Part shown: one piece after another, positions 1 to 64,000 of the stretch
Layout: each line of letters begins with the position of its first letter
How positions within the stretch are numbered: position 1 is the first letter of the stretch
Translations under genes and position numbers: made by a program
The notes under the pieces: generated by a model
The model's input: only the letters and a program-made list of their open reading frames with translations
Databases searched by the model: none
What the model was told of the DNA's origin: nothing
NCBI GenBank assembly: GCA_036261625.1
Contig: DATAKL010000009.1
Location: forward strand, 1,990 to 65,989
DNA: 64,000 nucleotides
Reading direction: 5' to 3'
From: Ignavibacteriales bacterium
GTDB taxonomy: Bacteria > Bacteroidota > Ignavibacteria > Ignavibacteriales > SURF-24

Positions 1-132
1 CCCCTTGTAATTTATTCTATTTAGATAAGCGTTTATATCCATACGAATTTTATGCATGTTAAAAAATAAAAATTAAACATGCGGGTTGGATGATGCAATG
101 AAATTATTTATCGGGTTTCTTTTTTATATGCC

Positions 133-252
133 GCCCCTGACCGGGGCTGGGGATGCGTGGGGTGGGGATCATTAACCCGGGGTTTAGTCGTCCGCCTAAG
201 AGTCGGACTCCAGCACCCCGGGCTACAAATGTCTCGCCCGACTCAGTCGGGC
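133..252 (+). repeat. GC-rich modular hairpin repeat, single unit (copy R1)
   Basis: Hairpin GCCCC-tgacc-GGGGC and a G-rich tract GGGGATGCGTGGGGTGGGGAT. Outer stem CCCGGGG (176-182) / CCCCGGG (216-222) encloses hairpin GTCCG..CGGAC. Then CTACAAATGTCT plus hairpin GCCCGAC-tca-GTCGGGC. Same module order as 16811-16926, 25794-25897 and 52308-52425. Confidence 0.75.
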
Positions 253-318
253 TTAGTGATTGCGTAATTCTAAATTCTCAGCTTTCATTAGCTATCTAAT
301 ATCAAGAGACCTAAGTAA

Positions 319-906
319 TTACAGCTTCCAGCCAAAGACTAGGTTTAATTTAATAAGCCAGTTGACTTCGGTATTGTTAGTGGTAATATCTCCTACGTAA
401 CCATCCCAGCTGTAGCCGATTACTTTACCTCCGGCATATTGGAACAGCAGCTCAAATCCCGTGAATTTGAACATATTCACTCCGATTCCGGCTGCAGGCA
501 TGTAGATTCTTGCTCTTGAGTCTCCGCTGTAGATTCCGCCATTGCCCCCGTCATTTACGTGCAGCGCAAGGCCGCCTGTTGCATAAACGTTTTCATTAAA
601 GAAATATTTTGAGAATATGCCGTATTCAAATCCGATGAAGTTATCCCAGAGAAATTCCCGGCCGAATCTGGCTTCAATAGATACTTTTTCCGTTGGATAA
701 ACTGCCAGATTAGTCTGAAATGTTGTAAAGAAAGGAGCCATGAAGAAATCAGCACCGGTGTTCTTTGAAATGCCATGTTCTACTTCTGAATAACTCCGAT
801 GCATCCCCAAAGATTCGAACCTGAATCCAAGCTCTACCGCCTGCGGTTTAATTGTGGTACTAAGCAGAACCAGAAGCAGAACTAAGGTAATCTTATACAT
901 GGTCAT
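319..906 (-). CDS. small outer-membrane beta-barrel protein, function unknown
   Basis: 195-aa ORF with signal peptide MTMYKITLVLLLVLLSTTIKPQA. Alternating aromatic/hydrophobic beta-strand pattern and G/Y/F-rich sequence. Last gene of the minus-strand ABC operon. Confidence 0.55.
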   Translation of the reverse strand: MTMYKITLVLLLVLLSTTIKPQAVELGFRFESLGMHRSYSEVEHGISKNTGADFFMAPFFTTFQTNLAVYPTEKVSIEARFGREFLWDNFIGFEYGIFSKYFFNENVYATGGLALHVNDGGNGGIYSGDSRARIYMPAAGIGVNMFKFTGFELLFQYAGGKVIGYSWDGYVGDITTNNTEVNWLIKLNLVFGWKL

Positions 907-952
907 TACTCCAATATTTTGATTCCCGAAAGTTAAATTTATGCCGGATCAA

Positions 953-1666
953 TTAATGTTCTTTCAGTCGTGTGTCGCTGTGTATCCTGCCGTCGAGTAT
1001 GTGGATTATCCTTTGCGTGCGCTCTGCAAAAGTCTCATCGTGCGTTACTACTACAATTGTCTGCTTGTGCTTTTCGTTTAACTCTTTAAATAGATCAAAT
1101 ACCATAGCTGAATTCTTTGAATCCAGGTTTCCTGTAGGCTCATCTGTTAGAAGGACAACCGGATCATTTGCAAGCGCGCGTGCTATTGCAACCCTCTGCT
1201 GCTGACCTCCAGAGAGCTGATTGGGTTTGCTATTGAGTTTATCCGAAAGCCCAACGTCGCTTAAAAGCTCCGTGGCTTTTTTTCTTGCCTGTGAAACCGA
1301 ATATTTTCCGCGCGCCACCATCGGCATCATTACATTCTCAAGCGCTGAGAATTCAGGAAGAAGGAAATGAAACTGATAGACAAAGCCCAGCTTTTCATTT
1401 CTTACCTCCGATAATTCATCTTCACTCATGGAAGATATCTCGAGATTATCCAGAAATACTTTTCCCGAGGTCGGCCTGTCCAAGCCTCCCATAAGGTAAA
1501 GCATTGTGGTTTTACCGGATCCCGAGGGGCCAGTAATTGCGGTAAATTCACCCTTTTCAATTTCAAATGACAGATCGGGAAGAATTGTAGTATCCACCTC
1601 AGAGCCATTGGACTTTGAAACGAGTGTTCTTGAAACGTGTTCAAAACGGATTATTACGTCAGACAT
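953..1666 (-). CDS. ABC transporter ATP-binding protein (MacB/LolD type)
   Basis: Walker [13 protein letters not shown] signature [15 protein letters not shown], Walker [13 protein letters not shown]-loop VVVTHD. Confidence 0.93.
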
Positions 1667-1669
1667 TTT

Positions 1670-2938
1670 TTATCTTTCCCCTCTCAGGATTTCTACCGGG
1701 TTTACACGGGCTGCCCCGCGGGCGGGACCTATGGATGCAATAAGGCTTACTACAAATGCAAAAAGGGATGCAAGCACAAAGTACCACGGGCTTTTTCCCA
1801 TCTGAAGACGGTCGCTCCGCATAGATGTATTCGACTCGGACGGGGTAACCTGTATGGAACCCATGATGAAAATAAGCACGTATCCCAACAGGCACCCAAT
1901 GGCTGCGCCTATTAAGGCAACCAATATCCCCTGGAGTAAATAGATTACTGTGATTTCTTTTTTCTTGTATCCGATCGATTTTAATATCGCTATATCCCTG
2001 TATTTCTCCAAAACATTTGTAATAAGCACGTTCGCCACACCGAAGCCTGCAACAAGTATTACAAAGAATACCAGGAAGTAAACCATCATGGAAATCATTT
2101 TGTAAAGCGCTATTACGCTTGACGAGATTTCCTCCCACGTCTTCGACTTGTAGTTTGTCTCTTTTTCTATTGTGCGAGCTGCCTGTGCGTCGCGCTTTAA
2201 GTCCTTTACCCTTAAGTATATCTGGCTTACTTCATCGGGGCGGTAGCCTGCAATGTTCTGCGCTACCCTCAGGTTTACGTAAGCATTATTGTCAATGTCG
2301 TTTATTCCGGTTGAATAAATTCCCACTACTCTCACATCAAAAGTTTTCCCAAGGTTTGACACAAGCTGCAGCTTGTCGCCAAGTCGTAAACCGAAGTCTT
2401 TGGCCGAGGTGGTTCCGAGCATTAGTCCGTCAGGCGTCCTTTCAAGCTCCGTGAACCTTCCCTCAGTCATGTTCTGGCTGAACTTTACAATTTCATCCTG
2501 GGGACCGGGATCGATGCCGAAAACTTCGAGGGGCTGTGAAATTGTGCCGAACTTTGCAATTACCGTAACATTCACCACGGGAGATGTAACGCTAACATTA
2601 GGATCCGACTTAATCAGATTCTCAACCCTCTTGTAATTTTTTATTATCTCCTCATCCTGCCGTTCGACATTCTTGATGAGGTTTATTGTCTCGCCTTTCT
2701 TCGCCTGATAAATCGTATCGCTTACAATGGAAGTCACCTTTTCACCCGATACCACAACGTGCGGCGCAATGTTTACAATCTTATCTATAAAGCTGCTTAA
2801 AAGTCCGTCCATCAAGGATACAGCTGATATAAGCACCATAACGCCCACACCAATGCCTGAAATAGTTAAGATCGTCTGGCGCTTTCTCGAAGTAAGCTGC
2901 CTGAGAGCAATATTCAATATTTGATAATTTATTTTCAA
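1670..2938 (-). CDS. ABC transporter permease, MacB-periplasmic-domain/FtsX family
   Basis: 422 aa. N-terminal TM, large periplasmic domain and C-terminal FtsX-like 3-TM block (FLVFFVILVAGFGVANVL...). Starts 4 nt from the ATPase gene. Confidence 0.85.
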   Translation of the reverse strand: MKINYQILNIALRQLTSRKRQTILTISGIGVGVMVLISAVSLMDGLLSSFIDKIVNIAPHVVVSGEKVTSIVSDTIYQAKKGETINLIKNVERQDEEIIKNYKRVENLIKSDPNVSVTSPVVNVTVIAKFGTISQPLEVFGIDPGPQDEIVKFSQNMTEGRFTELERTPDGLMLGTTSAKDFGLRLGDKLQLVSNLGKTFDVRVVGIYSTGINDIDNNAYVNLRVAQNIAGYRPDEVSQIYLRVKDLKRDAQAARTIEKETNYKSKTWEEISSSVIALYKMISMMVYFLVFFVILVAGFGVANVLITNVLEKYRDIAILKSIGYKKKEITVIYLLQGILVALIGAAIGCLLGYVLIFIMGSIQVTPSESNTSMRSDRLQMGKSPWYFVLASLFAFVVSLIASIGPARGAARVNPVEILRGER

Positions 2939-2978
2939 ATACTTTTTAATTTTTCATTTTTAATTTTTAATTGATTTC

Positions 2979-4265
2979 TCAGGCCCTCAGTATCTCCACC
3001 GGCTTCAGGTTTGCCGCGCGCCTCGATGGAATGTAGCTCGAAAGGGCGCTTACGATAATTGAAAACAGCGCCACAATTATGTACGATGAAAGGGTCTCAA
3101 CCATCGCTATATGATCGCCTCTTACAACTGCGCTTTCGCCGTATGAAATGGGAAGTGAGGCGATAAAGTTTGTAAGGAAGTGCCCTGCAGTCATTCCGAT
3201 TACGGCTCCCGCAATTCCAAATATCATCCCTTCAGAAAGAAAAATGAGCTTTATCTCATTTCTGTCGACTCCCATGGACTTCATTATTGCAATGTCTTTC
3301 TGCTTCTGAAGCACTATTGTTATAAGCACGTTTGCAATACCGAAGCCCGCAACAAGAAAAACAAAGATGACAAGGAAAAGCGTTATGTTGTTATTCCGCT
3401 TAAAAAGCGTAAGCAGATTTAAGTTTGCTTCCTCCCATGTCTCTGCCTTGTAGCCTGTAAGGCTTTCTACACGGCGGGCAACGTCGTTTACAGCGTCAAG
3501 AGAAGTTGTATGCATTCCGATACCGGAGACCACATTGTCGCTGAAGCCGTTTATCGTCTGCGCAAGCTTAAGATTAACGTATGCGAAATTGTCATCCGTT
3601 GCGCTGAAGCCGCTTGTAAAAATTCCAACTATCCTTAGACGATAAATCTCGCTGTTTTCTCCGGCCAACTGGATCTGATCGTGGTACTTTGCCTTAAGCT
3701 TCTTTGCCATGCCGGAACCAAGAATGATACCGTTTTTTGTATAATTAAGCTCGTTTAAGCTGCCGATTTTCACATTCTTTTCAAGACTTGCAATCCCTCG
3801 CTCCCTTTCAGGTATAATTCCTTTTATAATTGCCGTCCTGTAGAGCGTTCTTTCCCTTAAGACGCCGCGGGTTTCAACAAAAGGGGAGACAGCATCAATT
3901 TCAGGGATTGCATCCATGACTGAAATTACTTCGCGGTAAGATTTTACTTCTTTTTTCTCATCGGGGATTATACGGCTTGCAATGTAAAACTCGTCACTTT
4001 GTCCGGGTGAGGATTTTAAGAGGAGGTGTTCTTTACCTTCAAGTTTCTCGCCTTTAACTGTTACAAGAGGGGAGATCTCAATTATCTTGCTTTGAATGTC
4101 ACTGATTATCCCCTGAGTAAGCGCAAACGTTATGATCATTACCATTGCGCCTGTTGCAACGCCGGTTACAACCAGTATGGTCTGCTTTTTCTTTGCCTCA
4201 AGGTGCCTTAAGGCAATTGAGAGAATAAAGCGCAGCTTCGGGATAACTGTAAGTTTTGAAGCCAT
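2979..4265 (-). CDS. ABC transporter permease, MacB-periplasmic-domain/FtsX family (paralog)
   Basis: 428 aa with the same architecture as 1670-2938 (FLVIFVFLVAGFGIANVLITIV). Abuts the adaptor gene. Confidence 0.85.
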   Translation of the reverse strand: MASKLTVIPKLRFILSIALRHLEAKKKQTILVVTGVATGAMVMIITFALTQGIISDIQSKIIEISPLVTVKGEKLEGKEHLLLKSSPGQSDEFYIASRIIPDEKKEVKSYREVISVMDAIPEIDAVSPFVETRGVLRERTLYRTAIIKGIIPERERGIASLEKNVKIGSLNELNYTKNGIILGSGMAKKLKAKYHDQIQLAGENSEIYRLRIVGIFTSGFSATDDNFAYVNLKLAQTINGFSDNVVSGIGMHTTSLDAVNDVARRVESLTGYKAETWEEANLNLLTLFKRNNNITLFLVIFVFLVAGFGIANVLITIVLQKQKDIAIMKSMGVDRNEIKLIFLSEGMIFGIAGAVIGMTAGHFLTNFIASLPISYGESAVVRGDHIAMVETLSSYIIVALFSIIVSALSSYIPSRRAANLKPVEILRA

Positions 4266-4266
4266 T

Positions 4267-5322
4267 TTAGTTTACGTCGACCTTCATATTATCGGTGTAG
4301 CTTCCTTTGGGCTCATCCACAATCTTCGCCCCTTCCGAAAGGCCGGTTCCCGAGACATCGGCAAACTTCCCGTCTAAAGTCCCACCGTTAAGCTGGACTT
4401 TCTTCAGGCGCTCACCTTCAACCTTAAAGACGTAGCGGTTCCGGTTTTCCTCAAGCACAGCCGTCCGGGGAAGAAGAAGAGCGTTTTCCTTTTCACCAGC
4501 TTTAATATTAATTGTAGCTGTCATGCCGAGATTAAGCTTTTCAGGCGAAGTTTTAAGCTTAATATAAACCCTGGATGTTTTTGTAGCCTCATCTGTTCTG
4601 GGCACAATCCTCTGTAGAACTCCTTCAAATCTCTCATCCGGATAGGCGTCGAAGGCTACTACTGCAGGCATACCCTTGTTTATCTTGCCAAGATCCTGCT
4701 CATCAACTTCCCCCTGAACGAGTATTGAATTAGGAGCCAAGATTTCAAAACATTCGGCGTTCGGAGTAAGATTGTCGCCAAGGTTTACCTTTACGTTAAC
4801 AAGCACGCCTGAAAATGGCGCTATAACTTCTGTTTTTGTGAGGTTCTGCCTTGCAATATCGAGCGCCACCTTTTTCTGATCGAGGCTTACTTTTGCCAGT
4901 TCATAGCTTTGTCTTGCATCTTCAAGCTCTTTTTTTGTGATGCTGTTTGATTTGTACAGGCTTTCTTTTCTTCCAAGATCCCGTTCTTTGGCCGAGAGGT
5001 CAATCTCTGCCGTCTTGATCTGGCTTTCGGCATCCCTAAGCCTCAGCTCCTGATCACTTCTGTCTGTACGGAGCAGAACGGTTCCTTTTTTTACTGTCAT
5101 CCCCTCTTTTCCGATTATATACTTTACTATTCCGCCCGACTCCGAGCGCAGCGCGGCAACAGAATCGGCCGTTACAGTTCCAGTAGCATAAATTAAGGTT
5201 ACAAGATTGCCCTTTGTAACCTCTACGGTCTTTACCTTTTCATGATTAAAAAAAGCTTTGTAAATGCCATAAATTACAGCGATAAGCACGAGGGAAACTA
5301 TGATGATATACTTTCTTTTCAT
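4267..5322 (-). CDS. HlyD/MacA-type periplasmic adaptor (membrane fusion) protein
   Basis: 351 aa. N-terminal TM anchor, coiled-coil segment (SDQELRLRDAESQIKTAEIDL...) and barrel-sandwich/beta-barrel C-terminal pattern. First gene of the 5-gene minus-strand operon. Confidence 0.85.
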   Translation of the reverse strand: MKRKYIIIVSLVLIAVIYGIYKAFFNHEKVKTVEVTKGNLVTLIYATGTVTADSVAALRSESGGIVKYIIGKEGMTVKKGTVLLRTDRSDQELRLRDAESQIKTAEIDLSAKERDLGRKESLYKSNSITKKELEDARQSYELAKVSLDQKKVALDIARQNLTKTEVIAPFSGVLVNVKVNLGDNLTPNAECFEILAPNSILVQGEVDEQDLGKINKGMPAVVAFDAYPDERFEGVLQRIVPRTDEATKTSRVYIKLKTSPEKLNLGMTATINIKAGEKENALLLPRTAVLEENRNRYVFKVEGERLKKVQLNGGTLDGKFADVSGTGLSEGAKIVDEPKGSYTDNMKVDVN

Positions 5323-5560
5323 TTATTTACCTGAATTAGTATTCCTGAAGGAAAAGCCGGCCGAAGAAGTAACCGCTTTTGATGAAGTTTAATTTAATGA
5401 ATGGGCTCTTTATATTCAAATCCCGTTAAAACTCCTTCTTTTGACTTATAATTTAAGGAGATTTTTTTATAAAAAATGTTCTGTGACTTTTTCTTTCAAA
5501 GTGCTTACCTTTGGGAAAACTGCTTTCATTTTTATTCAATATCATCGGGAAATAATTTTC

Positions 5561-7057
5561 ATGAAAAAACTTATTCTTTTTCTCTTAGCCTTTTCTTTTA
5601 CGGGGCTTTTTGCACAGGAGACCGTTCCCCCCAAAAGGGAATTCAGGGGCGCCTGGGTGGCAACGGTAGCCAATATCGACTGGCCCACAAATAAAAATGC
5701 CACCTCAGGAGAACAGATTGCAGAACTGGTTTCCATAATGGACAGGCTGAAGGCCTCGGGCGTTAATGCTGTTATATTCCAGATAAGAACCGAGTGCGAC
5801 GCCCTCTATCAGTCCAAAATTGAACCCTGGTCGTACTGGCTGACCGGAAAGCAGGGCAAAGCACCCGAGCCATTTTTTGACCCCCTGCAGTTTGCAATCA
5901 GTGAAGCCCACGCCAGAGGCATGGAGCTCCACGCCTGGTTTAACCCCTACAGGGCAGTTAAGGGGATAGGCGAATACGAAGCTGCCCCCAATCACGTCTC
6001 GGTTCTTCATCCCGACTGGCTTCTGACCTTTAAGGATTACAAGATGCTGGATCCGGGTCTTCCTGAAGTGAAAAATTATGTTCTCTCCATTGTCTCCGAC
6101 GTCCTCAGGCGCTATGACGTAGACGGAATTCACTTTGACGACTACTTCTACCCCTACGGACCCAAGGTCTCAAACGAGGACTCACTGACCTATGCAAAGT
6201 ATCACGGCAGCTTTACAAACGTCGACGACTGGAGAAGAAACAACATAAACAGCCTTATGGCAAGCATTTATGATACCATTAAGGTTATTAAGCCCAGGGT
6301 AAAGTTCGGTATAAGCCCGTTCGGAATTGTTGAAAATAAGTACGCCGGCACAGATGGTTTCCAGTCCTACAATATTCTTTACTGCGACCCGTTGACATGG
6401 ATTAAAAATAAGAGTCTGGACTACATGAACCCTCAGCTTTACTGGGAAATAGGCCACGCAAGGGCGGATTACGGAAAGCTTCTTCCCTGGTGGGCTTCTG
6501 TAACCAAGGATATGCACCTTTACATCGGACAGTTCTCCAGTCAGATGGCAGCTCCTAAATACAAGGGTAAGAAAACTGAGCTTGAAGACCAGATGAGGTT
6601 AAACCGCACAACTCCGAACGTCCAGGGAGAGGTATTCTTCAGCTCTAAGAGCCTGACAGATAACTATTCGGGTTTTGCTGACACCTTGAAGAATAATTTC
6701 TATAAGTATCCGGCACTTCCTCCCTTAATGCCATGGAAAGAGACCACGCCCCCTCTATCACCGGAAAACCTTACCGTTAAGGGGGATTCTACGGGAGCAA
6801 CCTTAGAGTGGACCGCCCCCAAAGCTGCCAGCGACGGAGAGACTGCAAGCTACTACGCCGTCTACCGCTTTACGGATAAGGATGAGATAAACACTGAAGA
6901 CCCGAGATTTCTCCTTGGTGTAATCTCTTCCAGGAAAACAAAGTATAAGGACCCCGTTAAGCTTTCTGAGGGCGCAAAGTACATATATATAGTTACAGCA
7001 CTCGACCGCCTGTTTAATGAAAGCGAAAAAAGCTCCACAACCCTGAGCCTTAAGTAA
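5561..7057 (+). CDS. glycoside-hydrolase-like GHL10 (YddW/COG1649-type) secreted protein with C-terminal Fn3-like domain
   Basis: Preferred start is ATG 5561 (MKKLILFLLAFSFTGLFAQ signal peptide), not the upstream ORF-track start. REFRGAWVATVANIDWP and GIHFDDYFYP motifs are typical of this family. Confidence 0.8.
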   Translation: MKKLILFLLAFSFTGLFAQETVPPKREFRGAWVATVANIDWPTNKNATSGEQIAELVSIMDRLKASGVNAVIFQIRTECDALYQSKIEPWSYWLTGKQGKAPEPFFDPLQFAISEAHARGMELHAWFNPYRAVKGIGEYEAAPNHVSVLHPDWLLTFKDYKMLDPGLPEVKNYVLSIVSDVLRRYDVDGIHFDDYFYPYGPKVSNEDSLTYAKYHGSFTNVDDWRRNNINSLMASIYDTIKVIKPRVKFGISPFGIVENKYAGTDGFQSYNILYCDPLTWIKNKSLDYMNPQLYWEIGHARADYGKLLPWWASVTKDMHLYIGQFSSQMAAPKYKGKKTELEDQMRLNRTTPNVQGEVFFSSKSLTDNYSGFADTLKNNFYKYPALPPLMPWKETTPPLSPENLTVKGDSTGATLEWTAPKAASDGETASYYAVYRFTDKDEINTEDPRFLLGVISSRKTKYKDPVKLSEGAKYIYIVTALDRLFNESEKSSTTLSLK

Positions 7058-7064
7058 TTCTTTT

Positions 7065-7102
7065 TTAAGAGGCGGAGCACGCAAAAAAGCTCCGCCTCTT
7101 AA
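7065..7102 (+). terminator. stem-loop just after the GHL10 gene
   Basis: TTAAGAGGCGGAGC-acgcaaaaaa-GCTCCGCCTCTTAA, a 14-bp perfect stem 8 nt after the stop. No downstream T-run. Confidence 0.5.
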
Positions 7103-7120
7103 GACTATCCGAAATTTCAT

Positions 7121-7688
7121 ACCAAACCGCTTTCAGCGGTTTCATATTTGTAGAAAAACGGACCCCAAAACAATTCAGCCCGCCAGAGGCGGTCTATATG
7201 CCTTTATTTACCTGAAAATATGAAACCACTGACGTGGTTTGGAAGAGGTTTTTGTTCCATATTGCTACAAATAGGTAGCCGCTAAAGCGGATAGAAAGGA
7301 ATGTCTCTATACTGTAGGGAATCCTCCTAACTGCGTTAGCAGTTACCTATTTGTAGGGACCGTGTAAAAAACCTCCCCGAACAGCGTAGCTGTTCCATCA
7401 GACTACAAATAGGTAGCCGCTAAAGCGGATAGAAAAGGAAAAACTTTGTTCTGAATACAAAGGGATTTTTCTAACTGCGTTAGCAGTTACCTATTTGTAG
7501 AAACAGGGACCCCAAAATCCATTCTGAACCACGTAGTGGTTCCATAGGCCAATTCATGCAAAATCTTCAACATGAAATTGTTTTTTTATTCCGTTCCTAC
7601 AAATAGGTAGCCGCTAAAGCGGTTAGGAAGGAATGTCTCTATATTGAAGGGAAATTTCCTAACTGCGTCAGCAGTTACCTATTTGTAG
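7121..7688. repeat. tandem array of nested palindromic multi-hairpin units
   Basis: Three 92-98 bp units at 7265-7356, 7403-7500 and 7597-7688. Each is CTACAAATAGGTA + hairpin CCGC-taaa-GCGG ... hairpin CTGC-gtta-GCAG + TTACCTATTTGTAG. They are separated by linker units GGACC..AAAA..-hairpin-TTCCATAGG, and a solo right arm lies at 7121-7153. Confidence 0.85.
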
Positions 7689-7808
7689 GAGTCAAACCGC
7701 CCTTAAATTTCTTTTCCGATTTACGAATTACTGACTGTTAATTTTGCCTAAAAGCTCTTATGTTTGTATCCATTACCAATCAAAAAACATATAAGAAAGC
7801 AGTCATAA

Positions 7809-9023
7809 ATGAAGAAACCTGAACTAATGGCTCCGGCAGGCGACTGGACCATGCTCACTACGGCCGTAAATAGCGGGGCAGACGCGGTTTATTTCGGCAT
7901 TGAAAAGCTGAATATGAGGGCAAAAGCCAGGAATTTTACGCTTGAGGGCCTTCCTGAAATTGTATCCTTCTGCAAAGAGCACGGGGTTAAGACCTATCTT
8001 ACACTGAACACTATAATTTTTGAAGAGGAAGTCCAGGAGCTTGACGAAATCATCCCCGCGGCAAAAAAAGCGGGCGTGGATATGATAATATGCTGGGATC
8101 TGGCCCTTGTCGAGAAGTGCCGGGAGCACGATATGCCCTTCTGCGTATCCACTCAGGCCTCAATTTCCAACTCAGCCTCGGCAAACCTCTTTAAGTCCCT
8201 GGGAGCACGCAGGATTGTCATGGCACGCGAGTGCTCCCTGGATGAAATTAAGAAAATCCGGGCAAAAACAGACCTTGAGATAGAAGCTTTCATACACGGA
8301 GCAATGTGCGTTGCCGTTAGCGGAAGATGCTTTATGAGCCACCACCTCTTCGGAAAAAGCGCAAACCGCGGCGAATGCATTCAGCCCTGCCGCAGGGAAT
8401 ACGAGGTAAAGGACAATCAAATAGATAAATCGATGCTCCTGGGGGAGGACTACGTAATGTCGCCCAAGGATCTGTGCTCCATTGAATATATAGATTTGTT
8501 AATTGAGGCGGGAATAGACTCTTTTAAGATTGAAGGGCGGAAAAGAAGTCCCGAATACGTTGCCAAGACGGTTTCAGTCTACAGAAAGGCAATTGACTTG
8601 TACTTTGAGGGGAAGTTAACCGGCGAAATTAAGAAAGATATGCTCCATGAGCTTGAAAAAGTCTATAACAGGGGCTTTTCCTCTGGATTTTATTTCGATG
8701 TCCCAAGTTCAGCCGAATATGCCACTATTTACGGGAGCATAGCTACAACTAAAAAGGAATACGTCGGGAAAGTAATAAATTATTACAAAAAGACGGCTAT
8801 TGCGCACATTAAGCTGGAAACAGGGAATATAACCGTCGGTGAAGACCTTCTTGTAATAGGTCAGACGACAGGCGTTGTGGAGTTAAAACTCCCGAATATG
8901 GTAAATAACGAACTTCCTGTAACCGAGGCCCGGAAAGGCGACGAGGTTACATTTGAGTGCAGTGAGGTTATCCGTCCTAAGGACATGGTTTACAAAGTCA
9001 TTCCGGCACGGCAGCCCATTTAA
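7809..9023 (+). CDS. peptidase U32 family protein
   Basis: 404 aa. N-terminus KPELMAPAGDWTMLTTAVNSGADAVYFG and Cys-rich core (CVAVSGRCFMSHH...GECIQPCRREY) are typical of U32. Confidence 0.85.
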   Translation: MKKPELMAPAGDWTMLTTAVNSGADAVYFGIEKLNMRAKARNFTLEGLPEIVSFCKEHGVKTYLTLNTIIFEEEVQELDEIIPAAKKAGVDMIICWDLALVEKCREHDMPFCVSTQASISNSASANLFKSLGARRIVMARECSLDEIKKIRAKTDLEIEAFIHGAMCVAVSGRCFMSHHLFGKSANRGECIQPCRREYEVKDNQIDKSMLLGEDYVMSPKDLCSIEYIDLLIEAGIDSFKIEGRKRSPEYVAKTVSVYRKAIDLYFEGKLTGEIKKDMLHELEKVYNRGFSSGFYFDVPSSAEYATIYGSIATTKKEYVGKVINYYKKTAIAHIKLETGNITVGEDLLVIGQTTGVVELKLPNMVNNELPVTEARKGDEVTFECSEVIRPKDMVYKVIPARQPI

Positions 9024-9029
9024 TTTTTC

Positions 9030-9118
9030 TGTAGGGGCGGGCGGCGCCCGCCCGGAAGGGCAAAAACAATCAAATACAAAATGCCAAGCCGTTCGGGCGA
9101 GCGCCGCCCGCCCCTACA
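9030..9118. repeat. perfect 18-bp inverted repeat (GTAG-type, BIME-like), probably also the terminator of the U32 gene
   Basis: TGTAGGGGCGGGCGGCGC (9030-9047) is the exact reverse complement of GCGCCGCCCGCCCCTACA (9101-9118). The loop is 53 nt and contains small hairpins. A T-run follows at 9119-9125. Confidence 0.8.
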
Positions 9119-9199
9119 TTTTTTTGATTTAGCCACGTCAATTCCTTATCTTTGTCTATTGTACAAAAAGTGTTTTTATCAAGTAATCAATATAATACT

Positions 9200-10885
9200 A
9201 TGAAGTTAAGCAAAGCTTTTATTCCGACCTTAAAAGAGGTCCCGACTGACGCAATAATTCCAAGCCACATTTTAATGCTCCGTACCGGCATGGTGCGCAT
9301 GCTTTCAGCTGGAATTTATTCATTTCTGCCATTGGGCTATACAGTGGTTAAGAAGGTTGTTGAAATCATCCGCGAGGAGATGGATGCCATAGGCGGACAG
9401 GAATTCCACCTTCCGGCCTTAAACCCGAGGGAAATCTGGGAAGAGACAAACCGCGTTGAGGCCTTCGGCGACACCATGTTCCACATTAAAAACAGGGAAT
9501 ACGTCCTGGCCCCGACACACGAGGAAATAATGACTTACCACGCCAAGGGTGTCGTTAAATCCTATAAGGATATGCCGCAGATCTGGTACCAGATACAGAC
9601 AAAGTTCAGAAATGAAGCGCGCCCAAAAAGCGGTGTTATAAGAGGCCGTCAGTTCTTAATGAAAGACGCTTATTCATTCGATACTTCATGGGAAAACCTG
9701 GACAAGTCCTACGCCCTGCACGACGGGGCCTACAGGAGGATATTCGACCGCTGCGGCCTCAAGTATTTTGTTGTCGGTGCTTCCTCGGGCGCCATGGGAG
9801 GCAGCCGCTCGGAAGAATTCATGGTTAAATCGGAGGCAGGTGAAGATACCGTGGCACATTGCGAAATGTGCGGATACGCTGCAAACGTAGAGGTTGCAAC
9901 CTCTGTTGTAGACGGCGCTCCAAGATCCCAGGAGTCACTTGAAATAAATGAAATCTCAACTCCCAATGTGAAGTCAATTGATGAACTTTGTGAGTTCCTA
10001 AAGATAAATGAGACTCAGTGCGCAAAGTCGAGAGTTTATATCCATAACGATCAGCCGGTATTAGTCCTTATGCTTGGAAACGACGAAGTAAATGAGACCA
10101 AGCTTGGAAGTGTCCTTCCGGGCACGTTAAGACCGGGGCATCCTGATGAACTGAAAGAAATTACGGGCGCTGAAGCAGGCTCAATTGGTCCTATCGGTTT
10201 TAAGGGAAGAATTATTGCAGACCTCCGCTTAAAAGACGCAAATAATCTCTATAGCGGCGCAAACAAAAACGACTATCATATCGGCGGAATTGACATGACC
10301 CGTGACGTCCCAAGTGCCGAATACTTCGACTTAAGAACCGTTCAGGCAGGCGAGACCTGTACAAGGTGCGGCGGAACGCTCGACGTATTTAAGGCAATTG
10401 AGCTTGGACACATTTTTAAGCTCGGAACAAAGTATTCTGAAGCCATGGGAGCCACTTTCCTGGATGAACAGGGAAAAGTTAACCCGATCATCATGGGCAG
10501 CTACGGCATTGGCGTTGAACGCGTTATTGCGTGCTACATCGAACAGCACCACGACGAAAAAGGGATCGTCTGGGATAAGACACTGGCCCCGTACCAGATC
10601 CACCTCATGGGCCTTAACATGAAAAAACAGGAAGTCATAGACGCATCAAACAGGATCTATAAGGATCTTGAGGCTATGAACTACGACGTTCTTTTTGACG
10701 ACAGGGTGGATGCACAGGCAGGCTTCAAGTTTAATGATGCCGACCTTTTGGGGCTCCCCATCCAGGTAATTGTAGGCGACAAGAACCTGAAGGAAAACAA
10801 GGTTGAAGTAAAGGTAAGGGAAACAGGGGAACGCTTTACAATTGAAATTGACAGGCTTTATGATAAATTAAGAGAGCTTATTTAA
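9200..10885 (+). CDS. proS: proline--tRNA ligase
   Basis: Class II aaRS motifs FRNEARPKSGVIRGRQFLMKDAYSF and GSYGIGVERV, plus a C-terminal anticodon-binding domain. ATG at 9200 preferred over the upstream TTG. Confidence 0.95.
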   Translation: MKLSKAFIPTLKEVPTDAIIPSHILMLRTGMVRMLSAGIYSFLPLGYTVVKKVVEIIREEMDAIGGQEFHLPALNPREIWEETNRVEAFGDTMFHIKNREYVLAPTHEEIMTYHAKGVVKSYKDMPQIWYQIQTKFRNEARPKSGVIRGRQFLMKDAYSFDTSWENLDKSYALHDGAYRRIFDRCGLKYFVVGASSGAMGGSRSEEFMVKSEAGEDTVAHCEMCGYAANVEVATSVVDGAPRSQESLEINEISTPNVKSIDELCEFLKINETQCAKSRVYIHNDQPVLVLMLGNDEVNETKLGSVLPGTLRPGHPDELKEITGAEAGSIGPIGFKGRIIADLRLKDANNLYSGANKNDYHIGGIDMTRDVPSAEYFDLRTVQAGETCTRCGGTLDVFKAIELGHIFKLGTKYSEAMGATFLDEQGKVNPIIMGSYGIGVERVIACYIEQHHDEKGIVWDKTLAPYQIHLMGLNMKKQEVIDASNRIYKDLEAMNYDVLFDDRVDAQAGFKFNDADLLGLPIQVIVGDKNLKENKVEVKVRETGERFTIEIDRLYDKLRELI

Positions 10886-10939
10886 TTTAATTCCTGGTAA
10901 TTTGAAATTAAGGCATGCAGAAGGAATAACAAACTTCTC

Positions 10940-11224
10940 ATGCCTTATTTTATAAAATATACAATGAACGATATCTATATTTATTCTGAAGAAAACCTGC
11001 TTGAGCAGATTCAGTCAGGGACATATGAACTTGGGTTTTATAAGGTGAGGTTCTATACCGAAGAGGGACGCCTCGCAGAAAGAAAAACCGATACAATTTC
11101 CGATTTCTATCTCTATCCAAGCGGCGGGGCCTTAAGAGATGAAAATATGAACATTGTGCTTTACAACTCCAGGTTCGATACCTACAGAGGGTTCGTTCCT
11201 CCTCATAAAAACAAGGAAAAATAA
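10940..11224 (+). CDS. hypothetical protein
   Basis: 94-aa ORF filling the proS-rsmI gap on the same strand. No recognisable motif. Confidence 0.35.
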   Translation: MPYFIKYTMNDIYIYSEENLLEQIQSGTYELGFYKVRFYTEEGRLAERKTDTISDFYLYPSGGALRDENMNIVLYNSRFDTYRGFVPPHKNKEK

Positions 11225-11233
11225 GTCTGACAT

Positions 11234-11923
11234 ATGGACAACGGCAAGCTTTATCTCGTCTCAACACCTATCGGCAACTACGATGACATTACACTCAGGG
11301 CGCTGAACACGCTGAAATCGGCAGATTTCATCATCTGCGAGGAATTCAAGGAAGCCCGCAGGCTTCTTTCACAGTATAAAATTGAAAAAGAACTCCTATC
11401 CCTCAATGAGCACAACGAAAATGAAGGCGCCAACGACATTCTGCTAAGAATTGTGCAGGGGGAGTCGGCAGCTTTGATCTCAGACTGCGGAACGCCATTG
11501 TTCTCAGATCCAGGGCATCTTCTGGTGGACCTGTGCATAAGCCAGAAAATTGACGTAGTACCGGTTCCGGGCGCCAATTCGCTTCTGCCCGCCCTGACAG
11601 CCTCGGGCTTCGACTTTGAAAAATTCTACTTCTACGGCTGGCTTTCACCTAAAAAAGACGAACGCCGGGCTGAACTTGTAAAGCTCAAGGCAGTTAACGA
11701 GGTGATTGTTCTTATGGATACCCCCTACCGCCTGAAAACGCTCCTTCAGGACGTTGAAAAAGTCTTCGGCGCAGGCCTAAGGGTGGCTCTCGGGTATAAT
11801 CTCACAATGAAGGATGAGAAGTTCTTCCGCGGCACGGTCTCCCAGGTGCTGGAGACAGCAGAAAAAAGGCAGCTCAAGGGGGAATTTGTGCTCGTTATCA
11901 ATAACAAAAGATTCAGACGTTAG
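11234..11923 (+). CDS. rsmI: tetrapyrrole-methylase-fold SAM methyltransferase, RsmI-like (16S rRNA C1402 2'-O-methyltransferase family)
   Basis: N-terminus KLYLVSTPIGNYDDITLRALNTLKSADFIICE and SDCGTPLFSDPG match the RsmI pattern. At 229 aa it is shorter than E. coli RsmI. Confidence 0.65.
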   Translation: MDNGKLYLVSTPIGNYDDITLRALNTLKSADFIICEEFKEARRLLSQYKIEKELLSLNEHNENEGANDILLRIVQGESAALISDCGTPLFSDPGHLLVDLCISQKIDVVPVPGANSLLPALTASGFDFEKFYFYGWLSPKKDERRAELVKLKAVNEVIVLMDTPYRLKTLLQDVEKVFGAGLRVALGYNLTMKDEKFFRGTVSQVLETAEKRQLKGEFVLVINNKRFRR

Positions 11924-12050
11924 TATTAAAGAGCTATGTTGTCTTTTCCCATTGATTTAGCGCGGGAATTTTGATAAAATTAGGGTAGCTTTTGAACTTT
12001 GAATTGTAAAACCGGGTTTTGCTGAATAATAGAATATAATTGGAGGAAAC

Positions 12051-12596
12051 ATGTTAAGAGTTCAGGATGTGGATTTAACGCCGAATCCCCAGGCTCTGAA
12101 ATTTATATTAAGCGAAAAACTGCTTAAAAGAGAGACAAGACACTTTAAGAATAGAGAAGAGGCCCAGGCAGACCCCCTGGCAAAAGGCATTTTTGAGATC
12201 GAAGGGGTTGAATCTGTCTTTTATATGGATAAATTCGTAACCGTCGAGAAAAACCCCGCAGTTGACTGGGGCAAAATACAGATGCCTTTTATTAAGTTTA
12301 TACAGGGTTTCGATAAAGCGCTCCTTCCTGAGGAAAAAGAACCGGAGCCTTTAGGAAAAGAAGAAGAAGGCGAGCTTTTAAGGCTGATTAATGCTTTTCT
12401 GGATCAGAGAGTGCGCCCTGCCCTGGCCGGCGACGGCGGAGGTCTGGAAGTAATTGGTATAGACGGCTACCTGCTGCGCATCCGCTACCAGGGTGCATGC
12501 GGAAGCTGCCCGAGCTCGATAAGCGGTACACTGAACGCCATTGAAAACCTGCTTAAACGCGAAATTAATCCGGCAATTGAAGTTATTCCGGGATGA
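12051..12596 (+). CDS. NifU/Nfu-type iron-sulfur cluster scaffold protein
   Basis: Nfu_N-like N-terminal half and a C-terminal NifU domain with CGSCPSS (CxxC). Confidence 0.8.
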   Translation: MLRVQDVDLTPNPQALKFILSEKLLKRETRHFKNREEAQADPLAKGIFEIEGVESVFYMDKFVTVEKNPAVDWGKIQMPFIKFIQGFDKALLPEEKEPEPLGKEEEGELLRLINAFLDQRVRPALAGDGGGLEVIGIDGYLLRIRYQGACGSCPSSISGTLNAIENLLKREINPAIEVIPG

Positions 12597-12643
12597 TAAT
12601 TCTCCGCACAGAGTAAATCGTTCTTAAAATAGATTAAATTATA

Positions 12644-12676
12644 AAAGCCGTCCCGAAAAACTTTCGGGACGGCTTT
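12644..12676 (+). terminator. intrinsic terminator-like hairpin after the Nfu gene
   Basis: AAAGCCGTCCCGAAA-aac-TTTCGGGACGGCTTT, a 15-bp perfect stem. Confidence 0.65.
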
Positions 12677-12701
12677 CAATTTATCTGGTACAAATAAAAA
12701 A

Positions 12702-12720
12702 AGCGGTGCTTAAAACCGCT
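12702..12720 (-). terminator. intrinsic terminator of the small minus-strand ORF
   Basis: AGCGGT-gcttaaa-ACCGCT. A run of T follows on the minus strand (A-run 12695-12701 on plus). Confidence 0.55.
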
Positions 12721-12746
12721 CTTTTCAAAGTAAGTCTATTCAATAA

Positions 12747-12911
12747 TTACTTTATATCGGTTACTTTGCTGACGTCGTCAAGACGGACAAACTTTTCCTG
12801 GAATTTTGTGCTTCCTTCATCTGACTTGAATGCCTTAATAACCTTTACATTAACTCCTGAAGACTTTGCCTTGTTTTTCGACTTGTCGCCAAAGGTTTGT
12901 TGTTTAGCCAT
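12747..12911 (-). CDS. small basic protein, DUF4295-like (below the ORF-track cutoff)
   Basis: Hand-translated 54 aa: MAKQQTFGDKSKNKAKSSGVNVKVIKAFKSDEGSTKFQEKFVRLDDVSKVTDIK. It resembles small Lys-rich DUF4295 proteins of Bacteroidota. It has its own terminator and an AT-rich upstream region. Confidence 0.55.
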   Translation of the reverse strand: MAKQQTFGDKSKNKAKSSGVNVKVIKAFKSDEGSTKFQEKFVRLDDVSKVTDIK

Positions 12912-13137
12912 CTTTTACTCCATTGAATTTATTCTCCCAAATATAAAAATATTCAGAATCAAAAAAAAGCGCTAAAGTATACAAAAATAGGGCTCTGAAA
13001 ATTGCATAATATTGGATTTGGAGTTTTTTTTGCTTAATCTTTAAATTATAAAGTCTTTGATTCTTTATTCTGTACGCCTTTGTCCGGGAGGCAGAAAGGC
13101 TTTGTAAGATCATTATCCGGAAATTAAAAGGGTTTTT

Positions 13138-14628
13138 ATGTCGACATTAGAAAAAACTTATAAATTTTCTGAAAAGTATCCAAATATCAAATATAAGCGT
13201 CTGGGAAAAACAGGTTATCAGGTTTCCATTTGCGGATTCGGAACCTACAGGGTGGACTACAGGATCCCCGAGCACGTTAAGGCGCTAAGCTATGCCATCC
13301 AGAGCGGCATTAACCTCGTTGATACTTCTTCCAATTACTCCGACGGCGGAAGTGAAACCCTTGTGGGCAACGCCGTAAACGGCCTGATTGAAACAGGCGG
13401 CCTTGACCGCGATGAGATTGTAATTGTATCCAAAGGGGGATACATACAGGGGCAAAATCAGGAACTGGCTATGGAAAAAGAAAGGCTGGGGCACGCTTAT
13501 CCCGAGATCGTCCGCTGCGCACCGGACTTGTGGCACAGCATACACCCGGAATTTCTTCACGACCAGATCACCTCCTCACTTGAAAAGTTAAAGCAGGATC
13601 ACATAGACGTCTACCTTCTGCATAATCCCGAGTACTTCCTCATGTATACGGGAACGCGTGACCTCGGGAAATTAAGGGAAGAATATTACAGAAGAATTAA
13701 AACGGCTTTTGAGTACCTGGAAGAGGAAGTCCGGAAAGGAAGAATACTCCACTACGGAATATCTTCCAACACTTTCGGAGAGGAGGAAGACAAAAGAAGC
13801 TTTACCTCGCTTGAGGAGGTCTTAAAGCTCTCAGAAAAAATCTCCCCTGAAAACCATTTCTCCGTTGTGCAGCTCCCGATGAACCTGCTTGAAAAAGGGG
13901 GAGCCGACAACTTTAACCAGCAGAAGGGAAAGAAAACTTTCCTCGAACTGGCCTCTGAAAACGATCTGGGCGTGCTCGTAAACCGCCCGCTTAACGCCAT
14001 CAGGGGAAATAAGATCGTAAGGCTGGCAGATTTTAACGTGAAAGAGGACCGCTCGGTGCCCGAGATCAATCAGCTTATTGGCGACCTGAAGAAACAGGAA
14101 GACACGATAAAGGCGTCCTATGTAAGCGACCTTTCAATTAAGGCAAAAGACAAAGAGACGATACTTGAATCGATGTCGCTTGCTTCTGTTCTGGAGAACA
14201 CTTTTAATAAATTTGAAAGCGCCAACCAGTTCATAGAGATTAAAAAACAGTTTTTTATTCCGAGGGCCAATTACGCCATAAATGAAATTTATAAACATCA
14301 CGACAACGAAGAGGATGTGATCTCAAAGCTGAACTTCTATGCCACTACAGTTAATATTGTGCTCGACTCGATGGAAAGCGTTTTTGCCAGACAGTCCAAC
14401 AGCAGGAACCAGAAGGTCCACAAGATGATTGAGCCATACCTGAACGGAAGCTCTAAAGACCTTACGCTTTCACAGAAGGCGATCCTTTTGATTAACTCCC
14501 TGCCCGGGGTTACAAGCACACTTGTAGGCATGCGCTCAATGAAGTATATTGATGACGTCATAGGATCTATTGAAACCCCTTATGCACAGAAGGCCCTTGA
14601 GTTCTGGAAAGAAGAAATGAAAGACTAA
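13138..14628 (+). CDS. aldo/keto reductase family oxidoreductase with C-terminal extension
   Basis: The N-terminal ~330 aa show the AKR pattern (GFGTYRV, LVDTSSNYSDGGSE, DVYLLHNPE). The ~160-aa C-terminal part is unassigned. Confidence 0.75.
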   Translation: MSTLEKTYKFSEKYPNIKYKRLGKTGYQVSICGFGTYRVDYRIPEHVKALSYAIQSGINLVDTSSNYSDGGSETLVGNAVNGLIETGGLDRDEIVIVSKGGYIQGQNQELAMEKERLGHAYPEIVRCAPDLWHSIHPEFLHDQITSSLEKLKQDHIDVYLLHNPEYFLMYTGTRDLGKLREEYYRRIKTAFEYLEEEVRKGRILHYGISSNTFGEEEDKRSFTSLEEVLKLSEKISPENHFSVVQLPMNLLEKGGADNFNQQKGKKTFLELASENDLGVLVNRPLNAIRGNKIVRLADFNVKEDRSVPEINQLIGDLKKQEDTIKASYVSDLSIKAKDKETILESMSLASVLENTFNKFESANQFIEIKKQFFIPRANYAINEIYKHHDNEEDVISKLNFYATTVNIVLDSMESVFARQSNSRNQKVHKMIEPYLNGSSKDLTLSQKAILLINSLPGVTSTLVGMRSMKYIDDVIGSIETPYAQKALEFWKEEMKD

Positions 14629-14658
14629 CAAAGGACTTCACAATAAAAGCGGATTATT

Positions 14659-15519
14659 ATGGATATCTCACGGTTCCTTGTAAAGCCTGACAGTTCAGTA
14701 AAACTGAAGGACTATAAGACAGACAATACTAATGGCTATAAGTCGAAGACGGATGCCGAAGGAAAACTTGCAGACAATATTACACAAATGGATGACCTGC
14801 AGGCCAGACTCTATGCGCAGGATAAGTATTCGCTTCTCCTGGTCTTCCAGGCAATGGACGGCGGCGGCAAAGACAGCGCCATTAAGCACGTTATGAGCGG
14901 ACTGAACCCGCAGGGTACGCAGGTCTTCAGCTTCAAGCAGCCTTCGAAGGAAGAGCTGGATCACGGCTATTTGTGGAGAATAAGTAAAGCCCTCCCGGAA
15001 AAAGGAAGAATCGGGATCTTTAACCGCTCGCACTATGAGGAGGTCCTGATTGTAAGAGTGCACGGCCTGCAGAATCAGGAGAGGCTGCCCGACTGGGTAC
15101 TTAACGACGATATCTGGAAGATGCGCTACAGGCAGATCAACGACTTTGAACGCTATCTTTATGAGACAGGCACCTTTATCGTTAAATTCTTTCTTAATAT
15201 TTCCAGGGATGAACAGAAAAAAAGATTCCTCAAAAGAATTGAGGATCCGGCAAAGAACTGGAAGATCACTGAAGAGGATATTGCCGAGCGTGCGTACTGG
15301 AATGACTACCAGAAGTGCTACCAGGAGGCAATTTCTAAAACCAGCACGAAGCACGCCCCGTGGTACATTATTCCTGGTGATAAAAAGTGGTTTGCCCACC
15401 TTGCAGTCTCCGAGGTCATTGTCGAGACGTTGAAATCTATGAATATAAATTTCCCCAAAGTTGAGGGTAAACAGCTGGAGGAGCTGGGCAGACTTAAGGA
15501 TAAATTAACCAAAGAATAA
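14659..15519 (+). CDS. polyphosphate kinase 2 (PPK2) family protein
   Basis: PPK2 P-loop FQAMDGGGKDS, FNRSHYEEV and the lid region. Length of 286 aa is typical. Confidence 0.9.
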   Translation: MDISRFLVKPDSSVKLKDYKTDNTNGYKSKTDAEGKLADNITQMDDLQARLYAQDKYSLLLVFQAMDGGGKDSAIKHVMSGLNPQGTQVFSFKQPSKEELDHGYLWRISKALPEKGRIGIFNRSHYEEVLIVRVHGLQNQERLPDWVLNDDIWKMRYRQINDFERYLYETGTFIVKFFLNISRDEQKKRFLKRIEDPAKNWKITEEDIAERAYWNDYQKCYQEAISKTSTKHAPWYIIPGDKKWFAHLAVSEVIVETLKSMNINFPKVEGKQLEELGRLKDKLTKE

Positions 15520-15531
15520 AGCAGAATATAT

Positions 15532-16134
15532 ATGAGAAATTTTTACAGGTTACTTCCCCTGTTTTTTTTCTTTCTTGCACTCCTCACCTCCGGATGCAAA
15601 GATAAACTGCCCGTAAAGGATGACCTTTCAAATGCGCACTACGTCTTTTTAACACAGGACAGCAGCCGCGTTGTTTTTCCTCAGAACGTGAAAGGCAAAG
15701 TCGTAGTGCTGGGGCTCATATTCACGCACTGCCCCGACATATGTCCTCTTATTACAAACAATATGGAGCGCATACAGAAGGAGGCAAAAAAAGAGGGGAT
15801 AAATGACATATCGTTTGTCTCAATCAGCTTCGATCCTTTAAGAGACAGGCCTTCGGTCCTGAAGGAATATGCCGATGTAAGAGAAATCGACACGTCAAAC
15901 TGGGTGTTTCTTACCGGCAGGCAGAGTGAAATCGATTCTCTTAAGAAACAGCTCCATTATGTATCTATTGCAGGAGATACGACTTATTCGGAATCGGGTG
16001 AGCCGTCGTACTTTTTCGTCCACACCGACCGTATAACCCTGATGGATAAAGAGGGGAGAACAAGGCAGGAATACAAAGGAAGCAGCCTAAACGTTGATGA
16101 AGTAATGAAAGACATAAAAACTCTTTCCGACTGA
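15532..16134 (+). CDS. SCO1/SenC family copper chaperone (lipoprotein)
   Basis: Lipobox LLTSGC, thioredoxin fold with the CPDICP (CxxxC) copper site and a downstream His. Confidence 0.85.
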   Translation: MRNFYRLLPLFFFFLALLTSGCKDKLPVKDDLSNAHYVFLTQDSSRVVFPQNVKGKVVVLGLIFTHCPDICPLITNNMERIQKEAKKEGINDISFVSISFDPLRDRPSVLKEYADVREIDTSNWVFLTGRQSEIDSLKKQLHYVSIAGDTTYSESGEPSYFFVHTDRITLMDKEGRTRQEYKGSSLNVDEVMKDIKTLSD

Positions 16135-16164
16135 GAGAGAGAGATCTTAAAAGGAGGTATTGAA

Positions 16165-16572
16165 GTGTTTATCTTAATCGTGCTTATGATGATAATGCCT
16201 TTTCAGCAGAAGGCTCAGATTGAAGTTAAGAACGCCTGGATGAGGCCCGGGGCAAAGGACATGAATTCAGCGCTCTATTTTGAAGTCATAAACCGCTCCA
16301 ATAAGGCCGATACATTATATGATGTAAAATCGGATCTCGCACAGAAAGTTGAGATGCATGAGACCTACAGGCAGGGCGACATGATGGGCATGCGCCCGGT
16401 TAAAATGGTTGCCGTCGGCGCAAACTCTTCTTTTAAGTTTGAGCCCGGAGGGCATCACATAATGTTCATTAATCTTAAGAAGAATTTAAAGAAAGGATCC
16501 CCGGGCGGCGAAGTGACCCTTTATTTCAGGCATGCGGGACAAATAAAGATCAAACCGGAAGTAAAGAAGTAA
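16165..16572 (+). CDS. PCu(A)C-type periplasmic copper chaperone (DUF461)
   Basis: Met/His-rich motif VEMHETYRQGDMMGMRPV ... GGHHIMF. Sits immediately after the SCO gene. Confidence 0.75.
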   Translation: MFILIVLMMIMPFQQKAQIEVKNAWMRPGAKDMNSALYFEVINRSNKADTLYDVKSDLAQKVEMHETYRQGDMMGMRPVKMVAVGANSSFKFEPGGHHIMFINLKKNLKKGSPGGEVTLYFRHAGQIKIKPEVKK

Positions 16573-16668
16573 GAAATTTAGTGCCACAAAAGAAAAACCG
16601 CTTCAGGCCTTATGTGCCAACTCAATTAAAAGGCCGATGAAAGGTAAGCATCTTAAATGGAAGTTATT

Positions 16669-16926
16669 AAGCCCCGATGAGGGGCGATTTGTCTATAGCC
16701 CGGAGTGACCAAACCCGCCTTTGGCGGGTGCGGGAACTCCCGGGTAACGAATTCCCCAAATTCCCCAGAGCCCCGAGAGGGGCGATTTGTTCGGCCCGTA
16801 TTTATACAAGTCGCCCCTCTCGGGGCTCTTTTGGGGTGGGGGGATCCGTTTCCCAGGGGTTCAGTCGCCCCCATCCGGGGGCTTCCTCACCCCGGACTAT
16901 AGACAAATCGCCCCTCATCGGGGCTT
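16669..16926. repeat. 258-bp nested palindrome made of two inverted modular hairpin units (copy R2)
   Basis: 35-bp terminal inverted repeats, 16669-16703 vs 16892-16926, 34/35 complementary. Inner inverted pair GAGCCCCGAGAGGGGCGA (16768-16785) / TCGCCCCTCTCGGGGCTC (16811-16828). The right half has the same module order as R1, R3 and R4. Confidence 0.9.
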
Positions 16927-17120
16927 GTTAAATGCGTTAATCTGCATACTCTCCTTTCATTATTATTTTTGAATTAAATTAACGCCTCAGGCCTCATGAG
17001 GATTTCTTTCTTTTGTATTTTACTTATTCCTATAATTATTTAGATTTGCCATATTAGTCTAAAGAACTTTTTTTTTGGCTCCTTTTTTGGGAGTGAACTA
17101 AAATATAAAAGGAAAACATC

Positions 17121-18251
17121 GTGAGCACATTAGAAACTGCCCCGGCAGAAGAAATCCAGGAAAAAAGAATTGAAGTTCCTGTTAAGAAAGCCCGCATAGC
17201 TTCAATTGACGCTTTCCGCGGCTTTACGGTTCTTTCTATGATCTTTGTAATTCAGGTTGCCGGCTATACCAACCTGCCCTTTACACAATCCTGGTTCGGC
17301 AGCGCGCCGGTCTCACAGTTCCATCACGCAGGAGATGCCGTTGGAAGTACTAATGGCGTGGGACTGACATTTACAGATCTGGTTGCTCCTTTCTTTGTTT
17401 TTATTGTGGGCATGGTTCTTCCTTTAAGCCGGAAAAAACGCGGAGGCGAGTTCTGGAAACACGTGGGAACCAGGACTCTCCTTTTAATTGGCCTGGGCAT
17501 CTTATACATTTCCTTAATTCTTAATCTTTCCTATTGGTGGGGTATTCTTCAGGCCATTGGAATTGCCTATTTTATGGGGGCTTCACTGATGCTCGTTAAG
17601 CCTTCCTGGCGCTGGGCAGCGGTTGTTTTAATTGCAGGGTTCCACCAGGTAATGTCTATTGTTTTCCCCTGGTGGCTCAGCCTTGGCGACCCTACAAAAC
17701 CGTTTCTTACAATCACAAACCTTGCAGGCGATCCCCTGCGCCCTCTTACCGTGCACTGCACGCCATGGGCTTCAATCTCCTACGGCGTAATTACTGTAAT
17801 CGGCACATTCTTAGGTGAAGCCGTACTGACACGCGATCCGAAAAAAATTATCAGACAGTCGGTTATAATGGGCATTGTTCTCTGCACGGCAGGATACCTT
17901 CTGCATCTCTATCACTGGCCCTTGTTTGCAATGAACAAGCCAAACGTGTCAGCTTCATATGCAATATTTACTTCCGGCGTTGCATCTCTGACTTTTCTTA
18001 TTTTCTATCTCATAATGGATGTCTGGAAAGTTCAGAAATGGGCTTGGGCCTTTATGGTCTTCGGCTCAAATGCCCTTTTGGGTTACTTCCTGCAGCCGAT
18101 CGTAAGAATATTTCTTTTCGCCTTGGGCTTCAAGCCCTTCTTTTCGGGCCACAGCGGCTGGGATGGAATGCTCTTTGGACTCATATGGACGGCAATTATA
18201 TGGGTAGTGCTACTCTGGTGCAATAAACGGAATATATACTGGAAGATTTAA
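17121..18251 (+). CDS. polytopic membrane protein, DUF5009/heparan-alpha-glucosaminide N-acetyltransferase-like acyltransferase
   Basis: 376 aa, GTG start. RIASIDAFRGFTVLSMIFV motif and ~10 predicted TM helices. Confidence 0.6.
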   Translation: MSTLETAPAEEIQEKRIEVPVKKARIASIDAFRGFTVLSMIFVIQVAGYTNLPFTQSWFGSAPVSQFHHAGDAVGSTNGVGLTFTDLVAPFFVFIVGMVLPLSRKKRGGEFWKHVGTRTLLLIGLGILYISLILNLSYWWGILQAIGIAYFMGASLMLVKPSWRWAAVVLIAGFHQVMSIVFPWWLSLGDPTKPFLTITNLAGDPLRPLTVHCTPWASISYGVITVIGTFLGEAVLTRDPKKIIRQSVIMGIVLCTAGYLLHLYHWPLFAMNKPNVSASYAIFTSGVASLTFLIFYLIMDVWKVQKWAWAFMVFGSNALLGYFLQPIVRIFLFALGFKPFFSGHSGWDGMLFGLIWTAIIWVVLLWCNKRNIYWKI

Positions 18252-18284
18252 TAATTATAAAACATACTTTCCAACGGAGAAATA

Positions 18285-18854
18285 GTGCTTAGAGATTTAA
18301 TACTGAAAAACCGCACTTACAGAAGATTTTTTGAGGATGAGCCGGTAAGCCGCCAGACTTTAACTGAACTTGTTGACCTTGCCCGCATGTCGGCTTCATC
18401 CAGCAACCTGCAGCCCTTAAAATATATTCTCTCATGCGACACCCGGAAAAATGCTGAAATATTCCAATGCCTTGCCTGGGCCGGATACCTGAAAGACTGG
18501 CCGGGGCCCTCGGAAGGGGAAAGACCTTCAGCCTACATTGTAATGCTGGGCGACACCTCGATCAGCAGGAATTTCGGAAGCGATCAGGGCATTTCGGCCC
18601 AAAGCATACTCCTCGGGGCCACCGAAAGAGGCCTTGGCGGATGCATTATAGCTTCAGTCCAGAAGCAGAAACTGCGCGAGATACTGAACCTGTCCGAAGG
18701 CCTGGAAATCCTGCTCGTAATTGCCCTCGGCAAACCAAAGGAAAATGTTGTCCTGGAAGATCTGCCTCCTTCGGGCGACGTGCGTTACTGGAGAAGTGAA
18801 GACGGCACGCATCACGTTCCCAAACGGTCTCTCGGCGAGATCATAATCGGATAA
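18285..18854 (+). CDS. nitroreductase family protein
   Basis: 189 aa. N-terminal KNRTYRRF motif and the GGC..A pattern of the nitroreductase fold. GTG start with GGAGA 6 nt upstream. Confidence 0.75.
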   Translation: MLRDLILKNRTYRRFFEDEPVSRQTLTELVDLARMSASSSNLQPLKYILSCDTRKNAEIFQCLAWAGYLKDWPGPSEGERPSAYIVMLGDTSISRNFGSDQGISAQSILLGATERGLGGCIIASVQKQKLREILNLSEGLEILLVIALGKPKENVVLEDLPPSGDVRYWRSEDGTHHVPKRSLGEIIIG

Positions 18855-18916
18855 AACTTGGTTCACTTATAATTCATTTAACAACCAATTTCTTTTTTAA
18901 GAAAGTAAGCACTTTT

Positions 18917-20713
18917 ATGAAAAAATATATTCTGAAGTCAGAGCTCCTTTATGTTCTGATCTTATTAAACTTCCTTTTCTCAGGCATTTCCCAGGCACAG
19001 AGCCTGAAACTAAAACTGATTGAGACAAGCGACGTCCATGGAGCGGTTTTTCCCTATGACTTCCGCGATAACCGCGGCGCCCGCACATCTTTATCCCAGG
19101 TATACACCTATGTAAAAGAGGAAAGAAATAATAAGGATCAGGAAGTTGTCCTCCTTGATAACGGCGACATACTGCAGGGACAGCCTGTAGTCTATTACTA
19201 TAATTTTGAAAAGACCGGTGTGCCTCATATCTTATCTGAAGTTATGAACTTCATGCAGTACGACGCTGCCTCAGTCGGCAATCATGATATTGAAACCGGC
19301 CACCCGGTCTATGACCGTATAAATAAAGAGTTCAAGTTTCCCTGGATGGCTGCCAACGCTGTGGTAAAAAAAACAGGCAAACCCTACTTCAAACCCTACA
19401 CTATCATTAACAGAAAAGGCGTGAAGATTGCCGTTCTGGGCATGATTACTCCTGCTATACCGAACTGGCTGCCTGAGAAGATATGGGCCGGGATGGAATT
19501 TCTGGATATGATTGAAACCGCCAAAAAATGGGTTAAGATAATTAAAGAAAAGGAAAAGCCGGACGTTCTAATCGGACTCTTCCATGCAGGCGTGGAATGG
19601 AATTACAACGGCCAGACAGCCGATATGCCTAAAAATGAAAACGCCTCGGAGCTCGTTGCTGAAAAGGTTCCGGGTTTTGACGTCGTCTTTACGGGCCACG
19701 ACCATAAAATCTGGAATAAGAACGTTAAAAATCCCGATGGCGCTGATGTATTACTTCTGGGCCCCAATAACGACGCCCGTACCGCTGCCGAGGCAAGCCT
19801 TACTCTTAACTACGACAAGACTTCCAAGAGCTGGAAAAAAGAGACTGCCAAAGGGAACATCATTGAAATTAAGAACTATCAGCCCGATGAAGAGTTCATG
19901 AAGAAGTTCACCCCTGCAATGGAAGAGGTTAAGACATACGTTGCAAAACCGATCGGGAATTTTACCGAGACAATTTCAACACGGGAATCGATGTTCGGCG
20001 ACTCCAAGTTTATGGATCTTATTCATGCCATTCAGCTCGATTTGACAAAAGCCGACGTTTCCTTTGCCGCACCCCTTTCCTTCGATACAAAAATTGATAA
20101 AGGGGAAATTTACGTGCGCGACATGTTTAAGCTCTATAAGTATGAAAACCTGCTTTATACGATGAAATTAAAAGGAAGTGAAATCAAGGGTTTCCTTGAG
20201 CATTCATACGCCCTGTGGTTTAACCGGATGACCGACAGCTCCAGCCATCTTATTAACTTTAAGACGGATAAAAACGGAAATCCCGTTAAGAACGCCAGGA
20301 ACAACATTTATGAACTGAAGGCCCCGTACTACAATTTCGACTGTGCCGCGGGGATTAAGTATACCGTGGACGTCTCGAAGCCTGAAGGTGAGAGGGTGAA
20401 TATTATTTCCATGGCTGACGGAAGCCCGTTCGACATGAATAAGACCTACAAAGCGGCTGTCAATTCCTACAGGGGCAACGGCGGCGGCGGCCACTTAGTA
20501 GAAGGAGCTAAGATCCCGAAGGATGAGCTTCCCAATAGGATCATCAACTCAACGGAGAAAGATCTCAGGTATTATCTCATGAAATGGATTGAAAAGGAGA
20601 AGACCGTAACCCCCAAAGCTTTCGGCAACTGGAAAGTAATTCCTGAGGATTGGTATCTGAAAGGAAAGGAAAAAGATTACCCTCTGCTTTACAGCAGCCG
20701 TCATTCAGATTAA
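18917..20713 (+). CDS. bifunctional metallophosphatase/5'-nucleotidase (UshA-like), secreted
   Basis: Signal peptide. Calcineurin-like motifs TSDVHG, DNGDILQG, GNHD and GHDH, plus a C-terminal 5'-nucleotidase domain. Confidence 0.85.
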   Translation: MKKYILKSELLYVLILLNFLFSGISQAQSLKLKLIETSDVHGAVFPYDFRDNRGARTSLSQVYTYVKEERNNKDQEVVLLDNGDILQGQPVVYYYNFEKTGVPHILSEVMNFMQYDAASVGNHDIETGHPVYDRINKEFKFPWMAANAVVKKTGKPYFKPYTIINRKGVKIAVLGMITPAIPNWLPEKIWAGMEFLDMIETAKKWVKIIKEKEKPDVLIGLFHAGVEWNYNGQTADMPKNENASELVAEKVPGFDVVFTGHDHKIWNKNVKNPDGADVLLLGPNNDARTAAEASLTLNYDKTSKSWKKETAKGNIIEIKNYQPDEEFMKKFTPAMEEVKTYVAKPIGNFTETISTRESMFGDSKFMDLIHAIQLDLTKADVSFAAPLSFDTKIDKGEIYVRDMFKLYKYENLLYTMKLKGSEIKGFLEHSYALWFNRMTDSSSHLINFKTDKNGNPVKNARNNIYELKAPYYNFDCAAGIKYTVDVSKPEGERVNIISMADGSPFDMNKTYKAAVNSYRGNGGGGHLVEGAKIPKDELPNRIINSTEKDLRYYLMKWIEKEKTVTPKAFGNWKVIPEDWYLKGKEKDYPLLYSSRHSD

Positions 20714-20738
20714 ATAGCCCGGGTAAAATTTTATAAAA

Positions 20739-20771
20739 GGCAGTCTGCTAATATTGCAGACTGCCTTTTTT
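20739..20771 (+). terminator. canonical intrinsic terminator of the 5'-nucleotidase gene
   Basis: GGCAGTCTGC-taatatt-GCAGACTGCC followed by TTTTTT. Confidence 0.85.
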
Positions 20772-20779
20772 GTTTAGTT

Positions 20780-20922
20780 GAATAGCCACGGCCTTTTAGG
20801 CCGTGGTTTAATGATTCCAAAAATATTTGGGCTTTAGCCCCCGATCCTATATCCGAAATCTGGGACTAAAGTCCCAGGTCTGTTTTGGGCATTTTTCCAC
20901 GACCTGAAGGTCGTGGCTATTC
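20780..20922. repeat. 143-bp multi-hairpin element with terminal inverted repeats
   Basis: TIR GAATAGCCACGGCC (20780-) vs GGTCGTGGCTATTC (-20922). Four internal hairpins: CCACGGCC-tttta-GGCCGTGG, GGGC-ttta-GCCC, CTGGGAC-taaa-GTCCCAG and CCACGACC-tgaa-GGTCGTGG. Confidence 0.8.
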
Positions 20923-21052
20923 ATGGAAATTTCGCTGCATTTTAACCCAATGCACCCTCTTTAGGGACTCATTTTTCCCGTTTTGTTTACCCCTTAAATC
21001 AGTACATTTTAAAGAAGACACGTTGTATATAAAACAAAGAAGGATAAAAAAT

Positions 21053-21763
21053 ATGCGTATAATTGGCAGATTATTATTTGCTATTTTTGTTTCATTCTCT
21101 GTTGTATCTTTTGTAAATGCACAGACGACTGACACAACCAGGAATAACGGCAGTATAAATAGCGGAACAAATAATAACCCGGACGCAACTGGCGGCGCCG
21201 TGCACACCCCTAACCAGAATCCGCCGGCTTCCGGCAGCTCTACTACACCCGGGACAAATAATCCAGGCACAACTGCTCCGGGTGCACCTGGCACTACTGC
21301 TCCGGGTTCTACAATACCTGCACCGGGATCAGTTCCTGCACCGGGATCAGTTCCTGCACCCGGATCCATTACAGCCGCTTCCGGCTCGGCTGCAGCTGAA
21401 GTTGAACAGGCAAGCAATGATTTCATGCAGGCTATTAACCGCGGCGATGCCGCTGCAGCAGCAGGATTCTATGCTGACGATGCTTTTCTTATGCCACCAG
21501 ATATAGATATGATTCAGGGTGCTAACGGTATTAAGAACTTCTGGGCTAAAGTTATATCCGTAGGAGGCAAGTTCGATACACTGACAACTTCCAAAGTTAA
21601 TGTAAACAATACAACAGTTGATGAAATAGGGCGTTATTTCCTCACCATCAACAGACCGGGGCTGGCTCCGGCGCAGGAAACGGGTAAATTTGTTTTCGTC
21701 TGGAAACGTCAGCCCGACGATACATGGAAGATCGTCACACACATGTGGAACAGAAACAAGTAG
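21053..21763 (+). CDS. secreted protein: Pro/Gly/Thr/Ala-rich linker plus C-terminal SnoaL/DUF4440-like domain
   Basis: ATG 21053 (MRIIGRLLFAIFVSFSVVSFVNAQ signal peptide) preferred, because the ORF-track start lies inside the repeat element. The C-terminus ...FVFVWKRQPDDTWKIVTHMWN is typical of DUF4440. Confidence 0.6.
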   Translation: MRIIGRLLFAIFVSFSVVSFVNAQTTDTTRNNGSINSGTNNNPDATGGAVHTPNQNPPASGSSTTPGTNNPGTTAPGAPGTTAPGSTIPAPGSVPAPGSVPAPGSITAASGSAAAEVEQASNDFMQAINRGDAAAAAGFYADDAFLMPPDIDMIQGANGIKNFWAKVISVGGKFDTLTTSKVNVNNTTVDEIGRYFLTINRPGLAPAQETGKFVFVWKRQPDDTWKIVTHMWNRNK

Positions 21764-21782
21764 TAAAACAGATCTCTTTTAT

Positions 21783-21815
21783 TTAAGGGGATGAAGCACT
21801 TGCATCATCCCCTTA
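21783..21815. terminator. bidirectional hairpin between convergent genes
   Basis: TTAAGGGGATG ... CATCCCCTTAA, an 11-bp stem lying between the stop at 21763 (+) and the stop at 21826 (-). Confidence 0.6.
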
Positions 21816-21825
21816 ACTTTACCTG

Positions 21826-22518
21826 TCATTCTTCTGTGAATAAAATGCTTCCCCCGTCTAAAAGAGGTCCATCGTAAAGCTCAAGAGTCTCATAGCCGTT
21901 TTTATTCAGGAACGATCTTATTTCATCCCCCTGGGGATGATATTTCAGGCTCCCGCAGAGAAAAACCGTATTATCCATTACTCCGCAGGCGCCGCCGAAA
22001 AAACCGTGCCTGAAGCCCGGAAGCACAACGCTTTCAGAGGAAACATAAAGAACTTCCAGTCCCGTTTCTTTTAACTTCTTATAAATCCCTTCGTCAGAAG
22101 TAATAAAACTGTCTGTCTTCAAAGGCAGCAGGCTGCAGCGGCAGTAGCCCTGACCGACATGAATTGTCTGTTTTTCTTTGGAATACTCCAGAATCTTTCT
22201 TTCCGTAATATCCAGTCGGTGAATAAGGAAATTCCGGCTCACTGAGGCGTTGTAGCGTGCCGAATCCGGATACTTCATTCCTACGGGAGACGTTCCTTTA
22301 ATATAGCTTATCTTTTTTTCATCCAGCACTCTGAAGTATTCAGCCGGGATGTTGGGTGAAGCAATAAGATGAGATGAACTCAGGAAGAAAAATATGTCGG
22401 GATGGCCTGAAATTGCCTCATATGTTATTCCTGAAGTTGCAAATTCAAGCACTTCACCGTAGTATGCAAGAGTCTCCTTAGCCTTTTCGGGCATTTTCCT
22501 GTCAATTATAATCTGCAC
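21826..22518 (-). CDS. hypothetical protein, translationally coupled to the radical SAM gene
   Basis: 230-aa ORF whose start overlaps the upstream radical SAM gene by 17 nt. No motif I can name with confidence. Confidence 0.5.
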   Translation of the reverse strand: MQIIIDRKMPEKAKETLAYYGEVLEFATSGITYEAISGHPDIFFFLSSSHLIASPNIPAEYFRVLDEKKISYIKGTSPVGMKYPDSARYNASVSRNFLIHRLDITERKILEYSKEKQTIHVGQGYCRCSLLPLKTDSFITSDEGIYKKLKETGLEVLYVSSESVVLPGFRHGFFGGACGVMDNTVFLCGSLKYHPQGDEIRSFLNKNGYETLELYDGPLLDGGSILFTEE

Positions 22519-23518
22519 GGAACTGCCTTTCCTCCAGCGAGGGATCGCTAATAAACCTGACTTTATGGAAATTCACCAAAAGCTCTTTTTTGTTGCGCCC
22601 GTTATAGCCCACTGCATAATTAAATTCCGAAGGGGGGACTGAAATGGTAAGGACTTTTCCTTTTTTAGTGCTTAAGGGCTTCAGTATCTCATTCCAGATT
22701 TCAGTTGCGACCAGCTCCCGGAAGGATACGTGATAAGGTCCTGCCGCAAGATCCTCACCCGAAAGAAGCCCTTCGGAAGGGTGGAGCCCCATGCGTATTA
22801 TACTGACACGGGCCTCTTCAAAAATTTTCGTGACCTCTTTTGCCTGACTGACGGCTTCACCGAGTTCGAGAGGCCTGTATTTGCCCGATAAGTACAAACT
22901 GTGAAGTTTTGTTCCTTTTATTACAAGCGTGGGATAGACTCTTGTATTACCGGCTCCCAGTTCCACAATCCGCCTTGCCGTAAAGACCGATTTTTCAGGC
23001 GTGTCGCCCGGAAGCCCCAGCATCATCTGCAGCCCCAGTGAAAAACCGTCCTGAATGATAAGGCGCGAGGCTTCTTCAATATCTTCCGTCTTGTGGCCGC
23101 GCCCCGAGAGCCTTAAGACATCCGGGTCCAGCGACTGTGCCCCAAGTTCTATGGAGCTTACGCCGTAATGTTTCAGCATATGGAGCTTTTCAGGTGAAAT
23201 GTAATCCGGACGCGTGGAAAGCCTGATGCCGTGGATCCTTCCTGCGGAAAGATAATCCGCTGCAGCACCCAGATACATCTCCTGAATGAGGGGATCTATT
23301 CCCGTAAAGTTTCCCCCGAAGAAACCTATTTCAATATGGCTCCCAGCCTTAGGAATTGTATTAAGATGCTCCTCTATGGTTATCCTTACTTCCTTTAGAT
23401 CGGGGCTTTCCTCATGCCCCGAGATTTTCCTCTGATCGCAGAAGACACACTGGAAAGGGCAGGCAAGCTCCGGAACAAATACCGGTATGGTGTAATGTTT
23501 TATTTTATCTGAACTCAT
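22502..23518 (-). CDS. radical SAM protein, ELP3-like (COG1243-type) without acetyltransferase domain
   Basis: CPFQCVFCDQ (CxxxCxxC) near the N-terminus, in the context HYTIPVFVPELACPF typical of ELP3-like radical SAM enzymes. Confidence 0.8.
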   Translation of the reverse strand: MSSDKIKHYTIPVFVPELACPFQCVFCDQRKISGHEESPDLKEVRITIEEHLNTIPKAGSHIEIGFFGGNFTGIDPLIQEMYLGAAADYLSAGRIHGIRLSTRPDYISPEKLHMLKHYGVSSIELGAQSLDPDVLRLSGRGHKTEDIEEASRLIIQDGFSLGLQMMLGLPGDTPEKSVFTARRIVELGAGNTRVYPTLVIKGTKLHSLYLSGKYRPLELGEAVSQAKEVTKIFEEARVSIIRMGLHPSEGLLSGEDLAAGPYHVSFRELVATEIWNEILKPLSTKKGKVLTISVPPSEFNYAVGYNGRNKKELLVNFHKVRFISDPSLEERQFRADYN

Positions 23519-23794
23519 CGTTGAATGCCGGCTTACTTACCGGATTATTCCTTTACTTAAATGATTATACTTTGTAATTTCCGGCTGAAACATACAAAGT
23601 TTGCATAAATAATTCACCACAGGCTTCCGCCCCTTTTTAAGGGCGCACGACAGACAGTAAAGAGCTTTTTTTATCGGCTAAAAATGGATTTACTCTTATC
23701 CTGAATTTTCTTAGTATAAATGAAGATACATTATGTTTGAAGAGGGTGTCAAATATTCCAGCACAATATTTATTAACTCTTTTTAGAAGGCAAA

Positions 23795-24229
23795 ATGTTT
23801 AAGAAGCTTTTATTTCCCGTTTTTTTTATTTCAATAATTCTGCTTTCCGGCTGCCGCGAAAAACTCAACCTTACCGACCCCGGGCCGGCGGAAAATCTTC
23901 TGATTTCAAGCACTGATGCGCCGAATGTCCTCTATATGAAAACACCTGCAGGAGGAGAAGTAATGCAAAAAGGGTCCCGGTTCAGCATCAGCTGGTTTGT
24001 ATCGCCTGCAGTAAAAACCGTTTCGCTGACACTCTTCAGAAAGACTGAAGAGATTACAGGAATCTCCGGGGCCACGGAAAATGACGGGACATTCAACTGG
24101 AAGATCCCGACCAATATTCCCGCCTCAGTGCATTACAGGATAAGACTGAGCAACACGATGAGTCCCGACGAGTACATTTTCAGTGAATACTTTACGATAG
24201 CTTCCTCTGATACGATGCAGGCTTTTTAA
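23795..24229 (+). CDS. small lipoprotein, function unknown
   Basis: 144 aa. Signal peptide with lipobox ILLSGC, and a beta-rich body. Confidence 0.55.
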   Translation: MFKKLLFPVFFISIILLSGCREKLNLTDPGPAENLLISSTDAPNVLYMKTPAGGEVMQKGSRFSISWFVSPAVKTVSLTLFRKTEEITGISGATENDGTFNWKIPTNIPASVHYRIRLSNTMSPDEYIFSEYFTIASSDTMQAF

Positions 24230-24262
24230 GACTCCCGGAAATTTCCAGCGCTGAAAAACCTG

Positions 24263-25408
24263 TTATTCAAATTTGAGGCGGAAGTTTACCACCTCGGGAG
24301 TATTGCCCGTTCTTATCGGGGGTCCCCAGCCTCCGAAGCCGCTTGAAACGTAATAGTTTGTATTTCCTTTTTTCTTATAGCCCCAGCTGAGTTCGTAGAC
24401 CCTGTTTGTTATAAAATTAAAAGGCCAGAGCTGTCCGTGATGCGTATGGCCCGAGATCTGAAGGTCCACGCCGTTATCCTCCGCCTCCTGAAGGTCAAAA
24501 GGCTGATGATCCATCATAATTACCGGTTTTGTTTTATCCACCTGAAGCATCAGTTCCTGTAGAGATTTTCTTTTCTTGATCTGATTAACCGAGCGGTCGT
24601 CGCGCCCAATGAGATAAACTCCGCCTTCAAGCACTACAACCGAATCTCTCAGCATTGTAATTCCATGGTCTGTAAGGTACTGTGTAGCCGCCTGAATTCC
24701 CCCGAAAAACTCGTGATTGCCCGGCACGGCAAATATTCCGTAGCGGGATTTAATTTTTCTTAAGGTTTCACCCAGATTTTTCTTTATTACGGGGCCCAGA
24801 TCCTCATCCACAATATCCCCGGGGAGCAGAACCACGTCGGGATCAAGATCATTTATTTTCTGAACCAGACTGTCGAGGCGCGAGTTGCCGACAAGAGTGC
24901 CTAAATGTATATCGGAAGCAGCAACAATGTTTAGCGATTTTACCGGGTTTGTCTTTTTATTTATTGCCAGCTCCAGCACCTTAAGCCTGGGGTGAACCGC
25001 ATTGATCCTCCCGAAGATAACTGTAAGGGCTACAATTGCCAGGACTGCAACTCCGGTATAGTACTTAGCCCTCGTGTAATCTTTTGTTATAAAGGCAGGG
25101 AAGAATCCTGTAAAATGGTTCGCAAGGCGGAGAATGTCCAGTAAAACAACGGCAAATAAAAAGTAGACCATAGCCGCCAGCCAGAAAGCGCCGATCCACA
25201 TTAAGGGATCGCTTACAGCGTAGAACGCCTTTTTTTCGAGCCATCTTGCCGCAAAATAAGAAAGCGCCAGAAAAAGAAAAATAATGAGATAATAGGCTCT
25301 TACCGGTGAGCCTTTAGGGATCGCCTGCCAGCCGCGGATAAATATATAATAGTTAATGAGTCCGTATAAGAGCAGTACGATGGAAAAAAATATAATGAAA
25401 TTCTTCAT
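24263..25408 (-). CDS. membrane-anchored metallophosphoesterase (YkuE-like)
   Basis: Four or more N-terminal TM helices, then motifs SDIHLG, GDIVD, GNHE and GHTHHG. Confidence 0.85.
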   Translation of the reverse strand: MKNFIIFFSIVLLLYGLINYYIFIRGWQAIPKGSPVRAYYLIIFLFLALSYFAARWLEKKAFYAVSDPLMWIGAFWLAAMVYFLFAVVLLDILRLANHFTGFFPAFITKDYTRAKYYTGVAVLAIVALTVIFGRINAVHPRLKVLELAINKKTNPVKSLNIVAASDIHLGTLVGNSRLDSLVQKINDLDPDVVLLPGDIVDEDLGPVIKKNLGETLRKIKSRYGIFAVPGNHEFFGGIQAATQYLTDHGITMLRDSVVVLEGGVYLIGRDDRSVNQIKKRKSLQELMLQVDKTKPVIMMDHQPFDLQEAEDNGVDLQISGHTHHGQLWPFNFITNRVYELSWGYKKKGNTNYYVSSGFGGWGPPIRTGNTPEVVNFRLKFE

Positions 25409-25438
25409 AACTAATTCAATTTTACTGTTAAATAAAAA

Positions 25439-25460
25439 GAAAACCGGAAGACCGGTTTTC
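25439..25460 (-). terminator. hairpin with T-run on the minus strand
   Basis: GAAAACCGG-aaga-CCGGTTTTC. On the minus strand it is followed by TTTTTA. Confidence 0.45.
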
Positions 25461-25580
25461 TTAAAAATATAGATAATTACTCCTCAAGTTGCCAGGTGCA
25501 AAAGCCGGGGTATTATTTTCTTTGCCCGGATCAAATTTTAAGTATCAGCCTAACAATTTATAAATCGGATGTCTTCAGAT

Positions 25581-25897
25581 GCCGCGGTCAGCGGCATAGT
25601 GTCGATAGCCCCGGGTGACGGAATTCGCCTTTGGCGAATGACCGAACCCGGGGTTATGGATAAAAAAATTTTCGGAGCCGCGGTCAGCCGCGACATGTTC
25701 CGATTGCACAACGGATACGTTTTAATGAAATTAAATTGTCGCTTATTTTTGTTGGGAATTTCCATAACGGGTTCCCCCCCATACGAAAAATGGCGCGGCT
25801 GACCGCTGCGCTTGGGGATTGTGGGGGGATTCCGTGATCCCGGGGTTCAGTCGCCCCTCTGGGGCTTCTTCACCCTGGGCTATCGACACCAAGCCGC
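25581..25897. repeat. 317-bp composite palindromic hairpin element (copy R3)
   Basis: Terminal inverted repeats GCCGCGGTCAGCGGCATAGTGTCGATAGCCCC (25581-) vs GGGCTATCGACACCAAGCCGCTGACCGCGGC (-25897). The right arm 25794-25897 is a full unit. The left arm is an inverted, diverged unit. Confidence 0.85.
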
Positions 25898-25951
25898 TGA
25901 CCGCGGCTTTAAGACAATATAAATATTAAATTGATACCTAAATCCTGAAAT

Positions 25952-28030
25952 CTATTCTCCCATCTTAATTCTTATATCCAGAGCGTAAATGGCGTTTGTT
26001 TCTGTAATTACCAGGGGATTTATATCGAACTCCTCAATGCGCTTGTTTTCAATCATCATACGGGCTGCCGACTTGATTACTTCCCTCAGGCAGCGGATAT
26101 CGGCCGGAGCCTCCCCGCGGACGCCTTTAATTATCTGCCCGATCTTTGTTTTATTTATCATCTCATTAACATCTGAATCCGACATAAAGGCCGACTTGAT
26201 GAGGGTATCATTGATAATTTCAACATATTTGCCCCCTGTGCCGAACATGATCATAGGACCGAATGACGGGTCACGGAAGCCTCCGAGCAGTATCTCATGC
26301 TTAACTTTAATATAGGGCTGAATAAGAAAACTGTTCAGTGTGAAATTTTTCCGTCCGAACTCCTCCGCCATATTCTTTGCTTCTTTGAGGAGGCTATCCC
26401 TTGAAGGGATGTTAAGCCTTACGGCATTAAATTCAGACTTATGCACTACTTCGCGGCTTACTCCCTTAAGGACTGCCGGAAAGAAGTTTTCCGGAATCGT
26501 GTCCAGCTCTTCCTGTTTAAGAAGAAGCGATTTAACAACAGGTATATTATAGTCCTCCGCAATTTTCAAAACCTCTTCCTGCAGGAGATTCCCCGCGTGA
26601 AATTTGTACCTATCCTCACCCGGGTGTCCGCTTTCTTTCAGACGGCTCGGGAAGCTTTTTTCAATTCTGAATTTTCTTTTCCTGTAGAAGAGCATATTTG
26701 AAATTACTTCTGCCGGATCCTCAGGATTCCGGAAAAGGGGTATTCTTGGGCACGGCCGATGGCGGTAGTAATCCCAGAACTCGGGCAGGGGCATATAAAC
26801 CTGGAAAAGAGGCTTATGGGACTTAATTTCCGAGACAGCCTCCACCACATTGGAAGGCTGAACCATTACGGGCTCAACAAATATGGAAATTACACTGTCT
26901 ACATTCTCATCCTGAAGCAGCAGCTCATTTACCTGGCGGTACGTTTCAGCCGAGCCTCCGGGGAGCAGGTCCACCGGGTTTTCAACGCTTCCCTCGGGAT
27001 GCACTATCTGGCGGAGCTTCATTTTGGTTTCACTTGTCAGTTCAGCTAAAACGAGGTTTTCCTTCTCCAGCGCATCCACGGCAAGAATGGCAGGTCCCCC
27101 TGCATTTGTTACAACTGCCACTTTCTTTCCATTAGGAAGGGGGAAGTTTTCAAAACCCTTTGCCGTATTAAAAAGCTCGTTTAAGTCGTTAACCCTTACA
27201 ATGCCGAACTGGTTTAAGACGGCTTCAACCACCTTATCCATGCTCCCCAGGGCTCCCGTGTGTGAAGATGCGGCTTTCATGCCTCCGGAGGTTTTGCCTG
27301 CCTTTAAGACAATTGCAGGCTTTGTGATTTCGCCTCTTACAAAAGGAGCTATAAATTCCTTTCCGCTGGTAAAGCTTTCAAGGTAGAAAGTGAGTGTTTG
27401 TATATCGCTGTTTGACTGCCAGTAATTTAGGATATCATTTTCATTTATGTCGGCCTTGTTTCCCACGCTGATAAAATGAGCAAAACGGATATCGGTTTCT
27501 CTAAGAGAGTTTAAGACTGCCGCCCCCAAAGCTCCCGACTGCGATAAAAATCCCGTCGAGCCGCACTCGGGCTTTTCAGCAACGAAAGTTGCATTCAGCT
27601 TTATGTCATCCAGAGTATTGATAATGCCCATACAGTTAGGGCCTACAAGGCGGGCGCCCGACTGTTTTATCTTCTGCACAATTCTTTTTTCCGCCTTCGC
27701 GCCTTCAGCACCCACTTCCTTAAAGCCCGCGGTTATAAGCACTATTGATTTTACCCCTTTTTGCAGGATGCTGTCTATGGTCTCCTCGGCCGAGGCCTTG
27801 GGAACGAGCACAACTGCCATATCCACGGGCCTGTCGACTTCCTCAACCGTGTGGTAGCATTTAAGTCCAAGAATTGTTTCGGCCTTAGGGTTAACGGGGA
27901 GTATTTCCCCTTTATAGCCGTAGGAAAGCATGGTTTTAAGGAGCTCGTAGCCGATGCTTTTTTCCTTTGTGGAAGCCCCGGCAACAAGGACGCTTTTAGG
28001 ATAAAAGAAACTGTCCAGCTGGAAATTCAT
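25952..28030 (-). CDS. ADP-forming acetyl-CoA synthetase family protein (fused CoA-binding/ligase and ATP-grasp domains)
   Basis: 692 aa. N-terminal CoA-binding domain (SVLVAGASTKEKSIGY), succinyl-CoA-synthetase-like middle region and a C-terminal ATP-grasp domain. Confidence 0.85.
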   Translation of the reverse strand: MNFQLDSFFYPKSVLVAGASTKEKSIGYELLKTMLSYGYKGEILPVNPKAETILGLKCYHTVEEVDRPVDMAVVLVPKASAEETIDSILQKGVKSIVLITAGFKEVGAEGAKAEKRIVQKIKQSGARLVGPNCMGIINTLDDIKLNATFVAEKPECGSTGFLSQSGALGAAVLNSLRETDIRFAHFISVGNKADINENDILNYWQSNSDIQTLTFYLESFTSGKEFIAPFVRGEITKPAIVLKAGKTSGGMKAASSHTGALGSMDKVVEAVLNQFGIVRVNDLNELFNTAKGFENFPLPNGKKVAVVTNAGGPAILAVDALEKENLVLAELTSETKMKLRQIVHPEGSVENPVDLLPGGSAETYRQVNELLLQDENVDSVISIFVEPVMVQPSNVVEAVSEIKSHKPLFQVYMPLPEFWDYYRHRPCPRIPLFRNPEDPAEVISNMLFYRKRKFRIEKSFPSRLKESGHPGEDRYKFHAGNLLQEEVLKIAEDYNIPVVKSLLLKQEELDTIPENFFPAVLKGVSREVVHKSEFNAVRLNIPSRDSLLKEAKNMAEEFGRKNFTLNSFLIQPYIKVKHEILLGGFRDPSFGPMIMFGTGGKYVEIINDTLIKSAFMSDSDVNEMINKTKIGQIIKGVRGEAPADIRCLREVIKSAARMMIENKRIEEFDINPLVITETNAIYALDIRIKMGE

Positions 28031-28217
28031 TTGAAGTGCTCTCTCTTCTGATTGAAAAATTCCTCCTCAATTATACCATTTTCCCCGGTTCCATTCCACT
28101 TCCCGGAATAAATTGTTTTTAAGTCATTTAGCGAAGCCTCCCCAATTTTCTCCTGCCAAATTATCCCGCTTTTTGCGTATATTTGAATTTATGTTTTAAC
28201 ATTAATAAGAGTGCTAA

Positions 28218-30839
28218 ATGCCTGAGTCTAATACAAGAGAAATTCCTAAAGCTTATAACCCCGGTCAGGTTGAAGACAAGTGGTACTCCTTCTGGGAAGG
28301 AAACCAGCTTTACCATTCCGAGCCGGATAAAAATAAAACTCCTTATACCATAGTTATCCCGCCTCCCAACGTTACGGGTATATTGACTATGGGACACATT
28401 CTTAACAACACCATTCAGGATGTTTTCATCCGCTATAAAAGAATGAAAGGCTTTAACGCCTGCTGGGTGCCGGGAACCGACCACGCCTCAATTGCAACTG
28501 AAACCAAGGTTACAAACTTCCTTAAGGAGCAGGGGATAGATAAAAAGTCGATCGGACGCGAGGAGTTCTTAAAACACTGCTGGGAATGGACTCATAAGTA
28601 CGGCGGCATTATAACCAAACAGCTTAGAAAGCTGGGCGTCAGCTGCGACTGGGAGCGCGAACGCTTTACAATGGATGAGCATTATTACGACAGGGTTATT
28701 GAATCTTTTGTGGACCTCTATAAAAAAGGCAAGATCTACCGCGGCTACCGCATGGTGAACTGGGATCCGGCAAGCAAGTCGGCCATCTCGGATGAAGAGG
28801 TGATCTACCGCCAGGTTAACGGAAAACTCTGGCACCTGAAGTACCCCGTAAAGGACACGGATGAATTTATTATTGTTGCAACCACCCGCCCTGAGACAAT
28901 GCTGGGCGATACGGGTATTGCAGTTAACCCCGAAGACGAAAGATATTTCCACCTTCTGGGCAAAAAGGTTATGCTTCCTATAGTTAACAGGGAGATACCA
29001 ATTTTCTCAGACGAATATGTAGATAAGAATTTCGGCACCGGCGCCGTTAAGGTTACACCCGCCCACGACGTAAATGACTATGAAATGGGTAAGCGTCACG
29101 ACCTGGAGTTTATCAACATCTTTAATCCCGACGCAACAACAAACTCCAATGTGCCGGAAGACCTTCAGGGGCTGGACCGCTATGAAGTAAGAAAGAAAGT
29201 GGTGGAAAAGCTTGAAGCTTTAGGATTCCTTTATAAGATTGAGGACTATACAAATAACGTTGGCTATTCCGAGCGAGGCGGTGTGCCGATTGAACCGTAT
29301 CTTTCGGAACAATGGTTCTTAAAGATGGATGAACTTGCCGCTCCGGCTCTTAAGGTCGTCCGTGACGGACAGATCCACTTCCACCCGGAACACTGGGTTA
29401 AAACCTATGAGCACTGGATGGGAAACATCAAGGACTGGTGCATCTCCCGCCAGCTCTGGTGGGGCCACCGTATTCCTGTCTGGTATAACAATAAGACAAA
29501 TGAGATCTACTGCGACACTAAGCCCCCGCAGGATATAGAAAACTGGCATCAGGATGAAGACGTCCTTGACACGTGGGCTTCAAGCTGGCTCTGGGCTTTT
29601 GACGTATTTACAACAAAAGAAGAGCAGGATTACTACTACCCCACAGATACACTTGTTACAGCTCCCGACATCATATTCTTCTGGGTTGCAAGAATGATTA
29701 TGGCAGGGCTTGAATTTAAGCAGGACATCCCGTTCCGCGACGTCTATTTTACGAGCGTCATACGCGACATGCAGGGAAGGAAAATGAGCAAATCGCTCGG
29801 AAACTCCCCCGATCCTCTTGACGTTATTGCCGAATACGGCGCCGATGCCTTAAGGTTCAGTGTACTTTATCTTGCACCACTCGGGCAGGACGTTCTCTTC
29901 AGCACCGAAAAATGCGAGATCGGACGCAACTTCGCCAATAAGATCTGGAACGCAGGCCGTTACCTGCTCATGAATGCACAAACTATTAAGCTCGATGAAT
30001 CTCTTAAGGATAAGCACCTCGACTTTGCCGACAGGTGGATCACTTCACGCTTCGAGAGCACACTTCACGCAGTAAACGAGGCCATGAACAGTTTCGACGT
30101 AAACGGCGTAGTTAAAATTATTTATTCCTTCGTATGGAATGACTTCTGCGACTGGTACATTGAAATGTCAAAAAGCCGCCTTTACTCCGATGATGAAGAG
30201 GTTAAGTCGGCCGTCCTTACAAGAGCTATCAGTCTCTTTGAGGAAATGCTTAAGATTGTCCATCCTTTCATGCCTTTTATAACCGAAGAGATCTGGCACC
30301 TCGTAAGAGAAAGAGGGGATAAGGAAAGCATATCGCTTGAGAACTTCCCAGAGGAAAACCCCTCTTTGATCAACACAGAAGCTGAAAAGGAAATCGAGTT
30401 CGTTCAGGATATCGTAACATCCATACGTAATATCAGAGGGGAAATGAATATTCCGCCCTCGAAGTCTGTGGACGTATACGTTAAAGGGCAGGAACTGACC
30501 GAGAACGAAAAGGTATACATAAGGAAGCTGGGCAAGGTGGAAAACCTCTTCGGGGGGCTTGATCTTCAGAAGCCGAAGGCTTCAGCCTCAGCTGTTGTAA
30601 AGGATTCCGAAATATTCATTCCTCTTGAAGGCATTATAGATCTGGACGTTGAGCGCACGCGTCTTCAAAAGGATATTCAGCGCCTTGAAGGAAGCCTAAC
30701 GGGCGTTAACAAAAAACTCTCCAGCGAAAGCTTTGTCAATAATGCTCCCAAAGACATTGTTGAAAAAGAAAGGCAGAAGAAAGCCGACTGGGAAGAAAAG
30801 CTCGGTAAGCTTAAGGCAATGCTGGAAGATCTGAAATAA
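28218..30839 (+). CDS. valS: valine--tRNA ligase
   Basis: HIGH-type PPPNVTGILTMGH, KMSKS (RKMSKSLGN), an editing-domain insert and a C-terminal coiled coil. 873 aa. Confidence 0.97.
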   Translation: MPESNTREIPKAYNPGQVEDKWYSFWEGNQLYHSEPDKNKTPYTIVIPPPNVTGILTMGHILNNTIQDVFIRYKRMKGFNACWVPGTDHASIATETKVTNFLKEQGIDKKSIGREEFLKHCWEWTHKYGGIITKQLRKLGVSCDWERERFTMDEHYYDRVIESFVDLYKKGKIYRGYRMVNWDPASKSAISDEEVIYRQVNGKLWHLKYPVKDTDEFIIVATTRPETMLGDTGIAVNPEDERYFHLLGKKVMLPIVNREIPIFSDEYVDKNFGTGAVKVTPAHDVNDYEMGKRHDLEFINIFNPDATTNSNVPEDLQGLDRYEVRKKVVEKLEALGFLYKIEDYTNNVGYSERGGVPIEPYLSEQWFLKMDELAAPALKVVRDGQIHFHPEHWVKTYEHWMGNIKDWCISRQLWWGHRIPVWYNNKTNEIYCDTKPPQDIENWHQDEDVLDTWASSWLWAFDVFTTKEEQDYYYPTDTLVTAPDIIFFWVARMIMAGLEFKQDIPFRDVYFTSVIRDMQGRKMSKSLGNSPDPLDVIAEYGADALRFSVLYLAPLGQDVLFSTEKCEIGRNFANKIWNAGRYLLMNAQTIKLDESLKDKHLDFADRWITSRFESTLHAVNEAMNSFDVNGVVKIIYSFVWNDFCDWYIEMSKSRLYSDDEEVKSAVLTRAISLFEEMLKIVHPFMPFITEEIWHLVRERGDKESISLENFPEENPSLINTEAEKEIEFVQDIVTSIRNIRGEMNIPPSKSVDVYVKGQELTENEKVYIRKLGKVENLFGGLDLQKPKASASAVVKDSEIFIPLEGIIDLDVERTRLQKDIQRLEGSLTGVNKKLSSESFVNNAPKDIVEKERQKKADWEEKLGKLKAMLEDLK

Positions 30840-30856
30840 TTTATTACTTTCTTTCT

Positions 30857-30885
30857 CAGGAGGCTTACATATTGTAAGCCTCCTG
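30857..30885 (+). terminator. stem-loop after valS
   Basis: CAGGAGGCTTACA-tat-TGTAAGCCTCCTG, a 13-bp perfect stem 18 nt after the stop. No T-run. Confidence 0.55.
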
Positions 30886-31011
30886 AATTCTCCACCGGTT
30901 AATGTGCTATTGAGCATGGATACGGCTATTCCAATTGAAGTAAATGATTTTTTTTCTAGATTGTACTTATAGGCAAAGTGGAGCAGTCTTTTAACAATAA
31001 TATTTACCTGA

Positions 31012-31854
31012 ATGGAAGAAGAACCCAACAAAGAAGAACCCGGAAAAGAACCCGAACCTGAAAAGGCATCTGAATCGGGGAATGGACCTTTCGAAAGACC
31101 GGAAGAAGAAACCGGCGAAGGGGATACTGCAGGACGCCAGGAAACCACAGGACGCCAGGAAACCACAGGCGGAGAAGAGCATCATCAGGTTCCGCCTCCG
31201 GCAGGGGAAGCTCCATATTCCGGGACTTACTACCGCAAAAGGCTCCATAAATCCAGAACCAACAGGATTCTTTTCGGCGTATGCGGGGGCCTGGGGGAAT
31301 ATCTGAACATCGATCCCGTAATAATCAGGCTTATTTTTATCTTAAGTTTTCTTCTTGGCGGCTGGGGCTTTCTGATATATATTATAGCGGCCATTGTAAT
31401 GCCCGGAAGTCCCAGGACTGAAGCAGCGCCTGAAAGTGAGGAAAGTATCAGTTCCGAGAACAGCAAGATTATACTGGGCGGGGCATTAATTCTCTTCGGG
31501 CTTTATGCTCTTTTAAGGACAACGGGGTTTTTGCGTGTATTCAGTTTCTTCGGCATAACTCACGAATTTATTATTCCACTCATACTCATTGTGCTGGGAA
31601 TTGTACTGCTTACAAAGCACAGGGAATTTTTCTACAGGGAAGCTCCCGCCAGCAGAAAGCTCACACGTTCCAGTACGAACAGGATGATTGCGGGGGTCTG
31701 CTCGGGGCTGGGGAATTATCTAAATATTGATCCCACGCTTATAAGGATAATCTGGGTCATCTTAACTTTCGGATCCTTTGGGATCGGCATACTGATTTAT
31801 ATTCTTTTTGCTCTTTTAGTTCCTTTAGACAGCGAGGTAAATCTTGAGAAATGA
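31012..31854 (+). CDS. PspC domain-containing membrane protein (two PspC domains)
   Basis: Two copies of the PspC motif (RILFGVCGGLGEYLNIDPVIIRLIFIL and RMIAGVCSGLGNYLNIDPTLIRIIWVIL). Acidic low-complexity N-terminus. Confidence 0.8.
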   Translation: MEEEPNKEEPGKEPEPEKASESGNGPFERPEEETGEGDTAGRQETTGRQETTGGEEHHQVPPPAGEAPYSGTYYRKRLHKSRTNRILFGVCGGLGEYLNIDPVIIRLIFILSFLLGGWGFLIYIIAAIVMPGSPRTEAAPESEESISSENSKIILGGALILFGLYALLRTTGFLRVFSFFGITHEFIIPLILIVLGIVLLTKHREFFYREAPASRKLTRSSTNRMIAGVCSGLGNYLNIDPTLIRIIWVILTFGSFGIGILIYILFALLVPLDSEVNLEK

Positions 31855-32350
31855 CAATTCTGCGCTCAGCCTGGTTTTCATTGCCATAATAGCTGCTTAC
31901 ATCTTAAAGCTCTTCGGTGTTATAACACTGAGCACCGGAAAGATAGTAGCCTACGCTTTTTTACTTTACGGCATAGTTTCAGTTTATCTTACCATGGGGA
32001 CGCACAGGAGGGCAGGACTATTCTTTGGGACGGCCATTTTTCTTACGGGTATAGTTTTATTTATTGTAGAGTACTTCGATATAATTCAGCCCGGGATACT
32101 GGTTCTGCCGGCCCTGCTTTTTATTATAGGCATAGGATTTCTTATGCTCTTCTTCGACGATTTTTCAAACCGGGTATTTCTTTACACCTCAGGCACGCTT
32201 GTATTTTTCTCCATCCTCTCGGCATTTCTAACCAGGCGTTTCCCGATGTTCGGCTTTGCGAACAGGGTTAGCTCGGGACTTTTGGACTACTACCCCGTTT
32301 TCCTAATACTCCTCGGCATATACATTCTTCTTAACAGGAAGAGGCAGTGA
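31844..32350 (+). CDS. polytopic membrane protein (LiaF-like context), function unknown
   Basis: 168 aa with ~5 TM helices. TTG start overlapping the PspC gene stop. The start site is uncertain. Confidence 0.5.
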   Translation: MRNDNSALSLVFIAIIAAYILKLFGVITLSTGKIVAYAFLLYGIVSVYLTMGTHRRAGLFFGTAIFLTGIVLFIVEYFDIIQPGILVLPALLFIIGIGFLMLFFDDFSNRVFLYTSGTLVFFSILSAFLTRRFPMFGFANRVSSGLLDYYPVFLILLGIYILLNRKRQ

Positions 32351-32461
32351 TTCTTTCTAATTTTCCGGGCGGAACTTTAAGCCCGGATGCAATTTTCTTC
32401 TAAATTAAGTAACTTAAGTTAGTTCATCACAAAATACTAATAAAACTAATGAGACAGTTAT

Positions 32462-32749
32462 ATGAATCTGCATGAATTAAGACAGAAAAGGGATCGCATT
32501 TTGCAGATAGCCTCTCTTTACGGGGCAAGGGATCTGCGGATTTTTGGTTCCATTGCCCGAAACGAGCAGACTGAAAGCAGTGATGTGGACATTTTAGCAA
32601 AAATGGAAAAAGGGACGACCTTATTAAGGCATATTTCTCTGGTCCATGCACTTGAAGAAGAATTAGGGATAAAAGTAGATGTGGTTTCTGAAAATGCTAT
32701 TAAAGGCCGAATTAAAGAAAATATTATGCGTGAGGTAATTCAGCTTTGA
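32462..32749 (+). CDS. MNT-type nucleotidyltransferase antitoxin (copy 1)
   Basis: FGSIARNEQTESSDVDIL (GS..DxD minimal nucleotidyltransferase motif). 4-nt overlap with the HEPN gene. About 90 percent nt identity to 50388-50675 by eye. Confidence 0.9.
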   Translation: MNLHELRQKRDRILQIASLYGARDLRIFGSIARNEQTESSDVDILAKMEKGTTLLRHISLVHALEEELGIKVDVVSENAIKGRIKENIMREVIQL

Positions 32750-33087
32750 GAAATGATACTGAATGGCTGAAAGATATTTTAGATGAAATTGCGCTGATTG
32801 AAAAGTATTCAGTGAAAGGAGAACTAGCCTTCCAGAAGGATGAATTAATTCAGACATGGATGATTCACCACTTGCAGACAATTGGTGAAGCAGCCGGTAA
32901 ACTGTCTGAAAATCTAAAACAAAAATATCCCTCAATCCCCTGGAGAGACATCATCTCCATGCGTAACTTTATAGTGCATCAGTATTTTGGAGTTGACCTG
33001 GAGGAAATCTGGAATACTGTCACCCATGATATCCCGGTTCTGAAAAACAATCTCAATCAAGTCCTAAAGGATCCCGATAATTCTTAG
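32746..33087 (+). CDS. HEPN (DUF86/HepT-type) toxin
   Basis: Rx4-6H motif RNFIVHQY. 113 aa. TTG start overlapping the MNT stop. Confidence 0.85.
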   Translation: MRNDTEWLKDILDEIALIEKYSVKGELAFQKDELIQTWMIHHLQTIGEAAGKLSENLKQKYPSIPWRDIISMRNFIVHQYFGVDLEEIWNTVTHDIPVLKNNLNQVLKDPDNS

Positions 33088-33108
33088 TTGCGTATCCAAA
33101 CTAATCCC

Positions 33109-33159
33109 CGGAGCCGCGGTGGCCTGCCCGTCTTTGACGTGGCCGCGACATGTTCTGAT
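33109..33159. repeat. fragment of the GC-rich hairpin repeat family (copy R5)
   Basis: CGGAGCCGCGGT...CCGCGACATGTTCTGAT matches CGGAGCCGCGGTCAGCCGCGACATGTTCCGAT at 25673-25704. The loop is expanded from about 4 to about 23 nt. Confidence 0.65.
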
Positions 33160-33235
33160 GAGAAGAACCATTTCAGAATTACAATAAATTTGGCTAAATT
33201 CGCGGAAGTGTCTAATATTTAAAGTCATAAATCGT

Positions 33236-34873
33236 ATGAACAACATTACTGCAGCCATCTTATCTATTTTAAACCTTAAAAGATTCACCCGTAAACATAA
33301 GCTGGAAAAGCTAAGGTCTGCTTGGGGTCAGCCTCTTGATCGATTTCACAATTTCGATCTTATAAGGAATTATCATGAACTGGTCTGCACAGACTCTGGG
33401 GATGAATTTGTGGATGATAAAACCTGGTCGGACCTCAATCTTAACGATGTTTACTCCTTAATTGACAGGAATATCAGCGGCCCCGGCAGACAGTATCTTT
33501 ATCACCTGCTTCATAAGTATGAACTGAACGATGACAAACTTGACAGCCGGTTTAACCAGATAAAACTGTTCAAAGAAAACCAGGGAATAAGAGAAAAAAT
33601 ACAATTAGCCCTTCAGAGACTCAGCAGCGACGATACTTACTTTATAATCAGCCTTCTTCTTGGTGAAAAGCCCATAATTCCCAAATATCCCAGGCTGATT
33701 TATTTATCTTCGGCTCTTTCAATTCTTTCTATTCTGGCTGCATTTTACAACAGCACTTTCTTTTTTGCCGTATTGTTTATGGCGGTGCTAAACCTGATAA
33801 TAACTAAAATATATTCTTCCGGGATCTATGAATCCTTCATCGGATTTTCCAATCTAAATAAAATGATAGTTTCAGCAAATGAGCTTGCCGGCTTAGAGTC
33901 TGAAACAGCAATTGAACAGCTTTCTGTTCTTAAGAAACATTCCGGGGTCCTGAAAAAGCTGAATAAAAAAGTTTCCCACCTTGTAATTGATAAATCGCAG
34001 CTTGATACTTTTGCACAAACAGTTATAGAATACTTAAATATGTTCTGCCTGTTCGATCTGGTTGCATACACCAGATCCGTTATCGAATTGTACAAATACA
34101 AGAAAGAGCTTAAAGAGGTTTTTGATGCCGTGGCAAGTCTGGATGCACATATTTCAATTGCATCCTACTTTTGCAGCATCCCTTATTATTCAAAGCCTGA
34201 ATTTATTTCGGGGAACACAATATCCTTCGATGAGGTTTATCATCCATTGATTGATGAAGCGGTACCGAATTCTATAAGCGGGTTAAGCAGGTCGGCTTTG
34301 ATTACCGGGTCCAATATGGCCGGTAAAACCACATTTATTAAATGTATAGGTGTAAACACAATTCTTTCCCAAACACTCGGGTTTACTCTTTCCAGAAGAA
34401 CAGTAATTCCAAAGCTGATTGTCAAATCTTCAATAAAGATCGAAGACAGCATTGCAGATTCCAGGAGTTATTATTTTTCGGAAGTTGAAGAGATTAAAAA
34501 ACTTATCGGTCTGAGCAGAACGGAGAAGAAATATCTTTTTATAATAGATGAGATTTTCAGAGGGACCAATACAGTTGAAAGGCTTGGAATTTCCGCAGCC
34601 GTACTTAAGCAGTTAAACCATAACAACCTGGTGCTGGTTACGACACATGACATTGAGCTTCAGGACCTGCTGGATAACTCATTTTCCATGTATCACTTCA
34701 GTGAGCAGGTAGAAGGAGACAGATACTATTTTGATTTCAGGATAAAGGAAGGTCCCTGTTCCTCCGGCAATGCCATTAAGCTCCTGGAGCTGACAGGCTA
34801 CCCCGAGCAAGTCACTAATGAAGCAAAACAGATCAGCAATAGGATAATAAGCAAAGAAGGAGTAAATATCTAA
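33236..34873 (+). CDS. MutS-domain-V (ABC-like) ATPase with central transmembrane segment; lacks mismatch-binding domains
   Basis: Walker A GSNMAGKTTF, Walker B LFIIDEIFRGTN and TTHDIEL. Hydrophobic helices around aa 150-195 (IYLSSALSILSILAAFY..FFFAVLFMAVLNLIITKIY). No MutS domain I. Confidence 0.8.
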   Translation: MNNITAAILSILNLKRFTRKHKLEKLRSAWGQPLDRFHNFDLIRNYHELVCTDSGDEFVDDKTWSDLNLNDVYSLIDRNISGPGRQYLYHLLHKYELNDDKLDSRFNQIKLFKENQGIREKIQLALQRLSSDDTYFIISLLLGEKPIIPKYPRLIYLSSALSILSILAAFYNSTFFFAVLFMAVLNLIITKIYSSGIYESFIGFSNLNKMIVSANELAGLESETAIEQLSVLKKHSGVLKKLNKKVSHLVIDKSQLDTFAQTVIEYLNMFCLFDLVAYTRSVIELYKYKKELKEVFDAVASLDAHISIASYFCSIPYYSKPEFISGNTISFDEVYHPLIDEAVPNSISGLSRSALITGSNMAGKTTFIKCIGVNTILSQTLGFTLSRRTVIPKLIVKSSIKIEDSIADSRSYYFSEVEEIKKLIGLSRTEKKYLFIIDEIFRGTNTVERLGISAAVLKQLNHNNLVLVTTHDIELQDLLDNSFSMYHFSEQVEGDRYYFDFRIKEGPCSSGNAIKLLELTGYPEQVTNEAKQISNRIISKEGVNI

Positions 34874-34959
34874 ACATCTTCTAAGCAGTTATCCGGCTTC
34901 AGTCCGGAAGACTTTCGATTGTATTTCTTCATTTATCGGGCTGAGTTGAGCCCCTTGTT

Positions 34960-35748
34960 TTATTTAGAATCCATGAATACCACTTCATCGGCATTAAAAT
35001 ATTCGGGATCGAAATCATCTCCCGCCCATTCTTTCATCTCTTCATAATCCTCAGAATCCTCATTGCTTAAAGTATCGAGAAGTTCCTCGTAGCCCCAGGA
35101 ACCGCCGCAATCCTCAGGCGGGCAAGCCCTTTCACCGGCAAGGCAAACCGGGTAGGTAAGGTTTTCATCCCTTGGCAGGGATTTCTCAAACTTTATTGTA
35201 TGCTCCCAGCAATCCCCAAAATCGTACGTATATAATGCTTTCGAATTCAGCCTGGAGAAATAATTCGCAACTTTGTGTTTTTTCCCCTCAATTACCCCGG
35301 GAGCCATTTCATCTGGTATACCGATACTTACCTCAAGGCCTGTTTTCGGGTTCATTATCTTAAACTCATGCAGATGGTAATTAAGCCATCCCATTGCATC
35401 CTGAATTGCATTATGCAGCTGTTCGAAATTATAAGTTTCAGGCACCTGTATACGCCGCCATATCCTCGGCTTTACATCGTGGAGAGTGATTTTGAACTGA
35501 TAAACATTTTCAAACTGCTTTTTACTGCCCTTTTTACCGGCACCCTCAGTGTTCGCGACCTGTCCGGTGTTAGCTTTCGCCGTCTTGAACAGCCCTCCCG
35601 ATTCCTTCATTGCTTTCAGGGGAATAAGTCCTATACTGTCCTCGAGTTGAAATATTTCGAGCTCATCTCCCGGCTCCAGTTTCAGCTTTTTCCGTATCTC
35701 TTCGGGGATAACAACCTGATATTCCGGTAAGATTTTTACAATTGTCAT
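34960..35748 (-). CDS. AbrB/SpoVT-like N-terminal domain fused to a pRiA4b ORF-3-like (PRiA4_ORF3) domain
   Basis: N-terminus VVIPEEIRKKLKLEPGDELEIF (swapped-hairpin AbrB/MazE pattern). C-terminus YQFKITLHDVKPRIWRRIQVP ... CPPEDCGGSWGYEELL, typical of PF07929. Confidence 0.75.
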   Translation of the reverse strand: MTIVKILPEYQVVIPEEIRKKLKLEPGDELEIFQLEDSIGLIPLKAMKESGGLFKTAKANTGQVANTEGAGKKGSKKQFENVYQFKITLHDVKPRIWRRIQVPETYNFEQLHNAIQDAMGWLNYHLHEFKIMNPKTGLEVSIGIPDEMAPGVIEGKKHKVANYFSRLNSKALYTYDFGDCWEHTIKFEKSLPRDENLTYPVCLAGERACPPEDCGGSWGYEELLDTLSNEDSEDYEEMKEWAGDDFDPEYFNADEVVFMDSK

Positions 35749-36086
35749 CTTTCTCTCCCAATTTTATAAATAATATATCGATACTTCGGCCATAATTCAA
35801 TAAAGCAGCCGGGTTGAACTATAATTTAATATATCTTTAATTTAGCAAGTATGTAAGGAACAGATATTAAAAGGAAACAGATTATACGATTTTCCAGCTT
35901 TTTTATGGATTTTTATTCTTTTTTTATGTGCGTTTCCTAAAAACAAACGCAACTTTTCAGAGGAAGCTGCAATGCCGGCATTTGCCGGCAGATTTAAGGC
36001 ACAAAGTGACAATATCTTTAATGTTAAGATATTCCAGATAAGGGAACTCAATTCTGCCTAATCTCCAAAAATATTTTTACTTTGCA

Positions 36087-36113
36087 GCAACATTTTTCTT
36101 TTGCCGGCGTCTA
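36087..36113 (+). promoter_or_regulatory. putative ECF-type promoter (AAC-N16-CGTCTA)
   Basis: GCAAC (36087-36091), a 16-nt spacer, then CGTCTA (36108-36113), ~50 nt upstream of the sigma gene. A parallel arrangement occurs at 39434-39460. Confidence 0.35.
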
Positions 36114-36163
36114 TAATATAAACAATCGGAAAGGACTTGACCAATACTCAACCTGAAGGCAGA

Positions 36164-36652
36164 ATGGAATTTAAGTTTTATTATGCAAAACATAAGTCCA
36201 AATTGTACTTTTATGTATTCAGAATGCTGAATGATAAGATGCTTACCGATGACATTGTGCAGAATGTGTTTATTAAACTTTATGAGAATATGGATAATAT
36301 TAATAACCGGGAATTTATAGCATCATGGATCTATAAAACTGCAAGAAATAAGGTTTATAGCTTTTTAAGGCATAAAAAAAGAAAAGCCGAGGAGCTGATT
36401 GACGACGAAGAGCCGCTATACTCTGAAACGCTGACGGATGAAATGGATAATGTTGAGTTGAGGGAAATGATTATGTCGGCACTTGAAACTATCCCTGAAG
36501 AGCAAAGGGAAGCTTACCTGCTGAAAGAATATTCAGGCTTCAGCTATAAAGAGATAGCATCTCTTCAGGACATTGATGAAGAATTGGTCAAAAGCCGCCT
36601 TTTCCACGCAAGAAAGAAACTGATAGCTAAAATAGCCAAGGTCATTTTATAA
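36164..36652 (+). CDS. ECF (group 4) sigma-70 factor
   Basis: Region 2 (DDIVQNVFIKLYEN..WIYKTARNKVYSFLR) and region 4 (AYLLKEYSGFSYKEIASL..VKSRLFHARKKL). ATG 36164 preferred to TTG 36137. Confidence 0.85.
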   Translation: MEFKFYYAKHKSKLYFYVFRMLNDKMLTDDIVQNVFIKLYENMDNINNREFIASWIYKTARNKVYSFLRHKKRKAEELIDDEEPLYSETLTDEMDNVELREMIMSALETIPEEQREAYLLKEYSGFSYKEIASLQDIDEELVKSRLFHARKKLIAKIAKVIL

Positions 36653-36668
36653 TAAAAGGAATGATCAT

Positions 36669-37136
36669 ATGAAATGCGAAGAAATTCAAGAATTGATAAG
36701 CCAATTTAGTGACGGCTCTCTGGAAACAGAAAAAGAGGCCTTCATATTTGCACATATGTCGGTGTGCCCCGGGTGCAGGACATTCTTAAAATCTATTAAC
36801 ACGCTTAGCTTTTCAGCTCAGAGAGAAGAATTCTATTTCCCTCCTGAACTGGACAAGAAGGTCATCAGCAAAACCGAAAAGAGGAAAGCGAAAAAGCACG
36901 TAAACATTCTTACCATGAAATATCCGGCATATGTTTCCTTTTCATTCGGAGCAGTTGTGATATTATTGCTCTTCCTGCTTTTTAAGTCAACAACAGAATA
37001 CAGGCAGGAGCTTCATGAAGCCATGGAAAACATGCAGCAGCAGAATAAGCAGATTCAGACTATACTGAACAGCTACCCTGAAATTCAGGTTCGGCCTAAA
37101 CAGGTAAATGAAATATTCGTTAACAGAAAATTGTGA
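36669..37136 (+). CDS. anti-sigma factor (zf-HC2 type, single TM)
   Basis: N-terminal H..C..C motif (HMSVCPGCRTFL) and a TM helix YVSFSFGAVVILLLFLLF. Follows the sigma gene. Confidence 0.65.
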   Translation: MKCEEIQELISQFSDGSLETEKEAFIFAHMSVCPGCRTFLKSINTLSFSAQREEFYFPPELDKKVISKTEKRKAKKHVNILTMKYPAYVSFSFGAVVILLLFLLFKSTTEYRQELHEAMENMQQQNKQIQTILNSYPEIQVRPKQVNEIFVNRKL

Positions 37137-37145
37137 GGCAGTGAA

Positions 37146-38114
37146 ATGAAATCCAGATACAGATATTTTATTGCAATCAGCATCATTGTGCTGGTATTTA
37201 TTATCGGATTGGCTGCGGGTTTCTTTATAAATAAGCGCCCTAATTTTATATCCTCCTCAATTAAACAGCATGAAGTTTACAACACTTCTGATTGGGCAAT
37301 ATCATATTACTCCATTTCGGTGCCTCAGGATTATTATGATACAAGGTTCGTAAACAAATCAGCTCAGATCAATATGGGAGACAAGAAGTTCCTTGATATA
37401 ATAGGTAAATCCATACCCGTTAAAACAGTTTTTGACAACTGCGGAGAAGGCACGCACCAATTCAATTTTATTTTCCAGATTGATAAGAATGGAAATGCGA
37501 TCGATTGCAATATCCGCAAGATCATTAATACAACCAAAGGCGGGGGTGTTAGAAATGCAGATTACTTAATTCAGGGCAAAGCACTAATTAATAATCTTGC
37601 CGCAAAATATCAGCCCGGAGTTTACAGTGGGAAAATTGTTAACAGCCTTATGATAAAAGATCTGGCGATCTATGTGGATAAGAACGGAAACTCCAGGGCA
37701 GGGTGGAACTTTTCTGAAACTTTGCCCGGAATATCCATGGCACCATACAACTATGCACTAAAAAGCCCGCGTGGCCCCCGTCAAAGAAGAGAACTTGAAG
37801 AATACAAATCTTCAGCTGATAAAATGCCCGAGTATCCCGGTGGGACACAGGCCATGGCAAAGTTTATCGAAAGGAACATCATTTACCCGGAAGCGGCAAA
37901 ACAGGCAGGCGTTGAAGGGAAAGTTATTGTGGAAGTATATATTGATGAAATCGGCAGGGTCGCTTACGCAAAAATATTAAAAGGCATTGGCGGCGGATGC
38001 GAAGCAGAAGCCGAGAGAGTATTGGGTCTCTTGAAAAACTTTCGGCCAGGAATTGAAAATGGGGTGCCGGTAAAAACCAAAATAGTTATTCCTTTCAACT
38101 TCAACATTGGATAA
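37146..38114 (+). CDS. membrane-anchored protein with C-terminal TonB_C domain
   Basis: N-terminal TM. C-terminus MPEYPGGTQAMAKFIERNIIYPEAAKQAGVEGKVIVEVYIDEIGRV is the TonB C-terminal fold pattern. No Pro-rich TonB linker seen. Confidence 0.75.
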   Translation: MKSRYRYFIAISIIVLVFIIGLAAGFFINKRPNFISSSIKQHEVYNTSDWAISYYSISVPQDYYDTRFVNKSAQINMGDKKFLDIIGKSIPVKTVFDNCGEGTHQFNFIFQIDKNGNAIDCNIRKIINTTKGGGVRNADYLIQGKALINNLAAKYQPGVYSGKIVNSLMIKDLAIYVDKNGNSRAGWNFSETLPGISMAPYNYALKSPRGPRQRRELEEYKSSADKMPEYPGGTQAMAKFIERNIIYPEAAKQAGVEGKVIVEVYIDEIGRVAYAKILKGIGGGCEAEAERVLGLLKNFRPGIENGVPVKTKIVIPFNFNIG

Positions 38115-38308
38115 ATTCAAGTTTCCCTAATTTCCTTTGCAGGAAACATGAAGCATCAGGAAACAGTTGGAGTAAGTGGCAGTCCTTTAGAGTTGCAATT
38201 ACAGTTGGACAATGAAAACTTATAATTTTATATTGCAAACTATTATACAGAAATCTATTTGAAATCTACTTAATCAGCTTTTACTTTTCGTTTTAGCAAG
38301 GAATTTGA

Positions 38309-39202
38309 ATGATGAAATTCGGTGGAAGAGTATCTGTTTTCTTTCTGAGTATTTTTGTTTTTGCATCCAATATTTTTGGAGAAAGCGACTCATTAAAAAC
38401 TAATTATTCAAAATCCCCAGCTATCGATATTACGTCTATCAGGGACGATTTTGATAAAACTCTTATTAATGAAGGCTATAAGAACTATTCTGTATTTATC
38501 TTGCCCTCGGGCACTTATTGCAAATCCATTTATCTTGCAATAAATCCCTCCTTAGAAGTTTTGGATATAAAAGTGATCGCAATCTTCAGTGAGGGCTTTG
38601 ATATGAGTCAGGAGCCCTTAAAAGCAATGAATGATTCTTTATATATAGGGAAAGTAGGATTAAGCAGCAGGAATGGTTTCCCTGTTGAACCTATCAGCAT
38701 CGTATTTGACCGAAAGAATAACAGCATATTTTATAAATGCAGCAATCCATCCGGGAAGAATGAGCCATACTACTTTAAGAGGGAGAACATAGGAAGTTAT
38801 TTTCCCTTCAAAAGAATGAATACCTGTGACGGCAAAGATATTGAGATTACAAGAGACAAAATATTCATATTCAACTGGTGGGAAACGGGCTGTGTACCAT
38901 GCAGGGTAGAAATTCCCGGTTTGAATAAACTGGTGGAGAAATATAAAGGCAATGACAGCGTTGTTTTTATTTCAGTGATTCACGACAATAACAATTTAAA
39001 GAAGTTCCTGTCCGGGAATAGATTCGACTACATTCACTGCTTTTCAGATAAAGATATTACAGATTACTTTGGCATTAGATATCCAAGAAATATCATCGTA
39101 AACCATGAAGGTAAAGTGATTTATGATGAAGTTGGGGCAATAGCCAATAAATACATTGAACTTGAAAAAGTAATCGACCAGGCTATCAGCATTAAGAAGT
39201 AG
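38309..39202 (+). CDS. secreted protein with C-terminal TlpA-like thioredoxin-fold domain
   Basis: Signal peptide. WWETGCVPCRVEIPGLNKL (CxxC) within a ~130-aa thioredoxin-like C-terminal domain. The N-terminal ~165 aa are unassigned. Confidence 0.65.
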   Translation: MMKFGGRVSVFFLSIFVFASNIFGESDSLKTNYSKSPAIDITSIRDDFDKTLINEGYKNYSVFILPSGTYCKSIYLAINPSLEVLDIKVIAIFSEGFDMSQEPLKAMNDSLYIGKVGLSSRNGFPVEPISIVFDRKNNSIFYKCSNPSGKNEPYYFKRENIGSYFPFKRMNTCDGKDIEITRDKIFIFNWWETGCVPCRVEIPGLNKLVEKYKGNDSVVFISVIHDNNNLKKFLSGNRFDYIHCFSDKDITDYFGIRYPRNIIVNHEGKVIYDEVGAIANKYIELEKVIDQAISIKK

Positions 39203-39433
39203 AAATAAAAACTGTAACTGGTATAAAATGCACATTCAATTCGCAGCGAATTCAATTATCTTGTTCCCTGAGGCAGGAGCCAAAGTAACTTAAATAATTG
39301 TAAATCTTTGCGAACAGGCCTTCTCTATAGAACATATACCTGTAGATAATATCTGGAGTGGGTCACAGTTCAGCTTCTTTTTGCCCAATCTCCAACACTA
39401 TTTTGTCTCGCAGAAAAATCTTTTATGCTTCGT

Positions 39434-39460
39434 GTAATTTTTTCATCTTTCATTCGTCTA
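39434..39460 (+). promoter_or_regulatory. putative ECF-type promoter (AAT-N16-CGTCTA)
   Basis: GTAAT (39434-39438), a 16-nt spacer, then CGTCTA (39455-39460). The upstream block 39382-39425 resembles 36055-36100. Confidence 0.3.
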
Positions 39461-39485
39461 TTTATTAACAACAAATAATTACTCT

Positions 39486-39974
39486 TTGAATAATACTTTA
39501 GTTCATATCCCATCAGAAAAATTATATAAAATGTATTCTGATGATATTTTAAGATATTCTTTTAGCATCCTAAGAGATTATGAGGAAGCTAAGGATATGG
39601 TGCAGGAAGTATTTATCCGGCATTTTGAAAACGAACAGTCATTTAAGGGAGCCTGCAGTTATAAAACGTGGCTCCTGATCATTACCCGGAATCTCTTTTA
39701 CTCTAAAATCAAAAGCAAAAGCTTTACAAATGAAAGAGTTGACGAAGAACTTAATGATTCTGTTTTTGAAGTAAACTATGAAATTAATATTTCTATAAAA
39801 GATGCGTTAATGAAAATCCCCTCTGAATATAGTGAATTGTTATATCTGAAAGAAGCAGAGGGCTATTCGTATGAGGAAATATCTCAAATTACAGAAACCT
39901 CACTGGATAACGTGGCCGTCAGATTACACAGAGCAAAGAAGATGCTAAGGAAAATATTAAAAGACCGGTATTAA
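39486..39974 (+). CDS. ECF (group 4) sigma-70 factor (second copy, distant paralog)
   Basis: Region 2 (KDMVQEVFIRHFEN..WLLIITRNLFYSKI) and region 4 (LLYLKEAEGYSYEEISQI..VAVRLHRAKKML). TTG start; the start site is uncertain. Confidence 0.8.
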   Translation: MNNTLVHIPSEKLYKMYSDDILRYSFSILRDYEEAKDMVQEVFIRHFENEQSFKGACSYKTWLLIITRNLFYSKIKSKSFTNERVDEELNDSVFEVNYEINISIKDALMKIPSEYSELLYLKEAEGYSYEEISQITETSLDNVAVRLHRAKKMLRKILKDRY

Positions 39975-39975
39975 T

Positions 39976-40704
39976 ATGAAACATTATGATTATGAAATAA
40001 GCCTTTTTGTTGAAGATGAACTGCCGGATGAGCAGATCACTTTACTGAATATGCATTTAGCCGGCTGTAAAAGCTGCAGACAGGTTTTATCGGATTATAT
40101 GGAAATAAAAAATGAAGTTTCAAAATTCTATAAAAACCTGCCTTCGGATATTCAGGAACTGAATCAAAGTGGTTTAAGCACCAATTTTAATAGAAGTATA
40201 ATAAAAGGGATCCATAAAAACAGCCTTAATACTGAAATCAAATCTTTTAGAAGGAAGAAATTCTTTATACCAGTTTCTGCGGCTGCTTCTTTCATTATTG
40301 CCGTGTTAGCTTTCTGGAATCTTTGGCATCATGATATTCAAGATACATTTAAGAGCGGCAGCACTCCTGCTTTTCAAAAAGACATAGAACAGACAACTTC
40401 CAACAAGAATACTTATTCCCCTCATCTATATGCGGCTGAAGACCAGACGACGAGGGAAAGTACCAGGGCACTAAAAGATCAGGTTGAAAGTATAAAAAGG
40501 CTGAAGACTGATTCTCTAGATAATAATTATGTCCTGACTGTTGAATGCTTTAATGAGGAAATTGATAAGGCTATAGCGGCTCACAAAGATAGACTTAAAA
40601 ATACAGGCTATTTGGTCTCCTTTTCCAGGTATTCTGAATTTGAGGATTTCAATGCAGTTATTGACAGTGCCTTATTAAAACAAAACTTACAAATCTTAAA
40701 CTAA
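39976..40704 (+). CDS. anti-sigma factor (zf-HC2 type, single TM)
   Basis: HLAGCKSCRQVL motif and TM FFIPVSAAASFIIAVLAFW. The start lies 1 nt after the sigma gene stop. Confidence 0.65.
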   Translation: MKHYDYEISLFVEDELPDEQITLLNMHLAGCKSCRQVLSDYMEIKNEVSKFYKNLPSDIQELNQSGLSTNFNRSIIKGIHKNSLNTEIKSFRRKKFFIPVSAAASFIIAVLAFWNLWHHDIQDTFKSGSTPAFQKDIEQTTSNKNTYSPHLYAAEDQTTRESTRALKDQVESIKRLKTDSLDNNYVLTVECFNEEIDKAIAAHKDRLKNTGYLVSFSRYSEFEDFNAVIDSALLKQNLQILN

Positions 40705-40722
40705 TTTCAAGGGTAACTTAAA

Positions 40723-41337
40723 ATGAAACCTGATAAGAGAACTGCTGCAGGAATATTTTTTGTGATGTTGTCCATATCATTTTTTGGTTTTGAATTAAAC
40801 CCGGACGGCAGTATTCCTAAGGGGTGGATAAAAGCGGGAACCGATAGTAAAAGTTATGAAGTGGGCATAGAAAAAGGCGCGGGAAACGACGGCAGCAATG
40901 CCGCTTATATAAAATCCATCAAGGCCGACATAAAGGGATTTGGAGTTTTACTTCAGGGCTTCTCTGCGGAAAAGTATCTCGGGAAAAGAGTAAGATTAAG
41001 CGGATATATGAAATCAAAGGATGTTGAAAATAGCGCGGGTTTTGTAATGAGAATCGAAAATGAGGAAGATAGGAGTCATCCATTGGGATTTGATAATATG
41101 AGTAACCGTCCTGTTAAAGGAAATACGGACTGGAAAATTTATCAGGTTGTACTTGATGTTCCTGAAAACAGTACCGAAATTATGCTGGGCGGACTCCTTA
41201 CAGGTAAAGGACAGGTATGGTTCAGCAATTTGAAATTCGAAGTGGTGGATAAGTCTGTACCGACTACGGATTTGGGTTCTATAATAAATGATAAAGGAGA
41301 ACCGGTGGAACCGACAAATCTCAATTTTCAGGATTAG
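40723..41337 (+). CDS. secreted beta-sandwich (CBM/jelly-roll-like) protein, function unknown
   Basis: Signal/TM anchor, then the pattern IPKGW..G....Y..G, GKRVRLSGYMKSKDVE and GNTDWKIYQVVLDVPENS. Third gene of the second ECF module. Confidence 0.55.
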   Translation: MKPDKRTAAGIFFVMLSISFFGFELNPDGSIPKGWIKAGTDSKSYEVGIEKGAGNDGSNAAYIKSIKADIKGFGVLLQGFSAEKYLGKRVRLSGYMKSKDVENSAGFVMRIENEEDRSHPLGFDNMSNRPVKGNTDWKIYQVVLDVPENSTEIMLGGLLTGKGQVWFSNLKFEVVDKSVPTTDLGSIINDKGEPVEPTNLNFQD

Positions 41338-41450
41338 TGATCACTGCTCGTCCCGATTAAAAGTCCCGGGGTGTACAACATGAAATCAGCTCATATCAGG
41401 CTTGCACCCCTAAACTTTAGAATTTATCACAAATTTGTACGCTTTAAAGC

Positions 41451-41502
41451 CCTGGATGGTCATAAAACAGGTTCTGATTAATTTCAGTTTGCAGAGCGAA
41501 TA
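41451..41502 (+). repeat. ~55-60 bp direct repeat, copy A
   Basis: GCTTTAAAGCCCTGGATGGTCATAAAACAGGTTCTGATTAATTTCAGTTTGCAGAGCGAATA aligns with 49681-49742 at roughly 80 percent by eye. Core: GTCATAAAACAGGTT..TTTCAGTTTGC.GAGCGAATA. Confidence 0.7.
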
Positions 41503-41503
41503 A

Positions 41504-41530
41504 AACCCTGAGATTTTCTCAGGGTTTTTT
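41504..41530 (+). terminator. canonical intrinsic terminator directly after repeat copy A
   Basis: AACCCTGAG-atttt-CTCAGGGTT followed by TTTTCTTTTT. Confidence 0.75.
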
Positions 41531-41586
41531 CTTTTTAAATGTGAGATATATCAAGACGTTCTGGATCTGAAGCATTATATTCCGGT

Positions 41587-41844
41587 ATGCCATATTACCT
41601 ATACATGCTGAAATCCCAGTCTGCAGATAAGTTCTATGTCGGCTCTTCGGAACATCCCCAAACCAGACTCACTTACCATAATACTTTTGAAAATGGGTTT
41701 ACTTCAAGATACCGGCAATGGGAAATTGTCTTTATGAGAGAATACTACGGAAAATCTGAAGCACAGAGTGCTGAAAGAAAGGTCAAATCTTGGAAGAGTT
41801 CAATTATGATAAGGCACCTGATAAATAATGAGCTTCAGTTGTAA
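41587..41844 (+). CDS. GIY-YIG nuclease family protein (small, UPF0213-like)
   Basis: YYLYMLKSQSADKFYVGSSEHPQTRLTYHN (GIY...YIG-type motif with downstream R and H/N). 85 aa. Confidence 0.8.
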   Translation: MPYYLYMLKSQSADKFYVGSSEHPQTRLTYHNTFENGFTSRYRQWEIVFMREYYGKSEAQSAERKVKSWKSSIMIRHLINNELQL

Positions 41845-41963
41845 ATTATAAAGTCCGGCAGAGCCTCCTGCTGTTGCCCTGAAAGCTTTCTGAGTGCAGA
41901 TCCCCTATTGATATTATGGCCTCAAGAGCCGTTTTCTCACCATTGCCTCAGATGGCACCGGCT

Positions 41964-42572
41964 TTAAGCCCATCCTGTAGCAATATCGACCGTGTTTACG
42001 GTATAGACAAACATTCCTGCAACGCTATTACCGCAGTGTGCCACCGTATTGGCCTCAATGAAGCCCGGCCTCGTCTCATCCCACTGGTTTGTCTTAATGG
42101 GAACGTGATTCTTCAAGAGCTTGCCGGGCTTTGTTGTGCTAAGCCCCAGCCTCGTCATCTTCTTTCTTTCTCTAAGAAGAATGTGGTCAATTATTGCTGG
42201 TGAAATCTCTAGAATCCTCCTTCTATTTATTTCATTCAGCTTTAGACAGAAGACCCTTTCATAGAATGGCAGCCAGTTAGGGATTACGGCCCTAAGCCTT
42301 TTTGAGCATATCATATTGGTACTCTTTAAGAGTAGTTTCAGAAAGTGAATTATCACAGGATCATTGTATCGCTTGGGCCTTCCCGGCCTTTTCTTTTTCT
42401 TATTATTCCTTACCTCTTTGTCTTTTCCATTGAGGAGTCTTATTGCATATTTTCTGTTATAGCCACAGGTCTCCGAGAATTCATCCAGGATTTTCTGCTT
42501 TTCCAGCTTGTCGGCCCTTTTATATCTTGGCTTTATTTTCCTTAAATATTCTTCCTTTGCCTTCTGACTCAT
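41964..42572 (-). pseudogene. truncated rve-type DDE transposase (ISNCY/IS481-like), N-terminal ~200 aa only
   Basis: HTH N-terminus EEYLRKIKPRYKRADKLEKQKILDEFSETCGYNRKYAIRLL and the start of the catalytic core (FIEANTVAHCG..VYTVNTVDIATGW), then a stop. The remaining ~250 aa expected for such transposases are absent. Confidence 0.7.
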
Positions 42573-42585
42573 AAATATTCAGTCC

Positions 42586-44011
42586 GGTAATGTCTTTATC
42601 TTTGTGTAAAAAATAAAAAGAAGGAGGTGCCGCTCCAGTTTATTAAATTTGAATTGCAAAAAACAAAATTTAGTAAAAAAGGAGACAGCACCATGAGCAC
42701 AAAGTTAAATGCATCTAGTCAAAAAAACAAATTATTTGAAGAAATGTTAGAGCTGGAAGGAGGAGGCGGCCTCTTCCGGGAATTCTTTAAGCGAGGAATG
42801 GAAAAGCTCCTTCAGGAAAGCCTTGAAGGAGAGGTAACGGACTTCCTTGGCCGCAGCTGGTATGAGCACAACCCGGAGGGGAAAAGAAAAGGCTACCGTA
42901 ACGGATACTATGACCGGCAGGTAAAAACAAGCGAGGGTCTCCTGGAACTTAGGCAGCCTAGAGTACGGGACACCGATGAAGAGTTTAGAAGCAGGATCCT
43001 GGAAAGGCTTGACAGCCTGGAGGACAACCTCAAGTACCTCTCCCGTGAGATGTACATTAGGGGCCTCTCAACCCGTGACATAGAGGATACCTTTAGAGAT
43101 GATAGCGGAGAGGCACTTTTGTCCAAGAGCTCCGTAAGCCGCCTAAACTCTGAAATGATAAAGGAATATGAGGAGTTTACCTGCCGTGACCTCTCGGAAC
43201 TGGATGTGGTTTATCTCTTTATTGACGGGGTTTATGAGGCTGTTCGCAGGTTTACGGGTAATAGGGCCTTGCTCTGTGCCTGGGGCATATTGTCTGACGG
43301 GACAAAGCGCTTAATCCATGTAGCGGCAGTTGAAAGTGAGAGTAAGGCATCCTGGGAGGTGTTCTTTGAGGATATGACGAGCCGTGGCATGAGGCATCCA
43401 CTGCTCGTTGTAAGTGACGGGGGTAAAGGGGCAGGTGCTGCCATAGTAAAAAGCTTCCCCAAGGCTGACCGGCAGAGATGCTTGGCCCACAAGCTCAGGA
43501 ACATTGCCTCAAAGCTTCCAAGGGACCGCCAGGCTGAGGTGCTTGCAGCTATAAAAGGGATCTATTATGCCTCTGATTACGAGGCTGCAAAGGTCCTGGC
43601 TTCTGATTTCATTGACAAGAATATTGACAACTACCCCTCTGCAGTCAAGTGCTTCAGTGAGGATCTGGATGCCTGCCTGGTCAATCTCAATTATCCCATG
43701 AGTCACAGGAAGTTCATTCGCACTACAAACCTCTTAGAAAGGGCATTTGAGGAAGAGAAAAGAAGGACCAAGGTGTTCCCCCAGCATGCAAGTGAGAAGG
43801 CCCTTACGGGTCTTGTCTTCTCTGTCCTTTACAGGGCATCACAGAACTGGAAGAGAATTGGGATGAGGGATGATGAACTGAAAATACTGAAGAACATCAG
43901 GAAACTGATGACTAATGAAGAATCAACCGGAGACTATATTTCATATAGACTGGCAGCGTAGAGCCTCCTATGAAAAATATTTTTACACAATAAAAAAGAC
44001 TTGACCACTGG
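42586..44011 (+). mobile_element. IS256-family insertion sequence (~1.43 kb) with 9-bp target duplication
   Basis: ATTCAGTCC occurs at 42577-42585 and 44012-44020. Imperfect terminal inverted repeats: GTCTTTATCTTTGTGTAAAAA near the left end vs the reverse complement of TTTTTACACAATAAAAAAGAC near the right end. Single transposase ORF. Boundaries uncertain by about 6 bp. Confidence 0.8.
42693..43961 (+). CDS. IS256-family (Mutator-type) transposase
   Basis: 422 aa from the ATG with AGGAGA upstream. Motifs DGVY, VVSDGGKG and RQRCLAHKLRNI are typical of Transposase_mut. Confidence 0.9.
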   Translation: MSTKLNASSQKNKLFEEMLELEGGGGLFREFFKRGMEKLLQESLEGEVTDFLGRSWYEHNPEGKRKGYRNGYYDRQVKTSEGLLELRQPRVRDTDEEFRSRILERLDSLEDNLKYLSREMYIRGLSTRDIEDTFRDDSGEALLSKSSVSRLNSEMIKEYEEFTCRDLSELDVVYLFIDGVYEAVRRFTGNRALLCAWGILSDGTKRLIHVAAVESESKASWEVFFEDMTSRGMRHPLLVVSDGGKGAGAAIVKSFPKADRQRCLAHKLRNIASKLPRDRQAEVLAAIKGIYYASDYEAAKVLASDFIDKNIDNYPSAVKCFSEDLDACLVNLNYPMSHRKFIRTTNLLERAFEEEKRRTKVFPQHASEKALTGLVFSVLYRASQNWKRIGMRDDELKILKNIRKLMTNEESTGDYISYRLAA

Positions 44012-44878
44012 ATTCAGTCCTTTTATTTTGGAGTACTTTATACTATGAGTCAGCCTCTTATGTACCCGTAAAATCAGCCTGAAAACATAAATTTCAGGCA
44101 AATCTTTCGGTTACATTTACTTTTGAGGCAACGAATCATTTTTCATACCCTCATGGTTACATTATTTATGAGTCAATTCGTTCAACTCGATATTTAATTT
44201 ATTACTTGACAGCAAGAAACAATATAGTTATTTTAAGCTTAAAAGCATTAAGAAAGACACCTATAGTAGGTATTAAGAATTTATTGGCCAATTGCAGATA
44301 CTATTTCATTTATTCCATTCCCAAAAATAATTCATATCAAAAGTATTTTTGTTCGCCTTAACGTCGGCAAATAAATTTCCCTTTAATAAGTAAAATAGAA
44401 CTAATCAAAACAAAGTCTAAATAAGTATCTGCAAAGATGAATACTATTACTCCGGTATTAACTTTAATAATAAAGCATTTCCCGAGGGCGTTCTTTCTTA
44501 TCGGTAACATTTATAAGAGCGCATATTCAAGGAATCAGATGGGACCCAAGTTAAAAATCATTATAAGCTTTGAAAAGAAGTCTTAAGCATATTTGCAGTT
44601 TTGGTATTATACTCAGTCTCATTTGTATAGGGAAAGCAGTTATAATCCTTAATCGAATGAAACACAAAGCAATTAGAGTTTTCATTGTGGTCATATTCTT
44701 AAGGTCCTTTCATTAGGTCGAATACAAAAAAATAGCTTTATTCACCAAAAATATTGATAACTCAGAATAGTCAAATCTTATTTTCAGTTCTGAAATGTTT
44801 ACAGGTGTTTCCATTCAGTAATGTGGGTTCTTACTAAATGTGAGTTTATTTTTGAATCCCTCTTAAAAAATAACAGTT

Positions 44879-46216
44879 ATGAAAAAAAAGCTGATTCACC
44901 TGATACTATTATTCCCCATGTTTTTCGGCTGTGAATCCTCCACAATGCCTCCGGCAAGTCTGCCATTCACCATATCGGCTGAGAAGGTGTCCTGCAAGGA
45001 TGCATGGCTTAAAATCTCCTTATGTAACGTTTCTCTTCCCAAGCTGCTGTTTATGAGGTCGAGTGACTCTGACGGTTATAATGTACATCATATTTCGACA
45101 AAAGACACGATGTTCCACTTCAAAGGGCTTATTCCAGGCAAGGAATATACATATTGGTTTTATGTAAGTGATAATCAAGCCCTGTCTAAAGATGATTTGA
45201 AAAATACAAGCAACATCCTGACTATAAGGACGTTGGATACAACAAGCTATTATTTCACCTGGAAGGTGGACTCCATCGGGACCACACAAAGCCTTTTGAA
45301 CGGCATCTGGGGCAGCAGCAGCAATGATGTATGGGCTGTTGGAAGATTCTACAATGGGCATTATCCGACTTCATATATAGCACATTACAACGGTTATGGC
45401 TGGACACAGAATTATTCCCCCCTTTTTACCACAGGTATCCAGGGTGGCAATCTTAATGGAATATATGGCCTTTCCAAGGATAAGATGTGGGTTGTTGGAG
45501 AAGGTCTCTCTACAATTCCACTTGAAAAAAGAGATACAACCTGGGCATTCGCCGCATACTGGAATAAAGACAAGTGGGTGGATATCTCGCCCAAATTCTT
45601 TAATGTTCGTCTGTGGGCAGTCTGGGCATATGATGAATACAATGTGTGGGCAGTCGACCTTTCGGGATCAATCCTTTATTATGACGGTAAGAACTGGACG
45701 GAGCAGTATAATAATCCCGGCTATATGCTCTACGACATCCATGGTACAGATCCAAAACATTTATATGCTGCAGGGGCTGATAACAGCTACTCAAGAGGGA
45801 TTCTCCTGAAGTTTAACGGTACAGGCTGGCAAAGGGTTCCGACATCATTTTATGATGCTCATGGTCCCTTCCATTCAGTATGGGTGGAATCGGAAAAGAC
45901 GGTCTGGGTTGCAGGTATAGGCATGATACTCCATGGTGATGGAGCTGATAGTGATGACTGGGAAGCCCAATGGGTAAATTACGGGCTTCGAAAAATAAGG
46001 GGACTCTCAGGAAACGATATCCTTACCGGCGGATACAATGGCGCAATTGGGCATTTTAACGGAAATACGCTGAAAATAAATATGGATATATATGCGGACC
46101 AGCAGGAGTTCTATGTCAATGATATTCTTGCTTTCAAAGACAAGGTGTTCTTTGCAGGGCAGGGAGGAACAGGTTTTATAAACAGAAAAGGCGTAGTCTT
46201 TATTGGAACGAGATAA
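44879..46216 (+). CDS. lipoprotein with N-terminal Fn3-like domain and beta-propeller-like repeats
   Basis: Signal peptide ending FFGC. Repeated ~45-aa units carrying L.G(I/V)WG....(V/M)W(A/V)VG (e.g. LNGIWGSSSNDVWAVG, LNGIYGLSKDKMWVVG, VWAYDEYNVWAVD, VWVESEKTVWVAG). Confidence 0.65.
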   Translation: MKKKLIHLILLFPMFFGCESSTMPPASLPFTISAEKVSCKDAWLKISLCNVSLPKLLFMRSSDSDGYNVHHISTKDTMFHFKGLIPGKEYTYWFYVSDNQALSKDDLKNTSNILTIRTLDTTSYYFTWKVDSIGTTQSLLNGIWGSSSNDVWAVGRFYNGHYPTSYIAHYNGYGWTQNYSPLFTTGIQGGNLNGIYGLSKDKMWVVGEGLSTIPLEKRDTTWAFAAYWNKDKWVDISPKFFNVRLWAVWAYDEYNVWAVDLSGSILYYDGKNWTEQYNNPGYMLYDIHGTDPKHLYAAGADNSYSRGILLKFNGTGWQRVPTSFYDAHGPFHSVWVESEKTVWVAGIGMILHGDGADSDDWEAQWVNYGLRKIRGLSGNDILTGGYNGAIGHFNGNTLKINMDIYADQQEFYVNDILAFKDKVFFAGQGGTGFINRKGVVFIGTR

Positions 46217-46276
46217 CCTAGGGTGAATAATCAGTTCTAAATAAATTATTCATTTCTCAAAAACCAAAGGTGTATC

Positions 46277-49200
46277 ATGAAACGTTTCATCTCTGTACTC
46301 ATGTTTGCTTTTTCGGTTATATTCAGCATTCAGAATGCCTCTTTATTCGGCAATGAAACTCCCAAAGTGAAAGTTTTTTTTGACATGCTGAATAGTTACA
46401 CCAGCGCTGCTGTTTATGAAGTAAAAAATGAAGCAGCGCCACCTCCTGGGGATAAAGTTTTGTGGGAATTAAAACCTTCTACTTATAAGGGAGCAATCAG
46501 ATATTCTTATGATGGTAAGGATTATTGGGAATGGGATTATTATGGCAGTTCAAGGTATCGAGTTGGTACAGGGGATTTTTATGGCGGAACAATAACAGGA
46601 GAAATAGCAAGATCGTTTTACCAATGGATGCTTCCGGAAACTGATATTCCTGCTGATGCCGAAATAACTAGTGTAAAATTAGAGTTCACATTATATCAAT
46701 ACCCTCCAACTTCAAACCCTCAATTAGTAAATCTTTATAAAGTAACTGGGTTAAATTTATTGAGTGCTGAGAATACTTGGAAATCAATAAATTCGGAATC
46801 GGGAGGTATTCTATTAACTAATACTCCAATTTCTGTATCAGGCTCATTCCTTACTGTCGATATTACGCCAAATACTCCATATTTTGACACCTTTGTTAGC
46901 GAACTAAAGAAAAGCCTTGCTTCATATCATTCTTTTACTTTAGGAATTATTTCTGCAAATGAAAGTGACCAAAATAAGTTTATTATTATTGATGTCGCCT
47001 CACAATATTCTAAATTAACGATAACATTTAATTCACCAACAAGACAGCTTACTGCCCGAAATCAATTGGGGACAGAGGATACACAATATAATCAGGGGGA
47101 AATAGCTATTGATAATGTTTGGCAAAATTCCCCATTCTCCATTTCAGCAAAGTGGAGCACCACACACATGGTTGAGGCTCCTCAAAAGGTGGAAGATAAC
47201 AATAAGGATGATTGGAAATTTACTAATTGGGTAGGAGGTCCAACTTCCTATAGTCAATCAGTTAAACTGATGAGCAATACTACACTTACTACAAACTTCA
47301 CTCAACTATATAAACTTACAGTTAAAAATAATTTGGAGGGAATAGGGGAACAGGAAATAATGCTCAATGGAGGAAAAGTTATCTCTGGACATACCGAAAC
47401 TGATATTGTCTCTGGCACACAATATAATATTTCAGCCTTTGAGATTCTTACAAGGGAAGATGGCGAAGATTATCAATTTAGCATTTGGAGTGACGGGGTA
47501 ACCACGGCTGCGCATCCACCCATAACAATTAATTCTACAGAAACTCTTACGGCCTATTATAAGCATAGCAAATATAGCGGCACTTCTACTGCCTTCAGCA
47601 ACTCCAGTCAGAGAAAGATAGTCCGGACCCCCAACGGCAGCCTGCACCTGGTATATGAAAGCATGGGGAAGGTGTGGTATGAAATGAGTACGGATAACGG
47701 CGTAAGCTGGAGGCTTATGAACGGGGGCAAACCCCTGGTAAGTGAGGATGCAAAACTCCCTTCAATTGAAGCCTATGACATCGATTCAAGAATATTCATA
47801 ACATTTCAGAAGAAACTCGAAAATGGCTTTCCTCCCGACTCATATTTAATTGAGCTTATGGTATATAATGTTGACGGTGACAGTCCGCAGGACATACTTG
47901 ATGCCTGGCAGTCAGCCCCATACAGCTATAATGCAAATCCTGTTGTGGCCTTTGATTTTAACCAGTATGTATCCGACAGGGTTGCAGTGGCTTTTCAGGA
48001 TAATTCAAGCTCTGCTCCCGGAATACTTTACCGGCTGGCAGGTCTTAACAGCACAAATTTACATTACGAGTGGAAGAACAGTGCCGCAAGAATAAACGGA
48101 ACTGACGAAAATTCGGTTAATCCGTCAATAAAATCCATATATTACAGCGCAAACATTTCCAAGTATAACACCGATCAAAAATTCCACATCGCCTTTGAGC
48201 AGCAGGGCAACGGGAGTTCAGTTAATTACTCATTACTGAATATAAACCGGTCGGGTGCAGCTTCTGTTTCAGCTCCTGTTGACATTTCTTCCGACATATT
48301 TCCTACCTCCACAGATGAGAACGAGAAGCCCCTTGTTACGGTTGTAAACGGAGTGCCTTACATAAGCTGGCTTCATTACAGCGACTGGACCTACCTGCAT
48401 GAAGCAGCATTGGCAAGAAGTACCTCGGGCTCATGGGACTTATTCGATACTTACGGAAAAGAAGACGACATTACCTCAGTGCATATGAATAATGTGGGAC
48501 AGAATGACTTTGTACTTGCCTGGAATGTCGACGGCTATGGAAACGAGTTCGTTCGAAGCACCTCGATGTCAACCCCCTATTTTACAAATACCTCCGGGCG
48601 TGACTTACAGGTTGCAAACGGATCTGACTTCACGAATACGAGACTCATCTCATTTATGACTGATGCAGTTCCATATTATTTCACCACATCAAATCCCATG
48701 TCAACAGGGACTCTGGCCAAGGTAACTCTTTCCAAAGAAACAGATGGACAGAATACCTCCAAAACACTAGAAAGCCGTACAGGAATAATAAAGATCAATG
48801 ATGCCTCTTTTAGGGCAACTCTAGGGGAAATAAAGGCAGGAGACAGTTATGTCAAGTTCAGAGATATAGAGAATGATTTCACGACTGAAAAAGAAACCTT
48901 CCCTTATGCACTCGAATCCAAGGAATTTAACACCTCAGATAAGACCGTACTTAGCTATACCTCAGAATTCACAATGAATGATTCAGTTAAGATGTCTTCA
49001 ATTTTCCCGAAGGATCTTGAATCTTTGACTTTTTCTCTAGAGTTAGTTGACGCAAAAAGCAATGAGCTCCTAAAAAGGCTCAGTTCCAGAAAATTTAACT
49101 CTAACTCCATTTCCATGGGGAAACCTCAGGCCTTTAGGCTTGACTTAAATGGAATAGGAAGCCGCACCGTTAAGCTCAGGATTTCATATGACATGAAGAC

Positions 49201-49573
49201 AAAAGATTCCGTAAAGGTTGAATATAAACTCCTGAACTACTATAAGCCTGAAGGCAAAATAAAGAAAGGCAGTTATGTTGACCTCTCATTCAGTGAAGTA
49301 AAACCTGTAACGGAATACGGCTTAAGCCAGAATTATCCTAATCCATTCAATCCTACAACAGTCATAAACTACCAGATCCCGAAGGCATCCAAAGTTATGC
49401 TAAAAGTCTATGACATGCTGGGTAAAGAAGTCATAACTCTTGTGAACGAATACAAGGAGCAGGGAAGGTATTCTGTTCAATTCAATGCCTCAAACCTCCC
49501 GAGCGGGACATATATCTATGAGATCCGTGCCAATGACTTCGTCAAGAGCGGCAAGATGATGCTTTTGAAATGA
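46277..49573 (+). CDS. 1098-aa secreted protein with BNR-like motif and T9SS C-terminal sorting domain
   Basis: Signal peptide. STDNGVSW (BNR/Asp-box). C-terminal Por_Secre_tail pattern LSQNYPNPFNPTTVINYQIP...GTYIYEIRANDFVKSGKMMLLK. Confidence 0.85.
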   Translation: MKRFISVLMFAFSVIFSIQNASLFGNETPKVKVFFDMLNSYTSAAVYEVKNEAAPPPGDKVLWELKPSTYKGAIRYSYDGKDYWEWDYYGSSRYRVGTGDFYGGTITGEIARSFYQWMLPETDIPADAEITSVKLEFTLYQYPPTSNPQLVNLYKVTGLNLLSAENTWKSINSESGGILLTNTPISVSGSFLTVDITPNTPYFDTFVSELKKSLASYHSFTLGIISANESDQNKFIIIDVASQYSKLTITFNSPTRQLTARNQLGTEDTQYNQGEIAIDNVWQNSPFSISAKWSTTHMVEAPQKVEDNNKDDWKFTNWVGGPTSYSQSVKLMSNTTLTTNFTQLYKLTVKNNLEGIGEQEIMLNGGKVISGHTETDIVSGTQYNISAFEILTREDGEDYQFSIWSDGVTTAAHPPITINSTETLTAYYKHSKYSGTSTAFSNSSQRKIVRTPNGSLHLVYESMGKVWYEMSTDNGVSWRLMNGGKPLVSEDAKLPSIEAYDIDSRIFITFQKKLENGFPPDSYLIELMVYNVDGDSPQDILDAWQSAPYSYNANPVVAFDFNQYVSDRVAVAFQDNSSSAPGILYRLAGLNSTNLHYEWKNSAARINGTDENSVNPSIKSIYYSANISKYNTDQKFHIAFEQQGNGSSVNYSLLNINRSGAASVSAPVDISSDIFPTSTDENEKPLVTVVNGVPYISWLHYSDWTYLHEAALARSTSGSWDLFDTYGKEDDITSVHMNNVGQNDFVLAWNVDGYGNEFVRSTSMSTPYFTNTSGRDLQVANGSDFTNTRLISFMTDAVPYYFTTSNPMSTGTLAKVTLSKETDGQNTSKTLESRTGIIKINDASFRATLGEIKAGDSYVKFRDIENDFTTEKETFPYALESKEFNTSDKTVLSYTSEFTMNDSVKMSSIFPKDLESLTFSLELVDAKSNELLKRLSSRKFNSNSISMGKPQAFRLDLNGIGSRTVKLRISYDMKTKDSVKVEYKLLNYYKPEGKIKKGSYVDLSFSEVKPVTEYGLSQNYPNPFNPTTVINYQIPKASKVMLKVYDMLGKEVITLVNEYKEQGRYSVQFNASNLPSGTYIYEIRANDFVKSGKMMLLK

Positions 49574-49598
49574 CCTGCTCAGGATAATTTGATTGTAG

Positions 49599-49626
49599 GG
49601 CAGAGGCTTTTAACAGGGCTTCTGCC
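49599..49626 (+). terminator. hairpin after the T9SS cargo gene, preceded by GTAG
   Basis: GGCAGAGGC-loop-GCTTCTGCC (9 bp with one G-U) followed by TTTAT. Context TTGTAGGGCAGAGGC. Confidence 0.6.
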
Positions 49627-49680
49627 TTTATATTAAGTTTAATTTCAGCTTCTTAGCGGAATTAACCACACGATTATACT

Positions 49681-49742
49681 GCTTAAAATCCTCAAATGTC
49701 ATAAAACAGGTTATAATTGATTTTCAGTTTGCGGAGCGAATA
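49681..49742 (+). repeat. ~55-60 bp direct repeat, copy B
   Basis: GCTTAAAATCCTCAAATGTCATAAAACAGGTTATAATTGATTTTCAGTTTGCGGAGCGAATA. Partner of 41451-41502. Confidence 0.7.
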
Positions 49743-49819
49743 TTTAACTTCTGAAAAGCACACCAGTTGAATGAAAGGTTATATTCAATTATATTGAAAC
49801 TGAGAAAGGAGACTCTAAA

Positions 49820-50056
49820 ATGGCGAATGAACAATCAGGTTCTAATCCTCTTGAGAATATAAAGAATTTAAGTGTTGCTGAGCGGATACTCATTGTAGAA
49901 GAGATCTGGGACAGCATCTTAAATTCAAACGAGGAATTCCCGCTGTCTGATGAACAGAAAAATGAATTGGATAAACGTTTAGAAGCCCATGGTAAAAATC
50001 CAAACGAGGTAAAACCCTGGAGTGAAGTCAGAGACAATATCAGAAAAAAACTATGA
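49820..50056 (+). CDS. putative addiction-module antitoxin (TIGR02574/Unstab_antitox-like)
   Basis: LSVAERILIVEEIWDSI motif. 78 aa. 4-nt overlap (ATGA) with the downstream toxin gene. Confidence 0.7.
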   Translation: MANEQSGSNPLENIKNLSVAERILIVEEIWDSILNSNEEFPLSDEQKNELDKRLEAHGKNPNEVKPWSEVRDNIRKKL

Positions 50057-50352
50057 ATTATAAGGTGTTGTTTCGGGCTGAAGCTGAAGAGGAACTCCTT
50101 GAGGCTGTTGGCTGGTATGAAGACAGAATGAAAGGATTAGGATCAGCCTTTCTTTTAAGTATTGAAGCCGCAATTGATTCAATTTCCCGCAATCCCGAAT
50201 CCTATCCCAAAATCTATAAAAATATAAGACGTGCCCTGATTAGAAGATTTCCCTTTGGAATTTGTTATTTTGTTGAAAAAAACCGCGTCATAGTGCTTGC
50301 TGTTTTCCATGTACATAGAAATCCTAAAGAATGGAAAAAACGAATATCGTAA
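50053..50352 (+). CDS. RelE/ParE-family toxin
   Basis: 99 aa. A..E..EA..WY pattern at the N-terminus and RFPFGICYFVEKNRVIVLAVFHVHRNP at the C-terminus, typical of ParE_toxin. Confidence 0.7.
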   Translation: MNYKVLFRAEAEEELLEAVGWYEDRMKGLGSAFLLSIEAAIDSISRNPESYPKIYKNIRRALIRRFPFGICYFVEKNRVIVLAVFHVHRNPKEWKKRIS

Positions 50353-50387
50353 AATCAATTTGTTAATAACACTACTGAGACAATTAT

Positions 50388-50675
50388 ATGAATCTGCTTG
50401 AATTAAGACAGAAAAGGGATCGCATTTTGCAGATAGCATCTCTTTATGGGGCAAAGGATTTGCGGATTTTTGGTTCTATTGCCCGAAACGAGCAGACTGA
50501 AAGCAGTGATGTGGACATTTTAGCAAAAATGGAAAAAGGGACAACCTTGTTAAAGCATATTTCCCTGGTTCATGCACTTGAAGAGGAATTGGGAGTAAAA
50601 GTAGATGTAGTTTCTGAAAGTACTATTAAAGGCAGAATTAAAGAAAATATTTTGCATGAGGCAGTTAAGCTTTGA
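50388..50675 (+). CDS. MNT-type nucleotidyltransferase antitoxin (copy 2, orphan)
   Basis: 84/95 aa identical to copy 1 by eye, and about half of the nt differences are synonymous. Only a few-nt stub of the HEPN partner follows (TTGAGAAATGA..). Confidence 0.85.
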   Translation: MNLLELRQKRDRILQIASLYGAKDLRIFGSIARNEQTESSDVDILAKMEKGTTLLKHISLVHALEEELGVKVDVVSESTIKGRIKENILHEAVKL

Positions 50676-50784
50676 GAAATGACTAGCCTTGGAATTAAAT
50701 GTATTTTCGTAGGTGAAATGCTGCACTTGTAATTTAATTTCATAAACCATAAGTTTTAATACCAACAATTCAGGATTCTGGAAT

Positions 50785-51225
50785 ATGAAAACAATGCGCC
50801 TGTTCGTTTTAGCGGCTCTGTTATCTTTTCAATTCGTTTCCGGACTGTCTGCTCAATCAAATCCTATAAATATTAAGGCATACCTTACTGTCAGCTTCCA
50901 GGGCAAGGCAATTGAAAGCAAGCAATTCCATACGGCCAGTATCGCGGACAGGATTTCAGGCATACTTACTTCAGAAGGGATACAGCTGCTTTCAAATGTA
51001 GACATTGGGAAACCGGGTGAGCCCTGCCTTAATATCTATGTGACACTGGATGACAGCCTGAGAATTAATGCCATAAGTTTTGAAGACGGCGGCAATAACT
51101 CTGTATTATCATTTTCCTACCCTGAACTTTCATATCCATACAGGAATACTACAGAAATAACCCGCTCCGTACGCAAATATGTAAAAGATTACATCAAGTC
51201 CTCTCCTAAAGAGAACAGAAAATAA
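50785..51225 (+). CDS. secreted hypothetical protein
   Basis: 146 aa. Signal peptide MKTMRLFVLAALLSFQFVSGLSAQ. No recognisable motif. Confidence 0.45.
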   Translation: MKTMRLFVLAALLSFQFVSGLSAQSNPINIKAYLTVSFQGKAIESKQFHTASIADRISGILTSEGIQLLSNVDIGKPGEPCLNIYVTLDDSLRINAISFEDGGNNSVLSFSYPELSYPYRNTTEITRSVRKYVKDYIKSSPKENRK

Positions 51226-51322
51226 CACTTCTAAAAATGAAACAAAGAATTAGTCCCGATGTTATAAGTTATTAGAAACCTCAAATTAGCAGCATTTCCA
51301 ATTGAAACAGGGGGACTGACCA

Positions 51323-52255
51323 TTGAAAGCTATAGCCAGCATGAAACAGTTCGTTGGAATCAAAACCGAAAGCGAATTAAAAAGAAAAGAGGAGCCTAAA
51401 AGTAGAACAAGAGATTTCATTAAGAATCTTTTGTTTGCCCTTATAGGGGCTCTTGTTATCAAAACATTTTTCCTTGAATCATCAAGAATCCCTACCGGCT
51501 CCATGGAAGGGACAATGCTGGTTGGAGACTTCGTACTTGTAAACAAAATGATCTATGGCTCATCCACGCCAAGAAACATTCCATTTACAAATATTTCGCT
51601 CCCTTTCTATACACTCCCTGCTTTTCGTGAGCCCAAAAGGGAAGATGTTGTTGTTTTTGATTACCCGGGCAATTCTGATGAATTGGAATCACCCGTTATT
51701 ATGAGCTATGTCAAAAGGCTGGTCGGCCTGCCGGGCGATACGATCCAAATAAAAGATAAAGTACTGTTTGTAAATGGACGGGAATTCCGGAGGCCTCCGA
51801 ACATTCAATATATTGATCCTGTAGTAAGACCTGCAGGAATGGATGAGAGCGATATATTTCCAGGATCTGCCAATTGGAACAGGGATAACTACGGCCCTAT
51901 AGTTGTTCCCGGAAAGGGAGAGGTAATAAAGCTAAATCCTTCCAACCTTGAACAGTGGAGAACTATAATTGACCGCGAATTTGGACGGCGGGTTGTAAAT
52001 GTTTCCGGCAATCAGGTTACCATTGATGGAAAGCCCGCCAGTTCATATACTCTGAAGAAGGATTATTATTTTATGATGGGTGATAACAGGGATAACAGCG
52101 CAGACAGCCGGTATTGGGGATTTGTACCGAGAGATAAGATAATCGGAAGAGCTGAAATAGTATATTGGTCGTGGGACCCATCCATTCCTTTTTATGAATT
52201 ATTTGATTTATTGGGATCGGTCAGATTTAGCAGAATTGCCAGACTGATAAAATGA
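51323..52255 (+). CDS. lepB: signal peptidase I
   Basis: Catalytic Ser box IPTGSMEGTM, Lys box VKRLVGLPGD and GDNRDNSADSRYWGFVP. The start is TTG 51323 or ATG 51341. Confidence 0.92.
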   Translation: MKAIASMKQFVGIKTESELKRKEEPKSRTRDFIKNLLFALIGALVIKTFFLESSRIPTGSMEGTMLVGDFVLVNKMIYGSSTPRNIPFTNISLPFYTLPAFREPKREDVVVFDYPGNSDELESPVIMSYVKRLVGLPGDTIQIKDKVLFVNGREFRRPPNIQYIDPVVRPAGMDESDIFPGSANWNRDNYGPIVVPGKGEVIKLNPSNLEQWRTIIDREFGRRVVNVSGNQVTIDGKPASSYTLKKDYYFMMGDNRDNSADSRYWGFVPRDKIIGRAEIVYWSWDPSIPFYELFDLLGSVRFSRIARLIK

Positions 52256-52307
52256 CAATATATAATGATTTAATTTCATTTATATATTTGTTGTGGCATC
52301 GGAATAT

Positions 52308-52425
52308 GGCGCAGCTGACCGCAGCGCAATGGGATTGTTGGGGGATTCTTTGGTCCCGGGGTTCAGTCCCCGCCAAAGGCGGGTTCCTCACCCTGGGCTA
52401 TCAATACCAGGCCGCTGGCCGCGGC
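52308..52425 (+). repeat. GC-rich modular hairpin repeat, single unit (copy R4)
   Basis: GCGCAGCTGACCGCAGCGC hairpin and G-rich tract GGGATTGTTGGGGGATT. Outer stem CCCGGGG/CCCTGGG encloses CCCGCC-aaa-GGCGGG. Then CTATCAATACCAG plus GCCGC-tggcc-GCGGC. Lies between convergent genes. Confidence 0.8.
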
Positions 52426-52479
52426 ATTTGAAGAAAGCTTTCGGCCGGCGGAGGATTTAATATCCTGGCCATGAGAAAA

Positions 52480-53676
52480 CTACTTCCCGTTAAACGTGGT
52501 CATAAGATATATCTTATCCGATGGCGCGGTTTTGCCCTCGCCAGTTTCAAGCGTTACGATGTATGAATCAATTTTTCCCTGCTTGTCCCCGGGAACGGAG
52601 AAGGGGAAATATTCTACTTCACGCCTCGTTTTGAATGTGCCAAGCGAATAATAGTTTTTGCCGCTCTGAAGCCAGAGCTCGTAGATACTGCTGTCTTTAA
52701 GTGCCGGCATATTGTATAACTGAATTACTCCCTCGCTTCCGTTCTCTAGAAGCGTAAGCTTCCCGAAACCTCCGGAATTTGCTGCCGTTCCATCCAGATT
52801 AATTGTCCTAAGATCCTTTGCACTCAATACAGCCAGCACCTTCTGGTTTCTGTCCAGACGCAGCATCTCACTGTTTAAGGCATTGACCTGTCCGCTAAGT
52901 GATGCAATCTGCTCTTTTCCCTGACTGATCCTCCGGTTCATTAAAAGATAAGTTACTGCTCCTGCTATTAGAACTAATACCAGAACTACACTCATGACAA
53001 GAATAGTCTTAAAATAGCTTTTGGTTTCGGCTTCAGGCTCTTCCATAGCGGGCCGCGCTGCCTCGGGCATAACAGGCTCCATCGTCCTGTAGGCGCGGTT
53101 TGCTGTATTCTGAGACGCCGGAGCCCCGGCGGCTTCACTCTCAGGTTTATCCGCTTCCGTATACGGCACTTCAAATATGGTGGACTTCTTAAGCCCGCGG
53201 TTATTCCGCTCTCTTTCGGGCACCGGGCCTTCTATTGCCGGGCCTTCTGGCACCGGACTTTCATATTCAGGGTTTTGAGGCAGAGGAGTTTCCACGGTCA
53301 TTCTGCCCGTTGTTTTTAACGGGGGCGCCATTTCAGGCTTTTCAGCCACTTTTTCAGAAAATATGTTTTCATTTGCCGGAGCGGTTTCACCTGCGGCAGC
53401 CTCATTTTGCGACTGTCTTCTTTTTTCCTTCAGCTCCTCACGCATGCGGTAAAGCCTTTTGGCTACCCTGTCCTTAACTTCCGCGGCGGGCCGTTCAATT
53501 TCAAGTATTGCAGGCAATAAGGAAACTACATTCTGCAGTTCCCCAAGTTCCCTATCCGGAGCCTTCTTACCCGAGGAAAGGTATTCAAGAAATTCCAGGT
53601 ATTCATTTCTATCCAGGCACCCTGCACTGAATGCGTGAATCATTTCGTTAAATTTCTGTTCGCTCAAATTTCTCAT
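52480..53676 (-). CDS. anti-sigma factor with RskA-like extracytoplasmic domain
   Basis: Follows the ECF sigma gene after a 4-nt gap. Pro/Glu-rich linker, single TM ILVMSVVLVLVLIAGAVTYLL and a C-terminal domain with YELWLQ (anti-sigma-K RskA pattern). Confidence 0.65.
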   Translation of the reverse strand: MRNLSEQKFNEMIHAFSAGCLDRNEYLEFLEYLSSGKKAPDRELGELQNVVSLLPAILEIERPAAEVKDRVAKRLYRMREELKEKRRQSQNEAAAGETAPANENIFSEKVAEKPEMAPPLKTTGRMTVETPLPQNPEYESPVPEGPAIEGPVPERERNNRGLKKSTIFEVPYTEADKPESEAAGAPASQNTANRAYRTMEPVMPEAARPAMEEPEAETKSYFKTILVMSVVLVLVLIAGAVTYLLMNRRISQGKEQIASLSGQVNALNSEMLRLDRNQKVLAVLSAKDLRTINLDGTAANSGGFGKLTLLENGSEGVIQLYNMPALKDSSIYELWLQSGKNYYSLGTFKTRREVEYFPFSVPGDKQGKIDSYIVTLETGEGKTAPSDKIYLMTTFNGK

Positions 53677-53680
53677 CTTC

Positions 53681-54271
53681 TTATCCTTTTATCAGGTTGT
53701 CTTTAAGATTGCCGAGAGCGATCTGAATCTTGCTTTTAACGGTAGGCAGGGGAATGTTTAACTTTTCTGCAATTGCGGCCTGTGTAAAGCCTTCATAAAA
53801 AGCCAGGTAAATAACGTACTTCTGTGCGTCTGTCAGGCGGTTTAAGGCCACTTCAACGTTGCTTTTGACGTTCAAGGCGGATTCCAGATCCAGCTGATCT
53901 ATGCCGCGGGAAAGATGCGGAATTATAAATGCGTTTTCATACTCTTCTGTGTATTCTTCTACGGCAGGCGCTTGCCCCCTTTGGACGGGGCGGTTCCTTC
54001 TTAAATAGTCTGCGGCCTTGTTTCTTGAAAGAAGGACGAGCCATGCATAGACGTTCCCGGTAGAAAAGTTAAAACGGTCGATCTTTCTCCAGATTATGGC
54101 AAAGACTTCAATGAGAACCTCTTCTGCCAGGCGCTCCTCAACTACTATCCTTTTTATTAATGTAAATAAGATGGGTGAGTACCTGTCGTATAAGGTTTCG
54201 AGTGCTCTGGAATCGTACTGGGAGATTTTCCGGAACAGCTCCAGATCAGTGAGTATTGAATAGCTTTTCAA
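53681..54271 (-). CDS. ECF (group 4) sigma-70 factor
   Basis: Region 2 (AEEVLIEVFAIIWRKIDRF..WLVLLSRNKAADYLR) and region 4 (YVIYLAFYEGFTQAAIAEKLNIPLPTVKSKI). Confidence 0.88.
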   Translation of the reverse strand: MKSYSILTDLELFRKISQYDSRALETLYDRYSPILFTLIKRIVVEERLAEEVLIEVFAIIWRKIDRFNFSTGNVYAWLVLLSRNKAADYLRRNRPVQRGQAPAVEEYTEEYENAFIIPHLSRGIDQLDLESALNVKSNVEVALNRLTDAQKYVIYLAFYEGFTQAAIAEKLNIPLPTVKSKIQIALGNLKDNLIKG

Positions 54272-54476
54272 TTTAATTCTTTTTATGTTTTTGTACTATT
54301 TTACAAAACTAAAATAACGAACCCTAAAAATCAATTCCGCCCTGAAGGTCTTAATTTAAGAACTTTATTGATAAAAAGGAAAAGCAAAGTTAAATTACCC
54401 GGAAGTAATTTTATATTTATCAGGAAAAACATTTATCCTGATATACCGGACCCAGGAACAATTAAATGGAGTTTCA

Positions 54477-56372
54477 ATGAAAAGGCATCTCTTACTAACA
54501 GCCATAGGTTTACTTTTTATTTTTTCATCCGCTGCCGCACAGGCTTCACCGAAGTTTTCCTTTACACCTGAGCATCCGAAGGCAGGTGAGGAAATTACTG
54601 TGAAATTCAATCCTGCTGGAACCATTCTTGCCGATGCTCAGAATATTGAAGTGACTGCTTACCTCTACAGCGTGGATCTGGATGAGGCTAAAGGCGTCGA
54701 AATGAAGAAAGAGGGGAACATTTTTACAGGAGTAATTAAGACAAGTCCCCAAACACGCGGTCTGATTATTAAATTTAAGGACGGCGAGACTGCCGATAAC
54801 AATAAAGGGCAGGGATACATTGTTAACCTCTACGGCCCCGACGGCAAACTCATACCGGGAAGCATGGCAGGCCTTGCTGCTGCAAAAGGCAACTGGGGTG
54901 TGCGCTACCTGGATATGGATCGCGACCGCGAGGCTGCCAACAAGCTTTTCCTCGAGGAGTTCAAGAAAAACCCGCAGGTTAAATCAGAATACCTCGATCA
55001 GTACTTTAAGGTAATTTTCCCCCTGATGGGTGAAAAAGCCAATAGTATTATATCCAAAGAACTCAGCCTTAAGGAGAAGAATCCCGTTAATTCGGAAGAG
55101 TACTTAACCTTAATGACTACCTGGTACGGCAGCCTTAAGAATGAAGCTAAAAGTGCACAGTATAAAAAAGAGCTTCTTGAGAAATTCCCGAATGGCAAGA
55201 TGGCACAGGCAGAAAAAGCTGCTGAAATAAATAAAACTGAAGACTTAAATAAAAAACTTGAACTCATAAAGTCTTTTGAGACCAAATTCCCCAAAAGCGA
55301 ATATACCGCCGGCCTTTATGACGGTGTCCTCTCTTCATATAAATCAAAGAAGATGTATAAGGACGCCTATGAATTCATTAAAGCCAATCAGTCAAAGATC
55401 AGCGCTTACTCATTCTATACTTTAGTCAGTCAGATGCTGAAGGAAGATGCCGACATGAATCTTGCCGGTGAAATTGCTCCGCTCGGCATTCAAAGAACCG
55501 GAGAGGAAATTGCCTTTATAGGAGGAAAACCAAATTTCCAGACGGAAAGTGAATACAGGCAGGAACAGGAGTACATCCTGGGACTCAACTTTTTTGCCCA
55601 GGGCAAAGTGCTCAGTAAACTGGGTAAAAAAGCCGAGGCTACAAAATCTTTTCAGACTGCCGCAAAACTTCTTAAGAATCAAGAGCCGGAGGCCAATGAA
55701 CTCTATGCAAATCTCCTTATTGAAACCGGACAGCAGGAGGCGGCAATAGCCCACCTTGAATCTGTAATCAAATCGGGCAACGGCACTCCGCTCATGAAAG
55801 ACTATCTGAAAACAGCCTACACAAAGAAAAACGGAAGTGAAAAGGGATTTCCGGAATTTCTCGCACAGCTGGACGCCGCGGCTAAAGAAGGACTAGTAAA
55901 GAAACTTAAAAAAGAGATGCTGAATGATAAAGCACCAGATTTTAAGCTGAAGGATCTGGACGGACATGAAGTAAAACTTTCTTCGCTTAAGGGGAAAACC
56001 GTTATACTCGACTTCTGGGCAACCTGGTGCCCTCCCTGCAGGGCTTCATTCCCCGGTATGAAGAAAGCCGTTGAGAAATACCAATCTAACCCGAACGTGC
56101 GTTTTCTTTTCGTTGATACACGCGAGCGCGTGGAGGATAAGAAGAAAAATGCAGCCGACTTCCTGGCCAAAAACCAGTACCCGTTCCATGTGCTGCTGGA
56201 CCTGGAGAGCAAGGTTCTTGAGCTTTACAAGGTGCCCGGAATTCCGACTAAATTTGTAATCGATAAAAACGGGAAAGTCCGCTTCAAGGTCGTGGGCTTC
56301 GGCGGCAACACAGACCAGATGCTGGAAGAAATTGATGCCATGATATCAATGGCAGACGGATCAGTTCTCTAG
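54477..56372 (+). CDS. secreted TPR-like protein with C-terminal TlpA/redoxin thioredoxin domain
   Basis: Signal peptide. Helical-repeat middle region. C-terminal APDFKLKDLDGHEVKLSSLKGKTVILDFWATWCPPCR (CxxC). Confidence 0.8.
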   Translation: MKRHLLLTAIGLLFIFSSAAAQASPKFSFTPEHPKAGEEITVKFNPAGTILADAQNIEVTAYLYSVDLDEAKGVEMKKEGNIFTGVIKTSPQTRGLIIKFKDGETADNNKGQGYIVNLYGPDGKLIPGSMAGLAAAKGNWGVRYLDMDRDREAANKLFLEEFKKNPQVKSEYLDQYFKVIFPLMGEKANSIISKELSLKEKNPVNSEEYLTLMTTWYGSLKNEAKSAQYKKELLEKFPNGKMAQAEKAAEINKTEDLNKKLELIKSFETKFPKSEYTAGLYDGVLSSYKSKKMYKDAYEFIKANQSKISAYSFYTLVSQMLKEDADMNLAGEIAPLGIQRTGEEIAFIGGKPNFQTESEYRQEQEYILGLNFFAQGKVLSKLGKKAEATKSFQTAAKLLKNQEPEANELYANLLIETGQQEAAIAHLESVIKSGNGTPLMKDYLKTAYTKKNGSEKGFPEFLAQLDAAAKEGLVKKLKKEMLNDKAPDFKLKDLDGHEVKLSSLKGKTVILDFWATWCPPCRASFPGMKKAVEKYQSNPNVRFLFVDTRERVEDKKKNAADFLAKNQYPFHVLLDLESKVLELYKVPGIPTKFVIDKNGKVRFKVVGFGGNTDQMLEEIDAMISMADGSVL

Positions 56373-56480
56373 GTGTACTTTACACGGCGTTCTTTTTAGA
56401 TTTTTCCGGTTTCTTTTACCCTGCACTAAATAGCTTGACATGCAGAGTGTTTTTGCTATTTTAATATTTAGGTGACTTTT

Positions 56481-56516
56481 GAGAGGGGATTAACCCCCTC
56501 TCAAAACCGGTTTTTT
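56481..56516 (+). terminator. tandem hairpins with T-run after the thioredoxin gene
   Basis: GAGAGGGG-attaac-CCCCTCTC, followed by the palindrome AAAACCGGTTTT and additional T residues. Confidence 0.6.
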
Positions 56517-56580
56517 GAACTCACCTTTGAATTAAGTTTTGTCTTTCAAGCAAAACATTGTGAAGGGAGGAATCTTTAAG

Positions 56581-57384
56581 ATGCTAAGAAGTGTAAAGGA
56601 AATGGAAAAATTCAGAATAGCAGCTACGGATGGTGAAATCGGCGATGCCTATGACTTTTATTTTAATGACCTGCAATGGACTATCCGCTATCTTGTTGTT
56701 GAAACCGGCGGATGGCTTTCCAAAAAACAGGTGCTTATTTCCCCTTACTCAATCCAAAAAACCGGCCCGGAAGAAAAAGAACTCTCACTTAATCTTACCA
56801 AAAAGCAGATCGAACAAAGCCCCGATGTCTCGACAGATGAACCTGTAAGCCGGCAGAACGAAATTGATCTTATGAGGTACTATAACTGGCCCAGGTACTG
56901 GGACTGGGGTGAGGCCGGACTGCCGTATACGCCGGGAGCCGCCAGCTTTATGGCATCAGGACCTATATTAAACGAAGGTGCCTTAAACGAAGAAAATAAG
57001 GAGCAGCAATCTTCAGGCAGCGAAAAAGAGCATAATGAAAAAAAGGGAGATCCTCACTTAAGAAGCTGCAGGGAAATTCTGGGCTATAAACTCCTGGCCG
57101 CCGACGGCGAAACAGGACAGGTGGAGGATTTCATTCTGGATGACGAGACCTGGATCATCCGTTATATGGTCTTCGACACCGGCAGCTGGCTTACCGGCGG
57201 CAAAAAGTTTCTCATCGCTCCTCACTGGATCAATAAAGTAGAGTGGGCTGATTCCTCGGTCCATGTCGTCTTAAAGAACCAGGACATTAAAAACAGCCCG
57301 CCTTATGATCCGTCCAGTACACTGAACCGGGATTATGAAGAACTGCTTTATGAACATTACGGACTTCCCAAGTACTGGGTCTGA
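56581..57384 (+). CDS. PRC-barrel domain protein (two PRC barrels)
   Basis: ATG 56581 with GAAGGGAGG 11 nt upstream. Two copies of the pattern (V/L)...DGE.G...DF..DD..W.IRY(L/M)V..TG.WL..K, separated by an acidic linker. Confidence 0.65.
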   Translation: MLRSVKEMEKFRIAATDGEIGDAYDFYFNDLQWTIRYLVVETGGWLSKKQVLISPYSIQKTGPEEKELSLNLTKKQIEQSPDVSTDEPVSRQNEIDLMRYYNWPRYWDWGEAGLPYTPGAASFMASGPILNEGALNEENKEQQSSGSEKEHNEKKGDPHLRSCREILGYKLLAADGETGQVEDFILDDETWIIRYMVFDTGSWLTGGKKFLIAPHWINKVEWADSSVHVVLKNQDIKNSPPYDPSSTLNRDYEELLYEHYGLPKYWV

Positions 57385-57498
57385 GGGCCATATTTAAAAA
57401 GTCTGATCTATAATGCTTATTCTTTTCTGCTAAAGAAATGATTTGTCTGAGTAATTTGTAATGCACAGGGATTATATTAATTATTAAGAGAGGTTAAT

Positions 57499-58035
57499 AT
57501 GCTAAGGAATATGACTTTATTTTTTTTGCTTGTAGTTTTTTCAGGCATTACTTCATATGCACAGATGCAGAACCAGGCTGAGGACGTGACAAAAGCTGTT
57601 GCTGTACTGATACCTACACAGGGAAGCAATGTAAAAGGTGTAGTAACATTTACCAAAGACGGGGATAACCTTAAAGTTACAGCCGACCTGGAAGGGCTTA
57701 CCCCGGGCAAACACGGATTACACATTCACCAATTCGGAGACTTGACTTCGCCCGACGGCAAATCGGCTGGTGACCACTTCAACCCCACAGAACAACGGCA
57801 CGGCGGACCTACAGACGTTCAGCACCATATGGGAGATCTGGGTAACATCGAGGCTCAGTCCGACGGAAAGGCACACCTCGAGATGACGCTCCAGGGCGTG
57901 AGTCTTACAGGCCCAAATTCAATCATCGGGCGCTCTGTTGTAGTACATGAAAAAGAAGACGATATGATGTCGCAGCCGGCGGGCAATGCAGGCTCCCGCC
58001 TGGCCGTGGGCGTAATTGGCATTGCACAGAAGTAA
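57499..58035 (+). CDS. sodC: periplasmic Cu/Zn superoxide dismutase
   Basis: Signal peptide. HGLHIHQFGD, GDHFNP, HMGDLGN and VVVHEKEDD metal-ligand motifs. Confidence 0.93.
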   Translation: MLRNMTLFFLLVVFSGITSYAQMQNQAEDVTKAVAVLIPTQGSNVKGVVTFTKDGDNLKVTADLEGLTPGKHGLHIHQFGDLTSPDGKSAGDHFNPTEQRHGGPTDVQHHMGDLGNIEAQSDGKAHLEMTLQGVSLTGPNSIIGRSVVVHEKEDDMMSQPAGNAGSRLAVGVIGIAQK

Positions 58036-58102
58036 TCCATTACAGTAGTAATCCGCTGCAAAAGTAATTTTTGAACATGACCACCGAAAGGATGAGACCA
58101 TT

Positions 58103-60415
58103 ATGAGGCATAACTATAAGAGACTGTGGATCGGCCTGGGAGCTGTTATAATTTTTTCTTTTCTTATTCTGGCATATTACGGCGTGGAAATCTATCAGCA
58201 GGCACCCCCTGAACCAAAGCGCGTCGTGACAACTGAGGGACGGGTGCTCTTTACAGGGCAGGATATTAAAGACGGACAGAACGTCTGGCAGTCCATTGGC
58301 GGACAGGAACTTGGAACAGTATGGGGGCACGGAAGCTATGTGGCGCCCGACTGGACGGCAGACTGGCTGCACCGCGAAGCCGTGTGGATGCTGAACAATT
58401 ACGCTATGAATTCATACGGCACCGCTTACGATAAAATAGATAACCAAAAAAAAGCCTCCCTCACAGAAAAACTGAAAGAGGAACTCAGGCGTAATACCTA
58501 TAACCCTGAAACCGGAGACTTGACCATATCTGAAGACCGCGCACGCGCAGTAAGCGATATAAGCTCTTACTATGCCTCTTTGTTCGGAAATGATCCTGAA
58601 CTTGACGAGCTCAGGCGTGACTATGCCATACCCGAAAACACGATTAAAGACCCTGAACGCCAAAGAAAAATGAACGCATTTTTCTTCTGGGCATCCTGGG
58701 CCTGCGTTACTAACCGTCCCGGTCAGAATGTAAGTTATACGAATAACTGGCCTTCGGAACCTTTAGTCGGCAACCAGCCCACGGGTCAGATTGTAATCTG
58801 GTCTGTTATAAGTTTTGTACTTCTTCTTGCCGGAATCGGAGCCCTGGCCTGGTATTATGCAGTCCAGAGGAGGAAACCGGAAGAAGAACATGTTCTGCCC
58901 GAGTGGGATCCGCTTCTGGCCTTAAAACCCACAGCCTCCATGAGGGCAACGCTTAAGTATTTCTGGGTCGTGGCGGCCCTGATTGTCCTTCAGGTAATTA
59001 TGGGCGTCATAACAGCTCACTACGGCGTTGAAGGCAACGGTCTCTACGGCATCCCGCTTGCAAAATGGCTCCCTTATTCTGTAACAAGAACCTGGCACAC
59101 TCAGCTCGGCATCTTCTGGATTGCAACGGCCTGGCTTGCAACGGGGCTTTTTATTGCACCTGCCGTTTCGGGCTATGAACCGAAACTCCAAAGAGCAGGG
59201 GTTAACTTCCTCTTTGTCTGCCTGCTTATAATTGTCCTGGGCTCCATGGCAGGCCAGTGGCTGGGAGTCGAGCAGAAGCTTGGGCTCGAAATCAATTTCT
59301 GGTTCGGGCACCAGGGCTATGAATACGTGGACCTTGGGCGCTTCTGGCAGATATTCCTCCTTGTGGGGCTTTTCCTATGGCTTTTCCTCATGGGGCGCGC
59401 TATGCTGCCGGCATTTAAGAACATGGCGGAAAACAAGCACCTTCTGGGGCTTTTTCTAATCGCCAGCATTGCAATTGCTCTGTTCTATGCTGCCGGGCTC
59501 ATGTGGGGGCGCCAGACCAACCTGGCAATAGCAGAGTACTGGAGGTGGTGGGTTGTGCATCTCTGGGTGGAAGGATTTTTCGAAGTCTTTGCAACCGTGG
59601 CAATAGCGTTCCTTTTTACCAGGATGGGTTTACTAAGAGTAGCCACTGCAACCTCTGCCGTTCTGTTTTCAACCATTATATTCCTCTCGGGCGGAATTGT
59701 AGGGACATTCCATCACCTCTACTTTACCGGAACCCCCACGGCTGTAATGGCTTTCGGCGCCACTTTCAGCGCGCTTGAAGTTGTGCCCCTTGTTTTAATA
59801 GGTTTTGAGGGCTATGAGAATCTTACCTTAAGCCGCGCAAAGAAGTGGGTCGAGGCCTATAAGTGGCCCATCTACTGCTTTGTAGCCGTAGCATTCTGGA
59901 ACCTTGTTGGCGCGGGACTCTTCGGATTTCTCATAAATCCCCCGATTGCCTTGTACTATATGCAGGGGCTTCAGACTACTCCCGTGCACGGGCACACGGC
60001 GCTCTTCGGCGTATACGGAATGCTGGGAATCGGTTTTATGCTCTTCTGCCTGAAAGGTCTTACTGTGCATTACGTCTGGAAGACAAAAGCGCTCTCGTTT
60101 GCTTTCTGGGCAATTAATATAGGTTTAAGTCTTATGGTGCTTATCAGCATGCTCCCTTTAGGACTTATACAGACCTGGGCCAGCGTGGAGCATGGAATGT
60201 GGTATGCCAGATCGGCTGAATTCACAAAGATCCCTCTTCTTGACACGCTTAGATGGCTGAGGGTAATCGGCGACACAATCTTTGCCTTCGGAATACTTGC
60301 ACTCGGCTACTTTGTAATGGGCCTTAAGACAGGCTGGTCTATAACAAAAGAAGTTGATGCCGTCGGGAAAGAATTTCCTGAAGGAGCACCTAAAGGATCG
60401 GAAACAGCATCCTGA
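58103..60415 (+). CDS. norB: quinol-dependent nitric oxide reductase (qNOR) large subunit
   Basis: 770 aa with a long N-terminal extension. YKRLWIGLGAVII...GHGSYVAPDWTADWLHRE closely parallels characterised qNOR N-termini. C-terminal 12-TM heme-copper-oxidase-like core. Confidence 0.93.
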   Translation: MRHNYKRLWIGLGAVIIFSFLILAYYGVEIYQQAPPEPKRVVTTEGRVLFTGQDIKDGQNVWQSIGGQELGTVWGHGSYVAPDWTADWLHREAVWMLNNYAMNSYGTAYDKIDNQKKASLTEKLKEELRRNTYNPETGDLTISEDRARAVSDISSYYASLFGNDPELDELRRDYAIPENTIKDPERQRKMNAFFFWASWACVTNRPGQNVSYTNNWPSEPLVGNQPTGQIVIWSVISFVLLLAGIGALAWYYAVQRRKPEEEHVLPEWDPLLALKPTASMRATLKYFWVVAALIVLQVIMGVITAHYGVEGNGLYGIPLAKWLPYSVTRTWHTQLGIFWIATAWLATGLFIAPAVSGYEPKLQRAGVNFLFVCLLIIVLGSMAGQWLGVEQKLGLEINFWFGHQGYEYVDLGRFWQIFLLVGLFLWLFLMGRAMLPAFKNMAENKHLLGLFLIASIAIALFYAAGLMWGRQTNLAIAEYWRWWVVHLWVEGFFEVFATVAIAFLFTRMGLLRVATATSAVLFSTIIFLSGGIVGTFHHLYFTGTPTAVMAFGATFSALEVVPLVLIGFEGYENLTLSRAKKWVEAYKWPIYCFVAVAFWNLVGAGLFGFLINPPIALYYMQGLQTTPVHGHTALFGVYGMLGIGFMLFCLKGLTVHYVWKTKALSFAFWAINIGLSLMVLISMLPLGLIQTWASVEHGMWYARSAEFTKIPLLDTLRWLRVIGDTIFAFGILALGYFVMGLKTGWSITKEVDAVGKEFPEGAPKGSETAS

Positions 60416-60443
60416 AGCTTCAGAAGGACAAGGATAAGCATGG

Positions 60444-61889
60444 ATGAAAGACAATGAACGCTATGATGCCGTAGTAATAGGATCCGGGCCAAACGGTCTT
60501 GCTGCAGCCATAACGCTTCTCAAGGCAGGAAAAAGAGTCCTTATAATTGAAGCCAAAGATTCCATCGGGGGCGGAATGAGAACCGGGGAGCTGACACTCC
60601 CCGGGTTTCGTCACGACATCTGTTCGGCTATTCATCCACTGGCCGTGGGATCGCCATTTTTCAGGAGCCTTCCTCTTATGGACTTTGGCCTTAAATGGAT
60701 TTTCCCTCCGGCAGCCCTTGCGCATCCTATGGATAACGGTCAGACGGCGCTTCTGTTAAATTCCGTTACTGAAACGGCCGGAACTCTCCCCGGTGACACT
60801 GAAAATTACATCCGCCTTATTAAACCTGTCCTTTCGAAGTGGAACCTCATACTTCCTGAAGTTCTGGCGCCTTTTCACATCCCGCGGCATCCTTTTGCGC
60901 TTCTCAGATTTGCGCTTCATGGCGTAATGTCTGCATCAAGGCTTGCTGAAAGGAAATTCAGTTCACAGCTTGCCAGGGGATTTTTTGCAGGCCTCTCGGC
61001 ACACTCCATGCTTAGGCTTGAAGAGCCCGTTACCGCGGCTTTCGCGCTTGTCCTTGCCTTGCTCGGGCATTCCTTCGGATGGCCATTTCCTGAAGGGGGT
61101 TCCGGAAACCTTGCGCTGGCGCTTGAAGGATACATAAAATCGCTTGGCGGAGAGTTTCTTCTTAATACCCCGATAGAGAGCATGGCTGATATTCCACCCG
61201 GTAAGGTTCTACTTTTTGACCTTACTCCCAGGCAGATCCTTCATATTGCGGGCAACAGCCTGCCCCGGGGCTATAGACGCCAGATTGAAGGCTACCGCTA
61301 CGGACCGGGGGTCTTCAAGATGGACTTTGCCCTTAAAAGCCCCGTCCCGTTCAACTCCCCCCAGTGCGCTCTTGCAGCAACAGTGCACTTAGGCGGAACA
61401 ATGGAGGAGATAGCACTTTCCGAAAACGAGGTCTTTCAGGGCAGGCATCCCGAAAAACCTTTTGTCATGCTGGCCCAGCAGAGCTTATTCGATTCAACGC
61501 GTGCGCCCTTAGAAAAACATACACTCTGGGCATACTGTCATGTGCCGAACGGGTCTGAGATTGACATCTCCGAAAGGATCATTTCCCAGATAGAGCGTTT
61601 TGCACCGGGCTTCCGCCAAACGATACTTTCAGTCCACAAGATGACATGCCCGGATTTTCAGGACTATAACGGCAATTACATTGGAGGGGACATAAACGGC
61701 GGCATTCAGGACTTAAGGCAGCTGTTTACCAGGCCATACTTCAGCCTTACTCCCTGCAGAACCCCCCTTAAGGGAGTTTATATCTGCTCTTCTTCCACAC
61801 CGCCCGGGGGCGGAGTGCATGGAATGTGCGGCTTTTATGCCGCCAGGGCTGCATTGAAGGATATCTACGGAATAAAAATAAAGTTATAA
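60444..61889 (+). CDS. FAD/NAD(P)-dependent oxidoreductase, phytoene-desaturase-related (COG1233-type)
   Basis: N-terminal dinucleotide-binding motif YDAVVIGSGPNGLAAAITLLKAGKRVLIIE and C-terminal GVYICSSSTPPGGGVHG. Starts 28 nt after norB. Confidence 0.8.
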   Translation: MKDNERYDAVVIGSGPNGLAAAITLLKAGKRVLIIEAKDSIGGGMRTGELTLPGFRHDICSAIHPLAVGSPFFRSLPLMDFGLKWIFPPAALAHPMDNGQTALLLNSVTETAGTLPGDTENYIRLIKPVLSKWNLILPEVLAPFHIPRHPFALLRFALHGVMSASRLAERKFSSQLARGFFAGLSAHSMLRLEEPVTAAFALVLALLGHSFGWPFPEGGSGNLALALEGYIKSLGGEFLLNTPIESMADIPPGKVLLFDLTPRQILHIAGNSLPRGYRRQIEGYRYGPGVFKMDFALKSPVPFNSPQCALAATVHLGGTMEEIALSENEVFQGRHPEKPFVMLAQQSLFDSTRAPLEKHTLWAYCHVPNGSEIDISERIISQIERFAPGFRQTILSVHKMTCPDFQDYNGNYIGGDINGGIQDLRQLFTRPYFSLTPCRTPLKGVYICSSSTPPGGGVHGMCGFYAARAALKDIYGIKIKL

Positions 61890-62059
61890 GTTTTGCCGTA
61901 GATTTCCATTCATCATTTCCTTTAATTTGTTTATAAGCAAATTGAAAACTTCTTTACCCCGGGTTTTCTTCTGCCAAAATGTAAGCTTTTGTAATAATAA
62001 ATCGCACTTTTTTATAACTGCCTTGATCCGATGAAATACTTAAGAGTTCTGCCTGTAAT

Positions 62060-63931
62060 ATGAGCAATATCTTTTTTCGTAAACTGCTATACATTGCGTT
62101 TGTACTTATCACTTTTACTGCCGAAGCAAGCGCATTTACGCTTATGCCTGATACAATTAGGGCAGAGGACATTAACCGCGATTCCATTACAATTTCCAGT
62201 ATAAACAACAAGGATGTAATAGAATCGGTAAAGAAGTTTTCAGAGAAAGATAATTTCTTCTCACGGCTGCTTAAGCACGTCCTCGTTGCAGATGTGGACG
62301 ACCCCAGAAGCAGCAGCTCCAGTGGAGAACAATATAGAAAATATGCCGGGAAAATTATTAGAAACATAGATGTGCGCGTCCTCGACGTCTTCGGCACCTC
62401 GGTAGATCACCCCAATGACACAGCCCAAAGCTGGCTCCAGCAGACAGGCAATGCAGTCCACCTCAATACGCGCTCGTGGCTTATTAAAGACCGCCTTCTT
62501 TTTACTGAGGGGGGCACGCTTTTCCCTTTTGAACTTGCCGAAAGCGAACGCCTCTTAAGACAAAATGACTTTATCTATGATGCCAAGATCCTTGTCAGGA
62601 GCGTTAAAAATGTAAGCGACAGCGTGGACGTCATCGTACTGGTTCAGGACGTCTGGAGCATTACCGGAGGAGCTTCTTATCAGCCGCAGGCTAAAACCGG
62701 CAAGGTTTCCTTAAGAGATATCAACTTCCTCGGTCTCGGCAACGAGATCAACGGCACCGTGAAGTTTGATGACGTTTATAAGAGCGGCTGGGACTGGGAC
62801 GGCAGCTACACGTTCAGCAATATCGACAGGACATACATTACGGGCACACTCTTTCACTTTTCTGAAAGATTTAATCAGCGCTACGGCTTTAATTTTAACC
62901 GCGACTTCTTCAGTCCCGTCACCCGGTATGCCGGAGGAATGGGCATGCAGTGGTCCAGTGACAAGATTGCCGTTCTGAACGATACCACGCATACGATTCG
63001 GGACCTCAGGTTCAACCGGCAGGATTACTGGCTGGGCTATGCTTTTGATCTTAAGCCCTTTGACCCTTACAGTGTCAACTTCAACAGATTTAATTTATCC
63101 TTAAGATTAACCCGCACCCAGTATACTCAGGCTCCGCCAATGGATCCCTTAAGGGCCTTCCAGAACAACACATTTTATCTTGCCCGGCTGGGTTATTCCT
63201 TCAGGACATACTACCGCGACAGGTACCTTTTTGGACTGGGGAAAATTGAGGATATTCCGCTTGGGAGCCTTGCAGAACTGCTCATGGGAATTGAAAGAGG
63301 GCAGTATGCCGACCGCCCTTATCTGGGCTTTAAGACCGGATACAGCAACTACAGCGACAGTTTCGGATATCTCTACGGGGGCTTTCAGATGGGGGGCTAC
63401 CGGCAGAAGAGCAAATGGACAAACGGCGTAATGATACTTGAATCGCTTTTTTACTCAAAGCTTCTGCCTATCGGTAAATTAAAATGGAGGCATTACCTGG
63501 GAACGAGGTATTCCTACAGCTATAACCCGGTTATTGCTGAAGACCTCTTGAACATAAACGGCGATATGGGCTTAAGGGGCTTCGACACGGAGGAAAGGGG
63601 AAATAAAAAACTGGTCCTGAACTACGAGAACGACATTTTCGTACCCTTGAAATTCTTAAACTTCAAGCTCGCCTTTATTACTTTTGCAGACTTTGCCCTC
63701 CTTGCCGGGAAAGATGAGACCCTCTTCCAAAGCAAACTCTACCAGGGCTACGGCATAGGCTTCAGGATTAGAAATGAACACCTGGTGTTTCCAACCTTTC
63801 AGCTCATGCTCGGCTTTTATCCGAATGACGGCATAAAAGGGGGCAACCGCTTTGAAGTCTTCCGCCAGCAGTCGATGTTCTACCACTTTAATCAGTTCCA
63901 GATCTCGGCCCCTTCGGTAGTTCAGTTCTAA
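62060..63931 (+). CDS. Omp85/BamA-family outer-membrane protein (single POTRA-like domain plus beta-barrel)
   Basis: Signal peptide. POTRA-like segment (KIIRNIDVRVLDVFG...DVIVLVQDVWS). Long Gly/aromatic-rich beta-barrel ending in ...VVQF (C-terminal Phe). Confidence 0.6.
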   Translation: MSNIFFRKLLYIAFVLITFTAEASAFTLMPDTIRAEDINRDSITISSINNKDVIESVKKFSEKDNFFSRLLKHVLVADVDDPRSSSSSGEQYRKYAGKIIRNIDVRVLDVFGTSVDHPNDTAQSWLQQTGNAVHLNTRSWLIKDRLLFTEGGTLFPFELAESERLLRQNDFIYDAKILVRSVKNVSDSVDVIVLVQDVWSITGGASYQPQAKTGKVSLRDINFLGLGNEINGTVKFDDVYKSGWDWDGSYTFSNIDRTYITGTLFHFSERFNQRYGFNFNRDFFSPVTRYAGGMGMQWSSDKIAVLNDTTHTIRDLRFNRQDYWLGYAFDLKPFDPYSVNFNRFNLSLRLTRTQYTQAPPMDPLRAFQNNTFYLARLGYSFRTYYRDRYLFGLGKIEDIPLGSLAELLMGIERGQYADRPYLGFKTGYSNYSDSFGYLYGGFQMGGYRQKSKWTNGVMILESLFYSKLLPIGKLKWRHYLGTRYSYSYNPVIAEDLLNINGDMGLRGFDTEERGNKKLVLNYENDIFVPLKFLNFKLAFITFADFALLAGKDETLFQSKLYQGYGIGFRIRNEHLVFPTFQLMLGFYPNDGIKGGNRFEVFRQQSMFYHFNQFQISAPSVVQF

Positions 63932-63935
63932 AACA

Positions 63936-63966
63936 CGCCTGAAGCCCCGGAAGGCGCGGTTTTTTT
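63936..63966 (+). terminator. hairpin plus T-run after the Omp85-family gene
   Basis: CGCCT-gaagccccgga-AGGCG, followed by CGG and TTTTTTT. Confidence 0.5.
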
Positions 63967-64000
63967 GAATTCCTTCTTCATTGAAAAATGCCGGAAATAA

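Follow-up and report, generated by a model that had tools for sequence, protein, structure and literature searches.

A variable gene slot with two type VII antitoxin copies in an Ignavibacteriales genome: probably a hotspot of gene gain and loss and not a repeat-delimited island

The window, the whole stretch of 64 kb analysed here, belongs to a metagenome-assembled Ignavibacteriales genome and carries a variable slot between two conserved anchors, the membrane protein gene mem168 and an RskA-type anti-sigma/ECF sigma factor pair (Table 1). An earlier note on this DNA had listed, from the sequence by eye, the genes between two copies of a direct repeat in this region. This inventory was confirmed by Pfam and NCBIfam except for a T9SS "pair": the sorting domain is present in the 1098-aa protein only, and its 445-aa neighbour matches no family in either collection. 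The MutS domain V ATPase has no match in PADLOC. No integrase or recombinase domain was found in any listed ORF (Pfam/NCBIfam), and no tRNA, Rfam family or att site was found.

Table 1. Features of the variable slot and its surroundings (window coordinates)
Feature	Position	Strand	Evidence or remark
valS	28218–30839		5′ of mem168
PspC	31012–31854		5′ of mem168
mem168, left anchor, conserved 168-aa membrane protein	31844–32350	+	80–92% aa in L003, L028, L032, L034
Whole variable slot, 20.1 kb	32351–52479	.	L032/L033 synteny; GC 0.394, mean GC3 0.405
Nested indel, 17.4 kb	32362–49766	.	Missing from L034 and L003
Left repeat copy	32436–32757	+	Covers MNT1, ~25 nt before it and HepT codons 1–4
MNT1, MntA-type nucleotidyltransferase antitoxin, 95 aa	32462–32749	+	Pfam PF01909, 2.3e-11
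HepT toxin, 113 aa	32746–33087	+	Pfam PF01934, 1.3e-26
MutS domain V ATPase, 545 aa	33236–34873	+	Far under MutS1/MutS2 equivalog cut-offs
AbrB/MazE-PRiA4_ORF3 fusion gene and upstream region	34958–35959	-	Common to L028, 84.5% nt
Two ECF sigma/zf-HC2 anti-sigma modules	36137–41337	+	With TonB_C, redoxin, 204-aa protein
Redoxin-family gene	38184–39205	+	Common to L028, 87.1% nt
202-aa ORF	41964–42572	-	No Pfam/NCBIfam match
IS256-family insertion sequence	42586–44011	+	NCBIfam NF033543, 295 bits (cut-off 150)
Unstab_antitox (78 aa)–ParE (99 aa) TA pair	49820–50352	+	Pfam
Right repeat copy	50362–50683	+	MNT2 gene, fragment of cassette
MNT2, orphan antitoxin paralog, 95 aa	50388–50675	+	Without HepT partner
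hyp146 (secreted, no family) and lepB (signal peptidase I)	50785–52255	+	Semi-conserved pair inside slot
RskA-type anti-sigma (398 aa) and ECF sigma factor (196 aa), right anchor	52480–54271	-	Pfam

The insertion sequence has imperfect terminal inverted repeats of 27 nt and is flanked by the 9-bp target duplication ATTCAGTCC (42577–42585 and 44012–44020). Transposase score above the equivalog cut-off, inverted repeats, 9-bp duplication and a length of ~1.43 kb are features shared with the IS256 family; the element is a passenger inside the slot and its insertion is a separate event of its own. As there is a single IS256 copy, there is no composite transposon that would explain the island. The 202-aa ORF is possibly an IS remnant, its resemblance to the N-terminal part of a transposase having been seen by eye only.

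The two repeat copies align in direct orientation over 322 nt without gaps and with 30 mismatches (90.7% identity, pairwise alignment), which bears out the roughly 90 percent estimated by eye. The two longest perfect tracts begin at 32552 (65 nt) and 32473 (39 nt). Among the direct-repeat families of the window the pair ranks first and is the sole long one, and outside of it the identity of the adjoining 20-nt blocks drops to 20–40%. The homology runs from ~25 nt 5′ of the MNT ATG through the MNT stop into the first four codons of the overlapping HepT gene, as the earlier note had stated. Equally correct was its observation that only the left copy has a HEPN partner: the 113-aa HepT is intact on the left, whereas on the right the HepT frame reads MRND-stop, and past this stop no significant HepT remnant was detected (local alignment score 23; shuffles mean 18.5, maximum 26). 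The 65-nt tract exceeds the expectation for randomly placed mismatches (permutation P=0.027), a weak clustering which hints that the two MNT copies may have exchanged sequence.

The HepT gene starts with a TTG that overlaps the MNT1 stop. In translation MNT1 contains the GSX10DXD motif (G29-S30...D41-V-D43) and HepT the RX4HXY motif (RNFIVHQY). Both motifs, as well as the neighbouring, overlapping PF01909 and PF01934 genes, are also found in Class I of the type VII HepT/MntA (HEPN/MNT) systems (Yao et al. 2020, PMC7641770), and by analogy the pair would be expected to act through MntA polyadenylylating a tyrosine of HepT. MNT2 differs from these systems in that it lacks both a neighbouring HEPN gene and a cassette promoter and sits behind the ParE gene, 35 nt 3′ of it.

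MNT2 is 88% (aa) and 91.7% (nt) identical to MNT1; neither ORF is disrupted, and each retains an intact GSX10DXD motif. The codon differences comprise 13 synonymous and 11 nonsynonymous changes; because 13 synonymous codons differ, we regard the copies as old paralogs. They are sisters with 22 shared derived sites and are closer to each other than to outgroups (84–86.5% nt), the unique changes numbering 12 in MNT2 and 5 in MNT1. The MNT homologs in other MAGs (84–87% aa) all adjoin a 113-aa HepT in unrelated contexts. MNT1 shares HepT (84–85% nt identity to the HepT genes of L036/L037) and ~65 nt of sequence 5′ of its own gene with three such cassettes (L036–L038); the homology of MNT2 to the cassettes extends from ~25 nt 5′ of the ATG to the fourth codon of HepT. 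Judged by these sequence features, MNT1–HepT is a complete mobile type VII cassette, and MNT2, which lacks both the cassette promoter and HepT, represents an internal piece of a sister copy. That the slot contains the same mobile HepT/MntA cassette as two sister copies explains the 322-nt repeat. As the right copy is an internal fragment, the repeat ends are its truncation points and not, as had been proposed, recombination sites delimiting an island; these edges are those of a truncated toxin–antitoxin gene fragment and not att sites.

Five relatives were informative, all at species level or further (12–25% nt backbone divergence), and the slot contents differ in all four that were compared. 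In every relative the homology is lost at 32341–32366; it resumes at ~49767–49781, 50719 or 52529, and none of these points coincides with the right repeat. The left repeat begins at 32436, just ~75 nt into the variable region, and on this side fits the picture of the earlier note. L032/L033 retain both surroundings of the slot, with radical-SAM, metallophosphatase, ATP-grasp, valS (93% aa), PspC and mem168 genes to its left and, to its right, the RskA and ECF genes (ECF 84% and RskA 54% aa to L032; 82% for L044) as well as TPR-redoxin and three more genes. The two sides stand just 2 kb apart, with unrelated genes (DUF3788, WYL regulator, Zn-ribbon) in between, and homology with L032 restarts at 52529. 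The closest relatives, L028–L031 (PspC/mem168 ~91–92% aa), have the order 163-aa gene, redoxin, AbrB-PRiA4, BNR protein and hyp146, the latter after the BNR gene in L028, against which homology returns at 50719. In L034 and L003 the antitoxin is directly 3′ of mem168; ParE is also present in L034, whose contig ends inside it (blastn, L034 10543–11068 to window 49781–50306, 77.6%). The corresponding indel stops ~600 nt before the right repeat, and neither a target duplication nor an att repeat was found at its junctions. In the distant L045 a mem168-like gene directly adjoins the anti-sigma/ECF pair.

As mem168 and RskA/ECF are the anchors, MNT2, hyp146 and lepB lie inside the 20.1-kb slot, and the MNT copies are not its borders. 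Nor is lepB the core-like right flank it had been taken for, as its GC3 of 0.39 is island-like (hyp146, 0.42), it is missing at the corresponding site in L032 and its closest homologs are in other contexts; the hyp146–lepB pair likewise occurs in other contexts in L039/L042.

The AT-richness that the earlier note had guessed was confirmed: the GC content from MNT to MNT is 0.3925, below that of the left (0.451) and right (0.471) flank, as is that of the whole slot. GC3 is lower in the slot than in the flanks (0.405 vs 0.510; Mann-Whitney P=6.6e-7), starting at MNT1 and persisting through lepB, and the 4-mer correlation with the backbone goes down to 0.72–0.88. The GC content of single genes ranges from 0.325 to 0.479, the ECF/zf-HC2 modules being lowest (0.33–0.41). 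The interval is accessory, compositionally deviant and missing in relatives, and so is not a segment syntenic everywhere without compositional shift. In this respect the island reading stands; as a single unit it does not, given the backbone-like cargo, the IS256 target duplication and the spread of GC (0.33–0.48).

We consider it likely that the interval between mem168 and the convergent RskA/ECF pair has long served this Ignavibacteriales lineage as a hotspot of gene gain and loss. The redoxin and AbrB-PRiA4 genes shared with L028 are about as diverged as the backbone (87.8%), and the antitoxin–ParE pair of L034 (77.6%) likewise (75–81%), so that the slot was built in several steps. It has probably grown to its 20.1 kb by separate additions, namely toxin–antitoxin cassettes, ECF sigma modules, an IS256, secreted/T9SS proteins and, probably, an older IS remnant, and no dedicated integration machinery is present; any order of these events is one that we infer. 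The left cassette is complete with promoter region, MNT1 and HepT, and the right one is reduced to the antitoxin ORF and its ribosome-binding region. MNT2 is probably co-transcribed with the antitoxin–ParE operon and may still adenylylate HepT in trans.

Homologous recombination through the 65- and 39-nt tracts appears mechanistically capable of excising the interval precisely, and RecA-dependent recombination could occasionally delete 32.4–50.4 kb; as a single hybrid MNT would stay behind and HepT would be lost, this deletion would be tolerated. A recent MNT-mediated deletion/insertion polymorphism within the species of the window is possible, the relatives compared all being at least at species-level divergence. 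That a single 18.2-kb island with the MNT genes as ends was gained and lost as a unit by recombination between them is, in contrast, unlikely. The repeat with its perfect tracts, the low GC throughout, the nearness of the left repeat to the left synteny break and the weakly clustered mismatches are in favour of it, but it is already weakened by the right synteny breaks, none of which falls into 50362–50683, and the low GC3 extends through hyp146 and lepB. The empty site which it predicts (membrane protein–MNT–lepB) was found in none of the relatives examined, the cargo of backbone-like divergence was not acquired with the rest, and the 13 synonymous differences and the truncated repeat ends also speak against it.

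Integration of a circular element with an MNT–HepT cassette by a single, Campbell-type crossover into a resident MNT, leaving two hybrid flanking copies, is very improbable. Direct repeats of one gene around foreign-looking DNA are the architecture expected, and this subfamily of cassettes clearly moves between genomes, yet the resident mem168–MNT–hyp146 site was seen in none of the relatives, the copies are ~8% diverged including the 13 synonymous changes, the interval has no replication, conjugation or integrase genes, and the antitoxin–ParE pair would have to be incoming, although the antitoxin adjoins mem168 in L034/L003 at backbone-like divergence. A mis-join of the MAG contig at the repeat, with copies and interval from different genomes, is also very improbable: the source is a metagenome and the short-read Logan contigs break within the repeat, but both outer junctions (mem168 to MNT1, and MNT2 to hyp146–lepB) are reproduced with copy-specific SNPs in Logan assemblies made independently from SRR13766244, the MNT1–HepT junction is that of cassettes elsewhere, both outer flanks are syntenic with L032, and L028 has AbrB-PRiA4, redoxin and hyp146 in the corresponding slot. 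The Logan contigs (L001 ending at 32502, L002 beginning at 50513) end exactly at the branch points that k=31 gives for the identical tracts of 39 and 65 nt, and hence both copies are present in the reads; for the ParE-to-MNT2 junction the support comes from the MAG contig only. Standard assemblers can resolve copies of 91% identity with identical tracts of up to 65 nt, which also counts against a mis-join.

The region is probably an ordinary hotspot of horizontal gene transfer: like other hotspots, many of which have no recognisable mobile elements (Oliveira, Touchon, Cury & Rocha 2017, PMC5635113), it is one interval between conserved neighbours with different content in every relative examined and no recognisable self-mobile element, and recombination in the conserved genes on either side is a plausible driver of its turnover. 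Formally, hotspots are defined from a species pan-genome and the inferred number of transfer events, whereas the slot is seen in five relatives of at least species-level divergence. With integrase-type islands, which have att repeats and often lie at tRNA genes, it shares low-GC accessory DNA and direct repeats; it differs in having neither integrase nor tRNA, and its repeats are 322-nt diverged gene paralogs located off the presence/absence boundaries and not short identical att sites.

Orphan or chromosomal antitoxins can serve as anti-addiction modules. MNT2 is likewise solitary, its close relative MNT1 being part of a complete module in this genome, and if MNT2 neutralised HepT in trans, loss of that module would be harmless.

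The variable region between the 168-aa membrane protein gene mem168 and the RskA/ECF pair, in the following called the slot, is flanked by conserved genes on both sides and is in our judgment a hotspot in which genes have been turned over for a long time; we consider this explanation the likely one. By tracing mem168 homologues to their contigs we obtained four informative relatives, and a later scan with the ECF sigma factor added a distant fifth. In L032/L033 the left side carries radical-SAM, metallophosphatase, ATP-grasp, valS (93% aa), PspC, and mem168 and the right side RskA, ECF (84%), TPR-redoxin, and three further genes, all as in the window, and the stretch from mem168 to RskA measures only 2 kb and consists of unrelated genes (for DUF3788, a WYL regulator, and a Zn-ribbon protein). 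The closest relatives (L028–L031, PspC and mem168 ~91–92% aa) have a 163-aa gene, redoxin, AbrB-PRiA4, and BNR, followed by hyp146, the gene for a secreted protein that precedes lepB in the window. In L034 (JAAXKR010000064) and L003 an Unstab_antitox gene comes right after mem168; ParE is next in L034, whose contig ends within it, and the slot of L003 holds the antitoxin, a DUF3108-like gene, and an AbiE pair. In the distant L045 a mem168-like gene of the same size and orientation (29% identity, E=1e-12) abuts an anti-sigma/ECF pair.

When the nucleotide sequences are compared, homology with the window is lost at 32341–32366 in all relatives and is regained at 49781 (L034, L003), 50719 (L028), and 52529 (L032). 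Fine alignment places the indel of L034/L003 from ~32361 to ~49767 and revealed neither a target duplication nor an att-like repeat at the junctions of this 17.4-kb indel. Because the breakpoints of the relatives lie there, the conserved anchors are, as far as the alignments go, mem168 and RskA/ECF, and MNT2, hyp146, and lepB belong to the variable interior. The lineage, Ignavibacteria/Ignavibacteriales, is thinly sampled, the best GTDB representative reaching 64% identity in PspC. When the GTDB species representatives were scanned with PspC, L003 was the only match in synteny, and 24 further matches were unrelated PspC-domain proteins; the JGI metagenomes yielded no match to mem168 and 80 loci for the ECF sigma factor, only three of which (L044–L046) were close enough to be used.

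Hotspots of horizontal gene transfer have been described for many bacteria, among them hotspots without recognisable mobile elements (Oliveira et al. 2017, PMC5635113). Like the hotspots of that study, the slot is bounded by genes that are conserved and near-adjacent in relatives, here mem168 and RskA/ECF, and its repertoire differs among genomes: five different kinds of content are found in the window (21 genes), L028, L034, L003, and L032. The slot is in this respect a new instance of a known feature type.

Features of the locus and of related contigs (window coordinates unless a contig is named)
Feature	Coordinates	Remarks
Slot	32351–52479	
Direct repeat, left / right copy	32436–32757 / 50362–50683	
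MNT1	32462–32749	PF01909; beside HepT
HepT	32746–33087	PF01934 (HEPN/DUF86); 4-nt overlap with MNT1
MutS-related ATPase	33236–34873	545 aa; domain V, weak domain III; right after the HepT/MntA cassette
AbrB-PRiA4 fusion	34960–35748 (-)	AbrB/MazE-type DNA-binding domain and PRiA4_ORF3 domain (220.8 bits); 84% aa to L028
AbrB-PRiA4 upstream region	35857–35972; L028 2104–2219, 4385–4487	duplicated in L028
~120-nt intergenic element	41418–41539, 49659–49723; L003 3366–3486	conserved core TCATAAAACAGGTTCTGATTAATTTCAGTTTGCAGAGC
IS256 element	42586–44011	NF033543, 295.4 bits (cut-off 150); PF00872, 4.1e-74
IS256 inverted repeats	42586–42612 / 43980–44006	27 nt, 81% complementary
Antitoxin	49820–50056	PF09720, 58.6 bits (gathering 23.3)
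ParE	50053–50352	PF05016, 30.8 bits (gathering 23)
REP-like repeats	161–194, 16664–16931, 25572–25910, 52300–52434	GC-rich, partly palindromic
Repeat cluster	7133–7690	core CTACAAATAGGTAGCCGCTAAAGCGGATAG and its complement
Tandem signal peptidase I pair	L043 10001–11925	directly downstream of lepA

An earlier note had described this DNA as a single 18-kb accessory island bracketed by the two MNT repeats. That the DNA is accessory is borne out by its composition and by the relatives; that it is one unit, bounded by the repeats and flanked by a core lepB, is not. The interval has a GC content of 0.3925, below its surroundings as had been guessed, and the whole slot has 0.394 compared with 0.451 on the left and 0.471 on the right. 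The mean GC3 is 0.405 in the slot and 0.510 in the flanks (Mann–Whitney P=6.6e-7), and the tetranucleotide correlation with the backbone goes down to 0.72–0.88. Per-gene GC3 falls exactly at MNT1 (0.35 vs 0.52 in the preceding gene). It stays low through MNT2, hyp146 (0.42), and lepB (0.39), with no recovery before RskA (0.49), and the shift in composition runs beyond the right repeat to ~52.3 kb. In addition, none of the right-hand breakpoints falls at the right repeat. In all relatives compared MNT is absent from the site, and the predicted empty site (mem168–MNT–lepB) does not occur in any of them.

The comparison to integrase islands points in the same direction. Their att repeats are short and near-identical and commonly lie at the 3′ end of a tRNA or tmRNA gene, whereas the repeat of the window is 322 nt long, has 90.7% identity, and covers the same stretch as a protein-coding gene; their repeats lie at the presence/absence boundaries, whereas here these boundaries lie elsewhere; and their compositional deviation is shared by the slot but does not end at the repeat. 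No integrase or recombinase domain was found in the scanned slot ORFs of 78 aa and longer (Pfam, NCBIfam), the only mobility gene being the DDE transposase of IS256. The 64 kb contain no tRNA or tmRNA, and Rfam gave no family over 30–54 kb.

The cargo is also not of one age. The redoxin and AbrB-PRiA4 genes of L028 are 87.1% (to window 38184–39205) and 84.5% identical at the nucleotide level and the adjacent backbone 87.8%, and the antitoxin–ParE pair of L034 is 77.6% identical and its backbone 75–81%. Because this divergence matches that of the adjacent backbone, the shared cargo, dated in this way, has been in the slot since before the lineages split. In contrast, among the genomes compared only the window has MNT1–HepT, the MutS-like ATPase, the ECF modules, and the T9SS protein. 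The IS256 element is a separate insertion, since it has terminal inverted repeats of its own and is flanked on both sides by a duplicated 9-bp target, ATTCAGTCC; 8–9 bp are expected for this family. Gene GC is mixed within the slot as well (0.325–0.351 in the ECF2 sigma/anti-sigma pair, 0.444 in AbrB-PRiA4, 0.479 in IS256). In view of the breakpoints and of the backbone-like age of some cargo we regard a single repeat-delimited island as improbable.

The gene inventory of the earlier note largely stood: valS, PspC, MNT/HepT, the MutS-domain-V ATPase, AbrB-PRiA4, two ECF sigma/anti-sigma modules, GIY-YIG, IS256, Unstab_antitox/ParE, and signal peptidase I were recovered with Pfam and NCBIfam; in the supposed T9SS pair the sorting domain is confined to the 1098-aa protein. 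The MutS-like protein scores far below the equivalog cut-offs (120 vs 480 bits for MutS1, 81 vs 400 for MutS2). A reading of the slot as a defence island was rejected, as PADLOC over the slot matched only MNT (candidate family PDC-S09), and the MutS-like ATPase, AbrB-PRiA4, GIY-YIG, and the other genes were without match. In L028, where the ECF1, anti-sigma, and TonB_C genes are absent and the order of genes is swapped compared with the window, the redoxin/AbrB-PRiA4 pair has a copy of the AbrB-PRiA4 upstream region on either side; this arrangement suggests that the slot has been rearranged locally. The ~120-nt element occurs in the slots of two genomes. In both full copies a terminator-like hairpin follows the core; the copy at 49659 comprises the 5′ part only and lies ~45 nt (49724–49766) short of the right end of the 17.4-kb indel. 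Readings of the element as a small RNA or as the border of a cassette were discarded, as there was no Rfam or viral-contig match, the consensus fold was weak and without compensatory pairs, and only three copies exist.

The slot happens to contain one whole HepT/MntA cassette and, in truncated form, a sister copy of it. The two copies of the repeat align free of gaps over their 322 nt and differ at 30 positions, in good agreement with the ~90% identity estimated previously; perfect identity extends farthest in tracts of 65 nt (starting at 32552) and 39 nt (starting at 32473). The limits of the repeat are those described before: it starts ~25 nt before the ATG of MNT (95 aa), passes the stop codon, and ends four codons into the overlapping HepT. 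Just outside, identity is at background (20–40% per 20-nt block), and the 64-kb window holds no other long direct repeat (repeat family D1). As also reported, HepT is kept at the left copy only, where the 113-aa protein is intact; the right-hand frame reads MRND-stop, and a local alignment for a HepT remnant right of MNT2 was no better than shuffles.

MntA proteins with GSX10DXD and HepT proteins with RX4HXY are signatures of type VII systems, in which MntA polyadenylylates a tyrosine of HepT (PMC7641770). MNT1–HepT resembles type VII HepT/MntA Class I in its neighbouring genes and in both motifs: the translations show G29-S30-(IARNEQTESS)-D41-V42-D43 in MNT1 and MNT2 alike and SMRNFIVHQYFG in HepT. 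MNT2 has no HEPN gene alongside and so lacks the PF01909/PF01934 neighbourhood. Its best database match is MNT1 (88% aa), followed by proteins of 84–87% from other MAGs. Since the homologues traced (L036–L038) each have a 113-aa HepT directly after them in unrelated genomic contexts, the MNT subfamily is, on this distribution, a mobile two-gene cassette. MNT1–HepT has ~65 nt upstream and the HepT gene (84–85% nt) in common with the foreign cassettes; for MNT2 the common part is limited to the ORF with ~25 nt before and 11 nt after it. Because MNT2 retains only this part, without the upstream region and HepT, the repeat edges are, judged from the alignment, truncation points of a cassette fragment and not island-defining recombination sites. 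The stop codon of ParE at 50352 precedes the ATG of MNT2 at 50388. The antitoxin and ParE are adjacent, overlapping small genes, both above gathering score, and the pair is conserved in L034; MNT2 is probably co-transcribed with ParE. Promoter and terminator counts around both MNT copies were not above shuffles.

The two copies are true sisters, with 22 shared derived sites and 91.7% nucleotide identity compared with 84–86.5% to the outgroups. Campbell-type integration, with a single crossover into an MNT gene already resident, would account for such a pair but is contradicted by the synonymous divergence (of the codon changes 13 are synonymous and 11 nonsynonymous), and we consider it very unlikely. 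Unique changes number 12 in MNT2, mostly toward the C-terminus, and 5 in MNT1. Mis-assembly is hardly credible, as two independent Logan contigs (SRR13766244) reproduce the outer junctions of the repeat-bounded interval and stop exactly where the identical tracts of 39 and 65 nt should make a k=31 de Bruijn graph branch; because both junctions are reproduced independently, the duplication is present in the reads and not in the MAG alone. Exact-protein look-ups gave only short SRR13766244 contigs, each seen in two samples, and for alternative contexts of MNT1 and MNT2 neither protein was on record.

Excision by homologous recombination between the MNT copies, as the earlier note proposed, is plausible on physical grounds. 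Perfect tracts of 65 and 39 nt exceed the usual minimal processing segment of ~25–30 nt, although a divergence of ~9% strongly depresses the frequency. Recombination would remove HepT and leave one hybrid antitoxin, and such a loss should be tolerated because the toxin would be gone while an antitoxin stays. One could imagine that MNT2 is retained and expressed, wired into the antitoxin–ParE operon, that it acts in trans to neutralise HepT at a distance of 18 kb and exchanges sequence with MNT1 by gene conversion at the 65-nt tract, and that it offers a toxin-safe recombination route to shed most of the slot in a single step. Of an interaction of the copies there is one hint only, in that the mismatches are clustered (P=0.027), and we give this scenario little chance. 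If true, it would be a TA-cassette switch between a loaded and an unloaded hotspot.

As for lepB, the family has thousands of homologues in Ignavibacteria. A 71%-identical homologue lies in a lepA–lepB–lepB operon (L043), and homologues of 79–80% adjoin other ECF clusters (L039, L042), in one case with hyp146 near. Because lepB homologues occur in other contexts, the hyp146–lepB pair is semi-conserved but not fixed at this position and thus no reliable core flank. The tandem genes of L043 encode canonical signal peptidase I, and the lepB of the window may be an additional paralogue. Orthology of the ECF clusters of L039/L042 with the first genes of the window received no support from tblastn.

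As this case shows, a pair of direct repeats that encloses low-GC DNA is not to be taken for the borders of an island before the synteny breakpoints have been checked; here the repeats are paralogous TA genes inside the larger, stepwise-assembled hotspot proposed above. The variable slot between valS–PspC–mem168 and RskA–ECF is now documented in sparsely sampled Ignavibacteriales MAGs and could mark strain variation; beyond annotation the result matters little.

The REP-like repeats were rejected as island borders, as all copies lie in backbone intergenic regions and a suspected copy at ~33.1 kb after HepT had no significant blastn-short match. Of these copies the last is located between lepB and RskA, on the right margin of the slot, and none was seen inside. 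The cluster of dense ~45–96-nt direct and inverted repeats occupies a ~750-nt intergenic region between ORFs ending at 7057 and starting at 7809. Finally, L003 bears the label Acidobacteriota bacterium MAG223, although it has valS (94% aa over 70 aa), PspC, and mem168 (83%) in common with contigs of Ignavibacteria, and its label is probably a binning or taxonomy error.

Follow-up and report, generated by a model that had tools for sequence, protein, structure and literature searches.

MutS is the textbook DNA-scanning ATPase, and a MutS-like reading frame beside a TA pair in an Ignavibacteriales bacterium raises the question of what its product acts on: mismatched DNA, an invading element, the membrane or something else. 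The stretch of DNA that we analysed (64,000 nucleotides, hereafter the window) had received a preliminary description, which read the product as a membrane-associated ATPase made of MutS domain V only, unlikely to perform mismatch repair and suggestive of a conflict-related role.

The gene and its MutS-type architecture

The reading frame is a real gene (Table 1). Comparison with an 85%-identical ortholog indicated strong purifying selection (dN/dS 0.09), and the chosen ATG is supported by the N-terminus, which is conserved among close relatives; in the NCBI copy of the protein (P0001, 487 aa) the start has been called 58 codons too late. Residues 1-14 have low pLDDT in the AF2 model, and Firmicutes relatives carry a full, signal-anchor-like N-terminal TM helix where the window protein has its segment of residues 1-30. 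A terminator-like hairpin lies at 34938-34953, between the gene and the AbrB-PRiA4 gene, and a promoter-like site flanks the reading frame, but the promoter scan performed no better than chance.

Table 1. Features of the MutS-like gene and its neighbours, in window coordinates
Feature	Coordinates	Strand	Basis or remark
MutS-like ATPase gene, putatively membrane-anchored, complete ORF	33236..34873	+	ATG start; 545 aa + stop
N-terminal short hydrophobic/amphipathic stretch, then basic stretch (aa 1-30)	33236..33325	+	net charge +6
MutS domain III-like core, first half, with the outgoing lever helices (aa 56-151)	33401..33688	+	profile, AF2
Hairpin helix 1 (aa 152-169), with conserved small/polar stripe	33689..33742	+	hydrophobicity, AF2, conservation
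Apolar five-residue turn, FYNST	33743..33757	+	family consensus F-F-N-P-x
Hairpin helix 2 (aa 175-197)	33758..33826	+	continuous with the return lever helix (H175-218, 44 residues)
Return lever, with the domain III-like core's second half (aa 198-330)	33827..34225	+	profile, AF2, Foldseek
MutS domain V ABC-type ATPase with C-terminal helix-turn-helix	34226..34870	+	profile matches, conservation
Walker A	34307-34333	+	motif
Signature-like motif	34460-34492	+	motif
Walker B	34535-34552	+	motif
D-loop region	34556-34582	+	motif
H-loop	34640-34660	+	motif
C-terminal HTH	34751-34846	+	alignment with Taq MutS extends to residue 764
Neighbour: MntA-like nucleotidyltransferase	32462-32749	+	profile matches; outside MutS-like system
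Neighbour: HepT RNase	32746-33087	+	profile matches; outside MutS-like system
Neighbour: AbrB/MazE-type N-terminal domain fused to PRiA4_ORF3 domain	34960..35748	-	convergent with MutS-like gene

The Pfam profile MutS_V (PF00488) matched residues 355-536 with 95.6 bits against a gathering cut-off of 30.2, and all the C-terminal motifs named in the preliminary description are present: Walker A (GSNMAGKTT, residues 358-366), the ABC-signature-like SRSYYFSEVEE (409-419), Walker B (LFIIDE, 434-439, followed by FRGTNTVER) and the H-loop TTHDIEL (469-475). K364, S411, E416, D438, E439 and H471 are each kept in at least 99% of 78 homologs and, judged from the sequence, every catalytic motif of a domain V ABC-type ATPase is retained. 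In MutS the C-terminal helix-turn-helix of this domain mediates dimer contacts, and the window protein terminates 8 residues past it.

The notion of a protein made of domain V only had to be given up, as the N-terminal 330 residues consist of a MutS domain III core with its levers (residues about 56-330). Residues 56-118, within a region carrying the conserved motif VDDKTWxDL...DRNxSxxGxQxLY, align to Taq MutS 270-332, and residues 273-330 align to it from residue 512 on; the profile match as a whole covers Taq MutS 270-332 and 512-764, and residues 119-272 therefore stand in for the lever and clamp segment. Pfam MutS_III matched the window protein weakly (18.6 bits, E 0.0025, residues 72-309) and exceeded its cut-off in relatives (46.1 bits against 34.1 in P0201). 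The AF2 model (pLDDT 84.5, pTM 0.84) placed helices at 61-142, 152-169 and 175-218, the second half of the protein's core being covered by helices spanning 175-312, and the best Foldseek matches, the check that the preliminary description had called for, were all MutS/MSH chains, with E around 1e-17 over about 500 alignment columns. Neither profile searches nor the Taq MutS alignment detected domains I, II or IV; the protein starts about 55 residues ahead of domain III and has no Pfam match to MutS_I or MutS_II. The earlier reading of an ABC-type ATPase lacking domain I and the clamp, and with them mismatch recognition in the manner of MutS1, thus agrees with the profiles.

A search with the N-terminal module alone recovered at least 1654 clusters at 50% identity, nearly all of 520-620 aa, and the window gene is an ordinary member of this very large, long-catalogued family of no known function. 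The family had been described as widespread in Bacteroidota without demonstrated function; it reaches beyond that phylum, and in the literature searched we found no function described for it and nothing relevant that ties MutS to membranes, defence, bacteriocins or RiPPs, an earlier description of the hairpin being possible. An unrelated peptide in the streptococcal MutRS quorum-sensing system also bears the name "MutS". Members, including the staphylococcal and clostridial plasmid copies, are routinely labelled "DNA mismatch repair protein MutS", a label that is almost certainly wrong and that can mislead calls on mutator status or repair capacity.

A hydrophobic hairpin in the position of the clamp

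The two strongly hydrophobic helices that had been noticed around residues 150-195 form a 46-residue helical hairpin (residues 152-197), which occupies the position of the MutS clamp at the lever tip. Its position and length are constant in 78 homologs from many phyla, its turn comprises five residues in 78 of 78 and charged residues are almost absent from it, while the distance from hairpin to Walker A is fixed in about 78 homologs, with Kyte-Doolittle peaks of 2.0-2.85. In the window protein the 19-residue Kyte-Doolittle means of the hairpin reach 2.17, and the two helices have 17-residue sums of -0.50 and -1.54 kcal/mol on the Hessa biological scale, compared with +5.5 for the best 17-mer outside the hairpin. 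Across the family one hairpin helix has a negative Hessa sum in 82% of members, as opposed to 1% of the best windows elsewhere in these proteins; for the second helix the median is +1.75 kcal/mol, and in most homologs its hydrophobicity is only marginal. Aromatic and Lys/Arg belts flank the hairpin on the cytoplasmic side. Judged by these properties, the hairpin seems to be inserted in the membrane and not buried; with an apolar turn and short helices of about 16-18 hydrophobic residues, it may be re-entrant instead of truly spanning.

Conservation within the hairpin is concentrated in a few polar positions. Asn186 (33791-33793), in the second helix, is present in 75 of 78 homologs and replaced by His in the other 3, and a Ser stripe runs along the first helix (S159 in 42/78, S162 in 43/78 and S165 in 35/78). 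Outside these positions sequence identity is low, the pattern expected for lipid-facing helices, and the hairpin has the lowest dN/dS (0.064) of four protein regions compared with the 85%-identical ortholog. The conserved Asn186, the Ser159/162/165 stripe, the invariant loop length and the low dN/dS together suggest that the hairpin does more than anchor the protein and works as a functional module.

Short helices, an apolar turn and a second helix that is marginally hydrophobic in many homologs would also suit a soluble MutS paralog whose hydrophobic helices are buried, for example at a dimer or tetramer interface. We consider this highly improbable, given that in the predicted model the hairpin projects at the lever tip, at the MutS clamp site, that its hydrophobicity lies far above that of every other segment, that its identity pattern is the lipid-facing one and that Firmicutes homologs add an N-terminal signal-anchor-like TM helix. 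The membrane association put forward in the preliminary description is in this respect supported.

Genomic setting in the window and at homolog loci

Upstream of the gene the composition changes at about 32.4 kb, from a GC of 0.47 (ValRS, PspC) to 0.39 (MntA, HepT and the MutS-like gene), in keeping with the island edge proposed earlier. Marks of a mobile-element boundary are absent around the MutS-like gene, where searches for tRNAs, Rfam families and flanking repeats were all negative. MntA and HepT (32462..33087) constitute a self-contained type VII TA pair. None of 83 homolog loci has MntA, HepT, AbrB-PRiA4, PspC or the LiaF-like gene nearby; the 147 immediate neighbours match 159 Pfam families and the 134 second neighbours 155, none more than 5 times, and no family is shared among these 281 flanking genes. 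Because no neighbour is conserved across the 83 loci, the MutS-like gene is stand-alone, and its TA neighbours are coincidental, not partners. For the window the useful outcome is a negative one, namely that the TA neighbours are uninformative on the function of the MutS-like gene.

Two candidate partners did not hold. A C39-peptidase ABC exporter seemed to recur at 6 loci because single-linkage clustering had lumped generic ABC ATPases together, and the only true C39-ABC and HlyD pair lies in Roseivirga (L039), two genes off the MutS-like gene. LytTR two-component pairs occur within 6 kb at 7 of the 83 loci in varying positions and orientations, and we took them as background because their placement varies and Bacteroidota have many such pairs.

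From the adjacent TA module the preliminary description had argued for a role in conflict. The protein would then be an anti-phage or abortive-infection effector, possibly acting with MntA/HepT or AbrB-PRiA4, for example as an ATP-gated membrane-disrupting hairpin, and the GC step and the TA pair of the window speak for it, together with an integrase, an R-M system, IS110, AbiEii or HigB near some orthologs and distant relatives that staphylococcal and clostridial plasmids often carry, in one case next to an AIPR-family gene. We nevertheless judge it improbable, as the TA and PRiA4 genes have no counterparts at the homolog loci and the putative element boundary is without repeats or tRNA. Moreover, PADLOC 2.0 returned just AbiLi for the window protein (14.5 bits, E 0.0033, not significant) and scattered generic matches, with no defence enrichment, for the flanking genes of homologs, and viral contigs are nearly devoid of the family (5 relatives in 2.9 million contigs). 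Other orthologs lie amid housekeeping genes (G6PD and 6PGL, for example), and in Pedobacter and Mucilaginibacter the synteny of the gene is kept within the genus; overall, the ortholog contexts are not conserved, whether as housekeeping or as defence. Buried helices and orthologs in conserved housekeeping surroundings, the two findings that the preliminary description had named as speaking against it, were thus both absent. Of its proposal the membrane association is supported and the conflict role is not.

A different kind of hint comes from distant relatives on Firmicutes plasmids, one of them within a bacteriocin operon: on a 12-kb plasmid of C. perfringens a C39-ABC exporter, HlyD, the family member and a GG-leader bacteriocin all lie on the same strand. 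In addition, one clade of the family carries a C-terminal LuxR HTH and adjoins a RiPP-like cluster; in 2 independent samples the genes after the fusion encode a 43-aa CxxCxxC peptide, a rSAM/SPASM enzyme and an ABC exporter. This peptide link is limited to few lineages; bacteriocin and RiPP genes are not enriched among the 281 flanking genes of the 83 loci, and there is none near the MutS-like gene of the window. A conflict-type role is possible for the distant plasmid-borne Firmicutes relatives, with no evidence for such a role in this window.

Proposed action and relation to known systems

The explanation that we favour, and regard as an even call, is that the protein is a stand-alone, membrane-tethered, ATP-driven switch or clamp of MutS type, and neither a mismatch repair protein nor a TA partner. 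By homology, it would form a head-to-head dimer as other MutS proteins do, which would place both hairpins opposite the ATPase heads and let them enter the cytoplasmic membrane from its inner side, an orientation likewise taken from homology. ATP binding and hydrolysis at two composite sites would move the levers, as in the conversion of MutS1 to a sliding clamp, and this movement would alter both how the four membrane helices, with their conserved Asn and Ser stripe, pack together and the size of the cavity bounded by levers and membrane. In effect, the protein would be a switch or clamp that is powered by ATP and sits on the inner side of the membrane.

As to what such a switch would serve, we tentatively propose the sensing or handling of a membrane-proximal ligand, a role that is possible rather than probable and for which membrane-active peptides (bacteriocins or RiPPs) are the best-hinted class. 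A bolder version is unlikely as it stands: it would make the family a distinct mechanochemical class, a MutS machine retargeted from DNA to the membrane that uses a four-helix intramembrane bundle, held by an Asn/Ser network and rearranged as ATP drives the levers, to sense, or immunise against, membrane-active peptides, with the LuxR clade acting as membrane-bound regulator of a radical-SAM RiPP operon and the Clostridium member serving in a class II bacteriocin operon.

Alternatively, the membrane-capped dimer could encircle or bind DNA, RNA or the ribosome at the inner membrane face. It might then tether a plasmid or chromosome, handle DNA entering the cell or, in the manner of MutS2, rescue ribosomes bound to the membrane. 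This nucleic-acid clamp draws its appeal from the fact that, to our knowledge, the MutS paralogs characterised so far, KamC excepted, all act on nucleic acids or ribosomes: MutS1, MutS2 and MutS5 bind DNA, and MutS2 targets collided ribosomes. The levers and core that make up the DNA channel are kept, and staphylococcal plasmid copies often adjoin rep genes; domains I and IV, the main DNA contacts of MutS1, are however gone, and DNA-metabolism neighbours are absent among the 281 flanking genes of the 83 loci. The lever (residues 198-290) is mildly basic on average, but the excess of charge is small (+1 to +1.5 per segment, standard deviation about 2), and the LuxR-type DNA-binding HTH of one clade looks like an added output domain, not a family trait. 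We rate this alternative as unlikely.

For the membrane-tethered switch, the closest relative in both sequence and fold is MutS1 (E. coli, T. aquaticus; PDB 1E3M, 1EWQ, 7OU2), with which the window protein has in common the domain III core and levers, the ATPase motifs of domain V and the C-terminal HTH, the motifs appearing in the variant forms GSNM.GKT, DEIFRGTNxxER and THD.EL. Domain I of MutS1, with its Phe-x-Glu mismatch wedge, and the connector domain II are missing, and clamp domain IV is replaced by the hairpin; scores against the NCBIfam equivalogs of MutS1 are far below their cut-offs (NF003810, 120.4 bits against 480; TIGR01070, 97.4 against 641.7).

MutS3, as defined by Lin, Nei and Ma (2007; PMC2190696), has MutSac near the C-terminus, with or without MutSd, and a patchy spread that includes Staphylococcus aureus and the flavobacterium Polaribacter, its function being unknown. 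The window protein probably belongs to it, matching the published architecture and taxa, although membrane helices are unmentioned in that publication.

In mode of action only, the proposed switch can be compared with mechanotransmitting ABC systems and SMC/Rad50-type ATPases, in which ATP-dependent engagement of ABC-type heads is relayed through long helical arms to a distal module. Compared with the mechanotransmitting ABC systems, the window protein is without a homologous transmembrane domain, a partner permease gene or a periplasmic domain, the last because the hairpin turn measures five residues, and it differs from ABC transporters in general by having only a two-helix hairpin, no conserved permease neighbour and a NBD of MutS type.

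MutS2/RqcU (Thermus, Helicobacter, Bacillus; PDB 7VUF, 7QV3) likewise does without domains I and II and is a dimeric core-lever-ATPase machine redirected away from mismatches. It has a clamp domain and C-terminal KOW and Smr domains, whereas the window protein lacks Smr and KOW (TIGR01069, 81.3 bits against a cut-off of 400) and, of the two, only its family has the hydrophobic hairpin. In KamC, the reactivase ATPase of lysine 5,6-aminomutase (NF052383), MutS domain V serves a non-DNA task, as it would in the window family. The KamC model scored 90.7 bits against a cut-off of 300, over the ATPase region only and comparably to other MutS models; no kam or aminomutase genes lie near the MutS-like gene in the window, and the NCBIfam name of KamC carries no hint of membrane association. 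MutS2 and KamC are precedents in that they took the MutS mechanism to ribosomes and to enzyme reactivation, respectively; if our reading is correct, the exchange of clamp for hairpin would extend the same mechanism to membrane biology throughout this family.

Gene model and domain organization

The MutS-like ORF (33236..34873, + strand) has an ATG start and a 545-aa product. An identical public protein from an Ignavibacteriales MAG, P0001, is annotated from V59 with 487 aa and lacks the first 58 residues (window 33236-33409). Comparison of close relatives showed that these residues are kept, with Trp30 invariant, which makes the ATG at 33236 the better start and indicates, at the level of sequence, that the public start was probably mis-called. 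Against an 85%-identical ortholog, dN/dS was 0.09 for the whole gene and 0.064 for its hydrophobic hairpin, and the gene is real and under constraint.

Pfam placed MutS_V at aa 355-536 (95.6 bits, cut-off 30.2). The MutS-type Walker A/B, signature-like and H-loop motifs reported in the preliminary description were all located (see table), each catalytic residue of the ATPase being kept in at least 99% of 78 aligned homologs. That description had called the protein domain-V-only, but domain III is also there: MutS_III (cut-off 34.1) gives a sub-threshold match at aa 72-309, surpasses its cut-off in some relatives (e.g. 46.1 bits) and appears among the precomputed domains of homologs. Moreover, a family profile of 28 members aligned aa 56-118 with Thermus aquaticus MutS 270-332 (domain III start) and aa 273-525 with 512-764 (domain III end, domain V and C-terminal helix-turn-helix), and therefore residues 119-272 replace the lever and clamp segment. 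The AlphaFold2 model (pLDDT 84.5, pTM 0.84) is entirely helical to residue 312, with a helix at 152-169, a 5-residue turn and one 44-residue helix (175-218) leading from the hydrophobic segment back to the core, and the best 50 Foldseek matches in the PDB were all MutS/MSH chains (E ~1e-18 to 1e-15, ~500-600 columns). Pfam and NCBIfam searches found no domain I, II or IV and no Smr or KOW domain in the window protein, and its NCBIfam equivalog scores for MutS1, MutS2 and KamC were three- to seven-fold under the cut-offs. The mismatch-recognition domain is thus missing, as had been stated from the sequence, and MutS1-style mismatch recognition is impossible for this protein.

A conserved hydrophobic hairpin

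The 2 strongly hydrophobic central helices already pointed out in the first reading correspond to aa 152-169 and 175-197. Kyte-Doolittle (KD) 19-residue means reach 2.17, and the best 17-residue windows of the hairpin have Hessa biological-scale sums of -0.50 and -1.54 kcal/mol, versus +5.5 for the best window elsewhere in the protein. A hydrophobic stretch keeps a fixed spacing (~175-200 residues) N-terminal of Walker A in ~78 homologs (KD peaks 2.0-2.85), which span phyla and include Ignavibacteriota, Bacteroidota, Gemmatimonadota, Acidobacteriota, Calditrichota and Xanthomonadales. Helix 1 has 18 residues in 70 of the 78 aligned homologs, the turn has 5 in all 78 and is nearly charge-free (consensus F-F-N-P-x), and in helix 2 an aromatic and basic belt (H/Y/W/N/K/K) comes after ~15 apolar residues. 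Identity across the hairpin is low except for Asn186 (75/78, His in the remainder), a Ser stripe at 159/162/165 and His190 (49/78; Thr in the window protein). Since the helices are short and the turn apolar, the hairpin may span the bilayer or be re-entrant. Firmicutes relatives share the hairpin and its Asn and add a classical N-terminal TM helix, so that the membrane association proposed earlier is, for the family, hard to doubt on sequence grounds.

Genomic context of the gene and its relatives

A full-length search returned more than 2380 homologs, the best 120 of them at ~50% identity or above over the whole length. The N-terminal 335 residues alone, searched against 1.84 billion representatives, matched 1654 clusters (E <= 1e-3; 754 at E <= 1e-10). 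Almost every one is 520-620 aa long and carries the module in a matching location. A relative is present in at least 597 species genomes, and only 5 occur among 2.9 million viral contigs.

In the window, GC steps at ~32.4 kb from 0.47 (ValRS, PspC) to 0.39 (MntA, HepT and the MutS-like gene). The low-GC stretch (~32400 to ~51000, GC 0.33-0.41) also holds a TonB_C protein, redoxin-like proteins and a 1098-aa type IX secretion (T9SS) cargo protein. No tRNA or Rfam match was found within the 64-kb window, and no flanking repeats surround the gene. Upstream, the MntA-like nucleotidyltransferase has a PADLOC match (candidate family PDC-S09, E 2.7e-31), and both it and HepT score under the NCBIfam equivalog cut-offs.

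Positions of protein motifs, window features and gene sets at homolog loci
Feature	Position	Strand	Remark
Walker A, GSNMAGKTT	aa 358-366		MutS-like protein
ABC-signature-like, SRSYYFSEVEE	aa 409-419		MutS-like protein
Walker B, LFIIDE	aa 434-439		MutS-like protein; then FRGTNTVER
H-loop, TTHDIEL	aa 469-475		MutS-like protein
Two-PspC-domain protein (Glu/Thr/Gly-rich repetitive N-terminus), then overlapping LiaF-like multi-TM protein	31012-32350	+	envelope-stress type; immediately upstream of TA module
MntA-like nucleotidyltransferase and HepT RNase	32462-33087	+	complete type VII TA pair, 4-bp overlap; upstream of MutS-like gene
AbrB/MazE-type antitoxin-like DNA-binding N-terminus (aa 10-45) fused to PRiA4_ORF3 (PF07929, E 1.2e-65), 262 aa	34960-35748	-	downstream of MutS-like gene, convergent
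Two ECF sigma/anti-sigma modules	36137-37136, 39486-40704		low-GC stretch
IS256/Mutator-family transposase	42627-43961		low-GC stretch
Quinol-type nitric oxide reductase (NorB cytochrome-c-like and COX1 domains)	58103-60415	+	unrelated to MutS-like gene
C39-peptidase ABC exporter, HlyD, family member, double-glycine-leader Blp-type bacteriocin	L087 1-5514		consecutive, one strand
LuxR/GerE-HTH family member, 43-aa CxxCxxC peptide, radical-SAM/SPASM enzyme, ABC exporter	L092 2398-7852; L097 270-5679		

A conflict-related role had been suggested from the adjacent TA module. This reading is not sustained by the 83 homolog loci, none of which has MntA, HepT, AbrB-PRiA4_ORF3, PspC or the LiaF-like gene within 6 kb. 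Clustering of 840 neighbouring ORFs gave no family spread over more than 7 loci; the 147 immediate neighbours match 159 different Pfam families (maximum 5 members) and the 134 second neighbours 155 (maximum 3), with scattered generic PADLOC matches only. Synteny with the window is missing even at the 85%- and 73%-identical ortholog loci; among homolog loci, synteny was confined to members of one genus, e.g. Pedobacter and Mucilaginibacter. Some homolog loci are housekeeping and others carry mobile or TA genes. The gene thus stands alone, and its TA adjacency is uninformative on function.

More distant full-length relatives (tblastn, 27-32% identity, 90-97% coverage) are plasmid-borne in Staphylococcus epidermidis, S. 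capitis, S. aureus, Clostridium and Ruminococcus. These RefSeq/PLSDB matches (H1-H25) are widely named "DNA mismatch repair protein MutS", likely a systematic misannotation, because the family proteins are without mismatch-binding and clamp domains. On a 12-kb C. perfringens plasmid (NZ_CP075915.1, locus L087), the family gene sits in a bacteriocin gene set with no separate immunity gene annotated. Staphylococcal copies have been found on epidermin and nukacin plasmids, and the epidermin plasmid table lists a 58-aa hypothetical ORF adjoining the MutS-like gene (PMC8765612); a 58-aa two-TM ORF lies directly 3' of the homolog on S. epidermidis PM221 plasmid 2 (L088 8350-8526), the staphylococcal contexts being otherwise variable. 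A small clade with ~51% identity to the window protein bears a C-terminal LuxR/GerE HTH and is followed, in two independent metagenomes (L092, L097), by a 43-aa peptide (MNPTLNLDNAVIDAPIQECAACFACMATPAVPDIEWALFLLAW), a radical-SAM enzyme and an ABC exporter. This gene set resembles a RiPP operon not described before, for which the membrane-anchored MutS-LuxR protein is a candidate regulator. The bacteriocin and RiPP associations are lineage-specific, not family-wide.

Proposed mechanism and relation to known MutS families

The scaffold comprises the MutS core, levers, ATPase with intact motifs and dimerisation HTH, with the hairpin replacing the clamp and no partner genes. From MutS structures, we infer that the protein would form a head-to-head dimer with both hairpins at the end away from the ATPase heads, a placement that would let both reach into the cytoplasmic membrane from its inner face. 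Lever motion driven by ATP would then alter how the four membrane helices, with their Asn and Ser network, pack together, as well as the cavity between levers and membrane. We consider this structural and mechanistic core likely and the case for any specific physiological role weak. The bacteriocin and RiPP contexts hint at membrane-active peptides as a target class, and a hint of membrane-located nucleic acid comes from the heritage of the family and from the HTH fusion.

In the literature covered, which included some of the key papers, we found no published account of the membrane hairpin or of a function for the family. Lin, Nei and Ma (2007) described a MutS3 subfamily of unknown function, with domain V near the C-terminus, domain III sometimes present and a patchy distribution, with S. 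aureus and Polaribacter among the carriers (PMC2190696). Compared by description, the window family fits MutS3 in domains and distribution, and a 2024 review describes many prokaryotic MutS subfamilies without domains I and II as still uncharacterised (PMC12292046). Neither the window gene nor its TA setting is out of the ordinary; the gene is a further member of an already known, uncharacterised family, and the interest lies in the family.
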